Below are positions 1-64,000 of a stretch of 64,000 nt of DNA, piece by piece. Source of the stretch: Candidatus Dojkabacteria bacterium. Lineage in GTDB: Bacteria; Patescibacteriota; Dojkabacteria; B142; WJKM01. The notes beneath the pieces were generated by a model. That model had not been told where the DNA came from and ran no database searches. It saw only the letters and a program-made list of their open reading frames with translations. The stretch lies in contig WJKM01000006.1 of NCBI GenBank assembly GCA_014729085.1, positions 16,152 through 80,151 of the forward strand, in the 5' to 3' direction. Positions within the stretch are counted from its first letter, which is position 1; every line of letters starts with the position of its first letter. The position numbers were made by a program, and so were the translations under genes.

Positions 1-1
1 G

Positions 2-3000
2 ATAGAAGCACAATTATCATCCTTCAAGCTATTTTTAGAAGAGGGAATAAAGGAATTATTTGATGAAATAAGTCCAATAACTGATTACACAGGTGAAGCA
101 TGGGAACTTACTTTTGAAGATTTGGAGTTTGAAAAACCTGAGCGTGGTTTCAAGAAATCCATGAGATTAGGTTTGTCTTACGATCAATCCTTATATATAA
201 ATACTAGACTTCTAAATAAAAAGACAGGGGAAATTAAAAAGCAAAGATTGTTTTTGGTTGATATGCCTGTAATGAGCGATAGAGCAACTTTTGGAATTAG
301 TGGTAATGAACGAGTCGTGGTTATGCAGATAACAAGAGCAGAAGGAATTCTGTTTTATCAGACAAAAGCCTCTTCCAGGTCCCCAAGACCTCTTTACGGT
401 GTTAAATTAATGCCTACTAGAGGAAGATGGTTTGACTTCGAATTTAATAGACATGGAGTTATGTCTGTAAAGCTACTAGATAAAAGACCAAAAATTTTCC
501 TTACAACATTATTACGTGCGGTAGGTTATTCTTCAGATGAGGAACTTACAAAACTTCTCGCTGCTTATGATAAAGGAGAAACAAAACTGCTTGAAAGTAC
601 CTTTAGAAGAGATACCACTAAGAATACCGAAGAGGCCTTGCTTGAAATTTATAGAAAATTAAGACCTGAAGATTCAATAAGTATTGAGGCCGCTAAAGAA
701 TTTCTACATAATTTATTATTCGAAAAAAGACGATTTTATCTGGGTAGAATTGGTAGATACCAATTGAATAAAAAATTAGGTAGAAAATTAAAAATGAAAC
801 CTGAAAATTATGTTCTACAAAAGGAAGATCTACTTTATGTAGTTAGAGCTTTGTTGCAGTTGAACTCTGGAGATTTGGAAGAGGATGATATTGATCATTT
901 AGCAAATAGAAGAATAAGAGGAGTTGGAGAGTTAATCGCTGATCATATAAGAGTTGGAGTTTTGCGAATGGAGAAAAATATTAGAGATAGGATGGGAACT
1001 CATGGAACAGATGAATTAATAACTCCTTCTACGTTGGTCAATTCAAGACCTTTAATTGCATCAGTAAATCAGTTTTTTGGGAGCAGTCAGCTTTCTAGAT
1101 ATATGGATCAAGAAAATGTACTTTCTGAAGTCGAAACTAAAAGAAGAATTACAGCAGGAGGTCCGGGTGGACTAACGAAGGAAAGAGCTACTTTTTCGGT
1201 AAGAGACGTTCACCATTCAAGTTATTCAAGATTGTGTCCTGTAACTACACCAGAGGGACCTTCAATCGGTATAGTTTCCCATATGTCAGTCTATGCCAGA
1301 ATAAATGAATTTGGTTTTTTTGAAGCACCTTATTATAGAGTTTTATCAAATGTTAAGCTGGAAGAATTAGAAGATGAATCAATACTGGAAGGATGTACTT
1401 TAAGGGAGGATGCAAAAGATGAAGATGGAGAAGTTATATTAAAGAAAGGAGATAGTATCACGAAAAACCGATTGAAGAAAATTAAGGAATCAAAGTTAAA
1501 AGAGATTAAAGTGGAGCCTAAGATTACAGAAGAGGTGGTATATATCACTCCGGATGATGAGTTGAAATACCATATTGCATCGGCCACGAGTAGAAATGAG
1601 GAAAATGAGTTTGTAGACGATAACGTTTTTGTAAGATTTGGAAGTAGTTATAGAAGAGTTCCAATTTCAGAAGTAGATTTTATAGATATTAATCCAGGTC
1701 AAATAGCAGGTCTTGGATTGTCTTTAGTTCCTTTTTCTTTCAATGATGATCCAACTCGAGCATTGATGGCTGCAAACATGCAGAGGCAAGCTGTTCCACT
1801 TTTAAATCCTGAATCTCCAATTGTTGGGACAGGTTTTGAAAAAATTATTGCAGATGCTTCAAAGAGAGTTGTAAGAGCAAAGGATTCCGGAAAAGTTGTT
1901 GAAGCTGACGCATCTAAGATCAAAGTTGAATACAAAGATGAAGAGGTAGAATATGAAGCGGATAAATTTATCAGAACTAATCAAAATACAACTTTTTGTC
2001 AGCAAGTTAAAGTATCTACTGGAGAAAAGGTATCAAAAGGGGATGTATTAATAGATGGTCCAAGTATGGAAAACGGAGAGCTTGCTTTAGGTAAGAATCT
2101 GATGGCTGCCTTTATGATCTATGAGGGTTATAACTATGAAGATGGAATTATAATTTCTGAAAGATTAGTGAAGGATGATGTACTTACTTCAATTCATATT
2201 AAGGAATACAGTCAGGATGTTAGAGATACTAAGTTAGGTAAAGAGTTAATTACTTCTGATATACCTAATGTTGGTACCTATCTTTTAAGAAATTTAGATG
2301 AGGAGGGTATTGTAAGAATAGGAGCAAGTGTAGAAAGCAGAGATATTTTAGTTGGAATTATTGCTCCAAAAGGAGAAGTAGAATTAACAGCAGAAGAAAA
2401 GCTGCTTAGAGCAATTTTTGGAGAGTACTCAAGGGATGTAAGAGATAACTCATTGAGGCTTCCTCACGGTGATAAAGGTATTGTAGTAGGTGTTCAAATT
2501 TTAGATAAAGAAAAAGGAGATAAATTAAATCCAGGAGTACTCAAACAAGTAAAAGTATGGGTTGCACGTACACAAAAAATATCTGTCGGAGATAAGCTTA
2601 CTGGTCTTCATGGAGATAAAGGTGTGATATCTAAGGTGCTTCCCGAAGCGGACATGCCTTACATGAAAGATGGAACTCCAATAGATATAATACTTTCTCC
2701 TATGTTTGTAAAAAGAATGAATATTGGACAGATAAAAGAAATGCATATTGCGTCCCAAGCTAAGAAATTAGGAAAGAAAGTCGAGGTACCTCCTTTCACA
2801 CCTATTGATAACGAGAAATTATTAAAAGAGTTGAAGAAAGAGGGTATAGATTGGACTGAAAAGGTTACTTTATTTGATGGAAGAACAGGAAAACCTTATG
2901 ACAAGAAGGTTGCTGTTGGTCCTCGATATATACTTAAATTGAATCATTTATCCTCGGATAAAATACACTCCAGATCAACTGGACCTTATACAGTTGTGAC

Positions 3001-3439
3001 TCAACAACCGCTTGGCGGAAAAGCTCAATTTGGTGGTCAGAGATTTGGGGAAATGGAGGTATGGGCACTTGAAGCACATGCAGTACCTAATGTGTTGCAG
3101 GAGATGTTGACAATAAAATCAGATGATGTGAGTGGAAGAGCATCTGCGTATAAGTCAATTATTCAGGGGTTGCCTATTGATCCTCCTTCGACACCAGAAT
3201 CCTTTAAGGTTTTTGTGTCCGAGATGAGAGCCCTAGGAGTTAATCTAGATCCTATCGAAAAAACTGAAGAGCCCGAACCTGTAGAAGGTGAAGAACGTTT
3301 TGAAGAAGATGCAGTTCCTGGTCCCGAAGGAATAAGCGAAGATGAAGCTGAGGAGATAGAAGAGGATGAAGATTTTGAAATCAAGGATGAGGAAATGAAA
3401 GAAATAGAAGATTCAGAAGAAACTGAAGGAGAAGATTAA
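2..3439 (+). CDS. rpoB: DNA-directed RNA polymerase beta subunit, 5' partial (reading frame open from window edge)
   Basis: Long ORF with rpoB-like N-terminal region (FLEEGI..ELF..ISPI) and conserved beta-subunit motifs (NMQRQAVPL, GDK..GRHGNKGV-like LTGLHGDKGVIS, GGQRFGEMEVWALEAH). Frame continues upstream of the TTG at 122 without a stop, so the 5' end lies outside the window. Acidic C-terminal tail. Confidence 0.96.
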   Translation: MEAQLSSFKLFLEEGIKELFDEISPITDYTGEAWELTFEDLEFEKPERGFKKSMRLGLSYDQSLYINTRLLNKKTGEIKKQRLFLVDMPVMSDRATFGISGNERVVVMQITRAEGILFYQTKASSRSPRPLYGVKLMPTRGRWFDFEFNRHGVMSVKLLDKRPKIFLTTLLRAVGYSSDEELTKLLAAYDKGETKLLESTFRRDTTKNTEEALLEIYRKLRPEDSISIEAAKEFLHNLLFEKRRFYLGRIGRYQLNKKLGRKLKMKPENYVLQKEDLLYVVRALLQLNSGDLEEDDIDHLANRRIRGVGELIADHIRVGVLRMEKNIRDRMGTHGTDELITPSTLVNSRPLIASVNQFFGSSQLSRYMDQENVLSEVETKRRITAGGPGGLTKERATFSVRDVHHSSYSRLCPVTTPEGPSIGIVSHMSVYARINEFGFFEAPYYRVLSNVKLEELEDESILEGCTLREDAKDEDGEVILKKGDSITKNRLKKIKESKLKEIKVEPKITEEVVYITPDDELKYHIASATSRNEENEFVDDNVFVRFGSSYRRVPISEVDFIDINPGQIAGLGLSLVPFSFNDDPTRALMAANMQRQAVPLLNPESPIVGTGFEKIIADASKRVVRAKDSGKVVEADASKIKVEYKDEEVEYEADKFIRTNQNTTFCQQVKVSTGEKVSKGDVLIDGPSMENGELALGKNLMAAFMIYEGYNYEDGIIISERLVKDDVLTSIHIKEYSQDVRDTKLGKELITSDIPNVGTYLLRNLDEEGIVRIGASVESRDILVGIIAPKGEVELTAEEKLLRAIFGEYSRDVRDNSLRLPHGDKGIVVGVQILDKEKGDKLNPGVLKQVKVWVARTQKISVGDKLTGLHGDKGVISKVLPEADMPYMKDGTPIDIILSPMFVKRMNIGQIKEMHIASQAKKLGKKVEVPPFTPIDNEKLLKELKKEGIDWTEKVTLFDGRTGKPYDKKVAVGPRYILKLNHLSSDKIHSRSTGPYTVVTQQPLGGKAQFGGQRFGEMEVWALEAHAVPNVLQEMLTIKSDDVSGRASAYKSIIQGLPIDPPSTPESFKVFVSEMRALGVNLDPIEKTEEPEPVEGEERFEEDAVPGPEGISEDEAEEIEEDEDFEIKDEEMKEIEDSEETEGED

Positions 3440-3494
3440 ATTACAATACTATTTAATAAACTTTAATTAATATTTGAAATATTAGTAAATTAAC

Positions 3495-6400
3495 ATGATG
3501 GACGATTTCCAGGCACTAAGAATTTCGATTGCTTCTCCGCAGCAAATTCTTGCGTGGTCCCGTGGCGAAGTTAAAAAGCCAGAGACTATTAATTACAGAA
3601 CTCATAGAGCAGAGGTAGATGGTTTGATGGATGAGAGAATCTTTGGTCCGAGCAAAAATTACGAGTGTTATTGTGGTAAATATAAGAAGATAAGATACAG
3701 AGGTATCGTATGTGATCAATGCGGAGTTGAAATTACAAGCAAACGTGTACGTCGTGAGAGAATGGGTCATATTAAATTAGCTTGTCCTGTTACACATGTT
3801 TGGTTTGCGTATGGGATACCAAACAAACTTTCTCTAATTCTTAATACTCCTCAAAAGAAGCTTGAAACCGTTATTTATTATGCACGGTATTTAGTAACCG
3901 AGTATAGTGAGGATGGAAAGAAAGAAGCCCTGGAAATTATTGCAAAAAAGTATGACACACAAAAAGAAGTTTTGAAGGAAGATTTAAAAAAAGCACTAGA
4001 AGAAAAGGAAGATGAGTTTAAAGAAAGTATAAAGGAGCAGAAAAAGAAAAAGAAAAATAAGAAAAAATTAGAGTTAGCTGTTGAGAATCTCAAAGCAAAA
4101 GAAAAGAAAGAGCTTGCAAAGATAAAATCTATTTATAAACAAAAAGAAGCCAATACAAAAAAGAAATTAGATACCTTAAAAGATTTGGTCTCAAACTTGA
4201 GAGAGGGAACAACGCTTTCGGAAGAGGAGTATAATCAACTTGTCGAATATGACATTGATTTTTTTGATCTCGGGATGGGAGCAGAGGCTATTAGAAAACT
4301 ATTAAACAAACTAGATTTGGAAAAATCAATGGATGAGATTATGGAAGCCTTTAAGAAGACCAGATCAAAGGCAAAGAAGGGGAAACTGATTCAGAGATTG
4401 CGGGTAGTCAAAGGAATGAAAAAGGCTAATATTGATCCTTCATGGTTAGTATTAGATGTTGTTCCTGTGCTGCCTCCAGATTTAAGGCCTATTATCCAGC
4501 TTCCAGGTGGAAGATTTGCTACTTCTGATTTAAACGACTTATATCGAAGAGTAATTAATAGAAATAATAGGTTAAAAAGATTAATGAGGCTGGGAGCTCC
4601 TGAGATAATACTAAGAAATGAGAAACGAATGCTTCAGGAGGCTGTAGATGCCTTGATAGACAATAGTCACAGACCAGGTAACGCTGTATTAAACTCAAGA
4701 AATCAGGCATATAAATCTCTTTCGGATATGTTACGCGGAAAACAAGGACGATTTAGACAGAATCTTCTTGGAAAAAGAGTAGACTATTCAGGAAGATCGG
4801 TAATTATTTCCGGACCTTCATTAAACATTTATGAATGTGGAATTCCTAAGACGATGGCTCTGGAGTTATTTAAGCCTTTTGTTTTAAGTGAGATTATTAA
4901 GGAAGGATTGGCATTAAATATCAAAAGTGCAAAATTATTTTATGACGCGAAAAGTCCTGAAGTATGGGATATCTTGGAAAGGGTGACCAAAAAGCATCCT
5001 GTGCTCTTAAATCGAGCTCCAACCTTACATAAGCAGGGTATTCAAGCATTTTTCCCTGTTTTAATTGAGGGAGATGCTATTCAAATTCACCCTATGATAT
5101 GTAAAGGATTTAATGCTGACTTTGATGGAGACCAGATGGCTGTCCATGTTCCTTTAACACAGAAAGCAAAAGAAGAGGTCTTAAAAAGAATGATGGTTGA
5201 CTCCAATATTTTATTAATGGCTGACGGAACTTCTGTTGTGAATACAGAAAAGGATATGGCTTTGGGTGTATATTATTTGACAGCAATCGATAAAGAAGAA
5301 AAAAACAAGGAGTTTAAATATTTCTCAAGTCCTGTGGAAGCTGAAGGTATGTTTGATCTGGAGAAATTGAAACTTCATGAAAGAATTAAAGTTTTAGTCA
5401 ATGGAAAATTAGTTGAAACTTCTGTAGGAAGAATAATATTTAATGAGGTTCTGCCCGAAGGATTTAGATATGTAAATGAGCAACTCGATAAGAAAAAGGT
5501 AGCACGACTTTCCGAAGAGATTCTGGATAAGTACGGAAGCGAAGAAGTTGTAGGTTTCTTAGATGATGTAAAAACACTAGGATTTAAATTCGCAACAAAA
5601 TCTGGAATATCAGTTAGTTTTAATGATTTTGTTGTCAGTAAAGAGAAAGAGGAGATTTTAGATGAGGTTTCTAAAAAAGAGGATCAATACACTCAAGATT
5701 ACTATATGGGGCTTCTAGCACCTGAGGAAAAAAAGAGACTTGTTGAGGAAGCATGGATGGAAGCTATTGATAAGATAGCAGATGTTACATGGGAAAAGTA
5801 TAATGAAAAGGAAAATAATTTAGTTATGCTTAATGAATCCGGTGCGACACCTGTTGCTAATCCTTTAAGACAGATTTCAGGAGTGAAGGGCTTGATCTTG
5901 GATCCTCAAGGTAAAATCGTCGAATTACCTTTAAGATCAAATTATAGAGAAGGATTGTCAACACTTGAGTATTTTGTTGCTGCTCGTGGTACTAGAAAAG
6001 GACTTGCAGATACTGCCTTGAAAACTGCAGAATCTGGATATTTAACACGAAGACTTGTCGATGTGGCACAAGATGTAATTACTAGAGTTGAAGATTGTGG
6101 TGTCGAGGAAGGGATAGTAGTAGAAAGGGATGCAAATAGAAGATTAAGCTTTGGTCGACGACTCCATGGAAGATTTCTTACTCAAGATGTAATTGATGAA
6201 GAAACCGGAGAAGTAATACTGAAAGCAGGAAATTGTGTTGGTATAGAGGAAGCAGATGAGATTGATCAAAACGAAAATATTAAAAAAGCTTATGTTCGTT
6301 CACCTTTAAAGTGTAAAGCTTTAAGAAGTGTTTGTCAGAAGTGTTACGGACATAGTCTTGGGACTGGAAAACTAGTGGATAAAGGTATTGCGGTTGGTAT

Positions 6401-7367
6401 TATTGCAGCTCAATCTATGGGAGAGGCAGCTACTCAGCTAACACTTGATACAAAGCACTTAGCAGGACGAGCTGGAACAGATATAACACAGGGTCTTCCA
6501 CGTGTGGAGGAGTTATTTGAAGCACGGACTCCAAAAGGAAAAGCAGAACTTTCACCTTTAAATGGAAAAATAAAAGTTTTATCCGAAGAAGGTAAGAACA
6601 AGATAGAAATTGTAATAACAAATGATGATGAAGTAGTTAAAAATTATCTACTGAAAGACGGGGATAAGCCTAAATTTAAGAGATCGAAGAAAGTCAAAAA
6701 GGGTGATGTTGTTATCGTCCGAAAGAATGGTAAAGAGATCAAGGTACCTGAGGATGGAAGAGTTTCCCGTGAAGATAACAAAATAATACTCGAGACTAAA
6801 AATAGTATTAGTGAATCAATCTCAGTCGATAAAGATGCAGTTTTGATCGTCAAGGATGGTGATAAAGTCAAAAAAGGTCAGCAATTAACCGAAGGTTCAA
6901 TTGATCCAAAAGAGTTGATGGAATTAGTTGATCTTGATACAGCACAGCACTATATTATCGATAATATCCAGGAAACCTATGGAGTTCAGGGTATTGGGAT
7001 TGATGACAGACACGTTGAAGTAGTAGTCAGGCAAATGTCAAGGTTTGCCAGAATTAGAAACTCAGGGGATAGCGAGTATCTACCTAATGAATATAAAGAC
7101 GCCATAGAGATAGAATTAATAAATGAAGAGTTAAAGAATGAAGGAAAAAATATAATTACGGCTAGAAGAGAATTGCTGGGTATAACAACAGCTGCTGTCC
7201 GTACAGAAAGTTTCTTATCTGCGGCCTCCTTCCAGGAGCAGGTTAGAGTCTTAACAGATGCAGCTTTAATTGGTAAGGTTGATGAGTTGAGAGGGTTGAA
7301 AGAAAATGTTATAATCGGAAAGCCTGTTCCCCTCGGAGATGAGCTAGAAGGCGGGGAGGAAGAGTAA
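3495..7367 (+). CDS. rpoC: DNA-directed RNA polymerase beta' subunit
   Basis: 1290 aa. Zn-finger CYCGKYKKIRYRGIVCDQCGVE, catalytic NADFDGDQMAVH motif, trigger-loop and C-terminal conserved blocks. Lineage-specific lysine-rich insertion (KKKKKNKKK...) near aa 180-230. Directly follows rpoB. Confidence 0.97.
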   Translation: MMDDFQALRISIASPQQILAWSRGEVKKPETINYRTHRAEVDGLMDERIFGPSKNYECYCGKYKKIRYRGIVCDQCGVEITSKRVRRERMGHIKLACPVTHVWFAYGIPNKLSLILNTPQKKLETVIYYARYLVTEYSEDGKKEALEIIAKKYDTQKEVLKEDLKKALEEKEDEFKESIKEQKKKKKNKKKLELAVENLKAKEKKELAKIKSIYKQKEANTKKKLDTLKDLVSNLREGTTLSEEEYNQLVEYDIDFFDLGMGAEAIRKLLNKLDLEKSMDEIMEAFKKTRSKAKKGKLIQRLRVVKGMKKANIDPSWLVLDVVPVLPPDLRPIIQLPGGRFATSDLNDLYRRVINRNNRLKRLMRLGAPEIILRNEKRMLQEAVDALIDNSHRPGNAVLNSRNQAYKSLSDMLRGKQGRFRQNLLGKRVDYSGRSVIISGPSLNIYECGIPKTMALELFKPFVLSEIIKEGLALNIKSAKLFYDAKSPEVWDILERVTKKHPVLLNRAPTLHKQGIQAFFPVLIEGDAIQIHPMICKGFNADFDGDQMAVHVPLTQKAKEEVLKRMMVDSNILLMADGTSVVNTEKDMALGVYYLTAIDKEEKNKEFKYFSSPVEAEGMFDLEKLKLHERIKVLVNGKLVETSVGRIIFNEVLPEGFRYVNEQLDKKKVARLSEEILDKYGSEEVVGFLDDVKTLGFKFATKSGISVSFNDFVVSKEKEEILDEVSKKEDQYTQDYYMGLLAPEEKKRLVEEAWMEAIDKIADVTWEKYNEKENNLVMLNESGATPVANPLRQISGVKGLILDPQGKIVELPLRSNYREGLSTLEYFVAARGTRKGLADTALKTAESGYLTRRLVDVAQDVITRVEDCGVEEGIVVERDANRRLSFGRRLHGRFLTQDVIDEETGEVILKAGNCVGIEEADEIDQNENIKKAYVRSPLKCKALRSVCQKCYGHSLGTGKLVDKGIAVGIIAAQSMGEAATQLTLDTKHLAGRAGTDITQGLPRVEELFEARTPKGKAELSPLNGKIKVLSEEGKNKIEIVITNDDEVVKNYLLKDGDKPKFKRSKKVKKGDVVIVRKNGKEIKVPEDGRVSREDNKIILETKNSISESISVDKDAVLIVKDGDKVKKGQQLTEGSIDPKELMELVDLDTAQHYIIDNIQETYGVQGIGIDDRHVEVVVRQMSRFARIRNSGDSEYLPNEYKDAIEIELINEELKNEGKNIITARRELLGITTAAVRTESFLSAASFQEQVRVLTDAALIGKVDELRGLKENVIIGKPVPLGDELEGGEEE

Positions 7368-7405
7368 ATTTCAAGTTTTTTTAAATTTTATTAATATAGA
7401 TTACT

Positions 7406-7849
7406 GTGCCAAGAATTTCGCAATTAGTTCGTAAAGGACGAAAACCTAAAAGAAAGAAAGTACGGTTTAAGGGATTAGAATTTCCTTCAACTACAAAGTA
7501 CAAAGCTATTCAATTTTGTTTTAATAGTATTAAAAATAAATACTACAGACAACCTACACCTCTTCGAAGAGGTGTATGTTTGAGTGTTTTTACAAGAACA
7601 CCGAAAAAGCCTAACTCTGCTCTTCGAAAGGTTGCTAGAGTAAGACTTTCTAATAAACAAATTGTAACAGCACATATTCCAGGGGAAGGCCACAATCTTC
7701 AAGAGCATAGTGTTGTGCTTGTTAGAGCAGGTAGAAGACCTGACTTGCCTGGAGTAAATTACCAGATTGTTAGAGGTGTATACGACTGTCAGCCAGTTGA
7801 TGGACGAAAGCAAAAAAGATCTAGATATGGAGTTAAAAAACCTAATTAA
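7406..7849 (+). CDS. rpsL: 30S ribosomal protein S12, with ~23 aa N-proximal insertion
   Basis: GTG start. Conserved S12 core [17 protein letters not shown]...[32 protein letters not shown]. Extra segment [32 protein letters not shown] between the VRKGRK and RGVC blocks, relative to canonical S12. Confidence 0.93.
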
Positions 7850-7969
7850 AAAAGAGTAGATACTAGTACAAATTTGTATGACGCTTAGATAACTAACTAA
7901 GAGTATTCGAAAGATTGTTTTATTATGAAGTAAACAAATCTAACGGAGAAGAGTCATAGTAGAAATAGA

Positions 7970-7994
7970 AACTCTGCTATGGCAGAGTTTTTTT
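7970..7994 (+). terminator. Hairpin (AACTCTGC-tatg-GCAGAGTT) plus T7 run between rpsL and rpsG; intrinsic terminator or attenuator
   Basis: Perfect 8-bp stem with 4-nt loop followed by TTTTTTT, read directly from sequence. Same stem sequence recurs after the 16S gene (36534..36580). Confidence 0.55.
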
Positions 7995-8014
7995 AAATTT
8001 TTATCAAGTTTATT

Positions 8015-8488
8015 ATGAGAGGAAAAAAGGCCTCAGCCCGTGAAATCGAACCAGATGCAAAATTCAAAAGCAAATTGGTTACAAAGTTTATTAATATAGT
8101 AATGCAGGACGGAAAGAAATCCGTTGCGGAAAAAATCATGTATGAAGCTATGGATTTGTTGGAAAAAGGTGCCAAGAAGAAGAAAGCATTAGAAGCTTTA
8201 GAAGAAGCGATAGATAATGTCAAACCTAAAGTTGAGGTAAGATCAAGGCGGGTAGGAGGAGCAAATTATCAAGTTCCAGTACCTGTTAATGAAAGAAGAC
8301 AGCAAAGTTTAGCTATTCGATGGATTGTAGAAGCAGCGCGAGGAAATAGGGGGTCTTCAACTTTTTCAAATCAGCTTGGCCAGGTTTTGTTGCAGTCATT
8401 TAAGAAAGAGGGAGCTGCATTTAAGAAGAAGGAAGATACACATAAGATGGCTGAAGCAAATAGAGCATTTGCACGATTTGCCTGGTAA
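8015..8488 (+). CDS. rpsG: 30S ribosomal protein S7
   Basis: 157 aa. S7 hallmarks (KFINIVMQDGKKSVAEKI, VEVRSRRVGGANYQVPV, AIRWIVEAAR). Canonical position after rpsL. Confidence 0.95.
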   Translation: MRGKKASAREIEPDAKFKSKLVTKFINIVMQDGKKSVAEKIMYEAMDLLEKGAKKKKALEALEEAIDNVKPKVEVRSRRVGGANYQVPVPVNERRQQSLAIRWIVEAARGNRGSSTFSNQLGQVLLQSFKKEGAAFKKKEDTHKMAEANRAFARFAW

Positions 8489-8507
8489 AATTTTAAAATT
8501 AATTATT

Positions 8508-9194
8508 GTGAAATCTAGAGAAATCCAAGATAGAGAAGACAAAGAAAAAGAAACTAGGAATCCTATCGAAAAAGAAATAGATGAGATTCAAAACAAAGAA
8601 GAAAGGCAATTTCAATCTGAAAGTCTTTCTTCTTTTTCTTTAAATAAAATTGGTGGCGAAGGAAGAAGTTCTAAGGAGGATGCTGAACCAACGTTTGAGT
8701 TTAAAGTTGTTACTTCTTCTAATTTTGATAGATATGAATCAGATATAAGGAGATTATTTACTGAATACGGTAATTATATAGTAGATTCTTGCGAAGAAAC
8801 CGAGGATGTACATATAGATCCGGAGGAATTTAAATTTGGTGAGAGAGACATTAAAACTGAATTTTTTAGTAAGGATGGGTTTATTCTTTTAGTAAAAGAG
8901 AATGATGAGATAGCAGGCTGTATTGCTTTATCCAGATTAAGTCAAGATGAGTGTGAAATGAAGAGATTGTACGTATCTCCAAAATTTAGAGGTAGGGCAC
9001 TAGGCAATAAATTATGCAATGAGTTATTGCAAAGAGCCAAGTCTGCTGGTTTTAAAAGGATGAAACTTGTAACAAGTACAATTTTTGGACAAAGAGCAAT
9101 TGATCTATATAAAAGTCTTGGCTTCAATGAGATTCCCAGATTTTGTGAAACCGATCTGTCTGATGTATTCATGGAGAAAGACTTGGATCATTAA
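8508..9194 (+). CDS. GNAT family N-acetyltransferase (start uncertain; ORF opens at 8376 overlapping rpsG, first plausible start GTG 8508)
   Basis: C-terminal GNAT acetyl-CoA binding pattern (GCIALSRL...LYVSPKFRGRALGNKLCNELLQRAKSAGFKRMKL). No in-frame ATG before the domain. Sits where fusA normally follows rpsG. Confidence 0.65.
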   Translation: MKSREIQDREDKEKETRNPIEKEIDEIQNKEERQFQSESLSSFSLNKIGGEGRSSKEDAEPTFEFKVVTSSNFDRYESDIRRLFTEYGNYIVDSCEETEDVHIDPEEFKFGERDIKTEFFSKDGFILLVKENDEIAGCIALSRLSQDECEMKRLYVSPKFRGRALGNKLCNELLQRAKSAGFKRMKLVTSTIFGQRAIDLYKSLGFNEIPRFCETDLSDVFMEKDLDH

Positions 9195-9282
9195 TTAAGA
9201 ATTTCATAACATTGATGATGCGAACAGAAAGATAAGATAGTTGATTTTATTATTACATCATTTTAGTTGGCCTCAATACTTG

Positions 9283-9990
9283 TTATGAATTAAAAGAGAA
9301 GACTAGAACAAATTCCCCTTTAATCTTAATCTCTTTTTTATCAATCTTTTCTAGCAGATCTATGGGTTTTCCAGTCTTAATACTCTCAAATTTTTTAGTT
9401 AATTCTCTGCATAGGGATATAGTTACATTATCCTTATAAATAGAACCCATTATCTTTAAAGTTTTTTCTACTCTGTACGGCGATTCAAAAGCAATGTAAG
9501 AGCCATTTAAAATTTGGGAATGATCCTTGAGGCTTTCAAACAATCTTTCCTTCTTTACTTTTTTTGTAGGTAGAAAACCTAAAAATGTGAACTTATGAGT
9601 TGGTTGGCCAGAGGCGACAAGAGCGGTTGTAATTGATGTCGCACCCGGCAAGACTTCGATTTTAATCCTATTCTTAAAGTTTGTTCGTATCTCCTTAAGT
9701 AGTTTATATCCAGGATCGCTTATCAGAGGCGTCCCGGAATCCGAAGTAAACACAGCATCATTTTCTAGAAGTATTGCAAGAACTTTTGGTGTTAACTCAG
9801 TTTCTTTAGGTTCGTAGTAACTTATAAATTTTTTGTTACCTGTATCAACATCGAGTAAATTTAGTAGTTTTTTGGCAATTCTTGTGTCTTCACAAATTAT
9901 ATATTCATTTTCTTTTAAGAGATTTAAAGAGCGGATAGTGATGTCGCCTAAATTTCCAATTGGAGTTGGTACAATATATAAAGTGTTCAT
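9283..9990 (-). CDS. rsmI: 16S rRNA (cytidine1402-2'-O)-methyltransferase RsmI-like (tetrapyrrole methylase fold)
   Basis: N-terminal LYIVPTPIGNLGDITIRSL, ICEDTR, VFTSDSGTPLISDPG, VLPGATS motifs typical of RsmI. Start chosen at internal ATG (9990) where homology begins; the ORF track extends to 10125. Confidence 0.8.
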   Translation of the reverse strand: MNTLYIVPTPIGNLGDITIRSLNLLKENEYIICEDTRIAKKLLNLLDVDTGNKKFISYYEPKETELTPKVLAILLENDAVFTSDSGTPLISDPGYKLLKEIRTNFKNRIKIEVLPGATSITTALVASGQPTHKFTFLGFLPTKKVKKERLFESLKDHSQILNGSYIAFESPYRVEKTLKIMGSIYKDNVTISLCRELTKKFESIKTGKPIDLLEKIDKKEIKIKGEFVLVFSFNS

Positions 9991-10173
9991 ATATTTGTGA
10001 AAAGTTTGATAATAATATACATACAATTTTATCAAAAGCCGGTCAGATTTAGTTAAAAATAATATTTTTATGATAAAATGGTTTCTGCAAGAATCCATGA
10101 AGTTTTTGACATGATTAAATAACATTAAAATGATATAGTGTGTTGAACAAATTTGATAATTACCAATTGATAT

Positions 10174-10247
10174 ATCAGGGTAGCTCAGTTGGTTAGAGCA
10201 CGGGACTCATAAGCCCGGGGTCGAGGGTTCAAATCCCTCCCCTGATA
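10174..10247 (+). tRNA. tRNA with CAT anticodon (Met elongator, or Ile2 if lysidine-modified)
   Basis: Cloverleaf read by eye: acceptor ATCAGGG/CCCTGAT, D-arm GCTC-AGTTGGTTA-GAGC, anticodon loop CTCATAA, T-arm GAGGG-TTCAAAT-CCCTC, discriminator A. No encoded CCA. Confidence 0.85.
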
Positions 10248-10314
10248 CTATTAGATTAACGTAAAGCGACTATATGTTTTTATATGTATAAATAAATTAA
10301 AAATTTAACCAAGT

Positions 10315-12750
10315 ATGTACCAGGAAAAAAAATCAGAAAACGACGATAAAAAAAAGAAAAAAGGGGAAGGAAGGGAGCCAAGTTTGCAGGGTTTGGAATC
10401 AGGTTCCAATCTTATCGATAAGATGAGTAAAAAGGCCAGAGATAAACAAGTGAAGGTGTTTGCATTTTCATTTAACCCCTTATTCATAATTATTGCTTCA
10501 ATAATTGGAGGGCTTCTATTGTTTGGACTTCTTCGATTTCAGAAGCCTGAAGGCGTAGAAATCACGGTAAGGGAATTTGTACAAAATATGAAAGAGAATA
10601 AATATTCTGAAGTGGTCATTCAGGATAACGGTGAGGCGATAGGTGCTGCAAAATATTTGGAAATAGTGTCGTTTGATGAAGAAAACGATGACATATCCGG
10701 CCTAAAAGATTTAAAGGAATTTGATACTGACGTAGTAAAACCGGAAGGCAGTGAAGGGATAAACGAAGTTGAGATGTCAGAGTTTGTCGAAGCATTGGAA
10801 TTACCAAGTCTTGAAACTGCATTCAAGTCAATCTTAAGAAGAGAGGGGATAGATTTGGTTGAAGAAGTAGTTTTAGGGGAGGATTTTGTGATAGGTAAGT
10901 TGGTTAGAAAAGATGGGACAGATCTTATTGTAAAAGGTATTACGCAAGAAGATTTTGAAGATGAGTTGGCGATTCAAGGAAAGTCTTTAAAAGAATTGAC
11001 TGTTGATTTTGTTGAATTAAAGTCTGCTGCCAAGGAAAATAAATTCAGCAACTTTATTAAAGAATATGAAAACGGAAAGTACTCGGATGTTTGGATACTT
11101 GAAGATAAGATCATCGCTCAAATTCACGAAGACGAAGTAGCAAAACACATAGTTGATACAGCTTCTCTAAACACTGACTTCCCAAGGTTTTTACAAGAAG
11201 AAGGTGTTGATTTTGATAAAGGTAATGTGGAAATACTTTCAGAATCCATCCCTACAATTGATTTTGGGTTAATACTGCAAATATTATCGATGCTCTTTAT
11301 TGGGTTCTTAGTATTTAGCATTTTAAGAGGAATTAATGGATCGGGCAAGAGTTTAATGCAGTTTGGTAAATCAAAGGCTAAGATGTTTTTTGGTAAGAAA
11401 CCAGAGGTTACATTTGAAGATGTGGCAGGAATAGATGCTGCTAAAGAGGAGCTCAATGAAATTGTTTTATTCTTACGAGATCCCAAACGATTTCTAAGGT
11501 TGGGTGCCAGAATTCCGAAAGGATTAATTATGGTCGGACCTCCTGGGACTGGTAAGACTCTACTTGCAAGAGCCATTGCAGGTGAAGCACAAGTTCCGTT
11601 CTTCCATACAAGTGGTTCTGAGTTCGAAGAAATGCTGGTTGGAGCTGGTGCAAGCAGGGTACGTGATCTTTTCTCAAAAGCTAAGAAGGCAGCACCTTCA
11701 CTTGTTTTTATAGACGAAATAGATGCTGTTGCAAGAAAGCGAGGCACTACAATTCAATCAAGTTCAACAGAGCAGACATTAAATCAAATCTTGGTTGAAA
11801 TGGATGGATTTGAGAAAAATACAAATGTCATTGTGATTGCCGCAACAAATAGACCGGATGTTCTCGATCCTGCTATTTTGAGGCCAGGTAGATTTGATAG
11901 AAGAATAGTAATTGATCTGCCCGATATTAAGGGAAGGGAGGAAATTCTGGAAATTCATTCACGTAATAAGCCACTTGCCGATGATCTCGATCTGAATAAA
12001 GTTGCAAGACGAACTGTTGGATATTCCGGAGCCGATCTAGAGAACATGCTTAACGAGGCAGCAATAATTGTCGCTAAAGAAGGAAGAGATGAGATTACCT
12101 TTGATGACATAGAAGAGGCTGCAAGCCGAATAGTTATGGGAAGAGAACGGAAACTTCAGAGGACTGATGCTGAAGTTAAAAGGACTGCATACCACGAGGC
12201 AGGACATGCTATCGTTGCCAAATTAACCCCTGAATCAGATCCAGTTCACCGTATTACAATCGTATCTCGGGGAATGGCACTTGGTACCACAATGCAGCTT
12301 CCGGAAAGAGATAAGTATTCCCAGTCTTACCAAGAGATGGAATCTAAGTTAAGGGTTTTAATGGGGGGAAGAGCAGCTGAACAGATCATTTTTGGAACAA
12401 ATAAAATAACAAGCGGAGCAGCTAAGGATATCCAGGAAGCGACTAAAATTGCAAGAAAAATGATTAAACAATTCGGATATAGTAAGAAACTTGGACTTGT
12501 GAAATATGGCGAATCTAATGAACTGCAGTATCTGGGTTATGGTTATGGTGATATGAGAGATTTTTCAGATACTACTGCGAGATTAATCGATGAAGAGGTG
12601 AAAAGAGTAATAGATGAGGCATACCAAGATTCTGTTAAAATTTTGACTGAAAATAAAGAAATACTTGAAAAGGTTTCTGCTGATCTTGTGGAAAAAGAAG
12701 TCATTGAAGGAGAGGATTTCGAGGAGTATTTTGAAAAGAAGAGCGAATAA
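10315..12750 (+). CDS. ftsH: ATP-dependent zinc metalloprotease FtsH with enlarged N-terminal extracytoplasmic domain (alternative start ATG 10423)
   Basis: Walker A GPPGTGKT, Walker [14 protein letters not shown] region [20 protein letters not shown], Zn-binding HEAGHAIV. Two TM segments flanking a ~250 aa insertion. Confidence 0.95.
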
Positions 12751-12770
12751 AAGTAAGATTATTATTTTTA

Positions 12771-12799
12771 AGCTGATGCAGGTGCATCAGCTTTTTTTC
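12771..12799 (+). terminator. Intrinsic terminator after ftsH
   Basis: AGCTGATGCA-gg-TGCATCAGCT stem followed by TTTTTTT. Confidence 0.8.
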
Positions 12800-13011
12800 A
12801 TCCATCTTGAATTTACCTCTAAGGATATATATGGTTTATATCTGCTATTGTAATATATTCCCCTACTACACTTTTTAGATCGGCTTATTTGACAAGTGAT
12901 TTTTTTCTGTTTATATTGAGATGTAAACATGTTTTGCATGTTTTATTATGTCATAAATTAGGAATAAATTTATTTCTAACTTATTTATTTTATATCTTTA
13001 TATTTTCTAAG

Positions 13012-16000
13012 ATGCCAGAATCAGCACAAAAAAACACTAAAAAAATACTGCCCATACTAATAGGAATATTTTTTCTATTGGCAGTCGTTGTTTTAGGAGT
13101 ATTTCTTATGCAATCTCCAAAAGCAACTGTAGAAAGTCTGATGGTTACGAATATTGCAGATACCTCAGCGACAGTTGTTTGGACTACACAAGAACCCACC
13201 AAAGGTGTGGTTTATGTTTCCGATACAAATGAGTGGGGTAGTTTGGCTACAAAATCAAAGGACAAGTATTGGGATACTCGAGATATTGAAGTAACAGACG
13301 AAGGAGAAACGGTACTTAAGGAGGAAGGCGTAGGTAAGTATTATACCCACCATGTTACAGTAACAGGACTTGAACCTGAAAAAGAATATTTTATAAGAAC
13401 TGGAGATGGTGGAATGAACACTTACGAGTTGGCAGAGGGAGAGACATGGCCGACAGTTAAAACAGGACCAACGTTAGAGATGCCAGTTGTTCCAAATACA
13501 GTTTATGGGAAAGTGGTAGATGAAGGAGGGAATCCGGTTACAGATGCCGTAGTGACGATTCAGTTGCAAAATGATGTAGGGATGCCTAATAGTACTGCAG
13601 GAAGTACTGTGCTTGCTGAAAACGGAACTTATACTCTAGAAATTTCTAACTTAAGAAACATAGAACTAAATAAGGTTTTTCTTGAGGGAGATATTACTCA
13701 TGAGAAAATTGAGGTTATAAGCCCTAAATATGCTCCAAAATCTCATGTTGTGCCTCCAAATCTAGATCAACCTGTAAATGATATCGAAGTGAAAGTAGAG
13801 ACTGTTAATACAGGGGCGAATGCACTTCAGTCAGGTTTTGTATTACCCGTACGAGCTGACGAGTGTAGTAGTCAATCTGATTTTATCGAAAGTTGTAAGA
13901 GAGGGGAACCATCACCAGGGGCATGGAATTGTGAGGGTCAAGACTGGGATGCTTGGAAAAAGGATAATTGTCCTGAAGAAGAACCTGAAGAAACACCAGC
14001 AGCCGGGGATGATGGAGGAACAGATACCGGTGGGGCAGGTGGAGATGATGATTCAGGAACCGGAGGTGGAGGATCAGCTCCTCCGGGTGGCTGTATTAGT
14101 GGTTCAGGTACACCATATAACAATGGAGATTGGGGATGTTCAGACCATGATGCTTGCTGGAGATGTTGTAACGGAAATTGGGAGAGTGACCCAGCAATAA
14201 AACAAAATTGTAGCGGAGGTGGAGGTGACGGAGATGAAGATGGAGGCGTAGTAGGAGATAGAGTACTCGAAGATTGTACAACACCTGCTGGAAATCCTGG
14301 AAAGAGAGATCCAGCAACAGGTGTATGTATGGATGAAGGTATCGGATATCAACAAAATGCAACTTATTGTGAAGGAAATAAATTATATAAAGTCATTAAT
14401 GGAGTAGTACAATATCAGAAAACATGTAAAGAATGTATTGATCATGGATCTGATAAAGCTGTTGAATGTGTACCTTTAGATACGGGTGAAGGAACAGTGA
14501 CATCAAGTTGTAATGGCAATGATTTACATCAGACTGTTACGACGGCTTCTGAAACGGATACTGTGGTGACACATTGTGCTCAAATGGATCCACCAAGAAC
14601 TTGTGAGGAGACATCTTCAGGAGTTCATGAATGCGTTGAAGGTGATGTTCTTCCTGAAGGTGCATGTACTGAAATAAGCCCTTGTGGTTATACAATTTCA
14701 GGATTCACTGAAGGCCAGTCCACAAGCTTCCTTTGTACAATGGCAGGTGATCCAAATGAGGGTCATTTGTTAACTTATGAATGTCAAACTGCAGGAAGTG
14801 ATCCTGTTCAAATAGGTAATGATCCAGAAGCTAATGTAAGTGAAGTTCAGGAAGATGCTAGTGGTCAATATGTGGAAGTACAGAGGGGATCAGAGGTAGT
14901 AAAAGTTTATGTCGGGGCAGTTTCATCGGGGAATGGATGCCCTGCTTCTGGAACATATAACTGTAGTGTTTACAAGCCGCCATCAAAAGATTCTATAGTT
15001 ACTGCTGGGGATACATTCTCATTTGGAGCACGTACTACAAATGGAAGATCTCAAGCAACGTGCTCTGGAGTCTTAGATGGGGAAAGTTTCTCATGGACTG
15101 TTAAGGCAATGTGCTTAGATGGTATTTGGGAGAATCCTGTAGCGGAAGATGTAACTAGTGGGATAGATACATCGGTAAGTTGTCCATCTATTTCAGTAGA
15201 ATCTGTGGAGACTGTATCATACACAATTGCATGTTCATTTAAACCTCCGAGGGATATGAGTGATGGAAGTCAAATAGCTGTAGTTAGTGGACGGAATTTG
15301 AGTTGTGACCCTTCGGATCCCTCCGACGAAGCGCTAAATACCACAATGTGGACTTGCTCGGGTGGTGCTAGTGGATGTTTGATGACTGATACCGTTAATG
15401 TTGTATTCGATGGTGAAAAAGTCGAGGTACCAGCTACATGTACTTATTCATTGACTACAGCAGGTAGTAATGGAACAATTACCTGTAATCCAGATACGGT
15501 AGATTTACATGGATCTTCCTATAGATGCGTTGGGTTAGATACAAATTGTACTCCAAGTGGTGGAAATGATTGTTTCATTAGAGAGGAGGGTGCATCAGGA
15601 ATGGATAAAGAAATCAGACTAAATAATAGTCTTTTCAATAAGGTTTATGCTCAAGATCCTGCGGCATCTGGTTTCCAGGGGCCTGGGGTATATAAGATAA
15701 ACCTTCAAGGCTTTGAGATAACTACAGAGACTGTAAAGATTGTTGAAGTGGATGAGAATGGTGATCCTAAAATTCAATTTTTTGAAGATACTAATAAGAA
15801 TGGAATTAAAGACGAAGGCGAAAAAGATATAGATGTATCTTTTGACTTATTATCCATCACGCAAACAGAGTCTGGAGAAGATTTTAGATTGAATATTGGG
15901 TGGAATCTTATTGGACTCCCCTTGCTCCCAACTAATGAGCAAGAGAACAAGGCCAGTGGATTATTAAAATCAATCAATGATCAGGGAATCTATGCTACTC

Positions 16001-16425
16001 AAATTGCCAAATACTATAAAGGCCAGTGGATTATGTATACATATAGAAATGATACTGGAGAAACATTTGGAAGTGACTTTCAATTGGTCCCGGGTGAAGG
16101 ATATTTTATTAGAAGTTATCAAAGAGGAGGCTTCGTATTAACTGGTAATAAATACGACGAAAGTGTTCCTGTTGAATTTATGGGTGGATGGAATTTGATT
16201 TCGGTAATTTCACCTCAAAAGTCTTATACTGCTGAATCCGTATTGGATGCTGTATCTTCAACCGAGATATTAACAGCTGACACAGTAAGTGAGTACAGTG
16301 ACGGTTCTTATTCGTCAGTTGTAAAAAATGGTGGTGTATTGTATGGAAATGACTTTAAGATACTTGAAAAACGAGGATATTTCGTAAAAGTAGAAGAAGG
16401 TCAGACAGGTAAATGGGTACCTTAA
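13012..16425 (+). CDS. Large membrane-anchored cell-surface protein with FN3-like domain, Gly/Asp-rich linker and Cys-rich modules (ORF opens 12889; likely start ATG 13012)
   Basis: N-terminal TM anchor (ILPILIGIFFLLAVVVLGVFL). FN3/purple-acid-phosphatase-N-like block (TNIADTSATVVWTTQEPTKGVVYV...YYTHHVTVTGLEPEKEYFIRTGDGG). GDDGGTDTGGAGGDDDSGTGGGG linker. Many Cys in the middle. No catalytic motif recognised. Confidence 0.7.
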   Translation: MPESAQKNTKKILPILIGIFFLLAVVVLGVFLMQSPKATVESLMVTNIADTSATVVWTTQEPTKGVVYVSDTNEWGSLATKSKDKYWDTRDIEVTDEGETVLKEEGVGKYYTHHVTVTGLEPEKEYFIRTGDGGMNTYELAEGETWPTVKTGPTLEMPVVPNTVYGKVVDEGGNPVTDAVVTIQLQNDVGMPNSTAGSTVLAENGTYTLEISNLRNIELNKVFLEGDITHEKIEVISPKYAPKSHVVPPNLDQPVNDIEVKVETVNTGANALQSGFVLPVRADECSSQSDFIESCKRGEPSPGAWNCEGQDWDAWKKDNCPEEEPEETPAAGDDGGTDTGGAGGDDDSGTGGGGSAPPGGCISGSGTPYNNGDWGCSDHDACWRCCNGNWESDPAIKQNCSGGGGDGDEDGGVVGDRVLEDCTTPAGNPGKRDPATGVCMDEGIGYQQNATYCEGNKLYKVINGVVQYQKTCKECIDHGSDKAVECVPLDTGEGTVTSSCNGNDLHQTVTTASETDTVVTHCAQMDPPRTCEETSSGVHECVEGDVLPEGACTEISPCGYTISGFTEGQSTSFLCTMAGDPNEGHLLTYECQTAGSDPVQIGNDPEANVSEVQEDASGQYVEVQRGSEVVKVYVGAVSSGNGCPASGTYNCSVYKPPSKDSIVTAGDTFSFGARTTNGRSQATCSGVLDGESFSWTVKAMCLDGIWENPVAEDVTSGIDTSVSCPSISVESVETVSYTIACSFKPPRDMSDGSQIAVVSGRNLSCDPSDPSDEALNTTMWTCSGGASGCLMTDTVNVVFDGEKVEVPATCTYSLTTAGSNGTITCNPDTVDLHGSSYRCVGLDTNCTPSGGNDCFIREEGASGMDKEIRLNNSLFNKVYAQDPAASGFQGPGVYKINLQGFEITTETVKIVEVDENGDPKIQFFEDTNKNGIKDEGEKDIDVSFDLLSITQTESGEDFRLNIGWNLIGLPLLPTNEQENKASGLLKSINDQGIYATQIAKYYKGQWIMYTYRNDTGETFGSDFQLVPGEGYFIRSYQRGGFVLTGNKYDESVPVEFMGGWNLISVISPQKSYTAESVLDAVSSTEILTADTVSEYSDGSYSSVVKNGGVLYGNDFKILEKRGYFVKVEEGQTGKWVP

Positions 16426-16451
16426 GGTGAGTAAATAGTTTAGATTTAAAA

Positions 16452-16480
16452 AAGCATCTCGAAAGAGATGCTTTTTTTTT
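16452..16480 (+). terminator. Intrinsic terminator after surface protein gene
   Basis: AAGCATCTC-gaaa-GAGATGCTT stem followed by T9. Confidence 0.8.
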
Positions 16481-16732
16481 GCTTCATTCAGATCGAAGCA
16501 TTGAACAAACTTAAAGGTGTGGAAAATTGAGTCGGTTGATTTTGTAGTTCAGCTCTCTGATTTGTGACAAATTATTTCGGCAATAGGAAGATTCAATCTA
16601 CCGAATTTTTAGTTCAGTATTCTGCCAGGAACTCAAAAGGAATTAATATTACATATACCTTTATAACAATTTTCTACTCTGAAGGAATAATAGATGTTAA
16701 AATTAAGTCATTTCTAATAAACTTAAATAAAA

Positions 16733-19633
16733 ATGACAAAAAAAGACAATAACAAATTTCTCCTAATTGATGCACATGCAATAATACACAGAGCTTATCA
16801 CGCCTTTCCTCCAACTATCTCCACAAGAGACGGTAAACAAGTAAACGCTGTATACGGATTTACAAGTATTTTACTGGGAGTACTCAGAAAGTTTGATCCT
16901 GAATATGTAGTATGTGCATTTGATTCTAAGGGGCCTACAGTTCGTCATGATAAGTATGAGGAGTATAAAGCAACACGAAAAAAGCCGGATGATGAGATGT
17001 TAGAACAAATCCCCATCATTCATAAAGTAGTAAAAGCATTTAATATTCCAATTTTTATCAAAGAAGGTTTTGAGGCAGATGATATATTGGGAACTTTGGT
17101 GAATTTAGAAGAGGCTGAGAATTTACACAAAATAATTGTTACCGGCGATCAGGATATTTTTCAGCTTGTCAATAATGGGACTAAAGTTTTTTTAAGTGGT
17201 ACTAAGTTTTCGAAATCGAAATTATATGGATGGAATGAGGTAAAAGAAAAATTTGGTTTTGGGCCGGATTATATTTTAGATTATAAGGCCTTGAAAGGAG
17301 ACCCTTCGGATAATATTCCTGGCATAAAAGGAATAGGAGATGTTACTGCGAAAAAATTGATTTCCAACTTTGGTCATTTAGAAGAGATATATCAAAATAT
17401 TGATGATGTTTCTTCAAAATCAGTCAAAAATAAATTAATGAAAGATAAAGAAATATCTTTTCTAAGTAAGGATTTGGCAACTATTATTGAAGATGTACCT
17501 CTGAAGTTTAATTTGGAGGATGCAAAGTTGAAAAATTTTAATCCGGAAGGAATCAAGAGAATTTTTGTAGAACTTGAATTCAAATCGCTCATGAATAAAA
17601 TCCCCTCTTCCAAGAATCAATTAAAAATAGAGGGAAAAGAGGATAAACCAACTGATAATCGGATACAACCTACCTTAATTCAGATGGATTCGTCAAAAAA
17701 TAAAAAAGAGGAGACAGGAGGAGACAATTCAAAACTGAAATATGAAATCTTAAACAGCGAATCCAAGATAAATGTTTTTATGGCAAAACTTGCCAAACAT
17801 ACAGTTTTTGCATTTGATACAGAAACAACGGGACTAGATTTTATGAATACCGAACTTTTAGGAATATCATTTAGCTGGGAAGCGGGGCAGGCATACTATA
17901 TAGACTTTAAAACTGCTGGAGATCTTAACAAAAAGGTTGTTGCAGAACTGAGAACAATTTTTGAGGATCCGGAAGTTAAAAAAATAGGTCATAATTTAAA
18001 GTATGATGCACATGTTATTAGAAATAAAACTATAAAAGGACAAAATTTAGGCTTTAAACTTCAAAATTATTATTTTGATACATTAGTTGCTGCTTATATT
18101 CTTTCTGGAGGCAGAAGGAACTTGGGTTTAAAAACACTTGCATTCGCAGAACTTGGTATGCAGCTTGCAAACCTACAAGATGTTTGGAAAAGTATTTCAG
18201 GATTTAAGAAAAAAAAGAATTACTCAGAAGAAGAAGTACGTGGATACATGCTTGAGTCGGACCCTGCATTGTTAGGCCAGTATGCCTGTGCAGATGCAGA
18301 TGCGACTTGGCAACTTTATGAAAAACAATTTGAAAGATTTGAGTCCAAATTAACTAGTTTAAAGAAAGATACCAACTTAAAGGAACTTTTCTTTGATATC
18401 GAAATGCCTTTGGTGGAAATTTTATTAGAAATGGAAAGAGAAGGGATAGATTTGGATCAAGAGTATTTGAAAAAGTACGGTAAAAGTTTAGATAAAAAAA
18501 TTCGGGAAGTTGAAGACAAAATATTCAATCGGGTAGGTCAAAAATTTAACCTTGCTTCTCCAAAACAACTAGGGGAGATTTTATTCGATGTTTTAAAGCT
18601 TGAAGGTGGTAAGAAGACTAAAACCGGTGCTTGGCAGACGAATGAAAGAGTGTTATTAGATCTAAAAGATAAAAGTGATATTATTCCAGATATACTGGAT
18701 CATAGGGAATACTCTAAACTACGTTCGACTTACATTAATTCTTTAATAGAAGAAATAGATCAAAATACCGGCAAAATTCATACAAGTTATAATCAGACCA
18801 TTGCTACAACCGGAAGATTGACTTCTTCAAATCCAAATTTACAAAATATACCTGTTTCAAGCGATCTGGGGATGAAGATACGTAAAGCTTTTATTGCAGG
18901 CAGAGGTAAGAGGCTAGTATCTTTTGATATTTCTCAGCAGGAACTTAGAATTTTAGCTCACATGTCTGAAGAAAAGAGGTTAATAGATGCATTTAATAAT
19001 GGTGTGGATGTCCATGCTTTAACCGCTAGCAATATTTTTGATGTCGATATCGAGGAAGTCACAAAAGAACAAAGAGATAGAGGGAAGACCTTGAATTTTA
19101 GTTTGATGTACGGCATCACTGAATTTGGTTTGGCGAATAGATTGAAGATTGAAAGGGAAGAGGCAAGAAGTTTAATAGACAATTATTTCATGATTTATCC
19201 AAGAGTCAAGATATTTTTTGAAAAGCTTCTACGTACTGCGGAAAAAGAGGGAGTTGTTGAGACTATGTTTGGGAGATTCAGAGATGCAAAAGGTTTAAGC
19301 CATTCAAATGGAAGAATAAGATCAGCTACACGTCGCGAGGTAATAAATTTCCCGATTCAGGGTACTGCAGCAGATATGATTAAAATCTCGATGAAAAATT
19401 GTTTTGATTTTATTAATAAAGATACAAATGCACAGAGACTGAAATCTAAAATGCTCCTTCAGGTACATGATGAATTGATATTTAGAATAGATTACAAAAG
19501 AGGCAAGAAATACCAGAAATTAATAGACAAATTTAAAGACGACATAAAAGAAATAATGGAAAATGCTGTTGAATTGAAAGTACCGGTTGCAGTTAGTATT
19601 AATATGGGTACTAATTGGGCTAAATTAAAGTGA
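16733..19633 (+). CDS. polA: DNA polymerase I (5'-3' exonuclease, 3'-5' exonuclease-like and polymerase domains)
   Basis: 966 aa. N-terminal 5' nuclease (LLIDAHAIIHRAYHAF, ILDYKALKGDPSDNIPGIKGIGDVTA), FDTETTGLD exo motif, family A polymerase motifs (DISQQELRILAH, KTLNFSLMYG, QVHDELIF). Confidence 0.95.
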   Translation: MTKKDNNKFLLIDAHAIIHRAYHAFPPTISTRDGKQVNAVYGFTSILLGVLRKFDPEYVVCAFDSKGPTVRHDKYEEYKATRKKPDDEMLEQIPIIHKVVKAFNIPIFIKEGFEADDILGTLVNLEEAENLHKIIVTGDQDIFQLVNNGTKVFLSGTKFSKSKLYGWNEVKEKFGFGPDYILDYKALKGDPSDNIPGIKGIGDVTAKKLISNFGHLEEIYQNIDDVSSKSVKNKLMKDKEISFLSKDLATIIEDVPLKFNLEDAKLKNFNPEGIKRIFVELEFKSLMNKIPSSKNQLKIEGKEDKPTDNRIQPTLIQMDSSKNKKEETGGDNSKLKYEILNSESKINVFMAKLAKHTVFAFDTETTGLDFMNTELLGISFSWEAGQAYYIDFKTAGDLNKKVVAELRTIFEDPEVKKIGHNLKYDAHVIRNKTIKGQNLGFKLQNYYFDTLVAAYILSGGRRNLGLKTLAFAELGMQLANLQDVWKSISGFKKKKNYSEEEVRGYMLESDPALLGQYACADADATWQLYEKQFERFESKLTSLKKDTNLKELFFDIEMPLVEILLEMEREGIDLDQEYLKKYGKSLDKKIREVEDKIFNRVGQKFNLASPKQLGEILFDVLKLEGGKKTKTGAWQTNERVLLDLKDKSDIIPDILDHREYSKLRSTYINSLIEEIDQNTGKIHTSYNQTIATTGRLTSSNPNLQNIPVSSDLGMKIRKAFIAGRGKRLVSFDISQQELRILAHMSEEKRLIDAFNNGVDVHALTASNIFDVDIEEVTKEQRDRGKTLNFSLMYGITEFGLANRLKIEREEARSLIDNYFMIYPRVKIFFEKLLRTAEKEGVVETMFGRFRDAKGLSHSNGRIRSATRREVINFPIQGTAADMIKISMKNCFDFINKDTNAQRLKSKMLLQVHDELIFRIDYKRGKKYQKLIDKFKDDIKEIMENAVELKVPVAVSINMGTNWAKLK

Positions 19634-19718
19634 TTAATTAAGAAATATATTCAATACTGTTGGTAAGCAGTTTATAATTATATATAATTAAAAGGATAAC
19701 TTATTAAATCTTTTAAAT

Positions 19719-20189
19719 ATGAAATTTCGACATTTTTTATTAACAATTGGTTCTATAGCTCTGCTTTTGAAAATTATGGAAAAATATACCCTTGAAGAGG
19801 TAGAAGAACAGACTAAGGTTACTTTTGAATTTGATTTAGAACCAGTAGAGAAAGGAGAAGAGAAGTATGATGATGAAGAGGATTCAGGCGATAAACTTCT
19901 TGATGCACTTGAGGATATGAACGAAGATGAAAGAGAGAAGGCAATGAGTTTGTTATCTTCGGAGTTGCATCAGGGTGAAGCTGTTGCAGTTGAGAAAAAT
20001 TTAAACAAAAGACAAAAAAAGATATTAAAATTATTTGAAAAGCACGATAAGATTGACACATCACTTCTTTCAAAGAAAATTCCTAAAGTTACAGTAAGAA
20101 CCCTCAGAAGGGATCTGGATAAACTTGCAGAACTACATTTAGTTGAAAAAATTGGGAAAACAAAGGGTGTGCATTATATTAGAATTTAG
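19719..20189 (+). CDS. Acidic small protein with C-terminal winged-HTH paralogous to the C-terminus of the adjacent Fic protein
   Basis: C-terminus KRQKKILKLFEKHDKIDTSLLSKKIPKVTVRTLRRDLDKLAELHLVEKIGKTKGVHYI aligns with Fic C-terminus KRQKKILDFVRKNKEIRRKDYIKLFPDLSDDTVLREIQRLRKLGYIRKVGKTKGTKYV. Confidence 0.5.
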   Translation: MKFRHFLLTIGSIALLLKIMEKYTLEEVEEQTKVTFEFDLEPVEKGEEKYDDEEDSGDKLLDALEDMNEDEREKAMSLLSSELHQGEAVAVEKNLNKRQKKILKLFEKHDKIDTSLLSKKIPKVTVRTLRRDLDKLAELHLVEKIGKTKGVHYIRI

Positions 20190-20279
20190 GTATCTCGAAA
20201 TACTAATAAGAATTCGAATATTAAGGGGTAGAGATTAATTTTTCGTAAACTGTCCGCATTATACTTCATTATACTTTTA

Positions 20280-21302
20280 ATGTATAAGCCTCAATATACT
20301 ATTACAAACAAAATTTTAGAGAATGTGTCTGAGATAGAAGCTGCGAATCAGATTATCTTAAACATTAATCTTTTGAGTGACTGGGAAGAGAAATTGCAAA
20401 AGGTTGCAATAATAAAACGCATAAAGCATGAAGGTGCTTTATCTGGAGTAAAACTCAGTAAGAAGCTTATTAAACAGTTTTTGAACAAAATGGAAAATGA
20501 AGAAGGTAAGATTAGGAACATCCAGGAAATTATTAATTTTAAAAAAGCCAATGAATTCATAAAACAGAATAAAGACAAGGAATTAAAGGAAAATATAATT
20601 CATGAATTGCATCGGATAATAGTGCAGAATATTCTTCCAAAGGAGATAGCCGGTAACTTAAGGCTTGAGGATGCTGAAATTTACGACCTGAAATTTAGAC
20701 AACTTGAGTACGAAACAGTGGATCCTGGACAACTTCCAATTGAGTTAAAGGATTTAATTCGTTGGTATAATAACAGTAAGGTCAACGAGATTTTGAAAGC
20801 GGGGATAGTCCAGTACGAAATAATGAGGATACATCCATATTATGATGCAAATGGAAGGGTAGGAAGAATGTTGTGTACGTGGTGCCTTTATAGCTCGGGA
20901 TATGATGCTAAAGAATTTTACAGTTTAGAGGAACACTACGATAAGGATCTGATTGGATATTATAAAGCTCTATCAACAGCAGATGAGGGCGATTTAACTA
21001 TATGGCTTGAATATTTCACAGAAGGGCTTAAGGAGGAATTTGAAAGACTGAAAAACAAGGTTCTCCAAATCTTTCGAGGAGAGCTTAAACTAGATATTGA
21101 AACAAGATTTCCAAAAAGACAGAAAAAAATATTAGATTTTGTTAGGAAGAATAAGGAAATAAGGCGCAAAGACTATATTAAATTGTTTCCAGATTTAAGT
21201 GATGATACAGTTTTGAGAGAAATTCAAAGATTACGGAAGCTGGGCTATATAAGGAAGGTTGGGAAGACTAAGGGAACAAAATACGTTTTAGATACATATT
21301 AA
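20280..21302 (+). CDS. Fic family protein (AMPylator-type Fic motif) with C-terminal wHTH
   Basis: Canonical Fic motif HPYYDANGRVGRM (HxFx[DE][AG]NGRxxR). C-terminal DNA-binding-like wHTH. Confidence 0.88.
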   Translation: MYKPQYTITNKILENVSEIEAANQIILNINLLSDWEEKLQKVAIIKRIKHEGALSGVKLSKKLIKQFLNKMENEEGKIRNIQEIINFKKANEFIKQNKDKELKENIIHELHRIIVQNILPKEIAGNLRLEDAEIYDLKFRQLEYETVDPGQLPIELKDLIRWYNNSKVNEILKAGIVQYEIMRIHPYYDANGRVGRMLCTWCLYSSGYDAKEFYSLEEHYDKDLIGYYKALSTADEGDLTIWLEYFTEGLKEEFERLKNKVLQIFRGELKLDIETRFPKRQKKILDFVRKNKEIRRKDYIKLFPDLSDDTVLREIQRLRKLGYIRKVGKTKGTKYVLDTY

Positions 21303-21420
21303 CTAAAATAGAAATATCTCTGGAAATATGGGATACTTGTTTTATAAGGTATGCATAAAGCTTCATTTTGCTCTATAATTTATTATGTTTGCATAAATTA
21401 GTTATTAAAAGTATTTACAA

Positions 21421-22518
21421 ATGGTCACCAAGCTTGCTAAGAAATCAAGAAAATCATATGTAATATTTTTTCTGGCTTTTACAGTTGTACTTGGAATAAT
21501 ATTCGTAATTTTATTGACAAGTAGATTAAAAGAACCTGAAAAAGTTAGTCCAGAGCAGGGAGAAGCATCGGTTATCAGGGATGAGCAACATAAGTATCTT
21601 TATGCCGTACAATCAGTATTGAAAGAAGATGGGTCAACGGGTTGGATTAAGACATGTAAAGTAAATCAAAATACAGATGTTTTAGAAGAAATTTTTGAGA
21701 TCTGTTCAAGTTGGGAAACATTCAATTTCCTAAATTCTGCAGGTATTCCTACCAAGGAAACTGATTCAGGGCAAGAAATTGAAATTACCAATTTTGGCGG
21801 ATATGATGCTATTCCATTCGTTGATGAGTCAGGTACTATTCAAAAAGTTAGACAGGTAGTTTTGGATGGCGAAAAAACAGAACCTGATAAAGATGTGTTT
21901 TATTGGACGAGAGTTTGTAATATAGACACTTCTGGTAATTCAATATATGGAGTAAAGAATTGGGCACAAGATTGTGAAAAATGGTCTAAGTCAGGATTAG
22001 TTTCAGAGATAGGATTATTGCCTGTAGATTCAAATTTTTTGTCAGTTGTAGATTTTGCAGCGCACGATTTTACCTATAAAGGTGAGCAAAGAGCATTTTT
22101 TGGAGTGGTATCAGTAAATAGTGCTGATTATTCGATTATTGAACAAATGACAGGCAAATATTTTGAATCATCTAATTTCGATGAAATAGATCCTAAAATG
22201 CATGCTGGAGAAGCTGCTTATTGGTTAGCATTTCCCGGTTTATACTCAGCTCATGGATCTTTTTCATATATTATGAATCCCCAATCAAGTTCGGGTCAGG
22301 AAAAGGTTGTGGAAAGAATAATTTCCGAAGGAGGTACAAGATTTTATGGAAGATTGTGTGATATAGAAAACAATGAAGGTGGAGCAGTGAGTGATTGTCA
22401 GTGGGAAGATGCAGGAGTATTAAATATTAGTAATAAAAATGGAGAACAGATTACATCTTTTGGGGGTTACGGAGTCTACACTTTTACTACAGAGAAGGAG
22501 ATTGTATTAAACAAATAA
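21421..22518 (+). CDS. Hypothetical membrane-anchored extracytoplasmic protein
   Basis: N-terminal TM helix (YVIFFLAFTVVLGIIFVILL) then a 330 aa soluble domain. No recognisable motif. Confidence 0.5.
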   Translation: MVTKLAKKSRKSYVIFFLAFTVVLGIIFVILLTSRLKEPEKVSPEQGEASVIRDEQHKYLYAVQSVLKEDGSTGWIKTCKVNQNTDVLEEIFEICSSWETFNFLNSAGIPTKETDSGQEIEITNFGGYDAIPFVDESGTIQKVRQVVLDGEKTEPDKDVFYWTRVCNIDTSGNSIYGVKNWAQDCEKWSKSGLVSEIGLLPVDSNFLSVVDFAAHDFTYKGEQRAFFGVVSVNSADYSIIEQMTGKYFESSNFDEIDPKMHAGEAAYWLAFPGLYSAHGSFSYIMNPQSSSGQEKVVERIISEGGTRFYGRLCDIENNEGGAVSDCQWEDAGVLNISNKNGEQITSFGGYGVYTFTTEKEIVLNK

Positions 22519-22730
22519 GGTTTTTAACTTCCATTGAATTGGTTTAAATAACATTGATTTATATTTCTTGTTGTTACGGAATTTGGAAATTTTCAATAAT
22601 TTACATTTTTCGTACAAGCTGCCGAAATTCTACATAAGCTTTCTGAAGTAGAATGATGGCAAATAATTCCGAGCGTAGCGAGGATTATGTGCTGATTATA
22701 TTTAATCCATTATATCTTCATTAATCTGAC

Positions 22731-24557
22731 ATGAAATTCACTCAATTTGTTCAATATCTAGAAAGGTTAGAAAAAATTACGTCTAGAAATGAAATTACTG
22801 AGATTTTGGCTGAACTTTTTGCTAAAGTCGAAAAAGAAGAAATAAAGGAAGTTGTATATCTCACCCTAGGACGTTTAGTTCCGAAGTTTGTTTCATTGGA
22901 ATTCAATGTATCGTCAAGATTATTTATAAAGGGTTTGTCTGGTTTGAATAACAAGGTTTTTGAAAATCCGGCACAGTCGAATAGAGTACAGGAATTATAT
23001 TCCCAAGAAGGAGATGTAGGCGCGGTTGCATCACATATGGTTCGGAAGATGAAACAAAAGGGTGATGACCTTGAGATAAAACAAGTATATGAAAAGTTAA
23101 AAATTATTGCAGAACTTGAAGGGGAGGGTTCTCAAGGTGCAAAAATTGAAAAAATTCAAAATTTGTTAAATAAATGCTCCCCTAATGAGGCTAAATTCAT
23201 TGGTAGAATAATCATTGGTAAGTTAAGACTTGGAGTGAGCGAGAAGACCGTTCTGGACGCTCTGTCTTGGTTTGAGGTTGGAGATAAAAGTTTGAGATCT
23301 GAAATCGAGAGAGCATATGGTGTTAGATCAGATATTGGATATATTGCAGATATTGTTAAAGGGTACTCAGGTGAAGAACTCATTAATGAATTGTCAAAAC
23401 TCAAAATTGAACCAGGGATTCCAGTTGCGAGTAAGCTAGTTGAGAGGGAGAAAAGCGTCGAAGCTGTTTTTGAACGGATGGAGGGGTCGTGCCTTGTTCA
23501 GCCTAAACTTGACGGACTTAGGGCGCAGATTCATTACAAGAAGTTTAATAATAAAAAAGGAAACGCTAAGAAATCAGATGTCCAGATTTTTAGCAGGAAT
23601 ATGGAAAATACGACTCACATGTTTCCCGATTTGGTGAGGTTCGTAAAGAGCAATCTTAACAACTCTATCAATAGTTTTGTTTTAGATTCGGAGGTAATTG
23701 CTTATGATCCGGAAAGTGGTCATTTATTGGAATTTCAAAAGACTATTCAAAGAAAAAGGAAGCATGATGTTAAGGAAAAATCCAAAGAAATACCGATTAA
23801 GGCTATGGTGTTTGATCTATTGTATATAGATGGAAAAGATATAAGTCGGAATAAGTTGGAAAAACGTATTCAAAAATTGGATAATTTGTGTCAAAAATTT
23901 GAAAATCCCCCAAATGATACAGAACACCTAATTGAGATGTTAGATAGTACAAAAGTTGATAACGAGGATAGTTTAAACGTATATTTTGAAGATCGGGTTG
24001 GGGAAGGGCTTGAGGGAGTAATTGTTAAAAAATTTAAAACACCATATGAGCCGGGTACGAGAAATTTTGATTGGATTAAGCTTAAGGCTAGTATAAAGGA
24101 TGATATGATTGATGAACTTGATGGTGTAGTACTTGGTTATTATCATGGGAAAGGAATTAGGAGTAAATTTGGCATTGGTGCTATTTTAGTAGGTATTTAC
24201 AACGAAAAATGCAATCAGTTTGAGACAGTTGCCAAGGTTGGGACCGGAATAACAGATGATGAATTCGTAACAATCAAAAAGGACCTAATGCGAATAACTA
24301 TAAAAAATAAGCCAAAAAATTATGAGATTGGTAATAATTTAAAACCTGATATTTATGTCGAGCCCGAGATAGTTGTGGTTGTTGAAGCCGATGAGATTAC
24401 AAGAAGTAAAATGCACACTGCATGTAAAGACGATCAGGGGAGGGGTCTATCTATGAGGTTTCCAAGACTCAAAATTTGGAACAGGCAGGATAAAGATGTA
24501 GAGCAGACCACAAGCCCTAAAGAATTAGAGGATATGTTTAATCTCAAAAACAAGTAA
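22731..24557 (+). CDS. ATP-dependent DNA ligase
   Basis: Motif I KLDGLR (adenylation lysine) in QPKLDGLRAQIHY. Nucleotidyltransferase and OB-fold-like downstream blocks (EGVIVK, DWIKLK). Confidence 0.85.
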   Translation: MKFTQFVQYLERLEKITSRNEITEILAELFAKVEKEEIKEVVYLTLGRLVPKFVSLEFNVSSRLFIKGLSGLNNKVFENPAQSNRVQELYSQEGDVGAVASHMVRKMKQKGDDLEIKQVYEKLKIIAELEGEGSQGAKIEKIQNLLNKCSPNEAKFIGRIIIGKLRLGVSEKTVLDALSWFEVGDKSLRSEIERAYGVRSDIGYIADIVKGYSGEELINELSKLKIEPGIPVASKLVEREKSVEAVFERMEGSCLVQPKLDGLRAQIHYKKFNNKKGNAKKSDVQIFSRNMENTTHMFPDLVRFVKSNLNNSINSFVLDSEVIAYDPESGHLLEFQKTIQRKRKHDVKEKSKEIPIKAMVFDLLYIDGKDISRNKLEKRIQKLDNLCQKFENPPNDTEHLIEMLDSTKVDNEDSLNVYFEDRVGEGLEGVIVKKFKTPYEPGTRNFDWIKLKASIKDDMIDELDGVVLGYYHGKGIRSKFGIGAILVGIYNEKCNQFETVAKVGTGITDDEFVTIKKDLMRITIKNKPKNYEIGNNLKPDIYVEPEIVVVVEADEITRSKMHTACKDDQGRGLSMRFPRLKIWNRQDKDVEQTTSPKELEDMFNLKNK

Positions 24558-24668
24558 TTTTGTGTTCGTATGACGATATTTTTGTCGCCAAAGAAATTTC
24601 CTTAAACCCTTGCAATCTTTCGATCCCCCAGTTTATAATATTCCGATGTTAATTTTTATGACACCATA

Positions 24669-25463
24669 ATGAATCTAACTAATATTTTTAAACAGCTTGG
24701 ACTAAAGGAGGAGCACGAAAAAGTATACCTTGCAAATTTAGCATGGGGGGAGACCATCATCACTAATCTTGCACGAAAAACAAAAATACCAAGAACTACA
24801 GTTTATTTGTTAATCGAAGATTTACTAAATTTTGGGCTAGTAACCCAGACACTCAAGAATGGCAAAACATATTATGTACCAGCCAGTCCTGAAATACTTG
24901 AAACTCTTTTGGAACAAAAACAAAAGCAGCTTCAAAATTCTATTTTTGAACTTAAATCTAAAATGTCAGATATTAAAGCAATGAATAATTCAAATTCAAA
25001 AAAACCCAAAGTTGAATTTTTGGAAGGGTCTGAGGGTATTAAGCAGGCATATGAGAGAACTTTTGAGGCAGAGGAGATTTGGATACAGTGTTTAACAGAA
25101 GATTACCAGCAGGTAATACCAGATAATTTCTTTGAGGACTACTTTAATAGGTTTTTTAAAAAGTCAGACATAAAATCAAAAGAAATTTTGAAGTTAGATG
25201 ACGAAGACTACGTTTCCAAGTACCAGTCAGATAAAAATTTACAGTTAAGAGTTCCTATCCAAAGTAAAACAGAAACAGATTTCTGGGTTTATGATAATAA
25301 AGTCACCTTTATTTCATTTAATAAAGATCGACCGTATGCCCTAGTTATTGAAGATGAAGATATAGCTAGATGTGTTAGAAATATGTATGATTTGGCTTGG
25401 AAAAGAGCAAGCGAGATTGATCCCCGAGTAAGAAAAGGTAAAGAAGTGAGGACTGATTTCTAA
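24669..25463 (+). CDS. TrmB-like HTH transcriptional regulator (tentative)
   Basis: N-terminal HTH resembling TrmB family (LGLKEEHEKVYLANLAWGETIITNLARKTKIPRTTVYLLIEDLLNFGLV). Confidence 0.5.
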   Translation: MNLTNIFKQLGLKEEHEKVYLANLAWGETIITNLARKTKIPRTTVYLLIEDLLNFGLVTQTLKNGKTYYVPASPEILETLLEQKQKQLQNSIFELKSKMSDIKAMNNSNSKKPKVEFLEGSEGIKQAYERTFEAEEIWIQCLTEDYQQVIPDNFFEDYFNRFFKKSDIKSKEILKLDDEDYVSKYQSDKNLQLRVPIQSKTETDFWVYDNKVTFISFNKDRPYALVIEDEDIARCVRNMYDLAWKRASEIDPRVRKGKEVRTDF

Positions 25464-25716
25464 AAAGAAATAGGGGATTCTAAACCGTGAAGCAGAATCC
25501 CCTGTTTAATTTTAGCATGATTTGAGTTACTCCCGTTATTCGACAAAACAGAAGTTTATAAGAGTCCTCATCTTTGAATCAGAAGCAGGTCTAAATTAAT
25601 TTTATGCCTATTCTTAACTATATAATGCCAATGCAAGGTATAGAAAATTTGGTTCTGAAAGCGTTGATTTGTTTATTGGTATATAATTAAGATAAATTAA
25701 ATTCATCTATATACCC

Positions 25717-26088
25717 ATGGGAAGCTACATAGAAATCAACGATACCCTTCGTATTACTAAAAAACAAGGTTTTCCCGAAGAGTTGGATATCAATCAATAT
25801 AAAAACTCCGCTTTGGATGCAGAGGGGTTTCAAGACAGATTATTTGAATTCAAGGGTAAGCCAAATATCCGTATTTACCATGCACCACCGGTTAGAGTTT
25901 TCCTGGTTGAAGATATCGATGGAAAATGGTTGTACTGGGGAATTGTGCATATATTAGAAACTACTCTGGATATGGAAAAAAAGATTACTTCAGGTAAATA
26001 TAAAATAGTCAAAATTTTTACATTAGAAGAGATGAAAAAGGCGCATGAGCTTATAGATGGTAATCCAGATACAAACTATTTTAATTAG
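25717..26088 (+). CDS. Hypothetical protein
   Basis: 123 aa ORF, no motif recognised. Confidence 0.4.
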   Translation: MGSYIEINDTLRITKKQGFPEELDINQYKNSALDAEGFQDRLFEFKGKPNIRIYHAPPVRVFLVEDIDGKWLYWGIVHILETTLDMEKKITSGKYKIVKIFTLEEMKKAHELIDGNPDTNYFN

Positions 26089-26101
26089 TCAGTTTTATAT
26101 T

Positions 26102-26443
26102 ATGAAAATATTAAAAAAAGAAGCAAAGAAAGTTCAAAATTCGCCTGATTGTACAGTCTGGGAGTATGAATTCCCGAGTGAGTTGATGAGTTTTGCAACA
26201 TGTTTGATAGATGGACGTTATCCAGATAAGGGAAGGGTAAGCAATACTGAATGCGAAGAGATATACTTTGTTTTGTCTGGAGATGGAACTGTTCATTCCG
26301 AGGAGGGTGATTTCGATCTTGCAAAAGGGGATATGTACGCATTCAAGAAAGGAGAGAAATACTGGGTAGAGGGGAATGAGTTCAGACTTGCGTTGTTTAA
26401 CGCACCTAAATGGACCCCTGAACAACATGAAATAATCAGTTAA
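26102..26443 (+). CDS. Cupin-domain protein (start at internal ATG 26102; ORF opens 26057)
   Basis: Cupin-like two-motif pattern (EEIYFVLSGDGTVH...GDMYAFKKGEKYWVEG). Confidence 0.55.
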   Translation: MKILKKEAKKVQNSPDCTVWEYEFPSELMSFATCLIDGRYPDKGRVSNTECEEIYFVLSGDGTVHSEEGDFDLAKGDMYAFKKGEKYWVEGNEFRLALFNAPKWTPEQHEIIS

Positions 26444-26459
26444 CAAAATAAGAAATAAA

Positions 26460-27155
26460 ATGAAAGATAATTTTCCAAATATTAAACAAAAAGCAGACTC
26501 AAGTGCATGTGGCCCTTCTTGTCTGCAAGCCATTTATAAATATTATGGCAAAGATTTAAAACTAAAAATGATACTTGAGGATTTGCATATAGATAAAGAT
26601 ACATCTACTTATGTTTCTCAACTTGCAAGACATCTAAATACAAATCATTTAAGTACTACATTGATTTCTTCTAATCCTTTTGTCGTTTCTCCTGACTGGA
26701 AAGCTAAACCAAAAAAAGTTGTTATTAAAGAATTGAAGGAATGGATTCTTCACCATTTCAACAAAGGCAAGGTGGAAAATATTTGGATTAAAGAGGCCTT
26801 GTATTTACTCTTTTATTTACAGGAAGGAGGAAATCTGAAAATTTCAAATATAACAACGGATCTAATAGATAAATATCTTGAGGACCAGAATTTAATCTTA
26901 TGTTGTCTTGCAGAAAACTGGATCTGGGGTAAAAGAAAGATATCCAAAGTTGTAGAGTATGATAATATTAAAGGCCATGTAAATGGACATTTTGTTATAG
27001 TATATGACAAAAATAAAGGAGATTATCAAATAAGTGATCCATATCCTACTTCTATTGAAAACAAAGAGGGACTTTATGCTATTAATAAAGAAGAATTGCT
27101 TACAGCAACACTCACCTGGTCCCACGAGATTTTAATAGTGAATAATATAAAATAA
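26460..27155 (+). CDS. Standalone peptidase C39-like (papain-fold cysteine peptidase) domain protein
   Basis: Q-x5-CGPSCL motif (QKADSSACGPSCLQAIYKYYG) matching the C39 catalytic Cys context. Downstream His (NGHFVIVYD) and Asp (ISDPYP). Confidence 0.65.
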   Translation: MKDNFPNIKQKADSSACGPSCLQAIYKYYGKDLKLKMILEDLHIDKDTSTYVSQLARHLNTNHLSTTLISSNPFVVSPDWKAKPKKVVIKELKEWILHHFNKGKVENIWIKEALYLLFYLQEGGNLKISNITTDLIDKYLEDQNLILCCLAENWIWGKRKISKVVEYDNIKGHVNGHFVIVYDKNKGDYQISDPYPTSIENKEGLYAINKEELLTATLTWSHEILIVNNIK

Positions 27156-27171
27156 AATTTTTACACTTAAA

Positions 27172-28248
27172 ATGGAATTTCAAGAAATTACAAGTAAAGA
27201 AGAGTGGAATAAATTTGTGCTTTTTAACCCCCATACAGATATATTACAATCTTGGGAATGGGGAGAAACAAAGAAAATTGAAGGATGGAAGCCTTATAGA
27301 TTTGGAGTTAAAGATGGTTTAGAAGAATATGGTTTTTCCGAGGGGGAGTTATTGGTTGGGGCACAAGTTTTGGTAAAGAAGTATAAGTTTTTTGGTAAGT
27401 TGGCCTATATACCTCATGGGCCGGTTTTTATCACCCCTCCAGACAGGGATCTGCCCAACGCATTATGGAAGAAATTTGAAAGAGGACTCATAAAATGGGC
27501 TAAAAAGAATAGGATTTTTACAGTAGAGCTTGAACCAAAAGCAACTTTTCATGAGGCAAGGTTTGGAGAATATAGATTTTTAGAAAATTGGAAAATAACC
27601 AAACGCAATAGACAGCCTAAATATAAACTAATTATGGATATTACCCAGTCTGAGAAAGAAATACTTGCAGGAATGAAAAAAAACACACGATATAATGTTC
27701 GTTATGCAAAAAGAAAAGGAGTAAAGATTAACAAGTATGATTTTAGTGATCCCAGCATTGATAAGGTTATTGATAGGTTTTACGATCTGGTTTTAAGGAT
27801 GCAGGAGAGAGCTGAAGGATATCCTGTTAGGCCGAAAAAATATTTTCAAAATTTAGTAGAACAATTCAAAGGTACTAAGAATATGATGTTCATTGAAGCT
27901 GAATACGATGGAGATGTTGTAGCGATGAATATTTCTCAATTTACTAAATTTTGGGCATCAAGTTTTTATGCGGGATCTATAAGAAAACATTCCAAAAAAA
28001 AGCCTCCTTATTTACTGAGATGGGCTTCGATTTTAGAGGCAAAGGAAAGGGGTTGTGATATATATGACTTCTGGGGAATTGTACCTGATTCCAAACACCA
28101 TAAGGGCTATAGCAAACATAAACTTAGTTTTGGTGGTGACCGTATTGATTTTGTTGGTGTGTTAATATATCCACTTTCTTGGAAAGCAAGGTTGTGGGAG
28201 ATAGCTATGTGGATACAAAAGAAGAAAGCAGAATTTAAGTGGAGTTAA
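27172..28248 (+). CDS. FemAB-family aminoacyl-tRNA-dependent peptidyltransferase, paralog 1
   Basis: FemAB/FemX-like pattern (QSWEWGETKK...KPYRFGV; NTRYNVRYAKRKGVKI). First of three tandem paralogs. Confidence 0.78.
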   Translation: MEFQEITSKEEWNKFVLFNPHTDILQSWEWGETKKIEGWKPYRFGVKDGLEEYGFSEGELLVGAQVLVKKYKFFGKLAYIPHGPVFITPPDRDLPNALWKKFERGLIKWAKKNRIFTVELEPKATFHEARFGEYRFLENWKITKRNRQPKYKLIMDITQSEKEILAGMKKNTRYNVRYAKRKGVKINKYDFSDPSIDKVIDRFYDLVLRMQERAEGYPVRPKKYFQNLVEQFKGTKNMMFIEAEYDGDVVAMNISQFTKFWASSFYAGSIRKHSKKKPPYLLRWASILEAKERGCDIYDFWGIVPDSKHHKGYSKHKLSFGGDRIDFVGVLIYPLSWKARLWEIAMWIQKKKAEFKWS

Positions 28249-28268
28249 TATAATTTTGATTAAGAAGA

Positions 28269-29291
28269 ATGGGACTCGAATTTAAAACAGTTAAACATAA
28301 GGATGAGTGGGATCAATTTGTGCAGGCTCTAAATAGATATTCTTTTGTACAAAGTTGGTCCTATACTCATGTTTTTGATACTTTAGCCGAAAGAGTAGAA
28401 CGAATAGGAGTTTATGACTCAAATGAACTCCGAGCTCTTTTGCCTCTTGGTATTATAAAAGCAAAGAGAGGAAACTATTTAAAGTTAAGACATGGACCCA
28501 TTCTTGCAGAAAAAGACAGTCAACTTTTTTCCGAAATTGTAAAATTTTTTAAAGATCTATCGAAAGAAGAAGATTTAAGTTTTGTTAGAATTCATCCTAT
28601 TATTGATGAGACATCTGTTTTAGAGGAAGAGGGTTTTAGACATGCTCCAACTCATAATCTTGATGGAGAAAAGACTCTGCAGTTGGAACTAAAAGGTAGA
28701 ACCGAAAAAGATATTAAGATGAGTATGCGAAAAAATACTAGATACTATATACGTAAGTCTTTTAGGGAAGGTGTGGAGATAGTTAAGGATAATGATGATT
28801 TCGAATCTTTTTATAAATTGTTTTTGAAAACAGCGGATCGGCAGCATTATACTCCCTGGCCAAAAAGATATTATCAAAAACTGTTCGATCAGTTTAAGCC
28901 GGGAGAAAGAAATTTATTTTTTGCGGAAGTAAAAGGAGAGAAGGTTGCTTTTGGTCTTTTTATTGATTACGGGAAATATAGGTTTTACAAAGAAGGAGGG
29001 ATGTTGATGAATTTTTCAAAATATTACCCGTCTTATGCTGTCCAATGGGCGGCCATTGCTGATGCGATGGATAAAGATATTGAAGTATATGATTTTTGGG
29101 GTGGAGTATCACCAAAAGATAAAGATGGAAATATAATAAAGAATTACCCCTGGGCAGGTATTAATTTATTTAAAGCCGGGTTTGGGGGAAAAGAGATAGG
29201 TATGGTTCATCCTCATGATTTACCTCTTGATTGGAAGTATTGGATTACCTGGGCTTTTGAGAGTATGGAAAAGTGGAAGAGAGGCTATTAA
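28269..29291 (+). CDS. FemAB-family peptidyltransferase, paralog 2
   Basis: Same architecture (VQSWSYTHVF..., NTRYYIRKSFREGVEIV, FKAGFGG). Confidence 0.78.
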   Translation: MGLEFKTVKHKDEWDQFVQALNRYSFVQSWSYTHVFDTLAERVERIGVYDSNELRALLPLGIIKAKRGNYLKLRHGPILAEKDSQLFSEIVKFFKDLSKEEDLSFVRIHPIIDETSVLEEEGFRHAPTHNLDGEKTLQLELKGRTEKDIKMSMRKNTRYYIRKSFREGVEIVKDNDDFESFYKLFLKTADRQHYTPWPKRYYQKLFDQFKPGERNLFFAEVKGEKVAFGLFIDYGKYRFYKEGGMLMNFSKYYPSYAVQWAAIADAMDKDIEVYDFWGGVSPKDKDGNIIKNYPWAGINLFKAGFGGKEIGMVHPHDLPLDWKYWITWAFESMEKWKRGY

Positions 29292-29342
29292 GAATCCTAA
29301 ATAATTCGCCATTTTTATTTCAGTTCAGAATATTTCAAGAGA

Positions 29343-30371
29343 ATGATAGAACAAGTTGAAAGCAAGGAGTTGTACAAAAAATTTTTTGCGAAAGAGAAAC
29401 TCTGTTTTTTACAATCCTGGGAATGGGGTGAAGTCAAGAAACCGAACTGGAAACCCATGCGTTTATTAGCAAATCAAATCCCAATTCAGATTTTTATTAG
29501 AAAAATTCCTGTTATTAATCAAAGTTTTGGGTATATACCTAGATTGTTAGATAAGAAGAATTTTACCCCAGAAATTCTCAAAAAATTAATCAATTTCTTT
29601 AAGTATGAAATTAAATTATCTCATCTAATAATTGAACCGAATTTAACTAAAGCTGATAATTTTGAAGACCTGAATAGTATCTTGAATAATTTAAGATTTA
29701 AAAAAACCGGCAGAACAATCCAGCCTAATTACACTAATATTATTGATTTAACCCAATCATATGAGGAAATTTTTGCCAATTTTCGTTCTACATATAGGAG
29801 AAATATTCGTAAAGCTAAAAAATTAGGTTGTAAATCCGCGATATTTGAAAAAGGTAATGAACCGTTATCAAGATTTTTTAGAATAATGAATGCAATTATG
29901 CAGAGAACTAAGTATGTGATGCATGGAAAAAAATATTTTGAAAAAGTATGGAATGAATTATCGAAATCAAATCAGGCAAAAATTTATATTATTTCGAGAA
30001 AAAAAGAAGATCTAGGAGCCCTTTTTGTTGTTTTTGATAACAAAGGGGCATATGAGCTATATGGTGGTATTAATGAAGCTGGGAGAAGGTATAGGGCTGG
30101 ATTTTTATTACGTGATGTATCGATTAAAGATTCAAAAGCAATGAGTAAAGAATTATATGACCAGTGGGGTGTCGCCGCGTTTTCCGAGGAAGGCTATTCC
30201 GAGAAAAGTGAGTTGGTAGGTGTTTCACGTTTCAAAGCAGGCTTTGGTGGTCAAGACATCGAATATTTTCCACAATATATATATGTGAATCATAAGCCTG
30301 GATATTTTGTCTACCGTCTAGGAGTATTTTTTAATAAAATGAAAATTAAATTTTCAAAAATTATTAGGTAA
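29343..30371 (+). CDS. FemAB-family peptidyltransferase, paralog 3
   Basis: LQSWEWGEVKK..., TYRRNIRKAKKLGCKS, FKAGFGGQ. Third tandem paralog. Confidence 0.75.
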   Translation: MIEQVESKELYKKFFAKEKLCFLQSWEWGEVKKPNWKPMRLLANQIPIQIFIRKIPVINQSFGYIPRLLDKKNFTPEILKKLINFFKYEIKLSHLIIEPNLTKADNFEDLNSILNNLRFKKTGRTIQPNYTNIIDLTQSYEEIFANFRSTYRRNIRKAKKLGCKSAIFEKGNEPLSRFFRIMNAIMQRTKYVMHGKKYFEKVWNELSKSNQAKIYIISRKKEDLGALFVVFDNKGAYELYGGINEAGRRYRAGFLLRDVSIKDSKAMSKELYDQWGVAAFSEEGYSEKSELVGVSRFKAGFGGQDIEYFPQYIYVNHKPGYFVYRLGVFFNKMKIKFSKIIR

Positions 30372-30418
30372 TATTGTAATATTGAATTGGTATTTGGTTA
30401 TTTAAGATTTAATCATTA

Positions 30419-31780
30419 GTGGGAAAATTACAAAAGTCAAAAACGAAACTTCTTATTGTATTGGGGCTTCTTCTTATATTAATCTCCCTATTTGTAATTA
30501 TTCAGTATCTAAATTATGACTTATCTCCTGATAATTCTTTTGCTGATGAACTTGGGGAGGAAATTACGATTACTGAGATTTCAAAACACTTAGTTTTAGC
30601 AGAGATTGGAGAATATCAAAGTCAGTATTCTCCTTGGGTAATGCATAAATCAGGATGGAAAAGTTATTTAATGTTCTATTGCAAAAATACAAATATTGGT
30701 GGTGTGTCCCGTGATAGAGTTTGGAGAGCAGAAAGTTTTGATGGAGGTATTAGTGGGTGGACAAATGAACAAGTGATCTTAGAAGGCGAGCTGGGAGAAA
30801 AGGATGATTTGTCATGTTCACCTGGTGTAGTTATCGATCAGGAAGGTTTAATGCATATTTACTATGTGACAGGAGATAGAGATGAAGATATGGTTTTGTA
30901 TCTTTATCATGCGACTGCTCCACAGCCTGGTGTGAAATGGACTAAAAAAGGGCCGGTACAGGGTATACCCCAACCACTTCCAGGGTATATAGAAACGCCA
31001 AGTCCGTATTTAATAGATGGACAAATCGTTGTTTATATTTCCGCAGGTTCTGAGGGAATATACAAGATTTCAAGTGTAGATGGACATAATTTTACGGGTT
31101 TAGAAACAGTGAGAGCACCTCGTGCGCAGGCAGGGCGAGTTCAACTATATAAAGATAAATTCTTTTATGTTTATTCGAAAAATGAAGAGCGTTATAAACC
31201 TCCCAATAAAATTTTTTTGAGTATTTCCAATATTGATACTTCTTTTCCAGACGGTAAGTTGATTATGGAATCTAATGGAAAAGAATGGGATGCTCTTCAA
31301 ATGTGGAGCCCTCATATGATTAGGGTTGATGCTTTATGGAGAATATATTACGCTGGAAATAAGAGTTCCGAGGGTTGGTGGGGAGCAAATACTTCTATTG
31401 GTTTACGTGAATTTATGATTGATTTCCCGACTAGGTCACCTACGTCTAGACCCGATGGTTTAACCGCGACAGAGAATTCCATAAGTCCGTCTATGCCTAA
31501 CTATTCCGATAATCAGGGAGATGAGCAGATTATAAATTATATAAAATGTGGAACTCTAGATTATAATCAGGATAATAAAATTAACTTACTTGATTTCGAA
31601 AACTTTAAGACAACATACTTGAAATTTAATCATAGTGATACAAATTCTATGTATTATAGATGTAGGGATAGTTTAGAAAGTGACTCGTGCGGATTTATTG
31701 ACAATGATAATAATGAGATAGTTGATATAATAGACTTTAAGAATTTTATTGATAAATATCATCAAGAAAAATGCAGCTGA
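30419..31780 (+). CDS. Secreted/membrane-anchored beta-propeller-like protein (GH43/sialidase-like, tentative) with C-terminal dockerin-like Ca-binding repeats
   Basis: GTG start. N-terminal TM (LLIVLGLLLILISLFVII). C-terminal paired repeats DYNQDNKINLLDFENF and DNDNNEIVDIIDFKNF resembling dockerin type I EF-hand-like repeats. Confidence 0.55.
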   Translation: MGKLQKSKTKLLIVLGLLLILISLFVIIQYLNYDLSPDNSFADELGEEITITEISKHLVLAEIGEYQSQYSPWVMHKSGWKSYLMFYCKNTNIGGVSRDRVWRAESFDGGISGWTNEQVILEGELGEKDDLSCSPGVVIDQEGLMHIYYVTGDRDEDMVLYLYHATAPQPGVKWTKKGPVQGIPQPLPGYIETPSPYLIDGQIVVYISAGSEGIYKISSVDGHNFTGLETVRAPRAQAGRVQLYKDKFFYVYSKNEERYKPPNKIFLSISNIDTSFPDGKLIMESNGKEWDALQMWSPHMIRVDALWRIYYAGNKSSEGWWGANTSIGLREFMIDFPTRSPTSRPDGLTATENSISPSMPNYSDNQGDEQIINYIKCGTLDYNQDNKINLLDFENFKTTYLKFNHSDTNSMYYRCRDSLESDSCGFIDNDNNEIVDIIDFKNFIDKYHQEKCS

Positions 31781-31798
31781 TTTTATAAGTATCAAAGA

Positions 31799-32956
31799 GT
31801 GAAAATGAAGTTAAAATCAATTCCAAAAATTATATTCACAGGAGGCGGTTCGGGCGGACATCTGTCTATCATGAAGGCCTTGATAGAATATCTTAGGAAG
31901 TTAGATATAGATTTGGAATCTAAAATTTTAGTTGTTGGAGGAAAGTTAGGCATGATTCAAGATCCTGGACCTTCTCTTGATGAGCGTCGTATTCCGGAAT
32001 TTGGTGTTCCTTATACTTTTATTCGAGGAGGGAAATTACATCGGGCTTTAAAATGGATGACTTTGAAACTTGTCTGGGGGTTTTTCCCCGGTCTTTGGGA
32101 TTCTTATAGAATAATTAAAGATTTTAATCCTGAGATAATATTTGCAACAGGAGGGTATGTTTCTTTGCCTATGGTTATAATAGGGAAGCTTTTGGGCAAG
32201 AAAGTTGTCATACATGAACAAACACTCACAGCTGGATTATCAAACAAAATAGGCGCTTTTTTTGCAGATAAAGTTTTAGTTACTTTTGATGAATCGAAAC
32301 AACACTTCCCTCCCCAAAAAACTATTTTAACCGGAAATGCTGTAAATGACTGGGTTGTAGATGATGATTATTGTAAACAAATACCAGAAAGGTTAGTGCA
32401 GGTTATTAAATATGCAAAAAAGGAGAATAAGCCCATTATATATATTACTGGGGGGAGTCAGGGGGCTCATAAGATTAATTTGTTTTTTTTGAATAACTTA
32501 ATTTCAGTATTAGAAAATTATGCTTTAGTCTGGGGGACAGGAGAAAATGAACTTTATAATGATTTTTATACTGTTTCGGAAAGAGTTGATAAATTACCTC
32601 CTCATCTGGCGAAATCTATTTATTATTCAAAATATATAAAAAAAGAACTAGGTTATATTTTAAAAAATGCTGATTTAGTTGTATGCAGGCCTGGCGCAAA
32701 TACATTATATGAACTTGCAGTCGTTGGAAAAAAAGCATTGATGATACCACTTTGGGTAACTTCTACGAGTGATCAGGAAACAAATGCTCGTTGGTTTTGT
32801 AAAAATTATACAGGAGCAATTCTTCATGAGAAGGAAATGAATCTAAAAAATTTTAAAAGAAGTGTAAAAGATTTAATGGAAATGGAATTTGCCGGTGAAT
32901 CGATTAATATAGAGGGAACTGAACAAAGGATAATGCATGAAATACTTACGGAATAA
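31799..32956 (+). CDS. murG: UDP-GlcNAc:undecaprenyl-PP-MurNAc-pentapeptide GlcNAc transferase
   Basis: N-terminal G-loop FTGGGSGGHL, middle ATGGYVSLP, C-terminal ITGGSQGAHKIN and RPGANTLYELAVVGKKALMIPL, typical of MurG (GT28). Confidence 0.88.
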   Translation: MKMKLKSIPKIIFTGGGSGGHLSIMKALIEYLRKLDIDLESKILVVGGKLGMIQDPGPSLDERRIPEFGVPYTFIRGGKLHRALKWMTLKLVWGFFPGLWDSYRIIKDFNPEIIFATGGYVSLPMVIIGKLLGKKVVIHEQTLTAGLSNKIGAFFADKVLVTFDESKQHFPPQKTILTGNAVNDWVVDDDYCKQIPERLVQVIKYAKKENKPIIYITGGSQGAHKINLFFLNNLISVLENYALVWGTGENELYNDFYTVSERVDKLPPHLAKSIYYSKYIKKELGYILKNADLVVCRPGANTLYELAVVGKKALMIPLWVTSTSDQETNARWFCKNYTGAILHEKEMNLKNFKRSVKDLMEMEFAGESINIEGTEQRIMHEILTE

Positions 32957-33144
32957 TAGATTTGGTGTGTGATATATAGCAGGTTTTAATTATGCTTCTA
33001 TAGAAAAAATAATTTATTGTTTTCAATCTTTGAATTTTATTGTATACTTTGATATTAAGATGTGCAAACACTCAAAAAATAATAGATGATCAATAGTATT
33101 GTAAATTACTTAACTATATTTTAATTATTAATAATAAATTAAAG

Positions 33145-33483
33145 ATGGCAGATAAAAAAGCAAAAGCACCAGACGAAGTTGTAAAATCTGGTAGCTCGGG
33201 AGAAAGTAACGACAAGGTTTTAGCAGCTGTCAGTGCTATTCCTTTGGTGGGACTTATTGTATATTTAGCTATGAAGGATGCTTCTGATTTTGTTAAGAAT
33301 TATGCAAGGCAAGGAGCAATGCTTTTCATTGTTGGAATTTTAGGTTTCATTCCTCTTGTTAACTGTGTAGTTATTATAGTAGAGGTAGTTGGAATTCTAA
33401 TGCTTCTTATTAATGCTTTACAAGAGAAGAAAGACTATAAACTCCCTGTACTTGGAGATTTAGCAGAGAAGATTTTTAAATAA
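33145..33483 (+). CDS. Small integral membrane protein
   Basis: Two predicted TM helices (AIPLVGLIVYLAM; IVGILGFIPLVNCVVIIVEVVGILMLLI). Confidence 0.45.
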   Translation: MADKKAKAPDEVVKSGSSGESNDKVLAAVSAIPLVGLIVYLAMKDASDFVKNYARQGAMLFIVGILGFIPLVNCVVIIVEVVGILMLLINALQEKKDYKLPVLGDLAEKIFK

Positions 33484-33503
33484 AGATTTATAAAAAAAAT
33501 ATA

Positions 33504-33535
33504 AAGCCTTCTTTAATTAGAAGGCTTTTTGTTTG
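33504..33535 (+). terminator. Intrinsic terminator
   Basis: AAGCCTTCT-ttaatt-AGAAGGCTT followed by TTTT. Confidence 0.7.
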
Positions 33536-33584
33536 ATAAAAAATTGTTTTTGTATTATAACTGTAGTAATTATTTGTTAGAAAT

Positions 33585-34415
33585 TTGTCTATGGGTTTAT
33601 TTGGAAGAGGAAAAAAAAGCCGTACGCCTGTAAGAAAGCCACCTGCAAGAAGGCCATCTCCAACTTCAGGAGGAGGAAAGCCTGTAACTCCGTCGCATAC
33701 TGAAGGTGGTGGTTCGATAAAGCCAGAAAGAAGAAGAGGTCCTGCTGGACCAGGAAATGATATGAAAGCTGCTATTACCCGAACCCCTACACCTGAAGCC
33801 GAAGCCGCAAAAGCAGATATGTTAAAAGCGGATCCGTTTGAGGGGTTGCCAGATGTACAAGGACTTAGAGAGTTGGCAGAGCTCTATGTGGGAGATGGTG
33901 CTGATTTTGAAGGATGGAATGAGATGCCTTCTGCTTTACGTAGTTTATTAGTTCATATTGCTGAAAATTTACCTGATTGTCCCGTTGATTTAGTAAAGGA
34001 GATTGTGACTAAATTTAGGGAAAATAATACTTCAGAAGCACAATTACAGGAAATTCTTAAATTAATGGAAACAGACGAACGTTTTAAAGATTTGTCAAAT
34101 GATTCAAAATATTCTTTGCTTCTTGCACTTTTAGGTGAAAGAGTGGTAAGGATGTTAAAAAGATACGACAATCCGCAGTTTGTAGGAGTAAGTGCAAATG
34201 GAAAATTAGAGATAGGAGGTCAAGTTGACGTTGAGCAATATTCGAACCCAACCCAGGCTATTTTAAATGCGGCAAAAAAACTGGCTGCAGGAGGTAGTCT
34301 TGTAGGTACAAGTTTTGGTAATGGTTATTATATTCTGGTTTCCGGAGCAAGAGTTAGAGCCCCTGCTGGTACTTTAGGGCTAAATAGATTTCTTCCCACA
34401 AATATTAATTATTAA
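33585..34415 (+). CDS. Hypothetical protein with Pro/Arg/Gly-rich N-terminus; GC-richer than the flanking sequence
   Basis: 276 aa ORF. Composition shift (GRGKKSRTPVRKPPARRPSPTSGGGKPV...). No motif recognised. Confidence 0.45.
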   Translation: MSMGLFGRGKKSRTPVRKPPARRPSPTSGGGKPVTPSHTEGGGSIKPERRRGPAGPGNDMKAAITRTPTPEAEAAKADMLKADPFEGLPDVQGLRELAELYVGDGADFEGWNEMPSALRSLLVHIAENLPDCPVDLVKEIVTKFRENNTSEAQLQEILKLMETDERFKDLSNDSKYSLLLALLGERVVRMLKRYDNPQFVGVSANGKLEIGGQVDVEQYSNPTQAILNAAKKLAAGGSLVGTSFGNGYYILVSGARVRAPAGTLGLNRFLPTNINY

Positions 34416-34789
34416 TTTTTTTTATTAAATCACTTTACCAATTAACGATCTTTTTGTTAAAATAACAACAGATTTAAAAAAGCATAAATTTTTGGAACTG
34501 CGGAATAAAAATTCGTAAGCCAAAAGTTTGGTGCTTTTTTTATCCAAAAAATTAGCAGTTCAAGGCTTAATTTTTTTGTTCTTTGAAAACTGAAAGAGTA
34601 GTAGGTATAGTCATGTTTATATGATATACCCGTTAATTCACCCTAAAGTAGAATAAAGTCGCTTTAGGGACAAACATGAATTCAATTTATTGAGTTTCAT
34701 GGTACTCTAAATAAGTTTTTAGGTTTGCTTTAAAAACCTAACCGGATTAAATTTCAAAACGTGATTTATCACGTTTTTATCAAATTTTC

Positions 34790-36310
<1,521 letters not shown>

Positions 36311-36533
36311 AGGGAGTAAAAGGCCACCTTACTTTGCTTTATTTCATAAAGCTTTGTAGGGAAATGAGTTTTGGGGCCAATCCTATTGTCGGTGGATAAT
36401 AGGAACTAGAATTTCTCAATTTCTTGTAAATTGAGATAAAAATGTTAAAGGAATTAACCCTTAACAAGAATTAACAGGTATTATTACCTACTACTCTTTT
36501 AGGATTTAAAGAGCTTCAAGTATAAAGAGATAG

Positions 36534-36580
36534 AACTCTGCAGAAGCCGTGCCTTGAAGGCAGGCAGGCAGAGTTTTTTT
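36534..36580 (+). terminator. Long imperfect hairpin (AACTCTGC...GCAGAGTT) plus T8 in the 16S-tRNA spacer; terminator-like or processing stem
   Basis: aactctgcagaagccgtgccttgaaggcaggcaggcagagttttttt read directly. Same outer stem as the rpsL-rpsG hairpin. Confidence 0.5.
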
Positions 36581-36713
36581 GTTTGTAAGACCTAATTTAA
36601 TGGTGTAAAATTATGGGCATGGATCTTTAAAAATAACTAATAGTTGGCAATATAATTTTGGTAATAGTTGGTTATCTGCCTGCCGTCAGGCAGGGAGCGC
36701 AAAAGTACAATGT

Positions 36714-36787
36714 GAGCCAGTAGCTCAGTTGGTTAGAGCGCTATCCTGATAAGATAGAGGTCCCTAGTTCAAATCTAGGCTGGCTCA
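36714..36787 (+). tRNA. tRNA-Ile (GAT)
   Basis: Acceptor GAGCCAG/CTGGCTC, D-arm GCTC-AGTTGGTTA-GAGC, anticodon loop CTGATAA, T-arm CCTAG-TTCAAAT-CTAGG, discriminator A. Flanked by a 9-bp inverted repeat (gtacaatgt / acattgtac) that extends the acceptor stem. Confidence 0.9.
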
Positions 36788-36849
36788 CATTGTACTTGTC
36801 CTGACCCGCCTGACCGAAATGATAGATTTATTAAATTTAGAGTTCAGTC

Positions 36850-36897
36850 GGGCAGGTAAGACTGAGGTCCGTGGTTCAAATCCACGATCGCTCACAG
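36850..36897 (+). pseudogene. Diverged tRNA 3'-half fragment (anticodon-stem to acceptor 3' strand) without 5' half
   Basis: caggtaagactgaggtccgtggttcaaatccacgatcgctcaca parallels the tRNA-Ile 3' half (T-arm CGTGG-TTCAAAT-CCACG), preceded by gggcagg. Confidence 0.5.
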
Positions 36898-36911
36898 GTC
36901 ATTTATAGAAA

Positions 36912-36957
36912 GGCAGGCGGGTAAGATAGAGGTCCCTAGTTCAAATCTAGGCTGGCT
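36912..36957 (+). pseudogene. Near-identical duplicate of tRNA-Ile 3' half (anticodon loop through acceptor)
   Basis: gggtaagatagaggtccctagttcaaatctaggctggctca matches tRNA-Ile positions ~33-73; the 5' half is replaced by aggcaggcgg. Confidence 0.55.
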
Positions 36958-37005
36958 CATGTTGTATCTATCTTTAATAATTATGTTTTTTGTTAGAATA
37001 AATTA

Positions 37006-37491
37006 ATGACTGATTCAGTAAAGATTGAAAGGTTATCCAGAAAGCATAGACAGGCAATCAGGAAATTGATGGATGAATTTTTTAAGGATTTTAATAGAGG
37101 CTTTCTTTTTACAGATAAATTAAGAAAATTAGAGGAGTATAAAAATATTGATCACGTCATTAAAAAGGAACTTGAGAAATATTTTGAATGGACAGGATTT
37201 GTTGCTATAAAGGATAATAAGATTGTTGGATATATTATTGGGCATATAAAAGAAGAAAAGCAGAAAGTTTTAGAAAGGAAGGGATGTATTGAAGAGTTTT
37301 TTGTAACAGAGAATAAAAGGGGAGAGGGTGTTGGAAGGTTGCTTATGAACAGAATTATTAAGTATTTTGAAAAAAAGAAATGCGATGTTTTGGCAATAGA
37401 AGCTTATTCTGTTAATAAGAAGTCTATAGATTATTATAGAAAATTAGGTTTTGTTGATTTTAGTATGAAGTTGGTTAAGAGAATTAATTAG
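37006..37491 (+). CDS. GNAT family N-acetyltransferase
   Basis: GNAT motif block (IVGYIIGHIK...EEFFVTENKRGEGVGRLLMNRIIKYFEKKKCDVLAIEA). Embedded between tRNA clusters. Confidence 0.75.
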   Translation: MTDSVKIERLSRKHRQAIRKLMDEFFKDFNRGFLFTDKLRKLEEYKNIDHVIKKELEKYFEWTGFVAIKDNKIVGYIIGHIKEEKQKVLERKGCIEEFFVTENKRGEGVGRLLMNRIIKYFEKKKCDVLAIEAYSVNKKSIDYYRKLGFVDFSMKLVKRIN

Positions 37492-37505
37492 TTGTTTAAT
37501 AGATA

Positions 37506-37571
37506 TGGGGCTGTGGTAGTCACGCTTGCGTGGCAAGGCCACTTGAAGGTTCAAGACCTTCGGCTCCACCA
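37506..37571 (+). ncRNA. Aberrant tRNA-Ala-like minihelix element with encoded CCA
   Basis: tRNA-Ala-type acceptor with G3:U70 (5' GGGGCTG with 3' CGGCTCC), A73 and encoded CCA, and a T-arm-like hairpin. Lacks the D and anticodon arms, which are replaced by a GC-rich hairpin (CACGCTTGCGTGGCAAGGCCAC). Confidence 0.4.
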
Positions 37572-37602
37572 AGTTGTACAACGATACCATTGTTTGCAAA
37601 AT

Positions 37603-37677
37603 GGGGCTGTAGCATAGCTGGTCTATTGCGCTTCATTTGCAATGAAGAGGTCGCGGGTTCGAATCCCGCCAGCTCCA
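37603..37677 (+). tRNA. tRNA-Ala (TGC)
   Basis: Acceptor GGGGCTG/CAGCTCC with G3:U70 identity pair, anticodon loop TTTGCAA, T-arm GCGGG-TTCGAAT-CCCGC, discriminator A. No encoded CCA. Confidence 0.88.
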
Positions 37678-37725
37678 TTTTGCAAACAAGAGAATTTCCC
37701 AATACACAAGAAAACTAATGAGATG

Positions 37726-37824
37726 ATAGCTGGTCTATCCTGCCTGCGTGACTGCATCAGCAGTCAGGCAGGTGCGCTTCATTTGCAATGAAGAGGTCAC
37801 GGGTTCGAATCCCCCAGGCTCCAA
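37726..37824 (+). pseudogene. tRNA-Ala remnant lacking 5' acceptor, with a GC-rich hairpin inserted at the D/anticodon junction
   Basis: gatagctggtctatc (D-arm-like), insertion CCTGCCTGCGTGACTGC-atca-GCAGTCAGGCAGG, then tgcgcttcatttgcaatgaagaggtcacgggttcgaatcccccaggctcca (anticodon arm to acceptor 3' strand). Confidence 0.5.
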
Positions 37825-38030
37825 GCGATTCAGAGCTTTCACCTCCTCACTTATAGTAAAACTTGTTTCGAATCGAAGGATAGTGAGCATGTCGAACTAC
37901 ATTGGAATATATAGAATTTGGTGATAAAATATTGGTGTTGATTTCTATCAAACTTTAATTTTTTCCAGCAACAAATCGAGAAAATTTATTTTGATAGAAA
38001 TTTAGAGTTAATGTATGAATGTAAATCGTA

Positions 38031-38627
38031 ATGAAGAATAAGGTTAATATATTACAAAATCTCAATAACTTAAAGCATATCAAGAGAACAGGTCCAAATT
38101 TGTTTGCAGGTATTTCTTCTGGGGAATTGGAAAGCATTGCGGAGCATACTTTCATGGTTTCCTCTATTGTAATGTTATTCGCAGAAGAAGCAGGGGAAGT
38201 AGATTTAGGTAATATGCTTCAATATGCACTGGTGCATGATTGGGGTGAGTCTATAATTGGAGATATGCCCTCTGGAAGTAGATCATACAGGGAATACTTC
38301 GAGGGAGATATTAGACAAATTCATAAAAAGGCAGAACACAAGGCGAAGGAGACTTTATTACAAGATGGATCAATAGAACTGCCAGATCTTTCTACATTGG
38401 AGAAGGAACTCCTACAATTGGCAGATACAATATCCATAATTTTGGAATTGATTGATTTAAAACAAAAAGGACACGGTCATAAATGGGTTCGACAGATGTT
38501 CGATGTGCAAATAAAGAAACTTAAAGATTTTTCGTTTAATTTTATTGCCCCAATTACTAAAGAATTGGAAAATATGTTTATTGAGGGTATGAGTAATAAA
38601 TATCTAACAAAAGCTTCTCTGAAATAA
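38031..38627 (+). CDS. HD-domain phosphohydrolase (YfbR-like 5'-deoxynucleotidase family, tentative)
   Basis: HD signature ...EHTFMVSSIV...LVHDWGESIIGDMP (H..HD..D). Confidence 0.7.
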   Translation: MKNKVNILQNLNNLKHIKRTGPNLFAGISSGELESIAEHTFMVSSIVMLFAEEAGEVDLGNMLQYALVHDWGESIIGDMPSGSRSYREYFEGDIRQIHKKAEHKAKETLLQDGSIELPDLSTLEKELLQLADTISIILELIDLKQKGHGHKWVRQMFDVQIKKLKDFSFNFIAPITKELENMFIEGMSNKYLTKASLK

Positions 38628-38801
38628 ATCTTACATAAATTTTTTCCACCATACATTTATAGATGCCAATTTCGAAGAATAGATTTTGAATATAATCGTG
38701 AAAACCATTTTTGTATTATTCATAGCATAGCTTCAAGTTTTCAAATGGTTAAACTTCTGATCTGTTATACTTATTTTAATAAATCTGTATAAAAAATATT
38801 C

Positions 38802-39641
38802 ATGAAATTAACTGTACTCGTTGATAATAATACTTTAATAGACCGATACTTATTAGGAGAACCAGCAGTATCTTTTTACATTGAAGAAAAAGGTTATAAA
38901 TGTCTTTTTGATGTTGGATACTCTGGCATTTTTATAAAAAATGCCTGTACTTTAGATATTGACCTTTTAGATCTTGATGCTATTGTTTTGTCTCATGGCC
39001 ATTTAGATCATACATGGGGGCTGGATCCGTTGTTAAAGCTTTACAATGAGGCAAAAATAGAGAAAAGGTTTAGTAAAAAACCTAAATTATATGCTCATCC
39101 AGATGTGTTTAAAACAAAAAAGATCCCTGAATTTGGAGAAATTGGAAGTTCAATTTCCCAAAAAAAGATTGGGATACACGTAGAATTAGAATTAAGTCAA
39201 AAACCAGTCTGGTTAACAGAGAGTATAGTTTATCTTGGGGAAATTCCAAGAAGAAATGATTTTGAGAATAAGAAACCGATAGGCAAGATTGAAACTGACG
39301 AAGGAAGTAAAGACGATTTTCTTTTGGATGATACGGCAATAGCATATAAATCGGAAAAAGGAATGGTTGTAATTACAGGTTGTTCTCATGCAGGTATATG
39401 TAACATTGTAGAATATGCTAAAGAGATTTGCGAGAAAGAAAAGGTCATAGATGTAGTTGGTGGATTTCATTTAATGGATCCTACTGAAAACCAAATGAAA
39501 GGAGCTCTAAGTTATTTCGAAAAATTAAATGCTCAGGAACTACATGCTTGCCATTGTGTTGATTTACAATCAAAGATTGAGTTGGCAAAGGTTGCAAATT
39601 TAAAAGAAGTTGGATCTGGATTAGTACTAACTTATGAATAA
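38802..39641 (+). CDS. Metallo-beta-lactamase fold hydrolase
   Basis: HxHxDH motif in VLSHGHLDHTWGL. Downstream His/Asp (ITGCSHAG, GGFHLMD). Confidence 0.75.
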   Translation: MKLTVLVDNNTLIDRYLLGEPAVSFYIEEKGYKCLFDVGYSGIFIKNACTLDIDLLDLDAIVLSHGHLDHTWGLDPLLKLYNEAKIEKRFSKKPKLYAHPDVFKTKKIPEFGEIGSSISQKKIGIHVELELSQKPVWLTESIVYLGEIPRRNDFENKKPIGKIETDEGSKDDFLLDDTAIAYKSEKGMVVITGCSHAGICNIVEYAKEICEKEKVIDVVGGFHLMDPTENQMKGALSYFEKLNAQELHACHCVDLQSKIELAKVANLKEVGSGLVLTYE

Positions 39642-40482
39642 AGAAGTCTCCAAGCAAAAAGAAATTCCTAAGATTTTAAAATTTTATTCTCTTTCAGGCC
39701 TTATTTCTATTCAAAGAATTTCAGTTGGTTTGGCTAATGATAATTTTTTAGTAAAGACAAAACAAGGCGAATATGTTTTGAAATTTATCAATGCTTATCG
39801 AAATGAAATATTCAAAAATGATTTAGCAATACAAAGAAAGTTAAAAGAACTGGGTATTCGTAGTCCAGTTTATATTAGAAATTTAAGTGGAGATTATATT
39901 TATCGGAAGGGTAAATATAGAGTTGTTGTTTCAAAGAAGGTTAGAGGAGTAAGACCTAGAAAAGTTAGCATAAAACTTGCGTATTCAATTGGGAGAGTGT
40001 TGGCACAATTTCATTTAGGGATTACAGATTTGCCTAATAGTATACAAGGATGGATGAATGTAAATTCTGATGATTCCAAAACAGCAAAAATTTTGAGAAA
40101 AGCAGATCTTCCCATTGGTATTACTCATGGGGATATGCACGAGGGGAATATCCATGTTTTGGATAAAAAGAAGGACAAGGTCTATGCAATATTTGATTTT
40201 GAAGAAGCGGGAGAAGATCTTTTAGTTGTTGATTTAGCTAGATCTATACTTGCGGTTTGTGTTGAAGAACAAGGAACAAAGATAGATGAGAGATTAATGG
40301 AATCAGAAATTAAGGGCTATCAATCCATCAGATTACTTGAAGAAAATGAGAAAATACATTTTGGTAAAGCTTTTACTCATGCTGTCGATAAGTGCATAAA
40401 GTGGTTTTCAGAAAATGATTTTGAAAGATATATAGAAAATCATAAATTAAGACTAAAGAGTTTTCGTTCGCCTTTTGAGTAA
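39634..40482 (+). CDS. APH/ChoK-family kinase-like phosphotransferase
   Basis: Brenner-type catalytic motif ITHGDMHEGNIHV and DFE metal-binding motif (IFDFEEAG). Confidence 0.65.
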   Translation: MNKEVSKQKEIPKILKFYSLSGLISIQRISVGLANDNFLVKTKQGEYVLKFINAYRNEIFKNDLAIQRKLKELGIRSPVYIRNLSGDYIYRKGKYRVVVSKKVRGVRPRKVSIKLAYSIGRVLAQFHLGITDLPNSIQGWMNVNSDDSKTAKILRKADLPIGITHGDMHEGNIHVLDKKKDKVYAIFDFEEAGEDLLVVDLARSILAVCVEEQGTKIDERLMESEIKGYQSIRLLEENEKIHFGKAFTHAVDKCIKWFSENDFERYIENHKLRLKSFRSPFE

Positions 40483-40507
40483 TCAATTATTAAGAATCTT
40501 ATTAATT

Positions 40508-40765
40508 ATGTATTATCTTTACATCTTACTTTGTTCCGATAAGTCCTTGTATACAGGGATTACTAATAATATTGAGAATAGGTTACAGACACATAGAGAT
40601 GGGGAGGGATCTAAATATGTCAGATCAAGGCTACCTTTTAGATTGATATACACAGAAAAATTAGAAAATAAATCTAAAGCTTTACGGAGAGAATTGGAGA
40701 TTAAAAGCTGGAGCAGGGAAGAGAAAATTAAAAATCTAAACCTTAAATTGAGTTTTTCGATTTGA
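40508..40765 (+). CDS. GIY-YIG nuclease domain protein (small, UPF0213-like; start at internal ATG, ORF opens 40475)
   Basis: YYLYILLCSDKSLYTGITNNIENRLQTH plus a conserved Arg/Glu downstream (RRELEIKSW). Confidence 0.7.
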   Translation: MYYLYILLCSDKSLYTGITNNIENRLQTHRDGEGSKYVRSRLPFRLIYTEKLENKSKALRRELEIKSWSREEKIKNLNLKLSFSI

Positions 40766-40785
40766 TAAATTCGGCAATAAGCAGA

Positions 40786-41715
40786 TTAATTTCTGTATTT
40801 TTGATTCAGATCCTGTAAAAATTTTTTGTTTTGAAGAATCTCTTGAAGTTCATCCTCTGTGCATAGGGCACCTAGATCACCTCTAATCTCATTATTTTTA
40901 GAAGCATGCACTCCAGCACCAGTATATTGTAAAAGTCGGTCTTCCATTGGAAGGTGTTTATCCAGAGGGCTTTTTGGATCTTCAATTAAGTTTCTGTATA
41001 CATGTAAAGGGTCTAGTGCGTTTGCCAGTATTGGATTTTCTAGTGTGTTAAATCCTAATCTTTTAGCCTCTTGATAGATTATACTCCCTCTCATCGTTGC
41101 ATTATCTTGAATACCTTGCCTACCCTTAAAATCTTTTGAAAATCCATCTGGAAGATTTGAGTCTTTATAACGATTTTGTGGATCTGTAAAAACCATAAGC
41201 CGAGATGGCGATTCTGTTAGAAGCATGATTCGCTGAGGACATAGTTTTCTTACTATAGATTTTGGTATTTCTCTAAAGTCTTCACAGAAATTTTCTCCAT
41301 AGATTTTTTCATGATAGATTTTTTCATATGTCTCTATATCTAAAATTTTATCTGCTTCGTAAAGTATTTGAAAACCATTATCTTCAAGAAATTCTCTAAA
41401 ACTGTCATATATGTGATACATGTCAGGTTTTACAAGTAACAGTGCAATATTTCCATCTTCAGTTAATTCTGATATGTATTCAGTTTTTTCACAATTGTTT
41501 TCATCAATACTTTCGAAGTATGATCTATAATCATTGTCGTCTAAATGTTCTAACATTCTTCCAGTCAACTTCATAAGGAAATATCGTTGATTAGCATCAA
41601 AGCTTTTCTCTCTATTTTTTTCTACATCTGTGATATCAATATTGTATGCTTGTAGTGTTCTTATGTTATTTTCTGCAATTCTTTGCAATGTGGTTGGTAT
41701 CTCCTTTTCGAGCAT
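40786..41715 (-). CDS. Hypothetical protein with nucleoside-diphosphate-kinase-like segment (tentative)
   Basis: IALLLVKPDMYH and GVHASKNNEIRGDLGAL resemble the NDK fold ligand and His region. Weak. Confidence 0.4.
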   Translation of the reverse strand: MLEKEIPTTLQRIAENNIRTLQAYNIDITDVEKNREKSFDANQRYFLMKLTGRMLEHLDDNDYRSYFESIDENNCEKTEYISELTEDGNIALLLVKPDMYHIYDSFREFLEDNGFQILYEADKILDIETYEKIYHEKIYGENFCEDFREIPKSIVRKLCPQRIMLLTESPSRLMVFTDPQNRYKDSNLPDGFSKDFKGRQGIQDNATMRGSIIYQEAKRLGFNTLENPILANALDPLHVYRNLIEDPKSPLDKHLPMEDRLLQYTGAGVHASKNNEIRGDLGALCTEDELQEILQNKKFLQDLNQKYRN

Positions 41716-41810
41716 GATCTGTAGGTAAATTCAGAATGAAAGTTAGGGGGAGAATTATACCCTATAGAGATGGCAAATGTAAAGTAAGGGCAGAATTAAA
41801 GATTTTTGTT

Positions 41811-42239
41811 TTAATCGCTTAGTACTTTGAATACTTGAGAACCACTTGGAGTCTCTACCTCAATAATGTCCCCTGCTTTTTTATTATCTAAGGCTTTAGC
41901 GAGTGGAGACTTGGAGGAGATTAACCCCTTACCGGGATCTGTGAAAGCTGGTTCAACGATTGATATATTCTTTTTGAAGCCTTTTTCTTTATGTTCAATG
42001 ATAAAGCTTTTTAGTTGTTGTGAGGACTGTTCTAATCTGGGCAGGGCTCTTCTTAGATCAGTTAATTTATTAGTAAGAAGGTCTCTTTTGTCCATTAATC
42101 CTTTAACGAGAGAGTCATCATCTTCTGTGGTTTGGCTTCGAGCTTCATCAATATCATTAATAATTTTTTCAATCTTATTTTTAAGGACTTCTATTTTGGC
42201 CAGTATTGTTTTTTTATTTGGTGCAATTATTTCTTTCAT
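41811..42239 (-). CDS. greA: Transcription elongation factor GreA
   Basis: N-terminal coiled-coil and C-terminal FKBP-like domain (ISSKSPLAKALDNKKAGDIIEVETPSG). Confidence 0.85.
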   Translation of the reverse strand: MKEIIAPNKKTILAKIEVLKNKIEKIINDIDEARSQTTEDDDSLVKGLMDKRDLLTNKLTDLRRALPRLEQSSQQLKSFIIEHKEKGFKKNISIVEPAFTDPGKGLISSKSPLAKALDNKKAGDIIEVETPSGSQVFKVLSD

Positions 42240-42413
42240 AATTAATAAAATAAAATATAATTTTTTAATAAGTCAAATAAGTACGTATGTGGAGTATAGC
42301 ATATATAATAATTTAATAAAAATTCAAAAACAAATATATCAGTTATATTATGAATTACATGTTGTTATAATGTAATATAGAGTAAAGGATTTATTTTTTC
42401 TGAATCTTCTAGT

Positions 42414-43325
42414 ATGAATAAATTAGCAATCTTAAAACAGTTAACTAAATCTTATAACTTGAAAAATAATTATTTCGAAATTCTAAAAGAACTTCTAGAG
42501 AAAGATTTATCTGCTGTCGAAATTTTAGAGAGAACCTCAATTTCCAGTGGTAGGATTTACGGTTTATTAGCTGAACTGGAAGATTTACATCTTGTTGATA
42601 AAATACATGGAAAACCCGCAATTTATACACTAGAAAAATTTGATGATAATATACGAAATTTCTTACAGCACACATATGGTTCGTTTGTAGCCAAACAAAC
42701 AGAGATAAGTAATATGCTCTCTGTCTTATCAGATCAAATTAATATTAGTATTGGTTATGGAGATGAGAATATTAATGCGGAATTAAGGAGAATGTATAAG
42801 GAATGTAAATGGGCAAAAATACTTCATAAGGAAAGGGGTTATCCTTGGTTTCTAATAATAGATAACGAGGAGCAATTTTTTAAGATTAGACATAAAATTC
42901 GAACAAGTAGATTGGCTGGTTCTCCCAAAAACAAAGTTAAGTTATTATTAAAGAGAGAATCTTATCGGAAAGCATATAAAAACAAACAGATGGATCATAT
43001 TATGAGTCGTGAAGCTTTTAATAGATACGTAAATATGCTTGAAGAACTTTTTGGCAAAGATGTAAGGAAACAAATTATTCAAAGGGTTTATTCTAAGTTG
43101 AAGGATAATTCGCGAATTACAATACAGGTTCAGAAAAATTCATCTAATCCTTATTCTATATATATTACCGATAAAATGGTTTTGATAGCTTTACTTTTTC
43201 AGAGACAGGAGAACAGATATATTAAAATGACAGGAGGGGAGATTATTAAGAGTTATAAGGGAATTTTCGAAAAGTACATTCAGAATACAGAAAGCATAAT
43301 ACCTCTTCTAGAAGACTACATTTAA
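42414..43325 (+). CDS. Hypothetical protein with N-terminal HTH
   Basis: N-terminal wHTH-like (LKELLEKDLSAVEILERTSISSGRIYGLLAELEDLHLV). Confidence 0.45.
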   Translation: MNKLAILKQLTKSYNLKNNYFEILKELLEKDLSAVEILERTSISSGRIYGLLAELEDLHLVDKIHGKPAIYTLEKFDDNIRNFLQHTYGSFVAKQTEISNMLSVLSDQINISIGYGDENINAELRRMYKECKWAKILHKERGYPWFLIIDNEEQFFKIRHKIRTSRLAGSPKNKVKLLLKRESYRKAYKNKQMDHIMSREAFNRYVNMLEELFGKDVRKQIIQRVYSKLKDNSRITIQVQKNSSNPYSIYITDKMVLIALLFQRQENRYIKMTGGEIIKSYKGIFEKYIQNTESIIPLLEDYI

Positions 43326-43328
43326 TCT

Positions 43329-43445
43329 TTAATAAATTTTTCCTGAAAAGCTGTGTTTGTCTTCTTTTGTTTCTTCCAATTCACTTGTATATTCCGAAAG
43401 CCCAAAAGCTCCAATCATTAGAATTGCTACAACTAGTGTAATCAT
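43329..43445 (-). CDS. Candidate 38-aa hydrophobic micropeptide (MITLVVAILMIGAFGLSEYTSELEETKEDKHSFSGKIY)
   Basis: Hand-translated minus-strand ORF below the ORF-track threshold. Single TM-like segment. Confidence 0.25.
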   Translation of the reverse strand: MITLVVAILMIGAFGLSEYTSELEETKEDKHSFSGKIY

Positions 43446-43592
43446 TGCAATGTAACTAATATATTAAGTATGAGTTATTTATAGTACGTAATAGGGGATG
43501 AAAGTGTTACAGTTAAGAGAGTATTTTTACAAACTCAAAAACACGGATAAATTTGATGGATAATGAGTAACGCGAATAAGAACTATATAGTT

Positions 43593-43620
43593 TTGATATA
43601 TTTTTAAATTATAGTATAAT
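43593..43620 (+). promoter_or_regulatory. Sigma70-like promoter (TTGATA-16-TATAAT) with TTATAGTATAAT box
   Basis: Read directly upstream of the 43650 ORF. Confidence 0.45.
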
Positions 43621-43649
43621 TCGACAACTTCATCTTTTATACAAATAAT

Positions 43650-44672
43650 ATGGGTCATCATGAATTACCACTATCTGTTCAAATAGCACAAGACACAGAA
43701 CCAGACTCCGAACTGTATTCTCCCGATTTGATAGATACACCCCAAGAATTAGCAGAATATAAAGAGTCTAGATTTATTACAATGCTTCCAGATTATGTAG
43801 GTGATCACATAATAGGGGAGATAGATAAGAATGGAGATGGAATACCGGATAATAATGATGGTGATGGGATGCCTGATTATGCAGAGAGGTATATTCTGGA
43901 GTCTATATCAGGAAGTAATCCTGGATTTGTACTTGTTGATGTAGATTGGGATTCTTTGGTAGCCAGTTATGATATGTCTGGATTTTCTGTATTTGAATCT
44001 GAGGATGGCACCAAACTAAATTTAATTAGTTCAGATTCTCCCCAAGTTAATATAAACGGAGGTTATTTAAATGAAATAATTGGCAAGATAAAAGAATCAG
44101 GGATTGCTTTAACCCCATTTGTTAGACATGAAGATGGTCGTGCTCAAATTTATAATATAGAATTTGATTGGGATAAGAATCCATGGTTATGGTTATATGA
44201 AGATCAGGGCGAATCCGTTCCGGGTGGTGCTTTTCCAGTATATATCGGATCAGAAGTTGTACCTGATTTAAGTAGTAATGTATGGCAAGAAGAAGGGCAG
44301 GAAGCCTTTTGGGATCAACTTTCGTCTGATGATTGGAAGGATATTAGATTTTTATCTGGTACTTTGTTAGGTTATGCCCCAGACTGGAGGTATGTTTATG
44401 AAGATCAGACTATGTGGGAAGAAGCACTGGATATTGCAACAGGCATTGTAGCGTCTCAGGAAGAGTATTTTAATTATGAAACATACATGACTTCATTTCC
44501 CAATCTAGATGAACAGACATCTGAGGGATCTGGTGAGAATGTTGTTCAAGGATACTATTTAAGTGCTGATTTTGGAGGATTGGGAAATGAATCTACTATT
44601 CAAGCAATGAGTAGAGAACCCCTTTCTTACTTTACTGGCATGGAACCAGAGGAGTTAGTTTTGGATGATTAA
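43650..44672 (+). CDS. Acidic protein with thrombospondin-type-3-like Ca-binding repeat
   Basis: DKNGDGIPDNNDGDGMPDY (DxDxDG-type Ca-binding repeats). pI strongly acidic. Confidence 0.55.
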   Translation: MGHHELPLSVQIAQDTEPDSELYSPDLIDTPQELAEYKESRFITMLPDYVGDHIIGEIDKNGDGIPDNNDGDGMPDYAERYILESISGSNPGFVLVDVDWDSLVASYDMSGFSVFESEDGTKLNLISSDSPQVNINGGYLNEIIGKIKESGIALTPFVRHEDGRAQIYNIEFDWDKNPWLWLYEDQGESVPGGAFPVYIGSEVVPDLSSNVWQEEGQEAFWDQLSSDDWKDIRFLSGTLLGYAPDWRYVYEDQTMWEEALDIATGIVASQEEYFNYETYMTSFPNLDEQTSEGSGENVVQGYYLSADFGGLGNESTIQAMSREPLSYFTGMEPEELVLDD

Positions 44673-44701
44673 AATAGTATTTTATTCATTTAAATTAATT
44701 A

Positions 44702-44730
44702 TTGACTAGTTAGTAATCTTATAGTATAAT
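44702..44730 (+). promoter_or_regulatory. Consensus sigma70-like promoter TTGACT-17-TATAAT containing the ATCTTATAG box
   Basis: ttgactagttagtaatcttatagtataat read directly, about 30 nt upstream of the 44761 ORF. Confidence 0.55.
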
Positions 44731-44760
44731 TTATATATATTAAATTATTAATTTTTTCAA

Positions 44761-45219
44761 ATGGCTAACGAACAGATGCAAGTTCCTGAGAGGAAAAGTA
44801 ATACCGCTGCTTGGACAGCTGGACTACTTGGAGTTTTAGGACTTTTGTATGGAGGTGCTGAAGCTGCAAATTATGTTAATTTGATACCTGGTAATATGCT
44901 TAGGGACAGATTTGGATATGATGTAAAAGACGATCCTTGGGTTAATTTTCATGAGGTAACACATGATCTAGACGATGTCGAGTTTGTTATTGATCCTGAT
45001 GAGGACACATTTCTAAGTGCAAGATTTGATGAGGCTGGGCAAGATGTTGAACTTACTTGGGTATTTGATGTTACAGATGATGATGTTGATGATTTAATTG
45101 AGATGGACGGAAATGAGATAAGGTTTGATTTTGGAAATGATGGTAGTTTCGAATATGTCGGGGTTGATGAGGATGGAGACGGTACAATCCGAGGAGATGA
45201 GATTTCAAAACAAGAATAA
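44761..45219 (+). CDS. Acidic secreted/anchored protein, member of the N-terminal hydrophobic-helix paralog family
   Basis: N-terminus AAWTAGLLGVLGLLYGGAEAANYVNLIPG. Acidic C-terminal part with DEDGDGTIRGDE EF-hand-like loop. Confidence 0.55.
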   Translation: MANEQMQVPERKSNTAAWTAGLLGVLGLLYGGAEAANYVNLIPGNMLRDRFGYDVKDDPWVNFHEVTHDLDDVEFVIDPDEDTFLSARFDEAGQDVELTWVFDVTDDDVDDLIEMDGNEIRFDFGNDGSFEYVGVDEDGDGTIRGDEISKQE

Positions 45220-45301
45220 AATTCCAGAAACAAAAAAATATAAAAGAAGGTGCTTTAAAAAAGCACCTTTTTACTTTTAAAATGTATTTTTTATTGTGTG
45301 A

Positions 45302-45694
45302 TTAGAATTCGGGTTGAACAATTTGATTTTTCAATTTAACTGCCACACCAGAAGCCTTGGTCCAGGCCATTTCGCCGACTCCGAAATTATTTTGCATTTC
45401 AAAGTCAAGAATTGCATTTGCGCCAAGATTGTAGGCTTCTTCTAGAAGCTCGTCCAATGCTTGCTCTTCCGTTGTCTTGTGTCTTTCTTCATATTCACTT
45501 ATACGACCACCTGTTAAATTTTTAAGCCCTGCAAAAAATCCTTTACCCAGACTCACTCCCTGAATGCTAACACCACTAACGTATCCTAAGATTTTTTCGA
45601 TTTGATCAAGTTTTATATCTACTGTGAATGGGGCAATAAGGGCTATTTCGTTTTTTGGTGTTCTATATTCTTGAACGGGTGTTGTTTCATTCAT
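45302..45694 (-). CDS. YbjQ/UPF0145 (DUF74) family protein, paralog 1 (start at internal ATG; ORF opens 45751)
   Basis: ISGVSLGKGFFAGLKNLTGGRISEYE...LGANAILDFEMQ...GVAVKL pattern typical of the YbjQ_1 domain. Confidence 0.65.
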   Translation of the reverse strand: MNETTPVQEYRTPKNEIALIAPFTVDIKLDQIEKILGYVSGVSIQGVSLGKGFFAGLKNLTGGRISEYEERHKTTEEQALDELLEEAYNLGANAILDFEMQNNFGVGEMAWTKASGVAVKLKNQIVQPEF

Positions 45695-45719
45695 TTTGAC
45701 CGAATTATCTATTAATAAT

Positions 45720-45887
45720 TTAAAAATCATCAAATTCATCGATAGGTGCAAGCATAAAGCCCGTAGCTATAATTAATGCTCCTACCAGTGCTGCAACACC
45801 ACCATAGGTAATGCTTTTTTCCCAAAACCCCTTCGGATCTTCATCACTATCTCTAATATAGCGATAATCAAATGTATCCTGTTCCAT
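45720..45887 (-). CDS. Candidate 55-aa membrane micropeptide between the two YbjQ paralogs (MEQDTFDYRYIRDSDEDPKGFWEKSITYGGVAALVGALIIATGFMLAPIDEFDDF)
   Basis: Hand-translated minus-strand ORF with one TM segment. Not in the ORF track (under 60 aa). Confidence 0.35.
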   Translation of the reverse strand: MEQDTFDYRYIRDSDEDPKGFWEKSITYGGVAALVGALIIATGFMLAPIDEFDDF

Positions 45888-45903
45888 TTGATAAATAGTA
45901 GAT

Positions 45904-46296
45904 TTAAATTACTTGCTTTTCATCTTTAAGTACTGCGGCTACTCCTTCAGCTACTGCTTTTATAAGAAGATTCCCTGTCTCAAGATCTCTAATTATTTCG
46001 TCAGTAACGTCGAAATTTAAGATGGTATTTGCTCCAAGTTTTTCGGCTTCTTCTCGAACACGGCCTACAGCCTCTGTATGAGCCTGTACATATTCTTTTT
46101 CCAGTCCTTTTACTCCCCCACCAATTACTTCTCTTATACTTGCTTCCACTTCTCTAAAAAACCCAAGATCTCTAATTGAAATTCCCGCAACAGACCCTTT
46201 TACTTCCTCTATGTCGTAAGCCTCAACTAAGACCCAAGGGGGAAGTAATTGGATTTCACCTTCGGGTGAGGTAGGCCTAGTAAGTGTTTCTTCCAT
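45904..46296 (-). CDS. YbjQ/UPF0145 family protein, paralog 2
   Basis: GISIRDLGFF...LGANTILNFDVTDE...LIKAVAEGVAAVL, same family as 45302..45694. Confidence 0.65.
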   Translation of the reverse strand: MEETLTRPTSPEGEIQLLPPWVLVEAYDIEEVKGSVAGISIRDLGFFREVEASIREVIGGGVKGLEKEYVQAHTEAVGRVREEAEKLGANTILNFDVTDEIIRDLETGNLLIKAVAEGVAAVLKDEKQVI

Positions 46297-46331
46297 ATGT
46301 ATATATTTAAAAAAAATATAGTAAATTAATC

Positions 46332-46514
46332 CTATGGTTCGATCGTAGTTGTAGTAATGACAGTTTCCTCAGAGTACATCTCAATACCGGTTTCGGGATC
46401 AAAAAGTTCTGTATATGTGGTTTTAACTTCAACATCTGGCTCTTTTGTTTTCTTGAATGGCTGTTCAGGTTCTTTTTTATCAGTTTTTTGTATATCGTTT
46501 TGTTTTTCTTTCAT
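46332..46514 (-). CDS. Small hypothetical protein
   Basis: 60 aa ORF co-oriented with the YbjQ pair. Confidence 0.3.
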   Translation of the reverse strand: MKEKQNDIQKTDKKEPEQPFKKTKEPDVEVKTTYTELFDPETGIEMYSEETVITTTTIEP

Positions 46515-46724
46515 GTGTATATAAAAAGTAATATGTTAAAACCTATAATATTATATCATTAAAGTAAAAATTAAAAAACCATATTGTAAAACGAGTTGAA
46601 TTAAAAATCGAGATGGAAGTTGAATATATTAAATCAATCAACTATAATTTGCCAACCTATATTTTAGTTTTGATTTTAGGTATACTTAAGAAGTTAAGGT
46701 ATTTAATATTTTTTATAAATTCAT

Positions 46725-47297
46725 ATGACAAATTTTAATGAGGTTTTTACTAAATGGCTGGCGTTTTTTGAATCTGCAGACGAGACAAAGAAGGATGTTT
46801 TTGAGTCTATCCATCCTGAAGTTAAAAAAGGTTTTGATGTTGTCACTAGGGTATCTAAAGAGGAAATACAGGCTTTGCTAAATAATGAAGAGTTTTTGAA
46901 AAAAATAGAGCAAAATTTAATCCGATTATTAGCATTTTCGGTTTTCGGTGGGTATATGTTGTTTTGTATAAGAAAAGGAATCGACCCAGTAAAGGAATCT
47001 TTAAAAGACAACGAAAATGTAGCGAAAGTCGGGAACTCATGGATGGAGGCATATAAACAAGATAATTTTAAAAGTCTTATTCAGTCTATTGAGCCGTTAG
47101 TGGTATTGATGGTTGAGAAAGGGAAGCAGGCAAGAATGAATCAATTGATTATGTCTTTTCCAGAGATCATGAATTTGAGTTTCAAGGATGGTTTGCAAAT
47201 AGATAAATTTATGAGATGGGCAGGACTTCAAGGCTATATTTTAGGTATGTTGGAACAGGAATTAATTAAAGGAAAGGGAAATTTAAAGGAAGCATAA
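46725..47297 (+). CDS. Hypothetical protein
   Basis: 190 aa ORF, no motif recognised. Confidence 0.45.
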   Translation: MTNFNEVFTKWLAFFESADETKKDVFESIHPEVKKGFDVVTRVSKEEIQALLNNEEFLKKIEQNLIRLLAFSVFGGYMLFCIRKGIDPVKESLKDNENVAKVGNSWMEAYKQDNFKSLIQSIEPLVVLMVEKGKQARMNQLIMSFPEIMNLSFKDGLQIDKFMRWAGLQGYILGMLEQELIKGKGNLKEA

Positions 47298-47332
47298 AGA
47301 CATTGTTTTTTGCATTTTTACCCTAATAATAT

Positions 47333-48199
47333 ATGGAGTCAGAGGGTGAACTTAACATCATTCATCATGAAAAGGGTGATTTTTTAGAAGAAACAATAGG
47401 AAAGTTACTTGCTGTACCTTTTCAACATTTGACTTCTGGTACTTTATCGAGTGCTTTCAAACGAATTCCACCTGAATCGGTTGAAAGATTGAAAAAAACG
47501 TTTGAGGATGTTGAATGGGAAGGAGATATTGAAGTGCATTTGAATCACTCCCCACTTTTTAGGCAGCTGAAAAGGCTTTTTGAAAAAGAAAGGCGTGCTT
47601 CTCTTTTTTCGCGGATTGTTGTAGGCCTCCCTTTAACTGTTGCTACTAATATATTCAGCAAACTTACAAATGCAAATAATTACAACCCCTACACAGAAAC
47701 TGTTCAACTTTTTAACGAAAATATCTATACTAATATTACCGGAGTTGCATTAGCAGAAGAGATTGACCAAACTGAAGAGCCGATAAAAAGGGAAGTCAAA
47801 AGCCTTTTAACAACAATTCCCTATTTTTTAAGTTCTATTGTTAATTGGAAGGCTAAAGAACGGGCGATGCAGCATTTAAGTCCTGAAGAAAGAAATGAAG
47901 CTTTCCAGTATTTAGCTACAGGTAGTGTGAACGATATAATAATTGATAGTTTGACGTTATTCGGTGTTTTAGCTGGAATCTCTACATTTCTTCCTGATTT
48001 TGATTTGTCAACCGAAGCTGAACTCGGAATAGCTGGGGCAACCGCCGCTGGAATATATGGGTATACTCAATTAATTAGGGAGCCTGATGAATTAGGCTCA
48101 AGTATATTCTTCGATCCTAATAAGGAGATATTATTAGAAAAAAACAAGAAAAAGAAGATGAAGGATCGGGAAGTTTTTAGTCTAGATGTGAGTATATAG
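47333..48199 (+). CDS. Hypothetical membrane-associated protein
   Basis: 288 aa ORF with hydrophobic segments (FSRIVVGLPLTVATNIF; IIIDSLTLFGVLAGISTFL). Confidence 0.45.
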   Translation: MESEGELNIIHHEKGDFLEETIGKLLAVPFQHLTSGTLSSAFKRIPPESVERLKKTFEDVEWEGDIEVHLNHSPLFRQLKRLFEKERRASLFSRIVVGLPLTVATNIFSKLTNANNYNPYTETVQLFNENIYTNITGVALAEEIDQTEEPIKREVKSLLTTIPYFLSSIVNWKAKERAMQHLSPEERNEAFQYLATGSVNDIIIDSLTLFGVLAGISTFLPDFDLSTEAELGIAGATAAGIYGYTQLIREPDELGSSIFFDPNKEILLEKNKKKKMKDREVFSLDVSI

Positions 48200-48293
48200 G
48201 AATTATAAATTATGAACAGGGAGTACATATTGGTCAAATTAAAAAGATTATGAGATACTTAGATTGATAATTAATTAATTTATATCTATCTTT

Positions 48294-49115
48294 ATGCATT
48301 CAGCACCTGAAGCACAAGTTCCAGAAGAACTTACAAAAAAAGCGCAGGAACAACAAAAAGAGCAAAATGGCGAAAGGGAACAGGAGGCTCAGAAAACTGA
48401 AATGCCTGTAGAAGAATTGGTTAAGAGACAAGAGGGGATGATAGGAAAAATTGTTAAGTGGATTAAAGGTTTTGAGGCACAGGATGCTAAACGAAGAATC
48501 CAGGAAATTAAGGATAAAGAACATTATGATAAGTGGAGAAAAAAAATTAAGCAGGTAGAGAAGAAATGGAGGGATGGCACAATGCTTAGGAATACAGCAA
48601 TTAATCTGGCTGGATATTTTGCATTATTGATTGGTATTATTAATCCTTTAGCAGCTGGTCCATTAAGTGCTTTTTTTGCAGCTACAAAAATCCCACCTTT
48701 TTTTATAGCGTCATTAGTAAGAGGTACTCCTCCATGGAGAAATCTAGAAGGCAAGATTAGAGAGTTTTTTGATAAAAAAAGAGATGATTATCAGGAATAT
48801 CAAAGCCTTTTAAATCAAAATCCAGATAGTCCTACTAATAAAAGAATTAGGCGAAATATGGTTCGTTTTGAAGAGGCGGCTAAACGTGCAAAAGAAAGAA
48901 AAGAGAATGCAGAAAAAAATGGAGAGGAAAACCAAGACCAGGAAGCTGCATCGGAAGGACAAACAACTGGACAACAGACACAGCCTAAAGCTACAGAAGT
49001 TTCACAAGAACAAAGAAGACCGCAAACAAAAGAGGATCAGATACAAGCTATTCAAAACAGAACTGATATTCCGGAAGATGTAAAGGAAGCATTGGTAAGG
49101 GCTTTACGTGGTTAG
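48294..49115 (+). CDS. Hypothetical membrane protein with K/E-rich tails
   Basis: 273 aa. Central TM pair (INLAGYFALLIGIINPLAAGPLSAFFAATKIPPFFIASLV). Confidence 0.45.
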   Translation: MHSAPEAQVPEELTKKAQEQQKEQNGEREQEAQKTEMPVEELVKRQEGMIGKIVKWIKGFEAQDAKRRIQEIKDKEHYDKWRKKIKQVEKKWRDGTMLRNTAINLAGYFALLIGIINPLAAGPLSAFFAATKIPPFFIASLVRGTPPWRNLEGKIREFFDKKRDDYQEYQSLLNQNPDSPTNKRIRRNMVRFEEAAKRAKERKENAEKNGEENQDQEAASEGQTTGQQTQPKATEVSQEQRRPQTKEDQIQAIQNRTDIPEDVKEALVRALRG

Positions 49116-49165
49116 TTTGGCTTTGAAGATTTTTGGCTAATAAGTTTTAATATATTACAAAAAGT

Positions 49166-49600
49166 ATGAACTTAGAATTTCTTGCAAATACATTAGCGTT
49201 AACATCAACTCCTCGTGAGGAGATAGCTCAGTATGTAGCTGAATATTCTAAAACAGTAAGTTTATGTGCATTTGAGGCGGTAATGGGAGAACTTGACCAG
49301 ATGGAAGACAATGAGAAATTAGGGGATTTAGTCAATTTAGTTGGAGAACTGCATCAGCATAAAACAAGTTTAGATATTGCAGATGAAGAAAAGACAAAAG
49401 CATTTTATGACAGGTTTGAAGTTTTGATGAATTCGGTTATGGAGTTGCCTGAGGCAGAGAGAATAAAGGAAAGGATTGAGGAGGAAATAGATGCATTAGA
49501 CCAAGAAGTTGTTGACGAAATAATAGCAAAATGCACAGAAGAAGATAGAGAGAGAATATTAGAAGCTACTCAGGCGGTCCTTCAGGCCACTGAAGAATAG
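49166..49600 (+). CDS. Acidic hypothetical protein
   Basis: 144 aa, strongly acidic. Confidence 0.4.
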   Translation: MNLEFLANTLALTSTPREEIAQYVAEYSKTVSLCAFEAVMGELDQMEDNEKLGDLVNLVGELHQHKTSLDIADEEKTKAFYDRFEVLMNSVMELPEAERIKERIEEEIDALDQEVVDEIIAKCTEEDRERILEATQAVLQATEE

Positions 49601-49770
49601 AAGATTTCTGGAAAAACTTGGGAAATACATTAGAGCAGAGTGCATCATTCACAATTTCTATGTTTAGATTTACTATTAAATGAGATATCTGAATGTTTTA
49701 ATAGGTTCTAAATAGTTGAATTTCTGACTCTAGTGGTTTATAGTAAATTAGGTAGATAAAATTTTAATCT

Positions 49771-50088
49771 ATGCTTATGGGAGAGATAGATCCTGCCCAA
49801 TCAAAAGAAAAAAGTATAAAAGAGCATTTAGAAGGGGGATGGGCTTCTAAAGTATTGGAATGGCTGAAAGAGGATGGAGGCAAGAATTTACTCTTGCTCG
49901 GTTTAACAGTTCCGCTTGCGAATTTATTAACAGGAGGGGCCTTATTTGATGTTGTCGAAGGTGGGGCAGATACTTTAGCTGATGGAGTTGGAATGGTTCT
50001 AGAGGAAGGTGAGGAAGGAACAAGAGCAATACTTGAAAAACTTGGTGGTTTCACAACCAATTTAGCAGAAGAGCCCGCTGGTCCTTAG
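49771..50088 (+). CDS. Small protein of the N-terminal helix paralog family
   Basis: GWASKVLEWLKEDGGKNLLLLGLTVPLANLLTGGALFD shares the W..K.N..LLL.G...A.NL module. Confidence 0.45.
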   Translation: MLMGEIDPAQSKEKSIKEHLEGGWASKVLEWLKEDGGKNLLLLGLTVPLANLLTGGALFDVVEGGADTLADGVGMVLEEGEEGTRAILEKLGGFTTNLAEEPAGP

Positions 50089-50139
50089 ACGTAACAATTT
50101 GTAAGAAAACTTTATTAATTTAAATATAAACTAAACAGT

Positions 50140-51144
50140 ATGGAAACAAGAGAAACCCCACTTCCACCAGCAAGGGAAAGACCATTTGGAGAAAAGGTAA
50201 AAGAAGATGCAAAAGGAATTCTTGGAGGTCTAAAGGAAGGTATTAAAAAATATCCAGGAATTGCATTATTAGTTGGGCTTGGATCACTTGCTGGACTTGA
50301 AGCATCAAGTATTTTGGATGAACCCTTAGAAGAAGCTGGTATTGGAGAAGGGCATGGACTTGCTACTTTAGACGAGGCCCTAATGCAGGATGATGAATAT
50401 ATAGCAGAATTAGAAGCAGAAGGATTGATTATGAGGAAAGGCGAGGAATTCAATGGCGAGACTCTGGAGACTGATGTGGTGGTTTTTGATCCAGAAGAAC
50501 CTGATGCTGCTGTTAAAGAGTTAAATACATTTAATCTATTTTCTCATTGGCTTGGAGAGACTAGCTGGTTTGGTGAAAATGTTATAGATCCGATCGAGGA
50601 TGCTTTTGATGAGGAATCTGCTGAACCTACAGAACCTGTAGAACCCGCAGAACCCGCAGAACCTGCTGAAGTTGCTACTACAAGATTTTCTAATTTCACA
50701 TTTGCAGAATTCCTAGAGGAGTATCAAAGCCATTTAGATAGTGGTGGAGCTTTAACTGGTTCTAATAATTTAGTAACAGAATTGCAAAACGAAATGTCTC
50801 GACGAATTCCTGATGAATTTGAAGGGCAAGAAGCAAACTTAAGAGAAATGTGGGATCAGATCAATAGCTTGGAGAGGGATCTTAGTAGGGCACCAACACC
50901 GGAAGCTCAAGCACAAATAGACCTATATAAGCTTTACTTAGAAGACGCATTGGGTCCTGAACCAGGCCAATTGGAGAGTATTAGACAACTAGAGACCGAA
51001 CTTGCAGATCTTCAGACAGAATTAGACGCAATGGGAGACCCACAAGATGACGTAGAGGCTTGGGCATACGGTAATTTACAATCTCAGATACAAGGAAAGC
51101 AAGATGAACTAGATGCTATATTCAATCCTGCAACAGGAGAATGA
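50140..51144 (+). CDS. Acidic protein with EPxEP repeats, paralog family member
   Basis: N-terminal GILGGLKEGIKKYPGIALLVGLGSLAGLEAS. EPTEPVEPAEPAEPAE repeats. Acidic. Confidence 0.5.
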   Translation: METRETPLPPARERPFGEKVKEDAKGILGGLKEGIKKYPGIALLVGLGSLAGLEASSILDEPLEEAGIGEGHGLATLDEALMQDDEYIAELEAEGLIMRKGEEFNGETLETDVVVFDPEEPDAAVKELNTFNLFSHWLGETSWFGENVIDPIEDAFDEESAEPTEPVEPAEPAEPAEVATTRFSNFTFAEFLEEYQSHLDSGGALTGSNNLVTELQNEMSRRIPDEFEGQEANLREMWDQINSLERDLSRAPTPEAQAQIDLYKLYLEDALGPEPGQLESIRQLETELADLQTELDAMGDPQDDVEAWAYGNLQSQIQGKQDELDAIFNPATGE

Positions 51145-51194
51145 GAATAAGGATCTTTGTGTATTAGACTAATTTATTGCCTTAACTTATTAAA

Positions 51195-52352
51195 ATGACA
51201 GAGTTCGAAAGAACAATTACAGAAGAAGAACCTCAACCAGAAGAAAGAAAGACATTAGGGCAGAAAGCGAAGGAATTTTTAGATAAAAACATGGCTAAAT
51301 TCCTTGGTGTTGCAGCAGTTGCCGGTCTTGGTGTTGCAGAATACTACGATCTTTTCGGAGTGGATTTTACTAGTTTTGATGAGGTTGCACTTCGCGGAGA
51401 ACCCCCCGAACCAGATGCAGAAAATTTATACGACGAGCCTTTTGATTTAGCTGAAGATGCTGAATTTACGGACAGGTTTGCCTATTGGGTAGAGCATTTC
51501 TGGCAACTTAATCCCTTTAAAACGCCAGTTGCAGCGGAACCTTTGCCAGATGGCTTTTCTGATAGTTTTGATGTAGAGATTGAAGGAAATGATAATTTTA
51601 ACGATATATTCCCAAAGACAGAAGATTATGAAGATTTTGAAGAACGGTTCAGCCAATACCTGGAAGATATCTATGAAGGTTTGGAGGATCAATATCAGAA
51701 TGAATATACATCCGCAGAAAGAGCAGCGAAAGCAGCAGGACAGACACTTGACGATGAGACTATTGAGGAGATGAGGGAAACATATATTTGGGGTCAGGAA
51801 TTAGTGCATGATTTTAGGAATGTTAATTCGGTTGAAGACTTCCGGAGTTTTCTTGATGATCTACCTGCGAGCATGATTAAGGATATGGGGAATTCGATTC
51901 CTGAGATATATAGGCTAGGATTGGTAAGCGATGAGCAGTTGAATCAAATTGCCCAGGAGGCTGCTTCTGCATCCTCCACCTTTGGCGGACCAGATCAAAT
52001 TCCGCAACTTCAATATGAGGCTTTTGAGGGACTCAGACAGGTTGGGCGATTTGATGAAGATGCAGATGTTCAAAGATTTTTATATCATCTTTCCGGAACT
52101 ATTGATACGGAACTGCCACCAGGAGACCAAACTGGATCAGAATTTGACCAATTTGATGCCTTTTCAAGCTTGCTGAGAGCCAATAACGAAGATGATGTAG
52201 AGCAGGTTTTACAAGGAGTTGTAAGTCAACTTAAGAGTCAGGATAATTATGGTGGCATATTACATGAATACGAATTTCTTCGAGAATATTTAGGTCTGAC
52301 ACCTGAGGAGTTAGAATTTTTATATCCTTCAGAAAGTGAATCAACCACATAA
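51195..52352 (+). CDS. Acidic protein, paralog family member
   Basis: N-terminal KEFLDKNMAKFLGVAAVAGLGVAEYYD. 385 aa, very acidic. Confidence 0.5.
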   Translation: MTEFERTITEEEPQPEERKTLGQKAKEFLDKNMAKFLGVAAVAGLGVAEYYDLFGVDFTSFDEVALRGEPPEPDAENLYDEPFDLAEDAEFTDRFAYWVEHFWQLNPFKTPVAAEPLPDGFSDSFDVEIEGNDNFNDIFPKTEDYEDFEERFSQYLEDIYEGLEDQYQNEYTSAERAAKAAGQTLDDETIEEMRETYIWGQELVHDFRNVNSVEDFRSFLDDLPASMIKDMGNSIPEIYRLGLVSDEQLNQIAQEAASASSTFGGPDQIPQLQYEAFEGLRQVGRFDEDADVQRFLYHLSGTIDTELPPGDQTGSEFDQFDAFSSLLRANNEDDVEQVLQGVVSQLKSQDNYGGILHEYEFLREYLGLTPEELEFLYPSESESTT

Positions 52353-52460
52353 TTTTTGTTTCTATATAGTAATAATATTTGTCACAGCCCTTTCTATATC
52401 CTTATAGTTTTTGATATAATCACCACATCAAAATTTTTTAAATAAACTCAGGGCAGGTTA

Positions 52461-52489
52461 TTGACCTTTTTACAATCTTATAGTATAAT
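52461..52489 (+). promoter_or_regulatory. Consensus sigma70-like promoter TTGACC-17-TATAAT containing the ATCTTATAG box
   Basis: ttgacctttttacaatcttatagtataat read directly, about 40 nt upstream of the 52530 ORF. Nearly identical -10 region to the 44702 promoter. Confidence 0.55.
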
Positions 52490-52529
52490 TTATCAATTGT
52501 TTATACTTATTTATTAGTTACATACTAAA

Positions 52530-52751
52530 ATGGAACAACAACCACAAGAACCAGGATTTTTAGAAAAAGCATGGAATTGGGCTAAAGATAATTCAACTTT
52601 GCTTCTTTCTATTGTTGGGGCAACTTTGGCAGCAGATGCTGTAAACCTAACTGACATGTGGCCAAACTTTGGAGAAGAAGATGCAGATGATCCAGTTGCT
52701 AGAATTGAAGCTCTTGATTTCTGGGGAAGACCAGAAGATGCTGATGCTTAA
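52530..52751 (+). CDS. Small acidic protein, paralog family member
   Basis: FLEKAWNWAKDNSTLLLSIVGATLAADAVNLTDMWPNF then acidic tail. Confidence 0.5.
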   Translation: MEQQPQEPGFLEKAWNWAKDNSTLLLSIVGATLAADAVNLTDMWPNFGEEDADDPVARIEALDFWGRPEDADA

Positions 52752-52791
52752 TTTTTAATATTTAATAATTTAATTTTGAAATTTTAATATT

Positions 52792-53514
52792 ATGGCAGAT
52801 TATCCAGAACAAAGACCTTCGACCTTAGAGAGAATAGGTGACTGGGTTAATAGAAACAAGGAGGCATTGCTTCTAACCCTTGGTGGTTTGATGACTTCAG
52901 AAGCTATCAATCTTACAAATATAGTACCTGATGATTTTATTAGAAATGCTGTAGAGAATCAGTGGGGTGAAGACGCCTTCATTGATGAGGATCCAATTTT
53001 AGATTGGTTTCCTGAGGATGATTGGGATAGTTTTCAGATTTTTCCTAATATCAATTCTCCTTGGGACAGTGACATTGTTCCTGTTAATAGGGCAGAAAAG
53101 AATTATTATACAAATGCATTCTCGACAGTCGTCGAAAACCAATTCACTGGGGATGATGCAGACGATATAGCCCAAGAAATTGAGGGCTACACTGATGACG
53201 CTCTTGAGTTGGTAATCAATGATAACCCAGATGCACTTGGTACTGCTATAAGTGGTCTGACTGATGTTGATAATCTAGCCGAATATAGAACTTGGGTTGA
53301 AAATTTACCTGATGAGTATGAGGAAGAGTTTACAGCAGCTCTTGCAAGACGAGCACCTGAATCTTTAGAGTTACTTACAGATCAACAAGTTGTAGATCTT
53401 GCAGATGAGTTGTTTGGGGATGAAAGTAGTGAGGTCGAGGATATGGAAAGCGAAGGCGGGTTAGCAGATCAGGCAGAGTTCATAAGGGATGAAGCTATGG
53501 AAGATTTTGATTAG
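52792..53514 (+). CDS. Acidic protein, paralog family member
   Basis: LERIGDWVNRNKEALLLTLGGLMTSEAINLTNIVPDDF aligns with the 52530 N-terminus. Acidic, Trp-rich. Confidence 0.5.
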   Translation: MADYPEQRPSTLERIGDWVNRNKEALLLTLGGLMTSEAINLTNIVPDDFIRNAVENQWGEDAFIDEDPILDWFPEDDWDSFQIFPNINSPWDSDIVPVNRAEKNYYTNAFSTVVENQFTGDDADDIAQEIEGYTDDALELVINDNPDALGTAISGLTDVDNLAEYRTWVENLPDEYEEEFTAALARRAPESLELLTDQQVVDLADELFGDESSEVEDMESEGGLADQAEFIRDEAMEDFD

Positions 53515-53549
53515 AAAAAGGTCAGATTAGATTCGAATCTGAAATTTAA

Positions 53550-53577
53550 AGAGCAGCAGAAATGCTGCTCTTTTTTT
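53550..53577 (+). terminator. Intrinsic terminator
   Basis: AGAGCAGCA-gaaa-TGCTGCTCT followed by T7. Confidence 0.8.
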
Positions 53578-53957
53578 GTGTATTTGAGGTTTTTGTTCGA
53601 ACTAGGAATATTGTTGAGCATGTTTTTAGATGTACTCCCTTGATTGTTACTCAAGATTCCGTTTTACGGCCGGAATGATATAGAGAGATCCGTTCCCGAT
53701 CCCCGCTAGTATGCCACATTGATATTGGATATTGGAGGTATGTAAAAAAGCTAAAAATAACATTAAAGGGTCAATACTCTGAATTCTACGTAACCAAGCA
53801 GAAATGAAGTAAGGTTGATGACTTCTTCCTATGTCATTTCTGTGAAAATAGGAATCTTTCGTCGTTTCAGCATTCAGCTTACTTCAATACCGTTTTTTAC
53901 ACGCAAGCTTCTGGCTCTTCGGCCGGAATAAGATGGGGATTGACGATTTTTTATATC

Positions 53958-54133
53958 ATCTCTGTACGCCCATGTCATCCCTGTATCCCCATGTCATCTA
54001 TATAGCCCCTATGCCATCCCTGTTTTTTTATATCATCCCTGCTTTTTATGTCATCCCTGTTTTTTTTTATGTCCTCCCTATTTTTTTGTCATCCCTGTTT
54101 TTTTATGTCATCCCTGCGAAAGCAGGGATCTAC
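53958..54133. repeat. Tandem array of ~8 copies of a 12-bp unit ATGTCATCCCTG separated by 6-9 nt T-tracts (period ~20 bp), ending in a hairpin TCCCTGC-gaaa-GCAGGGA
   Basis: Read directly: catgtcatccctg..atgtcatc..atgccatccctg ttttttt atatcatccctg cttttt atgtcatccctg ttttttttt atgtcctcccta ttttttt gtcatccctg ttttttt atgtcatccctg cgaaagcaggga. The ORF 53933..54199 in the track is a translation artefact of this array. Confidence 0.75.
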
Positions 54134-54266
54134 CCAGCTTTAACACTCATTTTTCCCCAAGGAATATTAATTGACATATTTCATTTGGCAGAATTATAAC
54201 CTATGAGTCAATGGTTATATAAATTCTGATATAATTTTTTTGATTTTACTTATAATTTTTGGAGTA

Positions 54267-54512
54267 ATGCCTGAGGAACAAACAGTTCTTCCAGAAAGCC
54301 AAAGGACAAGAGACAGCCTAAAAGATAAACTTCTTTTTGCAACAGGTGTAGCTCTAGGTCTATTAACTCATGTTCCCGAGCTGTTAATATCAGGAGCTGC
54401 AGTTACTGGGGGACTATATTTAGCAGGGAAGCTCACAGGAGTAATACCTGAGGATCAGGATTTTAAAACAACAGTAAGGCGGGCTTCGGATGCAATAAAA
54501 GAAACATTGTAA
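54267..54512 (+). CDS. Small protein with central hydrophobic helix (ORF opens 54240; likely start ATG 54267)
   Basis: LLFATGVALGLLTHVPELLISGAAVTGGLYLAGKL. A TGaTATAAT extended -10 sits about 35 nt upstream (54224..54232). Confidence 0.4.
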   Translation: MPEEQTVLPESQRTRDSLKDKLLFATGVALGLLTHVPELLISGAAVTGGLYLAGKLTGVIPEDQDFKTTVRRASDAIKETL

Positions 54513-54644
54513 CAATTTGCAGTTTCTCTACCTTTCTTTTGTTCTGTTTAAGGTACTGTGGTATTATGAATTAAATCAATTTAATATTGATTGTTTATCG
54601 ATTTATATATAGAATAGATAGAATAAGTTTTTATTTGCACTTTA

Positions 54645-54968
54645 TTGTCGGAAACTTTAAATGAAACTGTAAAAAATAACTGGTTTCCTGTGCTTTTAGG
54701 ATTTGGTGGAGCATTGGCTGGACTTCATATATCAGGTGCCATGCCAATTGATGTAACTTGGGAATTTTTTGAGAATGCTGGTGAACGAACAGTCGAAGGG
54801 ATTAAGTATATTTTGGATATTGGGAATCAGCCTCATGAAGTTGCTTTAGAAGGAATAGGATCTCTTCCTCCTGATGAAGTTGATGATTTTCTTACTTGGG
54901 ATAGGATGAATGATTTACAAGCAGCATCGGATGAATTGGCTAATGAATTATCTGTTCCTCAACGATAA
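54645..54968 (+). CDS. Small acidic protein, paralog family member
   Basis: NNWFPVLLGFGGALAGLHISGAMPIDVTW N-terminus. Confidence 0.45.
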   Translation: MSETLNETVKNNWFPVLLGFGGALAGLHISGAMPIDVTWEFFENAGERTVEGIKYILDIGNQPHEVALEGIGSLPPDEVDDFLTWDRMNDLQAASDELANELSVPQR

Positions 54969-55004
54969 ATATAATATTTTAATTTTTAATATTAAATAAA
55001 TTCA

Positions 55005-55448
55005 ATGAAAGAATTAAAAGAACTTTTCGGAAAAATTTTAAATCATCTTGGCATTGTTGGTAAAGAAACTGAAGATATTACTAAAACATTTTTTAATCAA
55101 GTGTATGCGATCTTTATTGAAGATGTATTAAAAAAAGAGCTTCCTAAAGAAACATTTGACCGTAGAATCAAGGAGTATCAGGTTTATATAAAAGAGGGAA
55201 AGCATGAATTAGTACACAAGGATGTAAAACACTATATTAAAAAAGATTCCGGAAAATTGTTTGCAAAGGCATTTTTAAAGCATCTTAAATTCTTCGTATA
55301 TGGCTTGAAAGAAAAAGGGGATGTTACTCAAGAACAAATCAAACAGATAGGTGATATTTTGAAAAACCATATACAGGGAAAGCAGGCACTTGATAAAATG
55401 AAGAATAAAGAAAAGGGAAAAGAAGCTTTAAATACTTTGGCAAGCTAA
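55005..55448 (+). CDS. Lysine-rich hypothetical protein
   Basis: 147 aa ORF, K-rich, no motif. Confidence 0.4.
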   Translation: MKELKELFGKILNHLGIVGKETEDITKTFFNQVYAIFIEDVLKKELPKETFDRRIKEYQVYIKEGKHELVHKDVKHYIKKDSGKLFAKAFLKHLKFFVYGLKEKGDVTQEQIKQIGDILKNHIQGKQALDKMKNKEKGKEALNTLAS

Positions 55449-55490
55449 TTAAAACATAATTCAAAAAGTTTGTTTTTTGTTATCTTATAG

Positions 55491-55519
55491 TTTACAAACT
55501 ATAATTAATTTGCTATAAT
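55491..55519 (+). promoter_or_regulatory. Sigma70-like promoter TTTACA-17-TATAAT, preceded by ATCTTATAG box
   Basis: atcttatagtttacaaactataattaatttgctataat read directly. Confidence 0.55.
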
Positions 55520-55548
55520 GGATACATACTAAATAAAAAAGTCAAATA

Positions 55549-55617
55549 ATGAATAAAAAATTGATGCAACAAAACCTACTAAACCTCCTTCTAGTCCTAA
55601 CCGGATTTAGCGGGTAG
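55549..55617 (+). CDS. Leucine-rich leader peptide MNKKLMQQNLLNLLLVLTGFSG (attenuator candidate for paralog A)
   Basis: 22-codon ORF hand-translated. 7 Leu including a LLNLLLVL run (codons CTA CTA AAC CTC CTT CTA GTC CTA). ORF embedded in a long-range stem (TTGATGCAACAA 55561-72 with TTGTTGCATATCAA 55618-31). GCGGG at the ORF end can pair with the CCCGC arm of the downstream terminator. Confidence 0.5.
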   Translation: MNKKLMQQNLLNLLLVLTGFSG

Positions 55618-55650
55618 TTGTTGCATATCAATTAATTTCTCAAAAAATAA

Positions 55651-55674
55651 CACCCGCGAAAAGCGGGTTTTTTT
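55651..55674 (+). terminator. Intrinsic terminator (attenuator) CCCGC-gaaaa-GCGGG plus T7, 110 nt upstream of paralog A
   Basis: acacccgcgaaaagcgggttttttt read directly. Confidence 0.75.
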
Positions 55675-55784
55675 ATTTTAAGAAAATAAAAAAGGTTTGC
55701 CAGAGGCAAGATAGTACCAAAAAGGATTTTTTAGAGAAATTTTTTTATACAAATTAAAAATATTATAAATTTGAAATTCTAATC

Positions 55785-57587
55785 ATGACAGCTGAAGCTC
55801 AAAAAGAAGGATCACAATATACAAAAATTAATTTTGCCAATAATGAGGCTCCTCCAATTACTAGTACGGAAGGATTAAGTAAGTCTCTAGAAACTTACAA
55901 AATGGTACCTGAAGGTTCTATGATACTTGGAAAGCCGGGGGAAACAGGTATAGTAGTTTTGTCTCCTCAGGGCGAAATTGTAGCAACAGCTAGACATCCA
56001 TGGTTTATTCCTTCTTCTTATGATTTTGCCACAAGAAAATCGGAGTTTTATGGACAACAAAACTTGGCTCATTTGGATACCTCTATGGCATTGACTTTGG
56101 AACCTGAGTATTCGAGGCAGAAAGCAGCAGAGATAGTTAGAAGTGTTAAAGAAAATGGAATTTCTCAGACTTCCAAAGAAACTGGTTGTTTCACCATTGG
56201 TATGGAAGAAGAATGCTTGCATTTTGATAAGGATGGGAATCCAAAAGCATTGCCGGTTGACCAGCAAATTGAACTTCAAGATAATGTGAAAGAGATTCCT
56301 TTGGATCCTACAAATGGAGTGGCATCTGAAGCATTGATTGTTGCAGAGAGCCGTTTGAGCGAAATTGCAGAACATTCGGATTCTACAATTAATAGTACAA
56401 GCTTTTCTATATTAGGAAAGCCTGATGAACAGGGTATGAATTCAAGTTCTGATTATATTCATGCAGTTGCTGGGCACATGTTTGAAAATTACTTTTTCCC
56501 CAAAGATAGTGTTGCAGCTCAATATTGGAATAATATTGCTAAAGAAGCTGGATTTACTAATTTTTATGATATGAGAGATCACGTTAAAGATTTAACACCT
56601 TTGACTTTTGTTGCTTCGCATGTAAGCTTAGGTTTACGAACTGAAAAAACGAATGGTTCATATAACATTGGTCTAGAGGAAGGAATTGCTGTTTCTGATA
56701 TGTTTAATTCGAACTTTGCAACAGTTGCGGAATGGATGACTTATTCTACACCGCTTGCGTTTGGGAACAGACCAGGAGTAATAATAAATGGTGAAAAAAG
56801 ATATCCAAAAGATGCAAGGGCTGTCGGAAGGCTTGGTTCTAGAACCTCTCATGCTGGAGATTTTATTTATACTCCTGAAAATTACAAGTCAAGAGCTATA
56901 GAAGCTATAATAAATGGTTCAGCTGATAGGATTGATAGAGCAGCATATACTTCTTATCACGAGGATTTAGACCAGGATATTGCTAGTGTACATGCAAGAG
57001 TAAGATTCCGCGTAACTGGAGGCTCCGGAGAAGATTATTTCCAGAAACCTTTGGGTAGAGTCGAATTTGTAGGTGGAGCAGCTACTCCTGATATTGTTGC
57101 TTTGGTTGCACGAAATGCGATGGTTAAGTTGATGGGAATAGCTGCCTATGAAGCAGTATCAAACGGGCAGCATCCTGCTGATTATTTTAAATACAAATTT
57201 CCAAGTATGGCAGCTTGCGATGAACATATAGATCTTGCTCATGACTATAATTTTTACGGAGCAGATCATCCAAAAGTTGCTGCTTTATTAGAAGAGGCGA
57301 AGTCTTTCTTAAATTATATCCGTCAGGAGTATAATACTGAGGAAATTCAATATTTAGCAGATTTGGCAGAGGTGGGTTTAAATAAATTGGAGGAACCTAC
57401 AAAAGCGAGAAGCTTAGACGAATATTTAGAAGATCCACAAGGGAATATCTCTGATGTAGTAGCTCATATGTGGGAGGATGGCTATTCAGCTAAAGAGATT
57501 GCAGAGGCGGTCGCGGAATTTGAGAAGCAACAATCAGAAAAAATTATTGAAAATAATGGGGATATCTTAAAAATGTTGGAAAAATAA
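55785..57587 (+). CDS. Paralog A of a tandem triplicated ~600 aa enzyme; tentative glutamine-synthetase/GCL-fold carboxylate-amine ligase (GCS2/YbdK-like)
   Basis: Conserved blocks shared by all three paralogs: GxEEE.LHF strand (TIGMEEECLHF), CASHxSLGLR, GRVRFRVTGGSG, GRVEFxGGxATPD. They resemble the metal-binding ExE strand, His region and R-x-R block of GS-fold amide ligases. Assignment is inference only. Confidence 0.6.
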   Translation: MTAEAQKEGSQYTKINFANNEAPPITSTEGLSKSLETYKMVPEGSMILGKPGETGIVVLSPQGEIVATARHPWFIPSSYDFATRKSEFYGQQNLAHLDTSMALTLEPEYSRQKAAEIVRSVKENGISQTSKETGCFTIGMEEECLHFDKDGNPKALPVDQQIELQDNVKEIPLDPTNGVASEALIVAESRLSEIAEHSDSTINSTSFSILGKPDEQGMNSSSDYIHAVAGHMFENYFFPKDSVAAQYWNNIAKEAGFTNFYDMRDHVKDLTPLTFVASHVSLGLRTEKTNGSYNIGLEEGIAVSDMFNSNFATVAEWMTYSTPLAFGNRPGVIINGEKRYPKDARAVGRLGSRTSHAGDFIYTPENYKSRAIEAIINGSADRIDRAAYTSYHEDLDQDIASVHARVRFRVTGGSGEDYFQKPLGRVEFVGGAATPDIVALVARNAMVKLMGIAAYEAVSNGQHPADYFKYKFPSMAACDEHIDLAHDYNFYGADHPKVAALLEEAKSFLNYIRQEYNTEEIQYLADLAEVGLNKLEEPTKARSLDEYLEDPQGNISDVVAHMWEDGYSAKEIAEAVAEFEKQQSEKIIENNGDILKMLEK

Positions 57588-57677
57588 CGAATTAACTGGA
57601 TTTTTTATTAAAAATTTGCATATAATACAGCTGCAAATTTAAGAATTTAGAAATTAAAGCCTGTTTATCTTATAGTG

Positions 57678-57706
57678 TTGACAAATTCTAGAAATTGTAA
57701 TATAAT
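57678..57706 (+). promoter_or_regulatory. Consensus sigma70-like promoter TTGACA-17-TATAAT preceded by ATCTTATAG box
   Basis: atcttatagtgttgacaaattctagaaattgtaatataat read directly. Confidence 0.55.
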
Positions 57707-57742
57707 AAGAATATAATAAATTTAATATAAAATTTTTTTATA

Positions 57743-57787
57743 ATGAGAAAGAATTTCTTACTTGACAGCGTGATTATTATCCCTTAA
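57743..57787 (+). CDS. Ile/Leu-rich leader peptide MRKNFLLDSVIIIP (attenuator candidate for paralog B)
   Basis: 14-codon ORF with GTG ATT ATT ATC run. ORF end CCCTTAA can pair with TTAGGG. GGGGT (57793-97) can pair with the ACCCC arm of the terminator (antiterminator alternative). Confidence 0.45.
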   Translation: MRKNFLLDSVIIIP

Positions 57788-57829
57788 CCTTAGGGGTAGA
57801 TTTTGCTATCTAGTAAGAAATCAGATTTA

Positions 57830-57852
57830 CCCCGAGACATCGGGGATTTTTT
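57830..57852 (+). terminator. Intrinsic terminator (attenuator) CCCCG-agacat-CGGGG plus T6 upstream of paralog B
   Basis: accccgagacatcggggatttttt read directly. Confidence 0.75.
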
Positions 57853-57887
57853 ATATTTATAGAATTTTTAATTTTAATTAAATTACC

Positions 57888-59717
57888 ATGACAACAGAAG
57901 GTAGACCAGAACAGGATAATGGTACCAAAGCAACGAAGGTAAACTTTGCAGTATCTGGCGAACCCATAAACAGCAAGGGAGAGTTAGAATCTTCCTTAAT
58001 GGGGTATGAAATGGTTCCTAAATTCACTACACTTGGAGAACCCGGTAAGACTGGTCTTGCTGTTGTTTTTAATGGAACCGTAGTTTCTGCGATTCGACAT
58101 CCCAAACTTATTCCCTCTTCTTATGATCCTAAGACTAATGAAGTGGAATATTATGGTAAACAAAGCTATAACCATCTGGAAACGTCAATGGCAGAGGCTC
58201 TGGGGGTTGAATATTCACAGGAAATGGCTTCTCGTTTATTACAGCAAATAAAAGAAAAGGGTATAAGGCAAGTTGCCGAAACAACAGGGTTTGGAAAGGT
58301 AGGTATAGAAGAAGAAGCACTGCATTTCAATGCATTTGGAGAGCCATTTAAATTAGATGATGATGAGCAAGTTGAAGTTCAAGATAACGTAAAAGAAGTT
58401 GCGTTATCTCCTTCTCTTGATGTTTTTGACCAAGCTGTGAAAGTTGCTGAAAGCAGAATCACCGAAGCTGAGAAACGTCCTGAAAATATAGTAACAAGTA
58501 CTAGTTTTAGTATGCTTACAACACCGGATGGTATGAGAATGAATTCAAGTGAAATAAATGATATTGGTGCATATGTTAATGCAATAACAACATATATGGT
58601 TGATAATTATTTTTCCCCTAATGATCCGGTTGTTCAAACGTACTGGGACAGCATTGCAAAATCTGCTGGATATGAAGATTTCTATGATTTAAAAGATACG
58701 GTTGGAAATTTATCACCTTTAGCATTTTGTGCATCTCATGCAAGTTTAGGCCTCAGGTCTGAACGTGTGGATGGAAGCTGGGCAATAGGGCTTGAAGAGG
58801 GAATAGCTGTATCTGACATGTTTAATTCAGATTTTGGCACTTTACTTGAATGGATGACGTATTCAACGCCAATAGCGTTTGGGGAAAGATTAGGTACAGA
58901 GGTTGATGGCGAAATAAAATATCCAAAAGATGCAAGAGCAGTTGCAAGACTTGCCTCACGTACAACCTATCCTGGTGATTTTTTGCGAACACCTGAGGAA
59001 TTTAGAAATAGAATTGTTAATAATATGATAAATGGAGTTGCTGATCGAATGGATAGAGCAGCTTATATGCATTATCACGATGATTTGGGTGAAGATGTTG
59101 CTTGCGCGCACGGACGGGTGAGATTCAGAGTAACCGGAGGTTCCGGAAAAGATAAATTCTCCAACCAGTTAGGTAGAGTTGAGTTTACAGGCGGACCCGC
59201 CACTCCAGATATGATAGCCCTGATCTCTAGAGATGCAATGTTGAAACTTATGGGAATAGCAGCATACGAAGCGGTTGCTCACGGAGTACATCCAAGCAAC
59301 TACTTTAAGACTAGATTTCCCAGCATGGCTACATGCAATGAGCATATAGAGCTTGCGCATGCCTATAATTTCGAAGGTCATGAGCACCCTAAGGTTGCAA
59401 ACTTGTTAGCTGAAGGACAAAGCTTCTTAGATTATATGAAGAGAGAATACCCTAATGCAGAAATTGAATACTTGGTAGAATTAGCTCAGTTAGGGCTTAA
59501 TAAATTATCAGAAAGTACTGAAGCAAGAACGTTAGAAGAGTACTTAGATGATCCAAAAGGAAATATATCCGATGTTATGAGTCATATGTGGGAAGATGGT
59601 TATTCAGCATTAGAGATAGCAGAAGCCGTTGCAGATTTTGAAAGAAAGCAATCTCATAAGGTTTTGGAGCATGGTGGGGATATATTAGGTATGGTAAAAA
59701 ATAATCGAGACACTTAA
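57888..59717 (+). CDS. Paralog B of the triplicated ~600 aa enzyme (tentative GS/GCL-fold ligase)
   Basis: Same conserved blocks (VGIEEEALHF, LAFCASHASLGLR, HGRVRFRVTGGSG, GRVEFTGGPATPD). Confidence 0.6.
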   Translation: MTTEGRPEQDNGTKATKVNFAVSGEPINSKGELESSLMGYEMVPKFTTLGEPGKTGLAVVFNGTVVSAIRHPKLIPSSYDPKTNEVEYYGKQSYNHLETSMAEALGVEYSQEMASRLLQQIKEKGIRQVAETTGFGKVGIEEEALHFNAFGEPFKLDDDEQVEVQDNVKEVALSPSLDVFDQAVKVAESRITEAEKRPENIVTSTSFSMLTTPDGMRMNSSEINDIGAYVNAITTYMVDNYFSPNDPVVQTYWDSIAKSAGYEDFYDLKDTVGNLSPLAFCASHASLGLRSERVDGSWAIGLEEGIAVSDMFNSDFGTLLEWMTYSTPIAFGERLGTEVDGEIKYPKDARAVARLASRTTYPGDFLRTPEEFRNRIVNNMINGVADRMDRAAYMHYHDDLGEDVACAHGRVRFRVTGGSGKDKFSNQLGRVEFTGGPATPDMIALISRDAMLKLMGIAAYEAVAHGVHPSNYFKTRFPSMATCNEHIELAHAYNFEGHEHPKVANLLAEGQSFLDYMKREYPNAEIEYLVELAQLGLNKLSESTEARTLEEYLDDPKGNISDVMSHMWEDGYSALEIAEAVADFERKQSHKVLEHGGDILGMVKNNRDT

Positions 59718-59749
59718 GATCAATTAGTAAGTTATTTATAATAAGAAAA

Positions 59750-59815
59750 ATGAATCAAATATTTTTAAATAACAATGTAGTGGTGGTGGTTGAACCTCGC
59801 TTAAGCGGCGGCTAG
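59750..59815 (+). CDS. Valine-rich leader peptide MNQIFLNNNVVVVVEPRLSGG (attenuator candidate for paralog C)
   Basis: 21-codon ORF with five consecutive Val codons (GTA GTG GTG GTG GTT). CGCTTAAGCG hairpin, and GGCGG at the ORF end complementary to the CCGCC arm of the downstream terminator. Confidence 0.5.
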   Translation: MNQIFLNNNVVVVVEPRLSGG

Positions 59816-59847
59816 ATCCTGCATGCATTGTTTACTGAATAATCTAT

Positions 59848-59871
59848 ACCCGCCAAAAGGCGGGTTTTTTT
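59848..59871 (+). terminator. Intrinsic terminator (attenuator) CCCGCC-aaaa-GGCGGG plus T8 upstream of paralog C
   Basis: acccgccaaaaggcgggttttttt read directly. Confidence 0.75.
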
Positions 59872-59966
59872 GTTTGTAACAAGTTAAATCCTGCCACCTG
59901 CCAGAGGAAAGGGATAAGATTTACTTTACAACTTTATCAGTTTTTTAAATTTTAAAACTAAATAAT

Positions 59967-61760
59967 ATGGAAAAAGAAGCAAAAACGAGATATTCAAAAA
60001 TTAATTTCGCAAAAGCTACAGATGAAAGTATAAACACGGTAGGTGATTTGGAGAGGTCGCTTACTAGTGAATATGCTATGATGCCTAAACAACTTCAGAT
60101 TCATGGAGAAGCTGGGGAAACGGGTTTAGGAATTACGTTTAACGGTATGGTTGTTGGTGCAATCAAACACCCTGATTTAATTCCAAAATGGATAGATTTT
60201 GATACTTATACAGCCGAATTTGGAGGAGAACAGCATTATGGTCATATTGATACCTCTATGGCAATTCCTTTAGGTATAGAATACACAAGGCTTCGATCTT
60301 CAGAGATTATTAATAGGATAAAACAAGAAGGGCTGACTGCAGTATCTAAGGATACAGGATTTGGAACAATTGGTGTAGAAGAGGAAAGTCTTCATTTTGA
60401 TCATCTAGGAAATCCAGTATCATTGGAGCCGGACGAGCAGGTTGAAATACAAGATAATGCTATGGAGGTCGCATTAGAACCAAGCAGTAGTATCATTGAA
60501 CAGGCATTACAGATTGCTCAAGGCAGAATAGGCGAAGCAAAACGAAACCCTGACCATTTAATCAACAGCACAAGTTTTAGTATTCTTAGTAAACCACATG
60601 AAATGAGAATGAATAATGGAGATCTGGCTCCTTATGTAAATGCTATTGTCATAAAATGGTTCGACGAGTTCTTAACACCGAGCGATTTAATATCTCGGAA
60701 ATATTGGGATAATATCGCTGGAGAGAACAGCTTTTTTGATTATGAGGATATGAAACAATATATAGGGAATTCATCATTTATGGCATTCTGTGCATCTCAT
60801 GCAAGTTTAGGGCTTCGAGCTGAACAGATCGATGGCAGTTACTGTGTTGGGCTTGAGGAAGCAATAGCTGTATCGGATTTATTTAATTCTGACTTTTCCA
60901 CTTTACTAGAATGGATGACATATTCCACACCACTGGTATTTGGAGAAAAAATAGGAATTGATATTGGAGACGAAAAAAAATACCCAAAGGATGCGAGAGC
61001 AGTAGCGAGGCTCGCTATTCGAAGCACGTACCCAGGAACTTTTATTGGTGATACCGAAGGTTATAAAGAAAGGATTTTGAGATCAATGATTAACGGAAGT
61101 GCTGATAGATTAGATAGGGCCGGCTATACAGCCTATCATGAAGATTTGGATAAGGAAATTGCATGCGCTCATGGCAGAGTGCGATTAAGGGCAACAGGTG
61201 GGTCTGGTAAAGAAAAATTTGTTTCTCCACTTGGAAGAGTTGAGTTTACTGGAGGTGCAGCAACTCCTGATTTAATAGCATTAATGTCTAGAAATGCAAT
61301 GTTGAAACTTTTAGGTATCGCATCCTATGAAGCTTTAGCAGGTGGGGAGTCACCGATAGATTACTTTGCTGACAAATTTCCGAGTATGTCAACTTGTGAT
61401 GAGCACATAGAACTTGCACACGCGTATAATTTTGATGGTACTGACAATCCAAAGGTTGCAGCTTTAATAGAGGAAGGACGCGCATTTCTTTCCTATATGA
61501 GAAATAATTATAAACATGAGGATGTAGAGTATTTAATCGATTTGGCTGAGATTGGGATCAATAAATTAGTTGAAGATACAGAAGCTAGGACACTAGAGCA
61601 GTATCTGGAGAATCCAAAGGGAAATATCTCTGATGTAATTTCGAATATGTGGGAAGATGGTTATAGCAGTTTAGAGATTTCCCATGCACTTACAGATTTT
61701 GAGCGAAAACAGTCGGAAAAGCTTATAAAATATGGGGGAAACGTCCTTTCATTAATTTAG
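59967..61760 (+). CDS. Paralog C of the triplicated ~600 aa enzyme (tentative GS/GCL-fold ligase)
   Basis: Same conserved blocks (IGVEEESLHF, MAFCASHASLGLR, HGRVRLRATGGSG, GRVEFTGGAATPD). Confidence 0.6.
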   Translation: MEKEAKTRYSKINFAKATDESINTVGDLERSLTSEYAMMPKQLQIHGEAGETGLGITFNGMVVGAIKHPDLIPKWIDFDTYTAEFGGEQHYGHIDTSMAIPLGIEYTRLRSSEIINRIKQEGLTAVSKDTGFGTIGVEEESLHFDHLGNPVSLEPDEQVEIQDNAMEVALEPSSSIIEQALQIAQGRIGEAKRNPDHLINSTSFSILSKPHEMRMNNGDLAPYVNAIVIKWFDEFLTPSDLISRKYWDNIAGENSFFDYEDMKQYIGNSSFMAFCASHASLGLRAEQIDGSYCVGLEEAIAVSDLFNSDFSTLLEWMTYSTPLVFGEKIGIDIGDEKKYPKDARAVARLAIRSTYPGTFIGDTEGYKERILRSMINGSADRLDRAGYTAYHEDLDKEIACAHGRVRLRATGGSGKEKFVSPLGRVEFTGGAATPDLIALMSRNAMLKLLGIASYEALAGGESPIDYFADKFPSMSTCDEHIELAHAYNFDGTDNPKVAALIEEGRAFLSYMRNNYKHEDVEYLIDLAEIGINKLVEDTEARTLEQYLENPKGNISDVISNMWEDGYSSLEISHALTDFERKQSEKLIKYGGNVLSLI

Positions 61761-61890
61761 ACTTGAAAAATTATAACATTTAAAAGATACTCATTTTTTA
61801 TGTTACTCTTTATATTGTCTTAAATCATTACTAAAAAAGGAAAAGTCGATTTTGTCTAGTAGGGTTTTATGTTACGTTTTTATTAATAAA

Positions 61891-61926
61891 AATCTTTAAA
61901 GCATTTCGTTTTAAAGATTTTTTTTG
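61891..61926 (+). terminator. Intrinsic terminator after paralog C
   Basis: AATCTTTAAA-gcatttcgtt-TTTAAAGATT plus T-run. Confidence 0.65.
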
Positions 61927-61971
61927 TATAGTGTATTAGGAAAGATTTTAAATACAAAAATTATTAAATCC

Positions 61972-62373
61972 ATGCCAGACAAAAATCAAAAACAAAATAA
62001 TGAAAGAAAGAATATAGTTGATCCAGTTAGTGGAGAATCAAAAGAAGTAAAATTGGTAGATATTTTAAAGGGCAAAGTAAAACAAAAAACTGCAGAGGAA
62101 CCGCGGGAAGAAAAACAGGAAACAGAAAAAAAGAAATTAGATCCCAATAAAGTTTTAATACATACGGGATATAGAATGCGTAATGATCAGATGAAAAAAT
62201 TGGTTGAGAGATTAAGAGAAAAACATAACTGGGAGGATACAAAACTACTTGAGTTTATACTTACATTAGATAGTGTGATTGAAAAAGCTATGATAACAAA
62301 TAATTTACTCGAGTATTTAGTTAATAATCCAGAAATATTACAACAACTAGAAAATGGTAATGCAGAATCGTGA
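61972..62373 (+). CDS. Hypothetical K/E-rich protein (ORF opens at TTG 61924; ATG at 61972)
   Basis: ORF with charged N-terminus. No motif recognised. Confidence 0.4.
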   Translation: MPDKNQKQNNERKNIVDPVSGESKEVKLVDILKGKVKQKTAEEPREEKQETEKKKLDPNKVLIHTGYRMRNDQMKKLVERLREKHNWEDTKLLEFILTLDSVIEKAMITNNLLEYLVNNPEILQQLENGNAES

Positions 62374-64000
62374 GGGACAACCTCGCGGCGAAAACAAAAT
62401 AACTGTTGAGATTCCACCGGAAGGAGCTTCTTCACACGAAATCGCATCCGCATTGAATCAGCAGATGCAGGAACAATATCAAAGAATCTTGGAGACAAGA
62501 GGCCTTACTCCTCCAGCACAGACGCAACCCCAACAGAATGCTCCATATTCTCCTTATATGTATGGCAGTTCAGCAACAATGTATCCGAGTCCTGGCGGTA
62601 CATTAATTCAGGCACCTCCATATGCAGATACCGATATGATTGTTGGGCCTCGTGGAGGCAGAATGTCTGGTTTTGAGGATGTAGAAAGTGTTGTTCGGAG
62701 CAGCAGGGACAAATTAGGCTCAAAAGTAAATGTAGAGGAACTTGCAAAAAGAGCAAGAGAAGTTGAGCAGAAAACAGAGGATGTATACAAGAGAATGGAA
62801 GGAATGGTTAAAGAGTTTGGAGAAGGTAAAGTACTGGGACCTAGGGAAGCGGTTGATGCAATTAGAGAAATGAGAGGGCTTGCACAAGAGGTAGCAAGTG
62901 CAGGAAGAGAAGCTGGAGAATATGAGGCAGTTTCTGAAAGACAGAAGGCTCTTAGCGAGCTCATGGGAGATAATTTTAAAGAACGCTTTTTTGTTTTCAA
63001 AGAAGGTACAGATTCTGATCAATATGGTCCTGACAATTTTGAAGAAGTTCTTGATACCCAAGCATCAAGTAAGAAATATAGTGAATTTATTCAGGAGGCT
63101 ATCCAATTGGGTTTTACCAGAGAAGAAGCTTTAGATCAGATTAGAGAGGGTATTCAAGCCTATATTCAGCATGCGAAAAATATTCGAAAGGATGCAATTA
63201 AGGCAAATATTAAAGAAGAATTTATCGCTAAATTAAGAGAAAGAGGGGAAGATTATAATCCTGCGAAATATCCGATTGATGCCTCGGATGTATCGGAGAT
63301 AGCAGCAATAGATGACGTAGTATTCTCAGGTCCACCTTTTGAGATACAAAGGGAATTAAAAGTCCAAAGAGATACTAGAAGATGTAAAAGATGGATGAAG
63401 ACAACAGATAGAAATGGTGTGTCATTACAAAATTTCCGGTTTCCAAAACTTCTTAATTATAAAGAATATGAGACAAATGCTATAGTCGAAAAGGTCCAGG
63501 TGACATTTGACAGATGGAGAAAAGATGCGATTAAAAAAGCAGAGGCTCAGGCTAAAAAGGAAGGTAGGGAATTAACAGAAGCAGAATTGGAAGAAATAAA
63601 AAGGCAGAATCCAACTGGTCTTGAGGCAATAAAAGAGAGGTATATACATGAACTCGAGAGATACTGGTGGGATCCAGAAGGTGCTACACAATTTGAGGAC
63701 GAAGAATTCCAAATTTCCTCCAAAGAAGAATTTTTAGAAATGATTGCCAGGGGAGGAGTGCCAGGAGAAGTACGAGATCACTTCAGGAATGAATACCTAA
63801 AATCCCAAAATAGCAGAGAAGAGTTTATACAGGAATTTTTGGTTTCAGACGAAGTTTCGTATTTTATGATGGTGGCTGATAATAGTTCTGGAGGAGTTGG
63901 CGCAGCCCTTGATATGTTTGAAGGAAGGTTGCAGGAATTTATGGGTAAAGGATTGATAGGAGTGAATGAATATAACCGGGCAATGGAGAACTTTACTGGA
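62360..64000 (+). CDS. Hypothetical protein, 3' partial (runs off window end); overlaps previous ORF by 14 nt
   Basis: Hand-translated open frame (MQNREGQPRGENKITVEIPPEG...) with no stop through position 64000. Not in the ORF track, presumably because it is unterminated. Several shorter minus-strand ORFs in the track lie antisense to it. Confidence 0.55.
   Translation, partial: MQNREGQPRGENKITVEIPPEGASSHEIASALNQQMQEQYQRILETRGLTPPAQTQPQQNAPYSPYMYGSSATMYPSPGGTLIQAPPYADTDMIVGPRGGRMSGFEDVESVVRSSRDKLGSKVNVEELAKRAREVEQKTEDVYKRMEGMVKEFGEGKVLGPREAVDAIREMRGLAQEVASAGREAGEYEAVSERQKALSELMGDNFKERFFVFKEGTDSDQYGPDNFEEVLDTQASSKKYSEFIQEAIQLGFTREEALDQIREGIQAYIQHAKNIRKDAIKANIKEEFIAKLRERGEDYNPAKYPIDASDVSEIAAIDDVVFSGPPFEIQRELKVQRDTRRCKRWMKTTDRNGVSLQNFRFPKLLNYKEYETNAIVEKVQVTFDRWRKDAIKKAEAQAKKEGRELTEAELEEIKRQNPTGLEAIKERYIHELERYWWDPEGATQFEDEEFQISSKEEFLEMIARGGVPGEVRDHFRNEYLKSQNSREEFIQEFLVSDEVSYFMMVADNSSGGVGAALDMFEGRLQEFMGKGLIGVNEYNRAMENFTG

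Follow-up and report, generated by a model that had tools for sequence, protein, structure and literature searches.

A conserved alanine-type minihelix gene and palindrome-interrupted tRNA copies in the 16S rRNA spacer of a Dojkabacteria genome

The tRNA spacer of an unlinked 16S rRNA operon in a Dojkabacteria (candidate phyla radiation) genome was found to include an alanine-type minihelix, a conserved and apparently undescribed RNA gene. On balance, the spacer is best read as two working tRNA genes clamped by extended stems, the minihelix gene, the RNA of which would be processed and alanylated, and dead tRNA copies interrupted by a small palindrome. The spacer lies in the window, i.e. the whole 64-kb stretch of DNA analysed, and was compared with about ten other Dojkabacteria spacers, the analysis covering about 14 distinct spacers. 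The features that had been described for it in a sequence-only reading are present and non-random.

Organisation of the spacer

The 16S rRNA gene is located at 34790..36308 on the + strand (Rfam RF00177, 1423.5 bits), and the operon is called unlinked because no 23S rRNA gene was found anywhere in the 64-kb window. A canonical tRNA was defined as a cloverleaf above the 29-bit gathering threshold (Rfam RF00005 / ARAGORN). The only intact tRNA genes in the region are tRNA-Ile(GAT) at 36714..36788 and tRNA-Ala(TGC) at 37602..37678, both called by ARAGORN and Rfam, and they were the sole passes of the Rfam tRNA model (72.5 bits for 36714-36787 and 70.3 bits for 37603-37677). The tRNA-Ala gene is thus genuine, and the fragments around it are not ordinary tRNAs, as the sequence-only reading had proposed for both. 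Neither intact gene encodes CCA.

Each intact gene is enclosed by a longer stem that the earlier reading did not mention. The tRNA-Ile unit (36703..36797, + strand) has a perfect 18-bp stem formed by 36703-36720 and 36780-36797 (inverted repeat I4, 100% complementary; fold z = -6.85). The tRNA-Ala unit (37590..37689, + strand) has a 20-bp stem formed by 37590-37609 and 37670-37689 (inverted repeat I2, 95% complementary; fold z = -5.77). Extended tRNA-Ile stems, with 13-14 contiguous flank pairs, were found only in the three genomes that have tRNA-Ile fragments, namely those of the window and of loci L007 and L020. Plausibly, the stems serve as clamps: the 5' strand of the real tRNA would pair with the 3' strand of the same gene, and the identical strand of a nearby decoy would be kept from pairing with it.

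A GNAT acetyltransferase gene (37006..37491, + strand; Pfam PF00583, E = 6e-17) ends 15 nt before the start of the minihelix. It has an ortholog at the equivalent position in L020 (44% identity over 156 aa, E = 6e-47), and a GNAT homolog search gave no match besides the GNAT protein itself. A specific role, such as that of a toxin acetylating aminoacyl-tRNA, was considered and dropped, as NCBIfam returned only generic matches below threshold, with RimI the best. Synteny via the downstream HD gene was also rejected, since the contexts are unrelated and the GNAT gene beside HD in L001 is not homologous to that of the window. Besides GNAT, the small accessory genes found close by in these spacers include one for a tRNA-binding protein and others.

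Structure and conservation of the minihelix

The minihelix gene occupies 37507..37571 on the + strand. The 65-nt RNA has a predicted folding energy of -30.5 kcal/mol (z = -3.06), and its fold is that given in the sequence-only reading. The acceptor helix comprises six pairs, G1-C72, G2-C71, G3:U70, G4-C69, C5-G68 and U6:G67, and is followed by a central hairpin, a T arm with a 5-bp stem and the loop UUCAAGA, A73, and an encoded CCA. It has neither a D arm nor an anticodon arm. No Rfam family matched the minihelix at E <= 10.

Nine distinct minihelix sequences were collected, from the window, L007 (=L019), L008 (=L022), L009, L010, L012, L020, L021 and, as a variant, L015. The minihelix lies between tRNA-Ile and tRNA-Ala in eight of these and after tRNA-Ala in L015. 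The 16S rRNA of the window is 81-83% identical to the full-length 16S rRNAs of the other minihelix-bearing loci, and the genomes with homologs have 16S rRNAs that are only 81-88% identical. All nine RNAs share one fold consisting of the acceptor helix, a variable central hairpin and the T arm, and their lengths range from 53 to 87 nt.

In the alignment of the nine sequences, which also seeded the covariance model R1, 97.8% of the cells at paired positions can pair, and compensatory changes occur at 7 of the 16 pairs. The covariation score is 0.392, as compared with 0.136 for shuffled alignments (none of 500 reached 0.392) and at most 0.120 for slid-register controls; an earlier version of this analysis had seven sequences. 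The pairs G1-C72, G2-C71, G3:U70 and G4-C69 are kept in all nine, and the ACCA end in eight, L015 having ACAA. This invariance of the acceptor helix and CCA is partly built in, because seven of the nine sequences were found by patterns demanding GGGGCY...GCTCCACCA; L015, which has C6, was found by the covariance model. The patterns did not dictate the covariation seen in the other two helices. Taken together, these data point to a vertically conserved gene across deep Dojkabacteria lineages.

The sequence-only reading had noted correctly that the minihelix encodes CCA and the intact tRNAs of the window do not. Its suggestion that this CCA marks an RNA-derived or mobile-element-borne copy is not supported: the minihelix is vertically conserved, and several relatives encode CCA in ordinary tRNAs as well.

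Metagenome-assembled genomes are easily misassembled in their rRNA regions, and the repeats of the spacer might be chimeric joins. This can hardly be the case, as independent assemblies agree: a 3-kb stretch is identical in L007 (from a GenBank metagenome-assembled genome) and L019 (from a JGI metagenome), the ENA contig L020 has an equivalent layout, and the minihelix recurs in nine distinct sequences.

Possible origin and function of the minihelix

In L015, a tRNA-Ala leader of about 100 nt is repeated ahead of the minihelix-like copy, which points to an origin of the minihelix from tRNA-Ala. The gene thus probably arose by duplication: a tandem tRNA-Ala copy would have exchanged its D and anticodon arms for a short variable hairpin. 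The presence of T at position -1 in eight of the nine copies, which suits RNase P, and the encoded CCA suggest that the RNA would be cut out in the manner of a tRNA.

The minihelix has the acceptor elements considered for AlaRS identity (G3:U70, A73, G2-C71 and G4-C69, and a CCA-ending helix), in part as a result of the search pattern. As all acceptor-stem identity elements are kept, it would be expected to be alanylated by AlaRS. Having no anticodon, it cannot decode. The best guess is therefore a non-decoding RNA that undergoes tRNA-like processing and alanylation, i.e. an alanine carrier or a mimic of tRNA-Ala that would be produced together with rRNA. Recognition by tRNA enzymes is not guaranteed, however, since the acceptor and T stems stack to 6+5 = 11 bp versus the usual 12 bp, and position 55 in the T loop, which follows the pattern U-K-C-A-A-G-N, is G in most copies.

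A different reading takes the minihelix as a processing signal only, that is, tRNA-shaped punctuation for RNase P and 3' nucleases that releases inserted mRNAs such as that of GNAT without ever being aminoacylated or acting as a free RNA. This alternative is considered unlikely, though it has points in its favour. The minihelix always lies inside the rRNA-tRNA transcript, carries the T at -1 mentioned above, and in three genomes comes directly behind the stop codon of an inserted gene; the distance is 15 nt from GNAT in the window and in L020, and 6 nt from a tRNA-binding ORF in L008. However, in L012 and L021 it is situated directly between two tRNAs with no ORF to release. Furthermore, a pure cleavage signal would need none of G3:U70, A73 and encoded CCA, which are kept even where the real tRNAs lack CCA, although this retention is partly an ascertainment effect.

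If the minihelix is an alanine carrier, a possible recipient is encoded nearby. Three tandem genes of the FemAB family, which comprises aminoacyl-tRNA-dependent peptidoglycan transferases, occupy 27172..30371 on the + strand (Pfam PF02388, E = 2e-35, 3e-32 and 2e-18), 5-8 kb upstream. Their nearest NCBIfam model is the FemX alanyltransferase, with scores below its cutoff. Synthetic tRNA-Ala minihelices are AlaRS substrates and are used by FemX in vitro (PMC2175331). The determinants of a Fem donor, as given in PMC2175331 and PMC2655667, are G1-C72 and G2-C71, and both pairs are invariant in the minihelix. Speculatively, the minihelix may donate alanine to the three FemAB transferases.

In its full form, this proposal makes the minihelix an AlaRS-charged carrier, kept out of the ribosome by its lack of an anticodon, that is made in step with rRNA and is the dedicated donor for a FemAB-type or another aminoacyl-tRNA-dependent enzyme; as such it is improbable. 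If true, the minihelix would take the principle of the staphylococcal non-proteogenic tRNAs to an extreme and be the first 'minihelix' adaptor to be encoded in a genome. The order Fem-MurG-orf112 upstream of the 16S rRNA gene in the window recurs in L027, which belongs to the assembly of the minihelix-bearing L009, and in L035. The minihelix-bearing L019 and L034 have no Fem genes at that position. A conserved linkage between Fem and rRNA genes was rejected as a general feature, as only some lineages show it.

Minihelices built from an acceptor and a T arm are classic constructs of the laboratory and a favoured model of tRNA before it gained the anticodon domain. The synthetic minihelices of tRNA-Ala resemble the RNA described here in the coaxial acceptor and T arms, G3:U70, A73 and CCA. 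The latter differs in being natural, genome-encoded and conserved, and in its extra central hairpin, which makes a three-way junction, its 6+5 bp stack and its T loop. A natural CCA-ending alanine-type minihelix in a whole bacterial class would mean that living cells use such molecules. It would offer an experimental handle on the purpose of a non-decoding aminoacyl carrier, for which cell-wall synthesis, regulation and quality control are candidates. This is of particular relevance in candidate phyla radiation bacteria, in which little is known of translation and of the biology of the envelope. The minihelix is also a candidate RNA family missed by current annotation.

The tRNA-like domain of tmRNA shares with the minihelix the GGGGCUG...CUCCACCA termini, G3:U70, the encoded CCA, the T arm and a helix at the site of the anticodon arm. 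Unlike tmRNA, the minihelix is only 53-87 nt long and has no tag reading frame, pseudoknots or D-loop analogue. ARAGORN called no tmRNA in the window or the scanned loci, and Rfam gave no tmRNA match on 37507-37571. Identification of the minihelix as a tmRNA or permuted tmRNA was therefore rejected; the sole match, of 12.8 bits, is due to chance and lies elsewhere.

Non-proteogenic tRNA-Gly isoacceptors of Staphylococcus aureus are kept from translation and supply Fem transferases (PMC7826273). These are full cloverleafs with anticodons, whereas the minihelix lacks both the D and anticodon arms; the genome studied here has three FemAB paralogs. Bacillus cereus tRNA-Other is a full-size, non-translational pseudo-tRNA beside a genomic island (PMC3399842). 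It is tRNA-like and non-translational, as the minihelix would be, but there is no kinship between the two in sequence or architecture.

Interrupted copies of tRNA-Ile and tRNA-Ala

Two tandem copies of the 3' half of tRNA-Ile follow the intact gene, as the sequence-only reading had proposed. Ile pseudogene 1 (36800..36894, + strand) consists of an anticodon-loop remnant, CCTGA, at 36800-36804, a 52-nt palindromic insert with the arms CCCGCCTGACCG at 36805-36816 and TCAGTCGGGCAGG at 36844-36856, and a tRNA-Ile 3' half that starts from T36 and spans 36857-36894. The CAGTC preceding the 3' half, taken before for part of a tRNA stem, belongs to the right arm of the insert. The idea that this copy carries its own compensated anticodon stem was abandoned, as comparison with L007 identified CAGTC as insert arm.

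The 3' half of pseudogene 1 is 73% identical to the resident tRNA-Ile over a 45-nt register and is of a different, consensus-like type with the acceptor strand ATCGCTCA. It matches tRNA-Ile of L010 at 35/39, L020 at 35/41 and L009 at 34/39 positions, as compared with 32/40 for the resident gene. Judged by these matches, it looks like what is left of an earlier tRNA-Ile gene of consensus type that has since been replaced. When species-representative genomes were searched with a degenerate pattern for the tRNA-Ile 3' half, no match was obtained, and hence no sampled species has these tRNA-Ile sequences.

Ile pseudogene 2 (36911..36966, + strand) begins with a right-arm remnant, AGGCAGGCGGG, at 36911-36921. 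Its 3' half at 36922-36959 is identical to the resident tRNA-Ile at 38/38 positions from T36 to A73, and the similarity runs 6-7 nt past the gene.

The Ala pseudogene (37720..37823, + strand; referred to as copy 3) has a D arm with a 5-nt deletion, a D-loop piece at 37726-37738 that matches at 13/13 positions, a 34-nt palindrome, CCTGCCTGCGTGACTGC-ATCA-GCAGTCAGGCAGG, at 37739-37772, and a 3' part at 37773-37823 with 92% identity over 51 nt and a broken T stem. The hairpin insertion reported previously is therefore present. The 5' acceptor strand, which had been described as lost, is in fact diverged (GAGATGA versus GGGGCTG).

Copy 3 scores 18.3 bits with the Rfam tRNA model, below the 29-bit threshold, and neither Ile pseudogene nor the minihelix matches that model at E <= 10. 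The Ile and Ala fragments are pseudogenes, i.e. non-functional partial duplicates. Similarly, L020 includes a tRNA-Ile 3' piece and a tRNA-Ala T-arm piece, each broken by other hairpin inserts. The three dead copies of the window probably stem from local duplication or from recombination that used tRNA sequence as its anchor.

The hairpin-bearing copies would be functional if they were tRNA genes of archaeal type, either split or with an intron, and the GC hairpin were the splicing helix. The inserts lie precisely in loops, their removal restores tRNA sequence, and GC-rich complementary arms resemble the leaders of split tRNAs. However, neither the 5' acceptor strand nor the D arm of the copies is usable, parts of the 5' exon being missing or degenerate, and copy 3 combines the broken T stem with its low score. 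There is also no bulge-helix-bulge, as the junctions are opposed at the base of one continuous helix, and intact genes of both tRNAs adjoin. This interpretation is close to refuted.

The sequence-only reading had ascribed the fragments to tyrosine-recombinase integration and excision. Elements carrying a tRNA 3' half would have integrated into tRNA-Ile and tRNA-Ala, either in the anticodon loop or in the T loop, and their decay or imprecise excision would have left the 3' halves (attR) and integrase-binding inverted repeats. Direct repeats of a 3' part downstream of an intact tRNA, as at integrase attachment sites, are present (pseudogene 2, 38/38; pseudogene 1, 73%; copy 3, 92%) and those of tRNA-Ile begin exactly in the anticodon loop, at T36. 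The breaks in L020 are in T loops, and tRNA-targeting integrases favour anticodon and T loops. The foreign type of pseudogene 1 and the accessory genes close by would also suit integration.

The remaining evidence argues against integration. No recombinase domain was detected by Pfam in the 48 window ORFs scanned, about 20 of which have no Pfam match and might include an unrecognised recombinase. The intervals from tRNA-Ile to the pseudogene 1 unit (60 nt), from pseudogene 1 to pseudogene 2 (15 nt) and from tRNA-Ala to copy 3 (about 48 nt) hold no ORF and thus no element, and GNAT lies outside them, downstream of pseudogene 2. The junctions of the inserts have no common core sequence. Moreover, tRNA sequence runs on 5' of the insert, as a D arm in L007 and as a D loop in copy 3, which indicates insertion into a tRNA copy and not an att boundary. 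The palindrome also occurs in a D loop and upstream of tRNA-Ile, and viral contigs have neither the 3' halves nor the palindrome; scans of these contigs matched neither of the two Ile 3' halves, nor the minihelix. The recombinase interpretation is therefore poorly supported and regarded as doubtful, and such tRNA fragments should not be read automatically as integrase scars.

The palindromic element

The element that interrupts several tRNA copies is a small, asymmetric palindrome with 13-nt and 17-nt arms, CCTGCCTGACTGC and GCAGTCAcgCAGGCAGG. The arms in copy 3 are identical at 30/30 nt to those in L007, whose 16S rRNA is 82.7% identical to that of the window, and are in the opposite orientation. 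In L007, a tRNA-Ile copy is split exactly at CTGA^TAAG by an insert with arms that are exact reverse complements of the copy-3 arms. The site is the same in L007 and pseudogene 1, at tRNA-Ile anticodon position 35/36, and is in the D loop in copy 3. When the insert is taken out, the tRNA sequence is continuous again, and no base is duplicated. The junctions, CTGA|CCTGCC and GGCAGG|TAAG in L007 and TCTAT|CCTGCC and GGCAGG|TGCGC in the window, share no direct repeat.

Arm matches with at most two mismatches number 12 versus 1.3 expected, and 11 of the 12 are located in spacers beside tRNA-Ile, tRNA-Ala or their fragments; none was found elsewhere in the 64-kb window. The GC motif CAGGCAGG occurs six times in 64 kb versus 0.64 expected, with four of the six within 36561..37772. 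The GC hairpin is thus a recurrent element associated with tRNA loci rather than a genome-wide repeat, in agreement with the sequence-only reading. A scan of viral contigs for the palindrome gave three chance matches, none of which has the complete right arm or is located at a tRNA.

The identity of the arms between divergent genomes suggests that the palindrome may be mobile, strong functional constraint being the alternative. It would enter tRNA loops, between anticodon bases 35 and 36 or in the D loop, without target duplication, and would either move between lineages or be re-copied within the spacer. MITEs and Rickettsia palindromic elements are small palindromic mobile repeats that insert into genes. 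Like these, the palindrome is short, lies in RNA-gene copies, and has inverted-repeat ends that are conserved between copies and identical across divergent genomes. In contrast to them, it measures 20-61 nt, generates no target-site duplication, and is not dispersed in many copies; its copy number is very low, as it is seen only in the rRNA spacer. No partner transposase or recombinase was identified, and we know of no transposase for it. A palindrome at a defined position in tRNA loops, together with clamped tRNAs beside decoys, may illustrate how a single-copy essential tRNA locus copes with invasion.

Decayed copies of the palindrome are located at 36675, 36805/36844 and 36911. The first of these, a compact copy at 36675..36694 with no strand assigned, has the structure (T)CTGCCTG-CCGT-CAGGCAG(G) (fold -17.6 kcal/mol, z = -2.28), lies 19 nt upstream of tRNA-Ile, and has one arm that agrees with CCTGCCTGACTGC at 12/13 positions, with one mismatch. 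Another motif, ACGAAGTGA, which recurs in some spacers, is absent from the window spacer and is not enriched in the window. Further upstream, a GC hairpin, GCC-TGCCT/AGGCA-GGC, at 36546..36580 (+ strand; sequence, fold and arm matches) overlaps two arm-like repeats, GGCAGGCAGGCAG, and has arm matches with two mismatches at 36556 and 36560. Seven consecutive T residues come after the hairpin, which has the appearance of a terminator.

The 16S rRNA spacer and its intact tRNA genes

Dojkabacteria are a candidate-phyla-radiation lineage. The window has ~35% G+C and carries almost every gene on the + strand. The 16S rRNA gene lies at 34790..36308, and an Rfam scan of the whole 64 kb found no 23S gene, including in the 26 kb that remain after the 16S-Ile-Ala series, where genes for HD-domain, metallo-beta-lactamase-fold and phosphotransferase proteins follow. 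The region thus represents the tRNA spacer of a 16S operon that is not linked to 23S. Further downstream, ten successive + strand ORFs of 107-609 aa (49166-62373) went unmatched in Pfam at E <= 1e-4. Both here (40475-40765) and in comparison locus L001 (6645-6893), the HD gene is followed a few genes later by a small ORF with a stand-alone GIY-YIG nuclease domain.

Relatives were retrieved with the lineage-specific 16S 3' end as the scan query, giving 13 loci, mostly from Dojkabacteria, and a minihelix-pattern scan of metagenomes gave four further loci, two of which are duplicates (L019 = L007 and L022 = L008). An initial scan of species-representative genomes gave nothing useful, and synteny via the downstream HD gene yielded no useful relatives. 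Against the full-length 16S genes of the comparison loci the window 16S reaches only 81-83% identity, and the comparisons are therefore deep. The 16S-23S arrangement varies among these relatives, from compact linkage in the order 16S-Ile-Ala-23S (L015 and L018) through a kb-scale gap to 16S genes without any tRNAs after them (L011, L013, L014, L016 and L028). The other loci have 0.3-2.7 kb from 16S to Ile, 0.27-0.87 kb from Ile to Ala, or several kb ahead of 23S. The 16S-to-Ile spacer of L009 includes, at about 713-1075, a ~120-aa ORF that by eye may resemble MazG-type nucleotide pyrophosphohydrolases; a run of N (605-614; masked or a scaffold gap) lies just upstream.

ARAGORN and Rfam called only tRNA-Ile(GAT) (36714..36788) and tRNA-Ala(TGC) (37602..37678) in the spacer region, and none of the fragments described below. 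Both intact tRNAs are enclosed by extended stems, of 18 bp (36703-36797) and 20 bp (37590-37689), whose pairing is perfect or nearly so; these stems, absent from the earlier sequence-only reading, pair the discriminator base and stand in place of CCA. Clamps of 13-14 contiguous flank pairs around tRNA-Ile were found only in the window, L007 (441-533, around the real tRNA) and L020 (reverse strand), the same three genomes that have Ile fragments. The clamps may serve to hold the genuine 5' strand to its genuine 3' partner against an identical decoy 3' half transcribed just downstream. The window tRNA-Ala (37602-37678) is identical to that of L010 (1014-1089), even though the two have tRNA-Ile genes with many differences and only 84.8% identity in the shared 3' part of 16S.

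Partial tRNA copies and the palindromic insert

The truncated and aberrant tRNA copies that the sequence-only reading described in the spacer were borne out. The second tRNA-Ile fragment (36922..36959) is identical to the resident gene from T36 to A73 (38/38), and the first (36857 onward) shows 73% identity in a 45-nt register. The partial tRNA-Ala copy (copy 3, 37720..37823) is split into two pieces by a 34-nt hairpin; it matches tRNA-Ala with 92% identity over 51 nt and in a D-loop piece at 13/13 positions, and its Rfam tRNA score is 18.3 bits against a 29-bit threshold.

Locus L007 is the key comparison for reading both the fragments and the GC hairpin. There, an intact tRNA-Ile is followed by a second copy that begins in the D loop (GGTTAGAGCACGGTtCTGA), is split by a 61-nt insert (CCTGCCTGACTGC...GCAGTCAcGCAGGCAGG) that sits precisely between anticodon bases 35 and 36, and resumes as TAAGACC...CTGGCTCA, identical to the intact gene at 39/39 positions. 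The first window fragment has the same layout, with CCTGA, then 52 nt of insert whose arms have decayed, and then TAAGACTG..., and the same insertion point, CTGA^TAAG. In L020, one piece of tRNA-Ile and one of tRNA-Ala have T loops interrupted by different hairpin inserts, which reads as the equivalent situation with other inserts. The 3' half of the first fragment is identical to the L010 tRNA-Ile at 35/39 positions, as compared with 32/40 for the resident gene, which is an outlier within its class. Since the fragment is closer to the tRNA-Ile of other lineages, it is probably the leftover of a former tRNA-Ile now replaced.

The recurrence of the GC motif also held: CAGGCAGG occurs six times in the window against 0.64 expected, with four occurrences inside the 1.3-kb spacer region. 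The insert is a single asymmetric palindrome with arms of 13 nt and 17 nt and a 4-nt bulge in the longer arm. The arms of the L007 insert are exact reverse complements of those of the copy-3 hairpin (CCTGCCTGcgtgACTGC / GCAGTCAGGCAGG), the orientation being opposite in the two genomes, whose 16S genes are 82.7% identical. An arm identity of 30/30 at this level of 16S divergence would point to the palindrome having moved horizontally; alternatively, the arms may be under unusually strong constraint. A compact copy lies at 36675..36694, 19 nt upstream of tRNA-Ile, and a right-arm remnant directly before the second Ile fragment. An arm is found ~50 nt upstream of tRNA-Ile in L009, and a one-mismatch variant (CCTGTCTG/CAGACAGG) in the central hairpin of the L010 minihelix. 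At <=2 mismatches there are 12 arm matches against 1.3 expected, 11 of them in spacers adjoining tRNA-Ile, tRNA-Ala or their copies; the palindrome is not a genome-wide repeat.

The fragments had been read as scars of tyrosine-recombinase integration and excision, for which duplicated tRNA 3' halves would be typical. This is largely unsupported. A Pfam scan of 48 window ORFs, ~20 of which lack any Pfam match, revealed no recombinase domain. The DNA from intact tRNA to fragment is just 15-60 nt long and gene-free, the acetyltransferase (GNAT) gene of the spacer lying outside these intervals. The insert junctions have no core sequence in common, tRNA sequence flanks the insert on both sides, and the palindrome is found in a D loop and at an intergenic site as well. 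Excising any insert in silico gives back tRNA sequence, with no duplicated target bases, and a search for the tRNA fragments and the minihelix in viral sequences gave no matches. The spacer would instead be subject to local duplications, or to recombination anchored in conserved tRNA sequences, and redundant tRNA copies would be struck by the palindrome and then decay.

Duplications in these spacers extend to non-tRNA sequence, namely a leader in L015 and a ~80-nt trailer in L008/L022. Near-exact copies of the trailer, which includes a long hairpin (ggcttgcagaaaaatgctaaagcattttcttccagcc), follow tRNA-Ile and tRNA-Ala alike. Hairpins of very high stability (z about -4) were found 30-130 nt past tRNA-Ala in L007 (1203-1238), L021 (5154-5203, - strand), L010 (950-979, - strand) and L020 (about 105-130, - strand). 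They start with GAGAG, end in ...GGCUCCACA, GGACUCCACA or GGCUCCAACA, and occupy the position equivalent to copy 3, itself starting ATGAGA; they might represent either a terminator or a tRNA-Ala derivative that has been reduced further still.

A conserved alanine-type minihelix

The 65-nt tRNA-Ala look-alike without D or anticodon arms (37507..37571, + strand) folds as the sequence-only reading had described (-30.5 kcal/mol, z = -3.06). Nine distinct sequences were obtained, from the window, L007, L008, L009, L010, L012, L020 and L021, with a variant in L015. The minihelix lies between tRNA-Ile and tRNA-Ala in eight of the nine and after tRNA-Ala in L015, where the copy ends in ACAA ~120 nt ahead of 23S. 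The acceptor helix has 6 bp (G1-C72, G2-C71, G3:U70, G4-C69, C5-G68 and U6:G67), and is followed by a central hairpin of variable length whose first pair, G7-C, is invariant, a linker of 2 nt, a T stem of 5 bp with the loop U-K-C-A-A-G-N, and A73 with CCA.

In the nine-sequence alignment 97.8% of cells are paired, and in 7 of 16 pairs both sides have changed with pairing kept. The covariation score, also computed on a seven-sequence alignment, is 0.392, as compared with 0.136 +/- 0.026 in shuffles (0/500 reach 0.392) and at most 0.120 in slid-register controls. Most minihelices were found with patterns fixing the termini; part of the constancy seen in the acceptor helix and CCA is hence due to ascertainment. 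The patterns put no such constraint on the central and T helices, which covary, and the L010 and L015 sequences, found by covariance model, fit the same fold. As a conserved RNA gene, the minihelix belongs with the tRNA-like RNAs, and the observation is confirmed overall. Even at E <= 10 the window minihelix has no match in Rfam 15, and searches of the literature turned up no account of a gene of this kind. This alanine-type minihelix RNA, which is conserved, appears undescribed so far and is the most valuable part of the finding.

The encoded CCA had been taken as a possible mark of an RNA-derived copy. This was not borne out, because CCA is also encoded in the ordinary tRNAs of several relatives. 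The ~100-nt leader of the L015 tRNA-Ala recurs before the minihelix-like copy (1345-1450 and 1612-1720, - strand; …gatcgaaagaggaggaa.ttgcgaa…ttgtttacaa…), which indicates an origin by tandem duplication of leader and tRNA-Ala, the D and anticodon arms being lost afterwards. A similar leader precedes the L020 tRNA-Ala. One old tRNA-Ala duplicate would have been retained as the minihelix.

Possible function of the minihelix

The minihelix lies inside the rRNA-tRNA transcription unit, just 3-15 nt from flanking tRNAs in L012, L021 and L008, and has T at the position before G1 in 8/9 sequences. It retains every acceptor-stem feature used by AlaRS. We infer that it would be excised in a tRNA-like manner and alanylated, yet unable to decode; the main alternative is that it serves as a pure processing signal. 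Synthetic minihelices and microhelices of tRNA-Ala, and even a duplex, are reported as working substrates of AlaRS and of the FemX alanyl transferase (PMC2175331), and FemX is reported to rely on the cytosines of G1-C72 and G2-C71 (PMC2175331, PMC2655667). S. aureus maintains non-proteogenic tRNA-Gly species for Fem enzymes (PMC7826273).

An alanylated minihelix could conceivably act as an alanine donor for Fem transferases, an improbable role and a lead, not a finding. Just upstream of orf112 (DUF4870) and 16S, the window carries (27172-32956) three tandem FemAB-family genes (27172..30371; Pfam), a 453-aa ORF without family match, and MurG. The nearest named model for the FemAB genes is the FemX alanyltransferase, with a score below its cutoff. 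The order Fem-MurG-orf112, followed by 16S in the window, is also present in L027 and L035, the former from the same assembly as the minihelix-bearing L009. In two other genomes that carry the minihelix the order is ligase-orf112-16S, and Fem genes are absent from that position; for this reason the donor role counts as no more than a lead. Other relatives have the alternative order PolA-DeoR-Fic-ligase-orf112-16S without the Fem block.

Translation-linked neighbours

The spacer ORF (37006..37491, + strand) was identified as GNAT by the Pfam scan, and its product is identical to a GenBank protein that carries the label Candidatus Dojkabacteria. Its orthologue in L020 (44% identity) ends 15 nt ahead of the L020 minihelix. 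A second GNAT-domain ORF of the window (8376-9194) comes straight after rpsL and rpsG, with listed coordinates that overlap the rpsG end, and GNAT genes seem to adjoin translation-apparatus genes in this genome. In L008, the spacer ORF at 1301-1618 (= L034 9301-9618) stops 6 nt before the minihelix and encodes a free-standing protein with a tRNA-binding domain (PF01588) of the kind seen in Trbp111, CsaA or the C-terminal domain of MetRS; another GNAT gene (Acetyltransf_3) follows tRNA-Ala at 1914-2438.

Follow-up and report, generated by a model that had tools for sequence, protein, structure and literature searches.

A conserved promoter box at acidic-protein genes and putative leader-peptide attenuators in a Dojkabacteria genome

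A 10-base box, ATCTTATAGT, recurs against the core elements of near-consensus sigma70-like promoters in a 64,000-nucleotide stretch of a contig from an uncultivated Candidatus Dojkabacteria (CPR) bacterium (hereafter the window). The box appears to be a promoter-associated DNA element under selective maintenance, and the likeliest reading is that a sequence-specific regulator binds it, sitting against the core promoter. Two of the promoters that carry it do not transcribe the downstream ligase genes directly but putative leader-peptide attenuators, one of which precedes each of the three ligase paralogues of the window. The analysis covered 64 kb of the contig, which is 152 kb long, and ~100 kb from relatives; the features of the window are collected in Table 1.

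Table 1. Box copies, promoters, leaders and genes in the window.
Feature	Position	Strand	Remark
Box copy A1 ATCTTATAGT	44716..44725	+	in spacer; last T is first T of -10
Box copy A2 ATCTTATAGT	52475..52484	+	abuts -10
Box copy B1 ATCTTATAGT	55482..55491	+	last T is first base of -35 TTTACA
Box copy B2 ATCTTATAGT	57667..57676	+	one base 5' of -35 TTGACA
Degenerate -10-register copy AAATTATAGT	43606..43615	+	8/10 match; inside promoter 43593-43620
Degenerate -35-register copy ACTATATAGT	43582..43591	+	perfect 10-bp palindrome; one base 5' of -35 TTGATA (promoter 43593-43620)
Extra core copy CTTATAGT	52401..52408	+	its TATAGT is the -10 of TTGTCA-18-TATAGT (52379-52408)
One-mismatch box ATCTTCTAGT	42404-42413	+	abuts ATG of TrmB-like gene
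Promoter TTGATA-16-TATAAT	43593-43620	+	
Promoter TTGACT-17-TATAAT	44702..44730	+	upstream of acidic membrane-anchored protein gene 44761-45219
Promoter TTGACC-17-TATAAT	52461..52489	+	precedes two genes of acidic proteins, 52530-52751 and 52792-53514
Promoter TTTACA-17-(TGC)TATAAT	55491..55519	+	Leu-type leader
Promoter TTGACA-17-TATAAT	57678..57706	+	Ile-type leader; 12/12
Promoter TTAAGA-17-TATAAT	59714..59742	+	Val-type leader; no box; -35 overlaps stop codon of upstream gene
Leu-run leader ORF MNKKLMQQNLLNLLLVLTGFSG and stop	55549..55617	+	
G-rich strand of Leu leader AGCGGGTAG	55609-55617	+	complementary to terminator 5' arm
Intrinsic terminator ACCCGCGAAAAGCGGGT and T run	55652..55675	+	Leu leader; ~110 nt before ligase gene 1
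Ile-run leader ORF MRKNFLLDSVIIIP and stop	57743..57787	+	
G-rich strand of Ile leader TTAGGGGTAG	57790-57799	+	
Intrinsic terminator CCCCGAGACATCGGGG and T run	57830..57852	+	Ile leader
Val-run leader ORF MNQIFLNNNVVVVVEPRLSGG and stop	59750..59815	+	G-rich strand 59804-59812
Intrinsic terminator ACCCGCCAAAAGGCGGGT and T run	59848..59872	+	Val leader
TrmB-like winged-helix regulator gene	42414..43325	+	head of cluster; candidate binder
Ligase paralogue 1	55785..57587	+	600 aa; predicted glutamate-cysteine-ligase fold
Ligase paralogue 2	57888..59717	+	609 aa; GF362_01585
Ligase paralogue 3	59967..61760	+	597 aa

The original prediction, made from the sequence, placed the motif at five positions. 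The observation is real and is partly confirmed: exactly four copies of the box, all on the + strand, are present in the window where they had been reported, while the copy near 43610 is AAATTATAGT, whose only stretch in common with the exact box is TTATAGT. Three partial copies, CTTATAGT, ACTATATAGT and ATCTTCTAGT, extend the list. All predicted promoter coordinates were correct when re-checked, and the claims that the box is separate from the core hexamers and occupies two registers relative to the core promoter are borne out. At the promoters of the Leu-type and Ile-type leaders the box is in the -35 register, 0-1 bp upstream of the -35 hexamer and with its centre near -40; in the -10 register, at three acidic-protein promoters, it takes up the final 10 bp of the spacer and abuts the -10 hexamer, with its centre near -16. 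The promoter at 43593 has both registers occupied, by ACTATATAGT at -35 and AAATTATAGT at -10. An identical 20-mer, AATCTTATAGTATAATTTAT, spans the -10-register box at 44715-44734 and again at 52474-52493; outside it, the remaining spacer and 5' UTR of these two promoters are unrelated, and the acidic proteins encoded behind them have an N-terminal membrane-anchor motif in common. The five box promoters are the only sigma70-like sites that match at 11-12 of 12 positions in a scan of 43000-62500. Within the window, the box is confined to one gene set, the acidic proteins and the ligase leaders, and it was not found at the rRNA, tRNA and housekeeping promoters.

The -35-proximal box reappears in relatives as a conserved island, CYYATAGT, in the orthologous promoters of the genomes L001, L002, L004 and L010, where it reads gCTTATAGT-TTTACA, CCCTATGGTA-TTGACT, CCCTATAGTA-TTGACT and CTCATAGTG-TTGCAA, respectively. 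This island is flanked by diverged spacers and flanks that cannot be aligned, and the proteins are only 50-67% identical. Across the seven aligned sequences, four bases of ATAGT (A, T, G and T) do not vary, and neither does the -10. The prefix of the box is lineage-specific yet common to both registers, being ATCT in the window and CCC in L002 and L004, in which -10-register sites (CCCTCATAGTATAAT and GCCTATAGATATATAAT) are also found upstream of acidic proteins. Like the window promoter at 43593, the leader promoters of L002 and L004 carry the box at both positions, which lie 24-25 bp apart. In w55 and L1a, the register of the box against the -35 is shifted by 2 nt from that in the other promoters. 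The -10-register copy is not conserved at the orthologous promoter of L001, the sole syntenic relative, and the independent lineages are few because L002 and L004 are near-duplicates.

Compared with the AT-rich background, the frequency of the motif shows a nominal excess in the window (~1 expected, 4 seen), which is only marginal once the look-elsewhere effect is considered (p ~0.1; 0.07-0.18). The box 9-mers have an expectation of ~1.0 per window, and four copies are reached in 2-3 of 100 shuffles; under a third-order Markov model, the expected number of + strand copies of the 10-mer is 0.135. Another 84 10-mers also reach four copies in the window as a whole. The intergenic DNA, 10 kb in all, has just two repeated 10-mer families of at least four copies, the box being one of them, and in simulations 7-18% of intergenic sets hold some 10-mer that is as frequent. 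Because copy number alone is marginal, the weight of the case rests on position, strand and cross-genome conservation.

The presence of the box in the five strongest promoters and its retention in relatives suggest that it is probably a docking site for a regulator. That the box is the operator of a regulon, as originally proposed, is the leading reading and is supported in part. A distinct box in two registers, restricted to one gene set, conserved as an island and with a prefix shared between registers, speaks for it, while the lack of a dyad, the TATAGT contained in the box, the absence of the -10 copy in L001 and the 2-nt shift speak against it. We therefore regard the box, with its cross-genome consensus CYYATAGT, as a putative regulator-binding site, a tentative assignment that may quite possibly be correct. 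It resembles operators that touch the core promoter (tetO and LexA boxes over the spacer or -10; class II CRP sites near -41.5) in being a short conserved box at fixed positions, tied to one gene set and kept in orthologous promoters. Unlike these operators, it shows no dyad symmetry, it is one box used at two registers with some promoters carrying both, and its promoters are already near-consensus; indeed, promoters with no need of an activator are a point against a regulatory role of the -35-register copy. The partner half-sites TTATAG-N8-CTATAA at 55482 are not kept in L001. Since both positions are occupied in the promoter at 43593 and in the L002 and L004 leaders, the full site may bracket the spacer, and a bound protein would compete with RNA polymerase or reposition it. 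The TrmB-like protein is a candidate binder, and both the one-mismatch box at the ATG of its gene and the place of this gene at the head of the cluster count for a regulator. Protein binding, the sign of regulation and the transcription start sites are what we infer here.

A less probable alternative is that the box belongs to the contact of the polymerase with the promoter, or is a module that sets promoter strength, and is no regulator site. In the -10 register, TTATAG would provide the AT tract and the subsequent G at -13 of a strong spacer, and TATAGT would be an additional -10-like hexamer that overlaps the -10. In the -35 register, a TATA element that is flexible or resembles a -10 would lie beside the -35 and help the polymerase to dock via sigma or the alpha C-terminal domain. 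Indeed, TATAGT serves as the -10 before the 16S gene (34583) and also at 49716-49744 and 52379-52408, ATAG precedes TATAAT in several relatives (L001 5662, L002 -3330 and the L009 leader promoter), the conserved positions xATxGT retain the two key -10 bases, and the box promoters are all the strongest consensus matches of the region. Spacers across bacteria are reported to have an AT tract and then a G-rich region ahead of the -10 and to gain strength from it (PMC12641261), a rule that the -10-abutting copy fits. The box shares with the extended -10 and -16 region (TGn, TRTGn; spacer rules in PMC12641261) its place directly before the -10, the T at both -17 and -15, the purine at -16, the G at -13 and the AT tract with G after it. 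It has A instead of the defining G at -14, however, and, not being TGn, is not an extended -10; it also differs in forming a 10-bp conserved block with C at -19, an identical block of which is found upstream of the -35. The -35-register copies occupy the position of the UP element proximal subsite (-46 to -38) but have no A or T tracts, conserve C and G, and are absent from the rRNA promoter; the box is also lacking at tRNA promoters and further strong promoters in the window. A single contact surface cannot account for the same 10-mer, the non-TATA prefix ATC included, both at -16 and at -40, nor for a prefix that co-varies between registers within lineages, and the 2-nt shift of register argues against a rigid contact.

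It is unlikely that the box has no function of its own and merely reflects duplication of promoters together with their genes (acidic-protein genes and tandem ligase paralogues), combined with chance likeness of the pairs in AT-rich, TATA-like DNA. The ligase genes are tandem paralogues, 52-57% identical, the acidic proteins share their anchor motif, and the L001 orthologue is without the -10-register box; with only two independent events, moreover, the count is not significant, given the simulations and the 84 other 10-mers. The paralogues are old, however, the Leu, Ile and Val clades predating the split of the genomes, so that neutral promoter DNA should be randomised, as the flanks and spacers are; the box nevertheless survives as an island in five genomes, and the 20-mer identity is set between unrelated flanks. 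A prefix shared across registers in two lineages is also unlikely by chance (0.005-0.02 per lineage, a rough estimate from base composition).

Each leader consists of an ORF of 14-22 codons with a Leu, Ile or Val run, followed by a G-rich strand at or just past the stop codon, which is complementary to the 5' arm of the intrinsic terminator that comes next. Twelve leaders, spread over about six genomes, follow this layout, and the amino acid of the leader tracks the clade of the ligase paralogue. None of 43 window genes has a Shine-Dalgarno motif, so leaders that lack one are normal here. The sequence anatomy, conservation, pairing covariation and thermodynamic plausibility of these attenuators are established. 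Minimum-free-energy folding pairs the run codons with the G-rich strand and gives the terminator as a separate structure. Of the 11 leaders that were modelled, six had a terminator probability of ~0 once a ribosome footprint was masked on the run, and in two more the probability fell in part; it returned to ~1 when the mask was moved to the stop codon. Three leaders (w59, L2 and, largely, w57) did not switch in the equilibrium model, and no antiterminator is obvious in L2. Pairing of the ORF-end strand is stronger with the 5' arm of its own terminator than with the arms from other leaders (-10.9 against -8.4 kcal/mol; p = 1e-4 by permutation).

Judged by sequence and modelled folding, the leaders would be classical ribosome-mediated attenuators that sense leucine, isoleucine or valine, translated and switching in vivo. 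A ribosome stalled on the run would leave the G-rich strand free to pair with the terminator 5' arm, allowing read-through, while a ribosome reaching the stop codon would cover the G-rich strand and let the terminator form. As in amino-acid operon attenuators (leu, ilvGMEDA, ilvBN, thr, his and trp; RF00512, RF00506, RF00513), a short ORF carries a codon run of the sensed amino acid, with 1:2 and 3:4 hairpins, a 2:3 antiterminator alternative and a Rho-independent terminator before the regulated gene. The Dojkabacteria leaders differ in reaching no Rfam family (19-24 bits against gathering scores of 41-55), their weak matches being to Thr, Trp and Leu operon leaders only. They also differ in their CPR host, which does not use Shine-Dalgarno motifs, and in preceding three uncharacterised glutamate-cysteine-ligase-fold paralogues, each with its own Leu, Ile or Val leader, instead of biosynthetic operons.

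The predicted ligase fold is that of GshA, GCS2 and YbdK carboxylate-amine ligases (Foldseek E 1.6e-7 to 1v4g; also 1r8g), but identity is 9-12%, no Pfam or PDB sequence match was found, and the Dojkabacteria proteins, at ~600 aa, have a long C-terminal helical domain. Only 12 members of the family were found among 5.8 billion proteins, and downstream of the distant ones lie genes for peptidases of the gamma-glutamyl-hydrolase type (Peptidase_C26) or of M20. The fold search also matches PafA and Dop, whose substrate is a small protein with Gly-Gly-Gln/Glu at its end; several leader peptides end in G or GG, and in RiPP clusters a precursor gene followed by a leaky terminator is common. It is nonetheless very unlikely that the short ORFs encode precursor or substrate peptides for the ligases (cf. 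Pup or a RiPP), with the terminator merely setting stoichiometry: a C-terminal Gly is not a conserved feature (in w57, L1a, L2 and L4a the ORF ends ahead of the G-rich strand, which is kept as RNA after the stop), the G-rich strand co-varies with its own terminator arm, only the single-amino-acid run and no peptide motif is conserved within each ligase clade, and the ribosome-position model yields the expected switch. No report of ribosome-mediated attenuation in CPR was found in the literature. What the -35-register promoters drive is a larger result than the box itself.

The most informative outcome of this analysis is that two of the promoters carrying the 10-base box ATCTTATAGT appear, from their sequence, to head leader-peptide attenuators, one Leu-specific and the other Ile-specific. 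[quoted passage not shown] Downstream of each promoter with the box directly 5′ of the -35 (the -35 register) come a short ORF, then an intrinsic terminator, and only after these the ligase gene. This layout also precedes the homologues of the ~600-aa ligases in every other contig, and the terminator lies between leader ORF and gene at all three window loci and in all relatives. Each of twelve leaders has 4-6 Leu, Ile or Val codons in a run, whose amino acid follows the ligase clade: Leu for window ligase 1 (w55) and its counterparts L1a, L2 and L4a, Ile for ligase 2 (w57) with L4b and L10, and Val for ligase 3 (w59) with L1c and L3.

Box copies, leaders, attenuators and ligase genes in the window and in the relatives' contigs (L001-L010)
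Feature	Contig	Position	Strand	Sequence, peptide or codon run	Terminator or context
Exact box, -10 register	window	44716; 52475	+	ATCTTATAGT	last 10 bp of spacer
Exact box, -35 register	window	55482; 57667	+	ATCTTATAGT	box end 0-1 bp ahead of -35
Partial box copy	window	52401-52408		CTTATAGT	
Partial box copy	window	43582-43591		ACTATATAGT	just 5′ of -35, 43593 promoter
Partial box copy, one mismatch	window	42404-42413		ATCTTCTAGT	abuts ATG of TrmB-like gene 42414-43325
-35-register box	L001			gCTTATAGT-TTTACAAA	
-35-register box	L002			CCCTATGGTA-TTGACT	
-35-register box	L004			CCCTATAGTA-TTGACT	
-35-register box	L010			CTCATAGTG-TTGCAA	
Leader ORF 1	window	55549-55617	+	MNKKLMQQNLLNLLLVLTGFSG	55652-55668
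Leader ORF 2	window	57743-57787	+	MRKNFLLDSVIIIP	57830-57845
Leader ORF 3	window	59750-59815	+	MNQIFLNNNVVVVVEPRLSGG	59848-59865
Whole attenuators	window	55549-55675; 57743-57852; 59750-59872			
Attenuators	L001	5752-5870; 9817-9930		LILLI; VVVV	
Attenuator	L002	~9745-9860		LDLALLL	
Attenuator	L003	~6036-6160		VVVVV	
Attenuators	L004	~183-300; ~2281-2395		LDLALLL; IIII	
Attenuator	L005	~9858-9975		FFFLIVV	
Attenuator	L009	~9853-9975		ILLL	
Attenuator	L010	~526-635		IVIII	
Motif past terminators of leaders 1 and 3	window	55697-55709; ~59893-59908		TTGCCAGAGGCAA hairpin; CCTGCCAGAGGAAAGG	
Same motif	L002			TTGCTCTAGGCAA	equivalent place
Ligase paralogues	window	55785-57587; 57888-59717; 59967-61760	+		

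In minimum-free-energy folds, the run codons are paired with a G-rich strand at the end of the ORF, while the terminator forms separately. Because this strand has the same sequence as the 3′ arm of the terminator, it can pair with the 5′ arm, and it does so more stably with its own terminator (-10.9 kcal/mol) than with the arms of other leaders (-8.4 kcal/mol). When a ribosome footprint was masked on the run, the modelled terminator was abolished in 6/11 leaders and partly lost in 2 more, and a ribosome placed at the stop codon restored it. The computations thus predict a ribosome-dependent, mutually exclusive antiterminator, with covariation between strand and arm (permutation p = 1e-4) and switching in 6-8 of 11 leaders. 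A Shine-Dalgarno-like motif was found at 0/43 gene starts of the window, and its lack is therefore uninformative on leader translation; the start codons lie in A/T-rich, unstructured leaders, and the 16S rRNA keeps its CCUCC tail, the gene terminating in CACCTCCTT (3′ end ~36300). Rfam holds no family for the leaders: no match reached the gathering thresholds, membership of Leu_leader, Thr_leader or Trp_leader included, and the weak matches were to Thr, Trp and Leu operon leaders only (19-24 bits versus thresholds of 41-55). A full-text literature search for leader-peptide attenuation in Patescibacteria returned nothing.

Leaders 1 and 3 have in common, in the untranslated region past the terminator, a GCCAGAGG motif, which may be a second conserved element between attenuator and ligase start. 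In L001, the middle ligase gene, orthologous to the Ile-type gene of the window, starts 48 nt after the first one (7810-7857) and lacks its own leader, promoter and terminator, so that LILLI, the Leu/Ile-type leader, may act for the two genes together.

The genes under this control had been called ligase paralogues in the original prediction, a label that proves reasonable at the level of the fold. An AlphaFold model (pLDDT 77, pTM 0.83) is matched by Foldseek with probability 1.00 to structures of the glutamate-cysteine ligase/GCS2 fold (1v4g, 2d32, 1r8g and 2gwc), among them E. coli gamma-glutamylcysteine synthetase, YbdK and plant glutamate-cysteine ligase. The E-values range from 1.6e-7 to 4e-5, but the TM-scores are only ~0.4-0.66; weaker fold matches are glutamine synthetase, Dop and PafA. 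At the sequence level, no Pfam profile (GCS2 or Glu_cys_ligase) matched at E <= 0.01 and no PDB sequence was matched. The family is small: only 12 homologues were found among 5.8 billion proteins, a profile search recovered the same 12 as the single-sequence search, and scanning genome and metagenome contig collections yielded no further relatives. Genes following distant members encode Peptidase_C26/GATase or M20 peptidases.

As to the box itself, five copies had been claimed, of which four are exact and always on the + strand, whereas the fifth (43606-43615, AAATTATAGT) matches at 8/10 bases; three partial copies had been missed (Table). The promoter coordinates originally proposed are correct. 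Indeed, only five sites in 43000-62500 match TTGACA-N16-18-TATAAT at 11-12/12 positions, and these are the five box promoters, all intergenic, on the + strand and with hexamers 16-18 bp apart. In the promoters where the box abuts the -10 (the -10 register), a 20-mer, AATCTTATAGTATAATTTAT, is identical at 44716 and 52475, while neither the spacer's 5′ half nor the 5′ UTR is related between the two; TTATAGTATAATT is also present in the 43593 promoter. All three precede very acidic proteins (20-26% Asp+Glu), two of the three with an N-terminal membrane anchor and none with a Pfam match. Every box copy in the 64-kb window precedes acidic-protein genes or ligase leaders, and the box was not found at the rRNA, tRNA or housekeeping promoters of the window, nor in the Val-type leader promoters (w59, L1c, L3). 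A copy of CTTATAGT also occurs at 37850. Relative to the likely start from TGTTATAAT (42363-42371), the partial copy at the TrmB-like gene lies ~26-35 nt downstream; autoregulation of this gene through ATCTTCTAGT would be possible.

Several features accompany the acidic-protein array. Midway in its otherwise one-directional course, the minus strand of 45302-46296 carries two paralogues of YbjQ_1, a putative heavy-metal-binding protein, as well as a pair of small acidic ORFs. In the interval separating the TrmB-like gene from the first acidic-protein promoter (43330-43450, - strand), an unannotated 38-aa membrane peptide, MITLVVAILMIGAFGLSEYTSELEETKEDKHSFSGKIY, is possible when read by eye. In the long gap from the 53548 terminator to the 54171 promoter, a tandem array of ~nine 18-19-nt units (TATGTCATCCCTGTTTTTT; 53947-54116) ends in a hairpin, TCATCCCTGCGAAAGCAGGGAT; the 88-aa ORF at 53933-54199 is probably just an in-frame reading of the repeat.

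That the box is commoner than background holds nominally for the motif itself: ~1.0 copies are expected and four were reached in 2-3/100 shuffles, the third-order Markov expectation on the + strand being 0.135 copies. In 10 kb of intergenic DNA, it is one of just two repeated 10-mer families with at least 4 copies. The excess is marginal once the post-hoc choice of motif is allowed for, as 84 10-mers attain 4 copies window-wide and 7-18% of the intergenic simulations yield some 10-mer with at least 4 copies. Copies with one mismatch show no overall enrichment (12 seen versus 8.7 expected), and a degenerate scan (C[CT][CT]N?AT[AG]GT) was too permissive, with many coding matches, and was excluded as evidence. 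The case for the box consequently rests on position and conservation rather than on its count.

The corresponding promoters of four other contigs (L001, L002, L004 and L010) carry the box in the -35 register, at a position that varies by 2 nt among promoters. Aligned with MAFFT, seven promoters show no variation at the -10 or at the A, T, G and T of ATAGT. The relatives' spacers and upstream flanks are unalignable (protein identity 50-67%), and such an island is the pattern characteristic of purifying selection acting on the box. Its prefix is lineage-specific and common to both registers, ATCT in the window and CCC in L002/L004, as in CCCTCATAGTATAAT and GCCTATAGATATATAAT ahead of acidic proteins. 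In addition, the -35-register box of the L002/L004 leader promoters is followed 25 nt on by CTTATGATAGAAT at the -10; such pairs of box-like copies, 24-25 bp apart, are mirrored in the 43593 promoter (24 nt). Conservation in orthologous promoters beyond the hexamers was therefore found for the -35 register but not for the -10 register, where the single orthologue available, the L001 counterpart of the 52461 promoter, lacks the box. This absence, the 2-nt variation in the -35 register and the boxless Val-type leader promoters all speak against a simple picture. The original observation largely stands, and the operator then proposed is a plausible hypothesis.

The leading reading, held tentatively, is that the box is the site of a DNA-binding regulator, since it occurs at two registers, is confined to one gene set, is absent from rRNA, tRNA and housekeeping promoters, is conserved, and has a prefix that co-varies between registers within lineages. 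Candidate binders would be the TrmB-like proteins encoded at 42414 and 24669. The box is not palindromic, and the dyads that individual promoters show (TTATA-G-TATAA; TTATAG-N8-CTATAA) lack conservation. The main rival, which is unlikely, would make the box a polymerase-contact or strength module. TATAGT serves as a -10 variant in this genome, ATAG-TATAAT recurs among relatives, and an AT tract followed by a G before the -10 is a general rule of strong spacers (PMC12641261), yet such a module leaves the shared non-TATA prefix at two registers unexplained. The -10-register promoters read TAG-TATAAT and lack the TG at -15/-14 of an extended -10, TGC-TATAAT being found in 55491-55519 only. Duplication plus chance, weakened by the island-like conservation of the box, is quite improbable. 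The remaining candidates fail: an IHF site or UP element is unfit in composition, and for the UP element the box has a conserved C and G where A/T tracts from -60 to -38 without conserved G/C would be needed; a separate promoter, upstream or antisense, with TATAGT for its -10 has, by inspection, no acceptable -35 or TGn at proper spacing on either strand, just a weak 9/12 site (57648-57676) emerging from the promoter scan; and of the NrdR box, just the right-hand half, TATAGTGT, is matched, in w57 and L010, without a palindrome. Taken further, the regulator-site reading would have a regulator specific to the CPR, perhaps the TrmB-like 42414, use the box as its operator over a small regulon of acidic proteins and three ligases, with a Leu, Ile or Val leader-peptide attenuator as a second gate on each ligase; this fuller scheme is rather doubtful.

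These elements lie in a bacterial chromosome, as indicated by the rpoB/rpoC-size genes, the 16S rRNA gene (34790-36308) and the three tRNAs of the window. The product of ligase gene 2 matches GF362_01585 of a Candidatus Dojkabacteria bacterium, carried on a 152-kb contig, at 100% identity. A phage origin, suggested by one-strand coding (nearly all genes are on the + strand) and 35% GC (32-43% across the window), was ruled out, with no match in phage records. Downstream of the 16S gene come tRNA-Ile (36714-36788), a 161-aa ORF (37006-37491) and tRNA-Ala (37602-37678); no 23S gene was found inside the window, and the rRNA operon (34790-37678) is interrupted or unlinked.

To our knowledge, almost nothing is known of gene regulation in CPR/Patescibacteria, and a conserved box in promoters, together with a candidate regulator encoded nearby, would offer a concrete and testable handle on it. 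If the fuller scheme is true, the regulon would unite secreted or membrane-anchored acidic proteins with three ancient paralogues of the glutamate-cysteine ligase fold. The attenuators outweigh the box: they provide a sequence-level functional label, response to Leu, Ile or Val tRNA charging, for three members of an unannotated family. They would also mean that a symbiont with a reduced genome monitors branched-chain amino acids individually, via translation, and both the substrates of the enzymes and the amino-acid economy of the organism would thereby become directly testable. Under the fuller scheme, no ribosome-mediated attenuation system would have been described in the CPR before this one, and an unrecognised pathway specific to each branched-chain amino acid, serving either to salvage from gamma-glutamyl-type conjugates or to synthesize them, would exist in organisms incapable of making Leu, Ile or Val.

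Follow-up and report, generated by a model that had tools for sequence, protein, structure and literature searches.

Clustered genes for acidic proteins that carry a hydrophobic segment near the N-terminus were found between 43.6 and 55.0 kb of a 64-kb window (the whole stretch of DNA analysed) of chromosomal DNA from a Candidatus Dojkabacteria (CPR) MAG. These genes are native, restricted to their lineage and without relatives in known families, and comparison with a second genome showed that the N-terminal module is conserved while the tails retain only their acidic composition. In the common architecture, a polar start leads into a Gly/Ala/Leu segment of marginal hydrophobicity, which is followed by an acidic tail. 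A rule describing this architecture was drawn up post hoc, with the data already seen, as a marginally hydrophobic 19-mer from at least residue 10 followed by a tail whose net acidic excess is 0.10 or more. This layout was present in 8 of the 16 genes in the 43.6- to 55.0-kb region and in 0 of 34 elsewhere in the window (Fisher p = 2.4e-5), bearing out an earlier, sequence-only reading, which had proposed that genes for acidic proteins with a hydrophobic module at the N-terminus are grouped locally on one strand. The cluster proteins matched neither a known family nor a signal-peptide model.

The module occupies ∼45 to 80 N-terminal residues. It opens with a polar region in which Glu, Gln and Pro are abundant and continues with a Lys/Arg/Asn stretch that often includes Trp, a marginally hydrophobic Gly/Ala/Leu-rich segment of 12 to 20 residues and a short adjoining motif (for example, SEAxNLTNxxPD), after which the strongly acidic tail begins. 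The claimed acidity was evident, with pI values of 4.05 to 4.31 (D+E, 18-26%; K+R, 4-8%) among members and a mixed range of 4.3 to 11.4 for the other proteins of the window. The D+E content of the tails reached up to 31%, and a charge-hydropathy plot placed the tails on the disordered side.

Genes of the cluster

The ORFs proposed for this region were present where they had been placed, in agreement with the NCBI gene calls (hypothetical proteins GF362_01490 to GF362_01570), and are on the plus strand unless noted. The gene at 43650..44672, which is preceded by a promoter-like site (11/12; 43593-43620), encodes a 340-aa acidic protein with a pI of 4.05. It is part of the acidic cluster but was rejected as a member of the module family, as the hydrophobic module is absent, and no match was obtained in Pfam, PHROG, NCBIfam, PADLOC or PDB. 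A TSP3-like loop, DKNGDGIPDNNDGDGMPDY, is located at residues 59 to 77 (nt 43824-43880), and DKNGDGIPD in this protein resembles a thrombospondin type 3 repeat. The 152-aa member at 44761..45219, a distant relative of the 52530/52792 group, has a polar start (residues 1-15), a hydrophobic segment at residues 16 to 33 (AAWTAGLLGVLGLLYGGA) and then AEAANYVNLIPG. Its loop DEDGDGTIRGDE (residues 136-147, nt 45166-45201) is an exact match to the EF-hand consensus. The Ca-binding-like loops that had been reported were present in both proteins; neither was called by Pfam. A promoter-like site (11/12) lies before 44761 at 44702-44730, and a 58-nt block is common to the upstream regions of 44761 and 52530.

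A ninth protein with the same architecture was observed on the minus strand at 45720..45887 (55 aa; GF362_01505 in the NCBI annotation). It has an acidic start and the hydrophobic segment YGGVAALVGALIIATGFMLA, ends in PIDEFDDF and is situated between two YbjQ-domain genes (45302-45751 and 45904-46296). Four intervening plus-strand genes (46725-47297, 47333-48199, 48294-49115 and 49166-49600) lack the module; three encode proteins with internal hydrophobic segments and one an acidic helical protein, and searches assigned none of these four to a family. The way the genes are spaced, with no terminator-like site seen, suggests that these four and 49771-52352 may be transcribed as a single unit.

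The 105-aa member at 49771..50088, a likely paralogue of 54645, has a 39-residue start region including WASKVLEWLKEDGGKN and the hydrophobic segment LLLLGLTVPLANLLTGGALF; its exact product was not found in the protein collection searched. The 334-aa member at 50140..51144 is a paralogue of 51195 over its N-terminal 61 residues. Its hydrophobic segment, GIALLVGLGSLAGL, is followed by EASSILDEP; nt 50614-50670 encode an (EPx)n repeat, and the C-terminal part is helix-rich. In the 385-aa member at 51195..52352, the segment FLGVAAVAGLGVA is followed by EYYDLFG and a long acidic tail, and a search among 5.8 billion clusters returned only the self match. A promoter-like site (11/12; 52461-52489) precedes the 73-aa member at 52530..52751, in which the module (residues 1-46) runs from EKAWNWAKDN through TLLLSIVGATLAA to DAVNLTDMWP. 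The 240-aa member at 52792..53514 has a conserved module at residues 1 to 80 (nt 52792-53031), in which WVNRNKEAL is followed by the hydrophobic segment and SEAINLTNIVPD, and an acidic tail at residues 81 to 240. Alignment-free AlphaFold2 modelling of this protein gave a pLDDT of 40.6, too low to be informative, and a terminator-like hairpin follows the gene at 53548-53573.

The architecture was common among the eight ORFs that had been listed as members, but the 81-aa product of 54267..54512 falls outside it because its tail is neutral. This candidate has a pair of hydrophobic segments, LLFATGVALGLLT and LLISGAAVTGGLYLAG, and was rejected as an acidic-tail member. It had no significant similarity to the other members. 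Its layout is like that of the small proteins encoded at 4943-5266 and 5363-5641 of contig L001, which likewise carry such a pair; L001 is syntenic with the window. The 107-aa member at 54645..54968 has the segment WFPVLLGFGGALAGL and then HISGAMPIDVTWEFFENAG. The non-member at 55005..55448, a basic 147-aa protein (pI 9.5), is encoded at the end of the 54267-55448 unit, and a terminator-like hairpin follows at 55652-55668.

Module conservation and paralogy

The gene run was seen in only one other public assembly. On contig L001, orthologues were detected for three module proteins and for the adjoining non-member 55005. In all three module pairs the N-terminal 46 to 80 residues were clearly conserved (z = 11 to 32), whereas the tails were comparable to shuffled sequence. 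Module and tail z values were 10.7 and −0.1 for 52530 (orthologue at L001:1167-1361) and 13.9 and 0.4 for 54645 (L001:3102-3449). For 52792, the orthologue P0023 (L001:1401-2096) showed 51% identity across roughly the first 80 residues (z = 32), with a tail z of 1.4; an exhaustive phmmer search of 1.84 billion proteins with 52792 identified P0023 as the sole true homologue. As yardsticks, 55005 and its counterpart at L001:3600-4043 were 65% identical over their full length, and the ligase-like neighbours of the cluster were ∼55% identical. These results showed that, between the two genomes, the module is preserved by selection to about the same degree as neighbouring enzymes are, while the tail keeps its acidic composition and not its sequence, and the proposal of hypervariable tails on a shared module was upheld (module z of 32, 14 and 11 versus tail z of 1.4, 0.4 and −0.1).

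The relationships among members of the window were less clear-cut. The pattern (W/F)..K.N...LLL..G...A..A.NL(T)..P, which had been described as shared, was complete in 52530 and 52792 only. Significant BLASTP matches were obtained within small groups, namely, 52530 with 52792 (E = 1e-4) and the N-termini of 50140 and 51195 (E = 2e-4), while that between 49771 and 54645 (E = 0.004) was borderline once corrected for 28 pairs. Alignment of 44761 with the 52530/52792 profile (A8) by hhalign gave a P value of 7e-4 over 28 columns with 36% identity. Identity between paralogue N-termini was 26 to 34%. Across the three small groups, hhalign P values were 0.02 to 0.1 in a constant register (49771 against A8, P = 0.023, in register; 52792 group against 54645 group, P = 0.1), and alignment of the 52792-group profile with four other members retained this register (Fisher combined p = 0.005 without 44761). 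Region-preserving shuffles gave a z of 4.3 with every pair included, which fell to 2.8 when the best pair was left out. The HMM comparison went against a single module family: leave-one-out HMMs gave E values of 0.13 to 25 among 250 ORFs, with four of eight members not ranked first, and an HMM of 52530/52792 plus orthologues did not detect the other members (E > 5). The alignments thus support homology of the module within small groups only, these being 52530/52792 (to which 44761 is distantly related), 50140/51195 and, as a borderline case, 49771/54645; homology across the three groups appears weak at best. Of the proposed tandemly expanded paralogous family, the two adjacent pairs 52530/52792 and 50140/51195 stood, and their paralogy fits tandem duplication, but a single eight-member family was not demonstrated.

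These HMM results, together with the weak match between the 52792 and 54645 groups, raise the alternative that the cluster is not one family but a hotspot of fast-evolving or new lineage-specific genes, each with a generic export signal, the shared pattern then being a signal-peptide layout plus an acidic composition favoured outside the cell. An amphipathic-helix idea for the module was rejected after failing in the orthologues, which is in keeping with such a hotspot, as is the gene turnover indicated by the differing gene content of the two genomes. This alternative is nevertheless unlikely, given the composition-corrected pairwise matches, the common register in four members, the conservation of the start regions between orthologues and the unusual property, common to the segments, of being weak and Gly/Ala-rich in a genome whose standard anchors are rich in Ile, Phe and Val.

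Possible export signs and likeness to known systems

The strength of the segments was examined with an insertion score, a crude sum without position terms. Scores of +2.5 to +7 were obtained for eight of nine segments and +0.1 for that of 45720-45887, as against −1.5 to −5.8 for the true N-terminal anchors of the window and +9.5 to +16 for cytoplasmic controls. The segments are much weaker than the true membrane anchors of the same genome and too weak for stable membrane helices. The start regions (12-39 residues) lack a net positive charge, and their conservation matches that of the stretch beyond the segment; such a long, conserved, non-positive start is unusual for cleaved Sec signal peptides.

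These properties suggested that the proteins might instead be cytoplasmic or peripherally membrane associated, with the segment as an oligomerisation or membrane-surface helix and the tails acting inside the cell as, for example, nucleic-acid mimics, chaperone-like partners or scaffolds. The products of 43650 and 49166 are as acidic as the members without any hydrophobic segment, so acidity is not confined to candidate exported proteins, and the toxin-antitoxin modules that are inserted into the array in L001 would also suit a cytoplasmic role. We consider this quite unlikely, since uncharged Gly/Ala/Leu stretches of 12 to 20 residues with charged borders at a fixed N-terminal distance in eight or nine neighbouring proteins are typical of export signals, no match to defence, phage or DNA-mimic families was found, and all four proteins of the window with true N-terminal anchors are themselves acidic (pI 4.3-5.0).

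Several known systems share part of this layout. Like Sec signal peptides and uncleaved signal anchors, the proteins have a polar start, an uncharged core of 12 to 20 residues, small A-x-A-like residues and an acidic early mature region, and the charge difference across the segments predicts an outside tail; they differ in having long start regions that lack a net positive charge and are conserved between orthologues, and in having Gly/Ala-rich cores whose hydrophobicity is far below that of the genome's ordinary anchors. The extended signal peptides YSIRK-G/S and KxYKxGKxW (the latter of accessory-Sec serine-rich glycoproteins) have conserved start-region motifs and are attached to surface proteins with highly variable mature parts. 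The cluster leader is similarly long, with a conserved Lys/Trp stretch before a weak glycine-rich core, but its motif is different, NCBIfam extended-signal models did not match even at E = 10, Ser-rich repeats are absent from the cluster, and no accessory SecA2/SecY2 genes were seen in the window. The Vlp, Vsp and Vsa lipoproteins of Mycoplasma, a host-dependent bacterium with a tiny genome, are encoded in tandem arrays and combine a conserved N-terminal export segment with a fast-diverging, charged external part. The cluster resembles them in these respects but lacks a lipobox cysteine, near-identical paralogue N-termini and, if the (EPx)n run in 50140 is set aside, tandem repeats in the tails. 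Mms6, MamG and MamD have a Leu/Gly-rich hydrophobic N-terminal segment and then an acidic cation-binding C-terminal part, and the cluster proteins are likewise small and clustered; however, their tails are far longer and more variable, they have no Pfam match and magnetosome genes are absent. In saline microbes, exposed proteins form the most acidic class and the pI shift with salinity is largest for those that are secreted (PMC6706942), and the acidity of the four true-anchor proteins fits acidic exposed proteins in a presumed saline habitat. This is a proteome-wide trend and not a gene family, and it accounts neither for the common module nor for the extremes of acidity.

Anchored or targeted proteins are a plausible interpretation. 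We put at about even the chance that these are exported or weakly membrane-tethered, cation-binding polyanionic proteins of a family that grew by local duplication, a reading in favour of which the EF-hand and TSP3-like loops and the disordered side taken by the tails were counted. The module would engage the membrane via the general export route with the N-terminus inside and the tail outside, an orientation expected from the flanking charge, which is far more negative on the C-terminal side than on the N-terminal side. The segment may stay as a weak anchor, perhaps packed through small-residue motifs, or may be cut after A-x-A-like sites (AEA, ADA, SEA, LEA and GVA); in either case polyanionic tails would be displayed on, or shed from, a very small cell. 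Such tails would remain dissolved in brine and bind Ca2+, Mg2+ and other cations, and their exact sequence would be free to drift or driven to change. A Ca-binding matrix or surface coat is suggested by composition and the two loop motifs, and a polyanionic surface coat is probably what the proteins provide.

Ligase-like neighbours and coding status

Three tandem genes for 600-aa ligase-like proteins (55785-61760) lie just downstream of the array and adjoin it in both genomes. Structure modelling of these proteins was confident (pLDDT 88), with gamma-glutamylcysteine synthetase and YbdK as matches and glutamine synthetase and PafA/Dop as weaker ones. The acidic proteins could thus be substrates or partners of these enzymes, with Glu/Asp side chains or termini modified or ligated loosely as in Pup/PafA. 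This is very improbable: the shared gene order may simply be inherited, as the two genomes are related; homologues of the ligase-like genes elsewhere have no acidic array beside them, and in L006-L008 they adjoin glutamine amidotransferase/peptidase C26 genes, suggesting small-molecule gamma-glutamyl chemistry; members have no conserved C-terminal motif; and extracellular tails would miss a cytoplasmic ligase.

That the ORFs are not genes, or are unexpressed, is scarcely credible: most have no homologue anywhere, and ribosome-binding sites give no help because the genome does not use Shine-Dalgarno sites, but GC3 (0.18-0.30) is like that of housekeeping genes and in line with third-position GC in the remaining genome, GC1 > GC2 > GC3 is observed, other frames contain no competing long ORFs, strong promoter-like sites and terminator-like hairpins bracket the units, and three module proteins and 55005 have L001 orthologues with conserved N-terminal parts. 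The cluster genes are native and coding, and the cluster itself is a modest curiosity and not a new kind of system.

Architecture and conservation of the acidic proteins

A sequence-only reading had grouped eight ORFs, named here by their start coordinates in the window (44761, 49771, 50140, 51195, 52530, 52792, 54267 and 54645), as one family of acidic proteins with a common N-terminal module and hypervariable tails. The ORFs were found where that reading had placed them, and their acidity was evident, with pI values of 4.05 to 4.31, 18 to 26% D+E and 4 to 8% K+R, compared to pI values of 4.3 to 11.4 elsewhere in the window. This range indicated that the organism is not a salt-in halophile: with a pI of 8 to 11 in many window proteins, a salt-in strategy of the whole proteome was rejected.

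Under a rule that was set after the data had been seen, and which asked for a 19-mer that begins no earlier than residue 10, has a crude summed insertion score between 0 and 7.5 and precedes a tail whose (D+E) minus (K+R) is at least 0.10, 8 of the 16 genes at 43.6 to 55.0 kb had the architecture, versus none of the 34 elsewhere in the window (p = 2.4e-5). These eight included a 55-aa minus-strand ORF (45720-45887) that was missing from the original list. The 54267 product failed the rule, having two hydrophobic segments and a neutral tail, and the acidic 43650 product had no hydrophobic segment. The minus-strand ORF, acidic and of membrane type, is flanked by two genes with YbjQ_1 (UPF0145) domains (45302-46296, minus strand), and this is the sole opposite-strand block inside the cluster.

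Similarity at the residue level was patchy. Composition-corrected BLASTP supported the similarities of 52530 to 52792 (E = 1e-4) and of 50140 to 51195 (E = 2e-4) and, more weakly, of 49771 to 54645 (E = 0.004), and 44761 was aligned by a profile of the 52792 group (P = 7e-4). Once composition was corrected for, 51195 and 52792 no longer resembled each other in their tails (E = 0.08). Leave-one-out HMMs failed (E = 0.13 to 25, with 4 of 8 members ranking first), and an HMM of the 52792 group did not detect the other members. Comparison of groups by hhalign gave P values of 0.02 to 0.1, with an identical register in all alignments and a combined p of 0.005, while shuffling within the start, core and post-core regions gave a z of 4.3 for the summed pairwise score and of 2.8 when the best pair was left out. 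These patchy scores support several small paralogous groups, two being adjacent gene pairs, and argue only weakly that all the groups share one ancestor. For the proposed single family of eight, three small groups were supported, with weak links between them; the N-terminal similarity exceeds chance in architecture, and at the residue level it does so in some comparisons but not in the leave-one-out HMMs.

Word-indexed searches with 52792 and 51195 returned self matches only, and that with 52792 missed a true orthologue which was later found through synteny. Three ligase-like paralogues of 600 aa downstream of the array have homologues, one of which lies on a 33-kb Logan contig (L001) that is syntenic with the window and likewise has three ligase-like genes. 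Counterparts on L001 were detected for 52530 (L001 1167-1361; 38% over 55 aa), 52792 (1401-2096; ∼50 to 51%, first ∼76 aa only), 54645 (3102-3449; 33% over 57 aa) and 55005 (3600-4043; ∼65 to 66% over the full length). An exhaustive phmmer search of 1.84 billion representatives with 52792 yielded one true homologue, the L001 orthologue (E = 4e-9, residues 5 to 81); a second match, to a eukaryotic NACHT-LRR protein, was spurious. The 55005 and 52792 alignments drew no match when run against genome, metagenome and viral collections, nor did the ligase-like alignment against the genome collection. One syntenic contig supplied three orthologue pairs of module proteins, and the family is therefore known from two assemblies only.

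The N-terminal part was conserved in all three orthologue pairs (z = 32, 14 and 11 versus shuffles), whereas the tails scored at the level of shuffles matched in composition (z = 1.4, 0.4 and -0.1), as expected of the hypervariable tails first described. The N-terminal identity of 52792 (51%) was similar to the 55 to 65% of the neighbouring enzymes and the 55005 protein, and the start region was conserved to the same degree as the stretch after the hydrophobic segment. These comparisons indicated that selection is exerted on the module and on the composition of the tail and not on the tail sequence.

On L001 the array is interrupted by a YafQ-like and a PIN toxin-antitoxin module (2437-3031 and 4127-4797), and small proteins with two hydrophobic segments occupy a position there that differs from that of 54267 in the window; both features show rapid gene turnover in the region. 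At the position of 51195, L001 has a very acidic protein cut by the contig end (2-1069), which is dissimilar to 51195; its sequence is beta-rich and repeat-like and includes a loop of EF-hand type, DLDENGTIDADE. An unlikely explanation of the cluster is a hotspot where unrelated genes specific to the lineage each carry a generic export signal; gene turnover and the weak links between groups would fit such a hotspot, and the significant pairwise matches and the common register of the alignments argue against it.

Export-like features and known families

The hydrophobic segments were rich in Gly, Ala and Leu. Their best 15-residue Kyte-Doolittle values were 1.5 to 2.0 in eight plus-strand members and 2.4 in 45720-45887, and four window proteins with a true N-terminal anchor (10315, 12889, 21421 and 30419) reached 2.9 to 3.4. 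Crude insertion scores were +2.5 to +7 in 8 of 9 segments and +0.1 in 45720-45887, with values of -1.5 to -5.8 for the true anchors and +9.5 to +16 for cytoplasmic controls. The segment was usually followed by Glu or Asp plus a small residue (AEA, ADA, SEA, LEA or GVA) in stretches that resemble a signal-peptidase site. Negative charge was much stronger on the C-terminal than on the N-terminal side of the segment, a difference from which the tail is predicted to lie outside the cell. The four truly anchored proteins were also acidic (pI 4.3 to 5.0), in keeping with the shift to lower pI that is known for proteins exposed to saline water (PMC6706942). That the acidic proteins are cytoplasmic or peripheral was considered quite unlikely; the weakness of the segments would agree with such a location, and the acidity of the truly anchored proteins counts against it.

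The tails fell on the disordered side of a charge-hydropathy plot, yet were fairly rich in Phe and Trp. An AlphaFold2 model of 52792 alone, made without an alignment, was uninformative (pLDDT 40.6) and was set aside. The idea that a conserved amphipathic helix precedes the hydrophobic segment was also rejected: 52530, 52792 and 54645 alone gave a significant signal, and their orthologues did not.

Sec signals have a positive start, a core of 7 to 15 residues (signal peptide) or ∼20 residues (anchor) and small residues at -3/-1. In the members, the core was present but weak, the start regions were not net positive, and A-x-A-like sites could be read from about six sequences. Tat signals carry an S/T-R-R-x-F-L-K motif before a weakly hydrophobic core; no RR pair lay ahead of the hydrophobic segment in any member, and there was no NCBIfam match at E ≤ 10. 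Extended signal peptides of the YSIRK and KxYKxGKxW types have named start-region motifs covered by NCBIfam/TIGRFAM models, and nine members and one orthologue gave no NCBIfam match at E ≤ 10. In bacterial lipoproteins, including the variable ones of Mycoplasma, a lipobox ending in Cys follows the core; no member had a cysteine after its hydrophobic segment. Type IV pilins and Flp prepilins have a short leader ending in Gly and then a hydrophobic helix of ∼20 residues with Glu at +5 (or G/xxxxEY). No G-F(T/S)L(I/L)E motif or Pfam match was present among the members, and the EY motif of Flp-type prepilins precedes the helix, whereas the AEYY of 51195 follows the hydrophobic segment.

An EF-hand loop has the 12-residue pattern DxDxDGxIxxxE, and TSP3 repeats have DxDxDGxxDxxD. 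Residues 136 to 147 of 44761 match the EF-hand consensus exactly and 43650 matches the TSP3-like pattern, each with a single loop; the proposed Ca-binding-like loops are present as patterns, and no Pfam model, by which such repeats are recognised, matched at E ≤ 1.

For the members and their neighbours alike, no meaningful match came from Pfam, NCBIfam, PHROGs or PADLOC; the only PHROGs and PADLOC matches were insignificant (phrog_5296, E = 0.008, lacking a passing stretch; Mem_02, E = 0.0076, in the nonmember 46725). PDB sequence searches with 43650, 47333 and 48294 gave no match. A prophage or defence island was rejected for want of supporting matches in PHROGs, PADLOC or the collection scans. 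As the defining features of Tat, extended, lipoprotein and prepilin signals and of known phage, defence or structurally solved families were absent, the cluster was assigned to no named family. Proteins with extended conserved-leader signal peptides or signal anchors are the most similar in their way of working, and Mycoplasma variable surface proteins are clustered alike in an array.

Adjacent genes and genome setting

The three tandem ligase-like paralogues of ∼600 aa (55785-57587, 57888-59717 and 59967-61760) are 52 to 57% identical and were matched by nothing in Pfam, NCBIfam or the PDB sequences. AlphaFold2 modeling with a 12-sequence alignment gave a pLDDT of 88 and a pTM of 0.90, and Foldseek matched the model to gamma-glutamylcysteine synthetase (1v4g, E = 6e-8), YbdK and plant GCL and, more weakly, to glutamine synthetase and PafA/Dop. 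Judged by this model, the proteins seem to form an undescribed and divergent branch within the carboxylate-amine ligases. On three further contigs (L006 to L008), a homologue (10001-11833 in L006) is followed by two glutamine amidotransferase/peptidase C26 genes, a PuuA/PuuD-like pairing that by analogy suggests gamma-glutamyl small-molecule chemistry. Adjacency would favor the acidic proteins being substrates of these enzymes, a highly improbable relationship given the small-molecule chemistry suggested by that pairing. Another homologue, on contigs L003 to L005, occurs with an mTOR-like kinase (FAT, PI3K and FATC) and a HECT ligase, odd neighbours for a bacterial gene.

Nine direct copies of a 12-nt box, ATGTCATCCCTG, spaced at 18 to 19 nt with T-tract spacers, were detected at 53947-54127, in the 750-nt gap that separates 52792 from the 54267-55448 unit downstream. 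A perfect hairpin of 8 bp, ATCCCTGC-GAAA-GCAGGGAT, is formed by the last copy. The box was enriched nowhere else in the window, was absent from all fetched loci and had no Rfam match; the array could represent regulator binding sites. Promoter-like sites (11/12) were present upstream of 43650, 44761 and 52530, and terminator-like hairpins 3' of 52792 and 55005. Shine-Dalgarno sites were not in use anywhere in the genome. A 58-nt block containing TTGAC-N17-TATAAT, 72% identical between its copies at 44699-44756 and 52458-52515, precedes 44761 and 52530, both of one small group, and the duplication may have carried the promoter along.

The window is bacterial chromosomal DNA of ∼35% GC with a full 16S rRNA gene and three tRNAs. 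Downstream of the 16S rRNA gene come tRNA-Ile and tRNA-Ala (34790-37678), and no 23S rRNA was detected in the remaining 26 kb, indicating a split rRNA operon. GC3 in the cluster genes (0.18 to 0.30) equalled that of rpoB, rpoC and other housekeeping genes, with a GC1 of ∼0.6; hence, the raised regional GC comes from amino acid composition (Asp, Glu, Gly and Ala codons), and a foreign origin was rejected. The protein encoded at 52792-53514 has exactly the sequence of MBD3362385.1 ([quoted passage not shown]), from a 152-kb contig. NCBI gene calls were found for 9 of 10 products looked up, each a singleton at 90% identity; the exact 105-aa product of 49771 had no record. The cluster genes are native and coding, and the notion that the ORFs are nongenes is scarcely credible. 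Three Dojkabacteria MAGs were deposited by a study of Shark Bay hypersaline mats (PMC7495880), and the source organism may share that habitat.

A possible polyanionic cell surface

We favor, with middling confidence, a reading in which the cluster encodes polyanionic proteins that are exported or weakly tethered to the cell surface. Their tails would bind cations and remain soluble in brine, the tail sequence would be free to drift or be driven to change, and the gene set would have expanded by local duplication. A more elaborate and unlikely proposal is that the 45- to 80-residue module is an undescribed, lineage-restricted export or anchoring device. This device would tether tails conserved in composition and free in sequence as a cation-buffering, teichoic-acid-like coat on an ultra-small, host-dependent cell, with possible Ca2+ control in a carbonate-precipitating hypersaline mat and possible modification of the tails by the ligase-like enzymes.

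Bacteria of the candidate phyla depend on cell-surface contact with hosts, and, to our knowledge, the majority of the proteins on their surface lack known relatives. The occurrence of the cluster in two assemblies limits its reach. The cluster separates what is retained under selection, a short N-terminal module, from what is released, the sequence of an acidic tail; it offers a concrete handle on topology, cation binding and surface proteomics, and the module profile can be searched for as further genomes of the lineage appear. Should the tails indeed form a polyanionic coat, the cluster would bear on how wall-poor, ultra-small cells handle cations in brine and in carbonate-forming mats.
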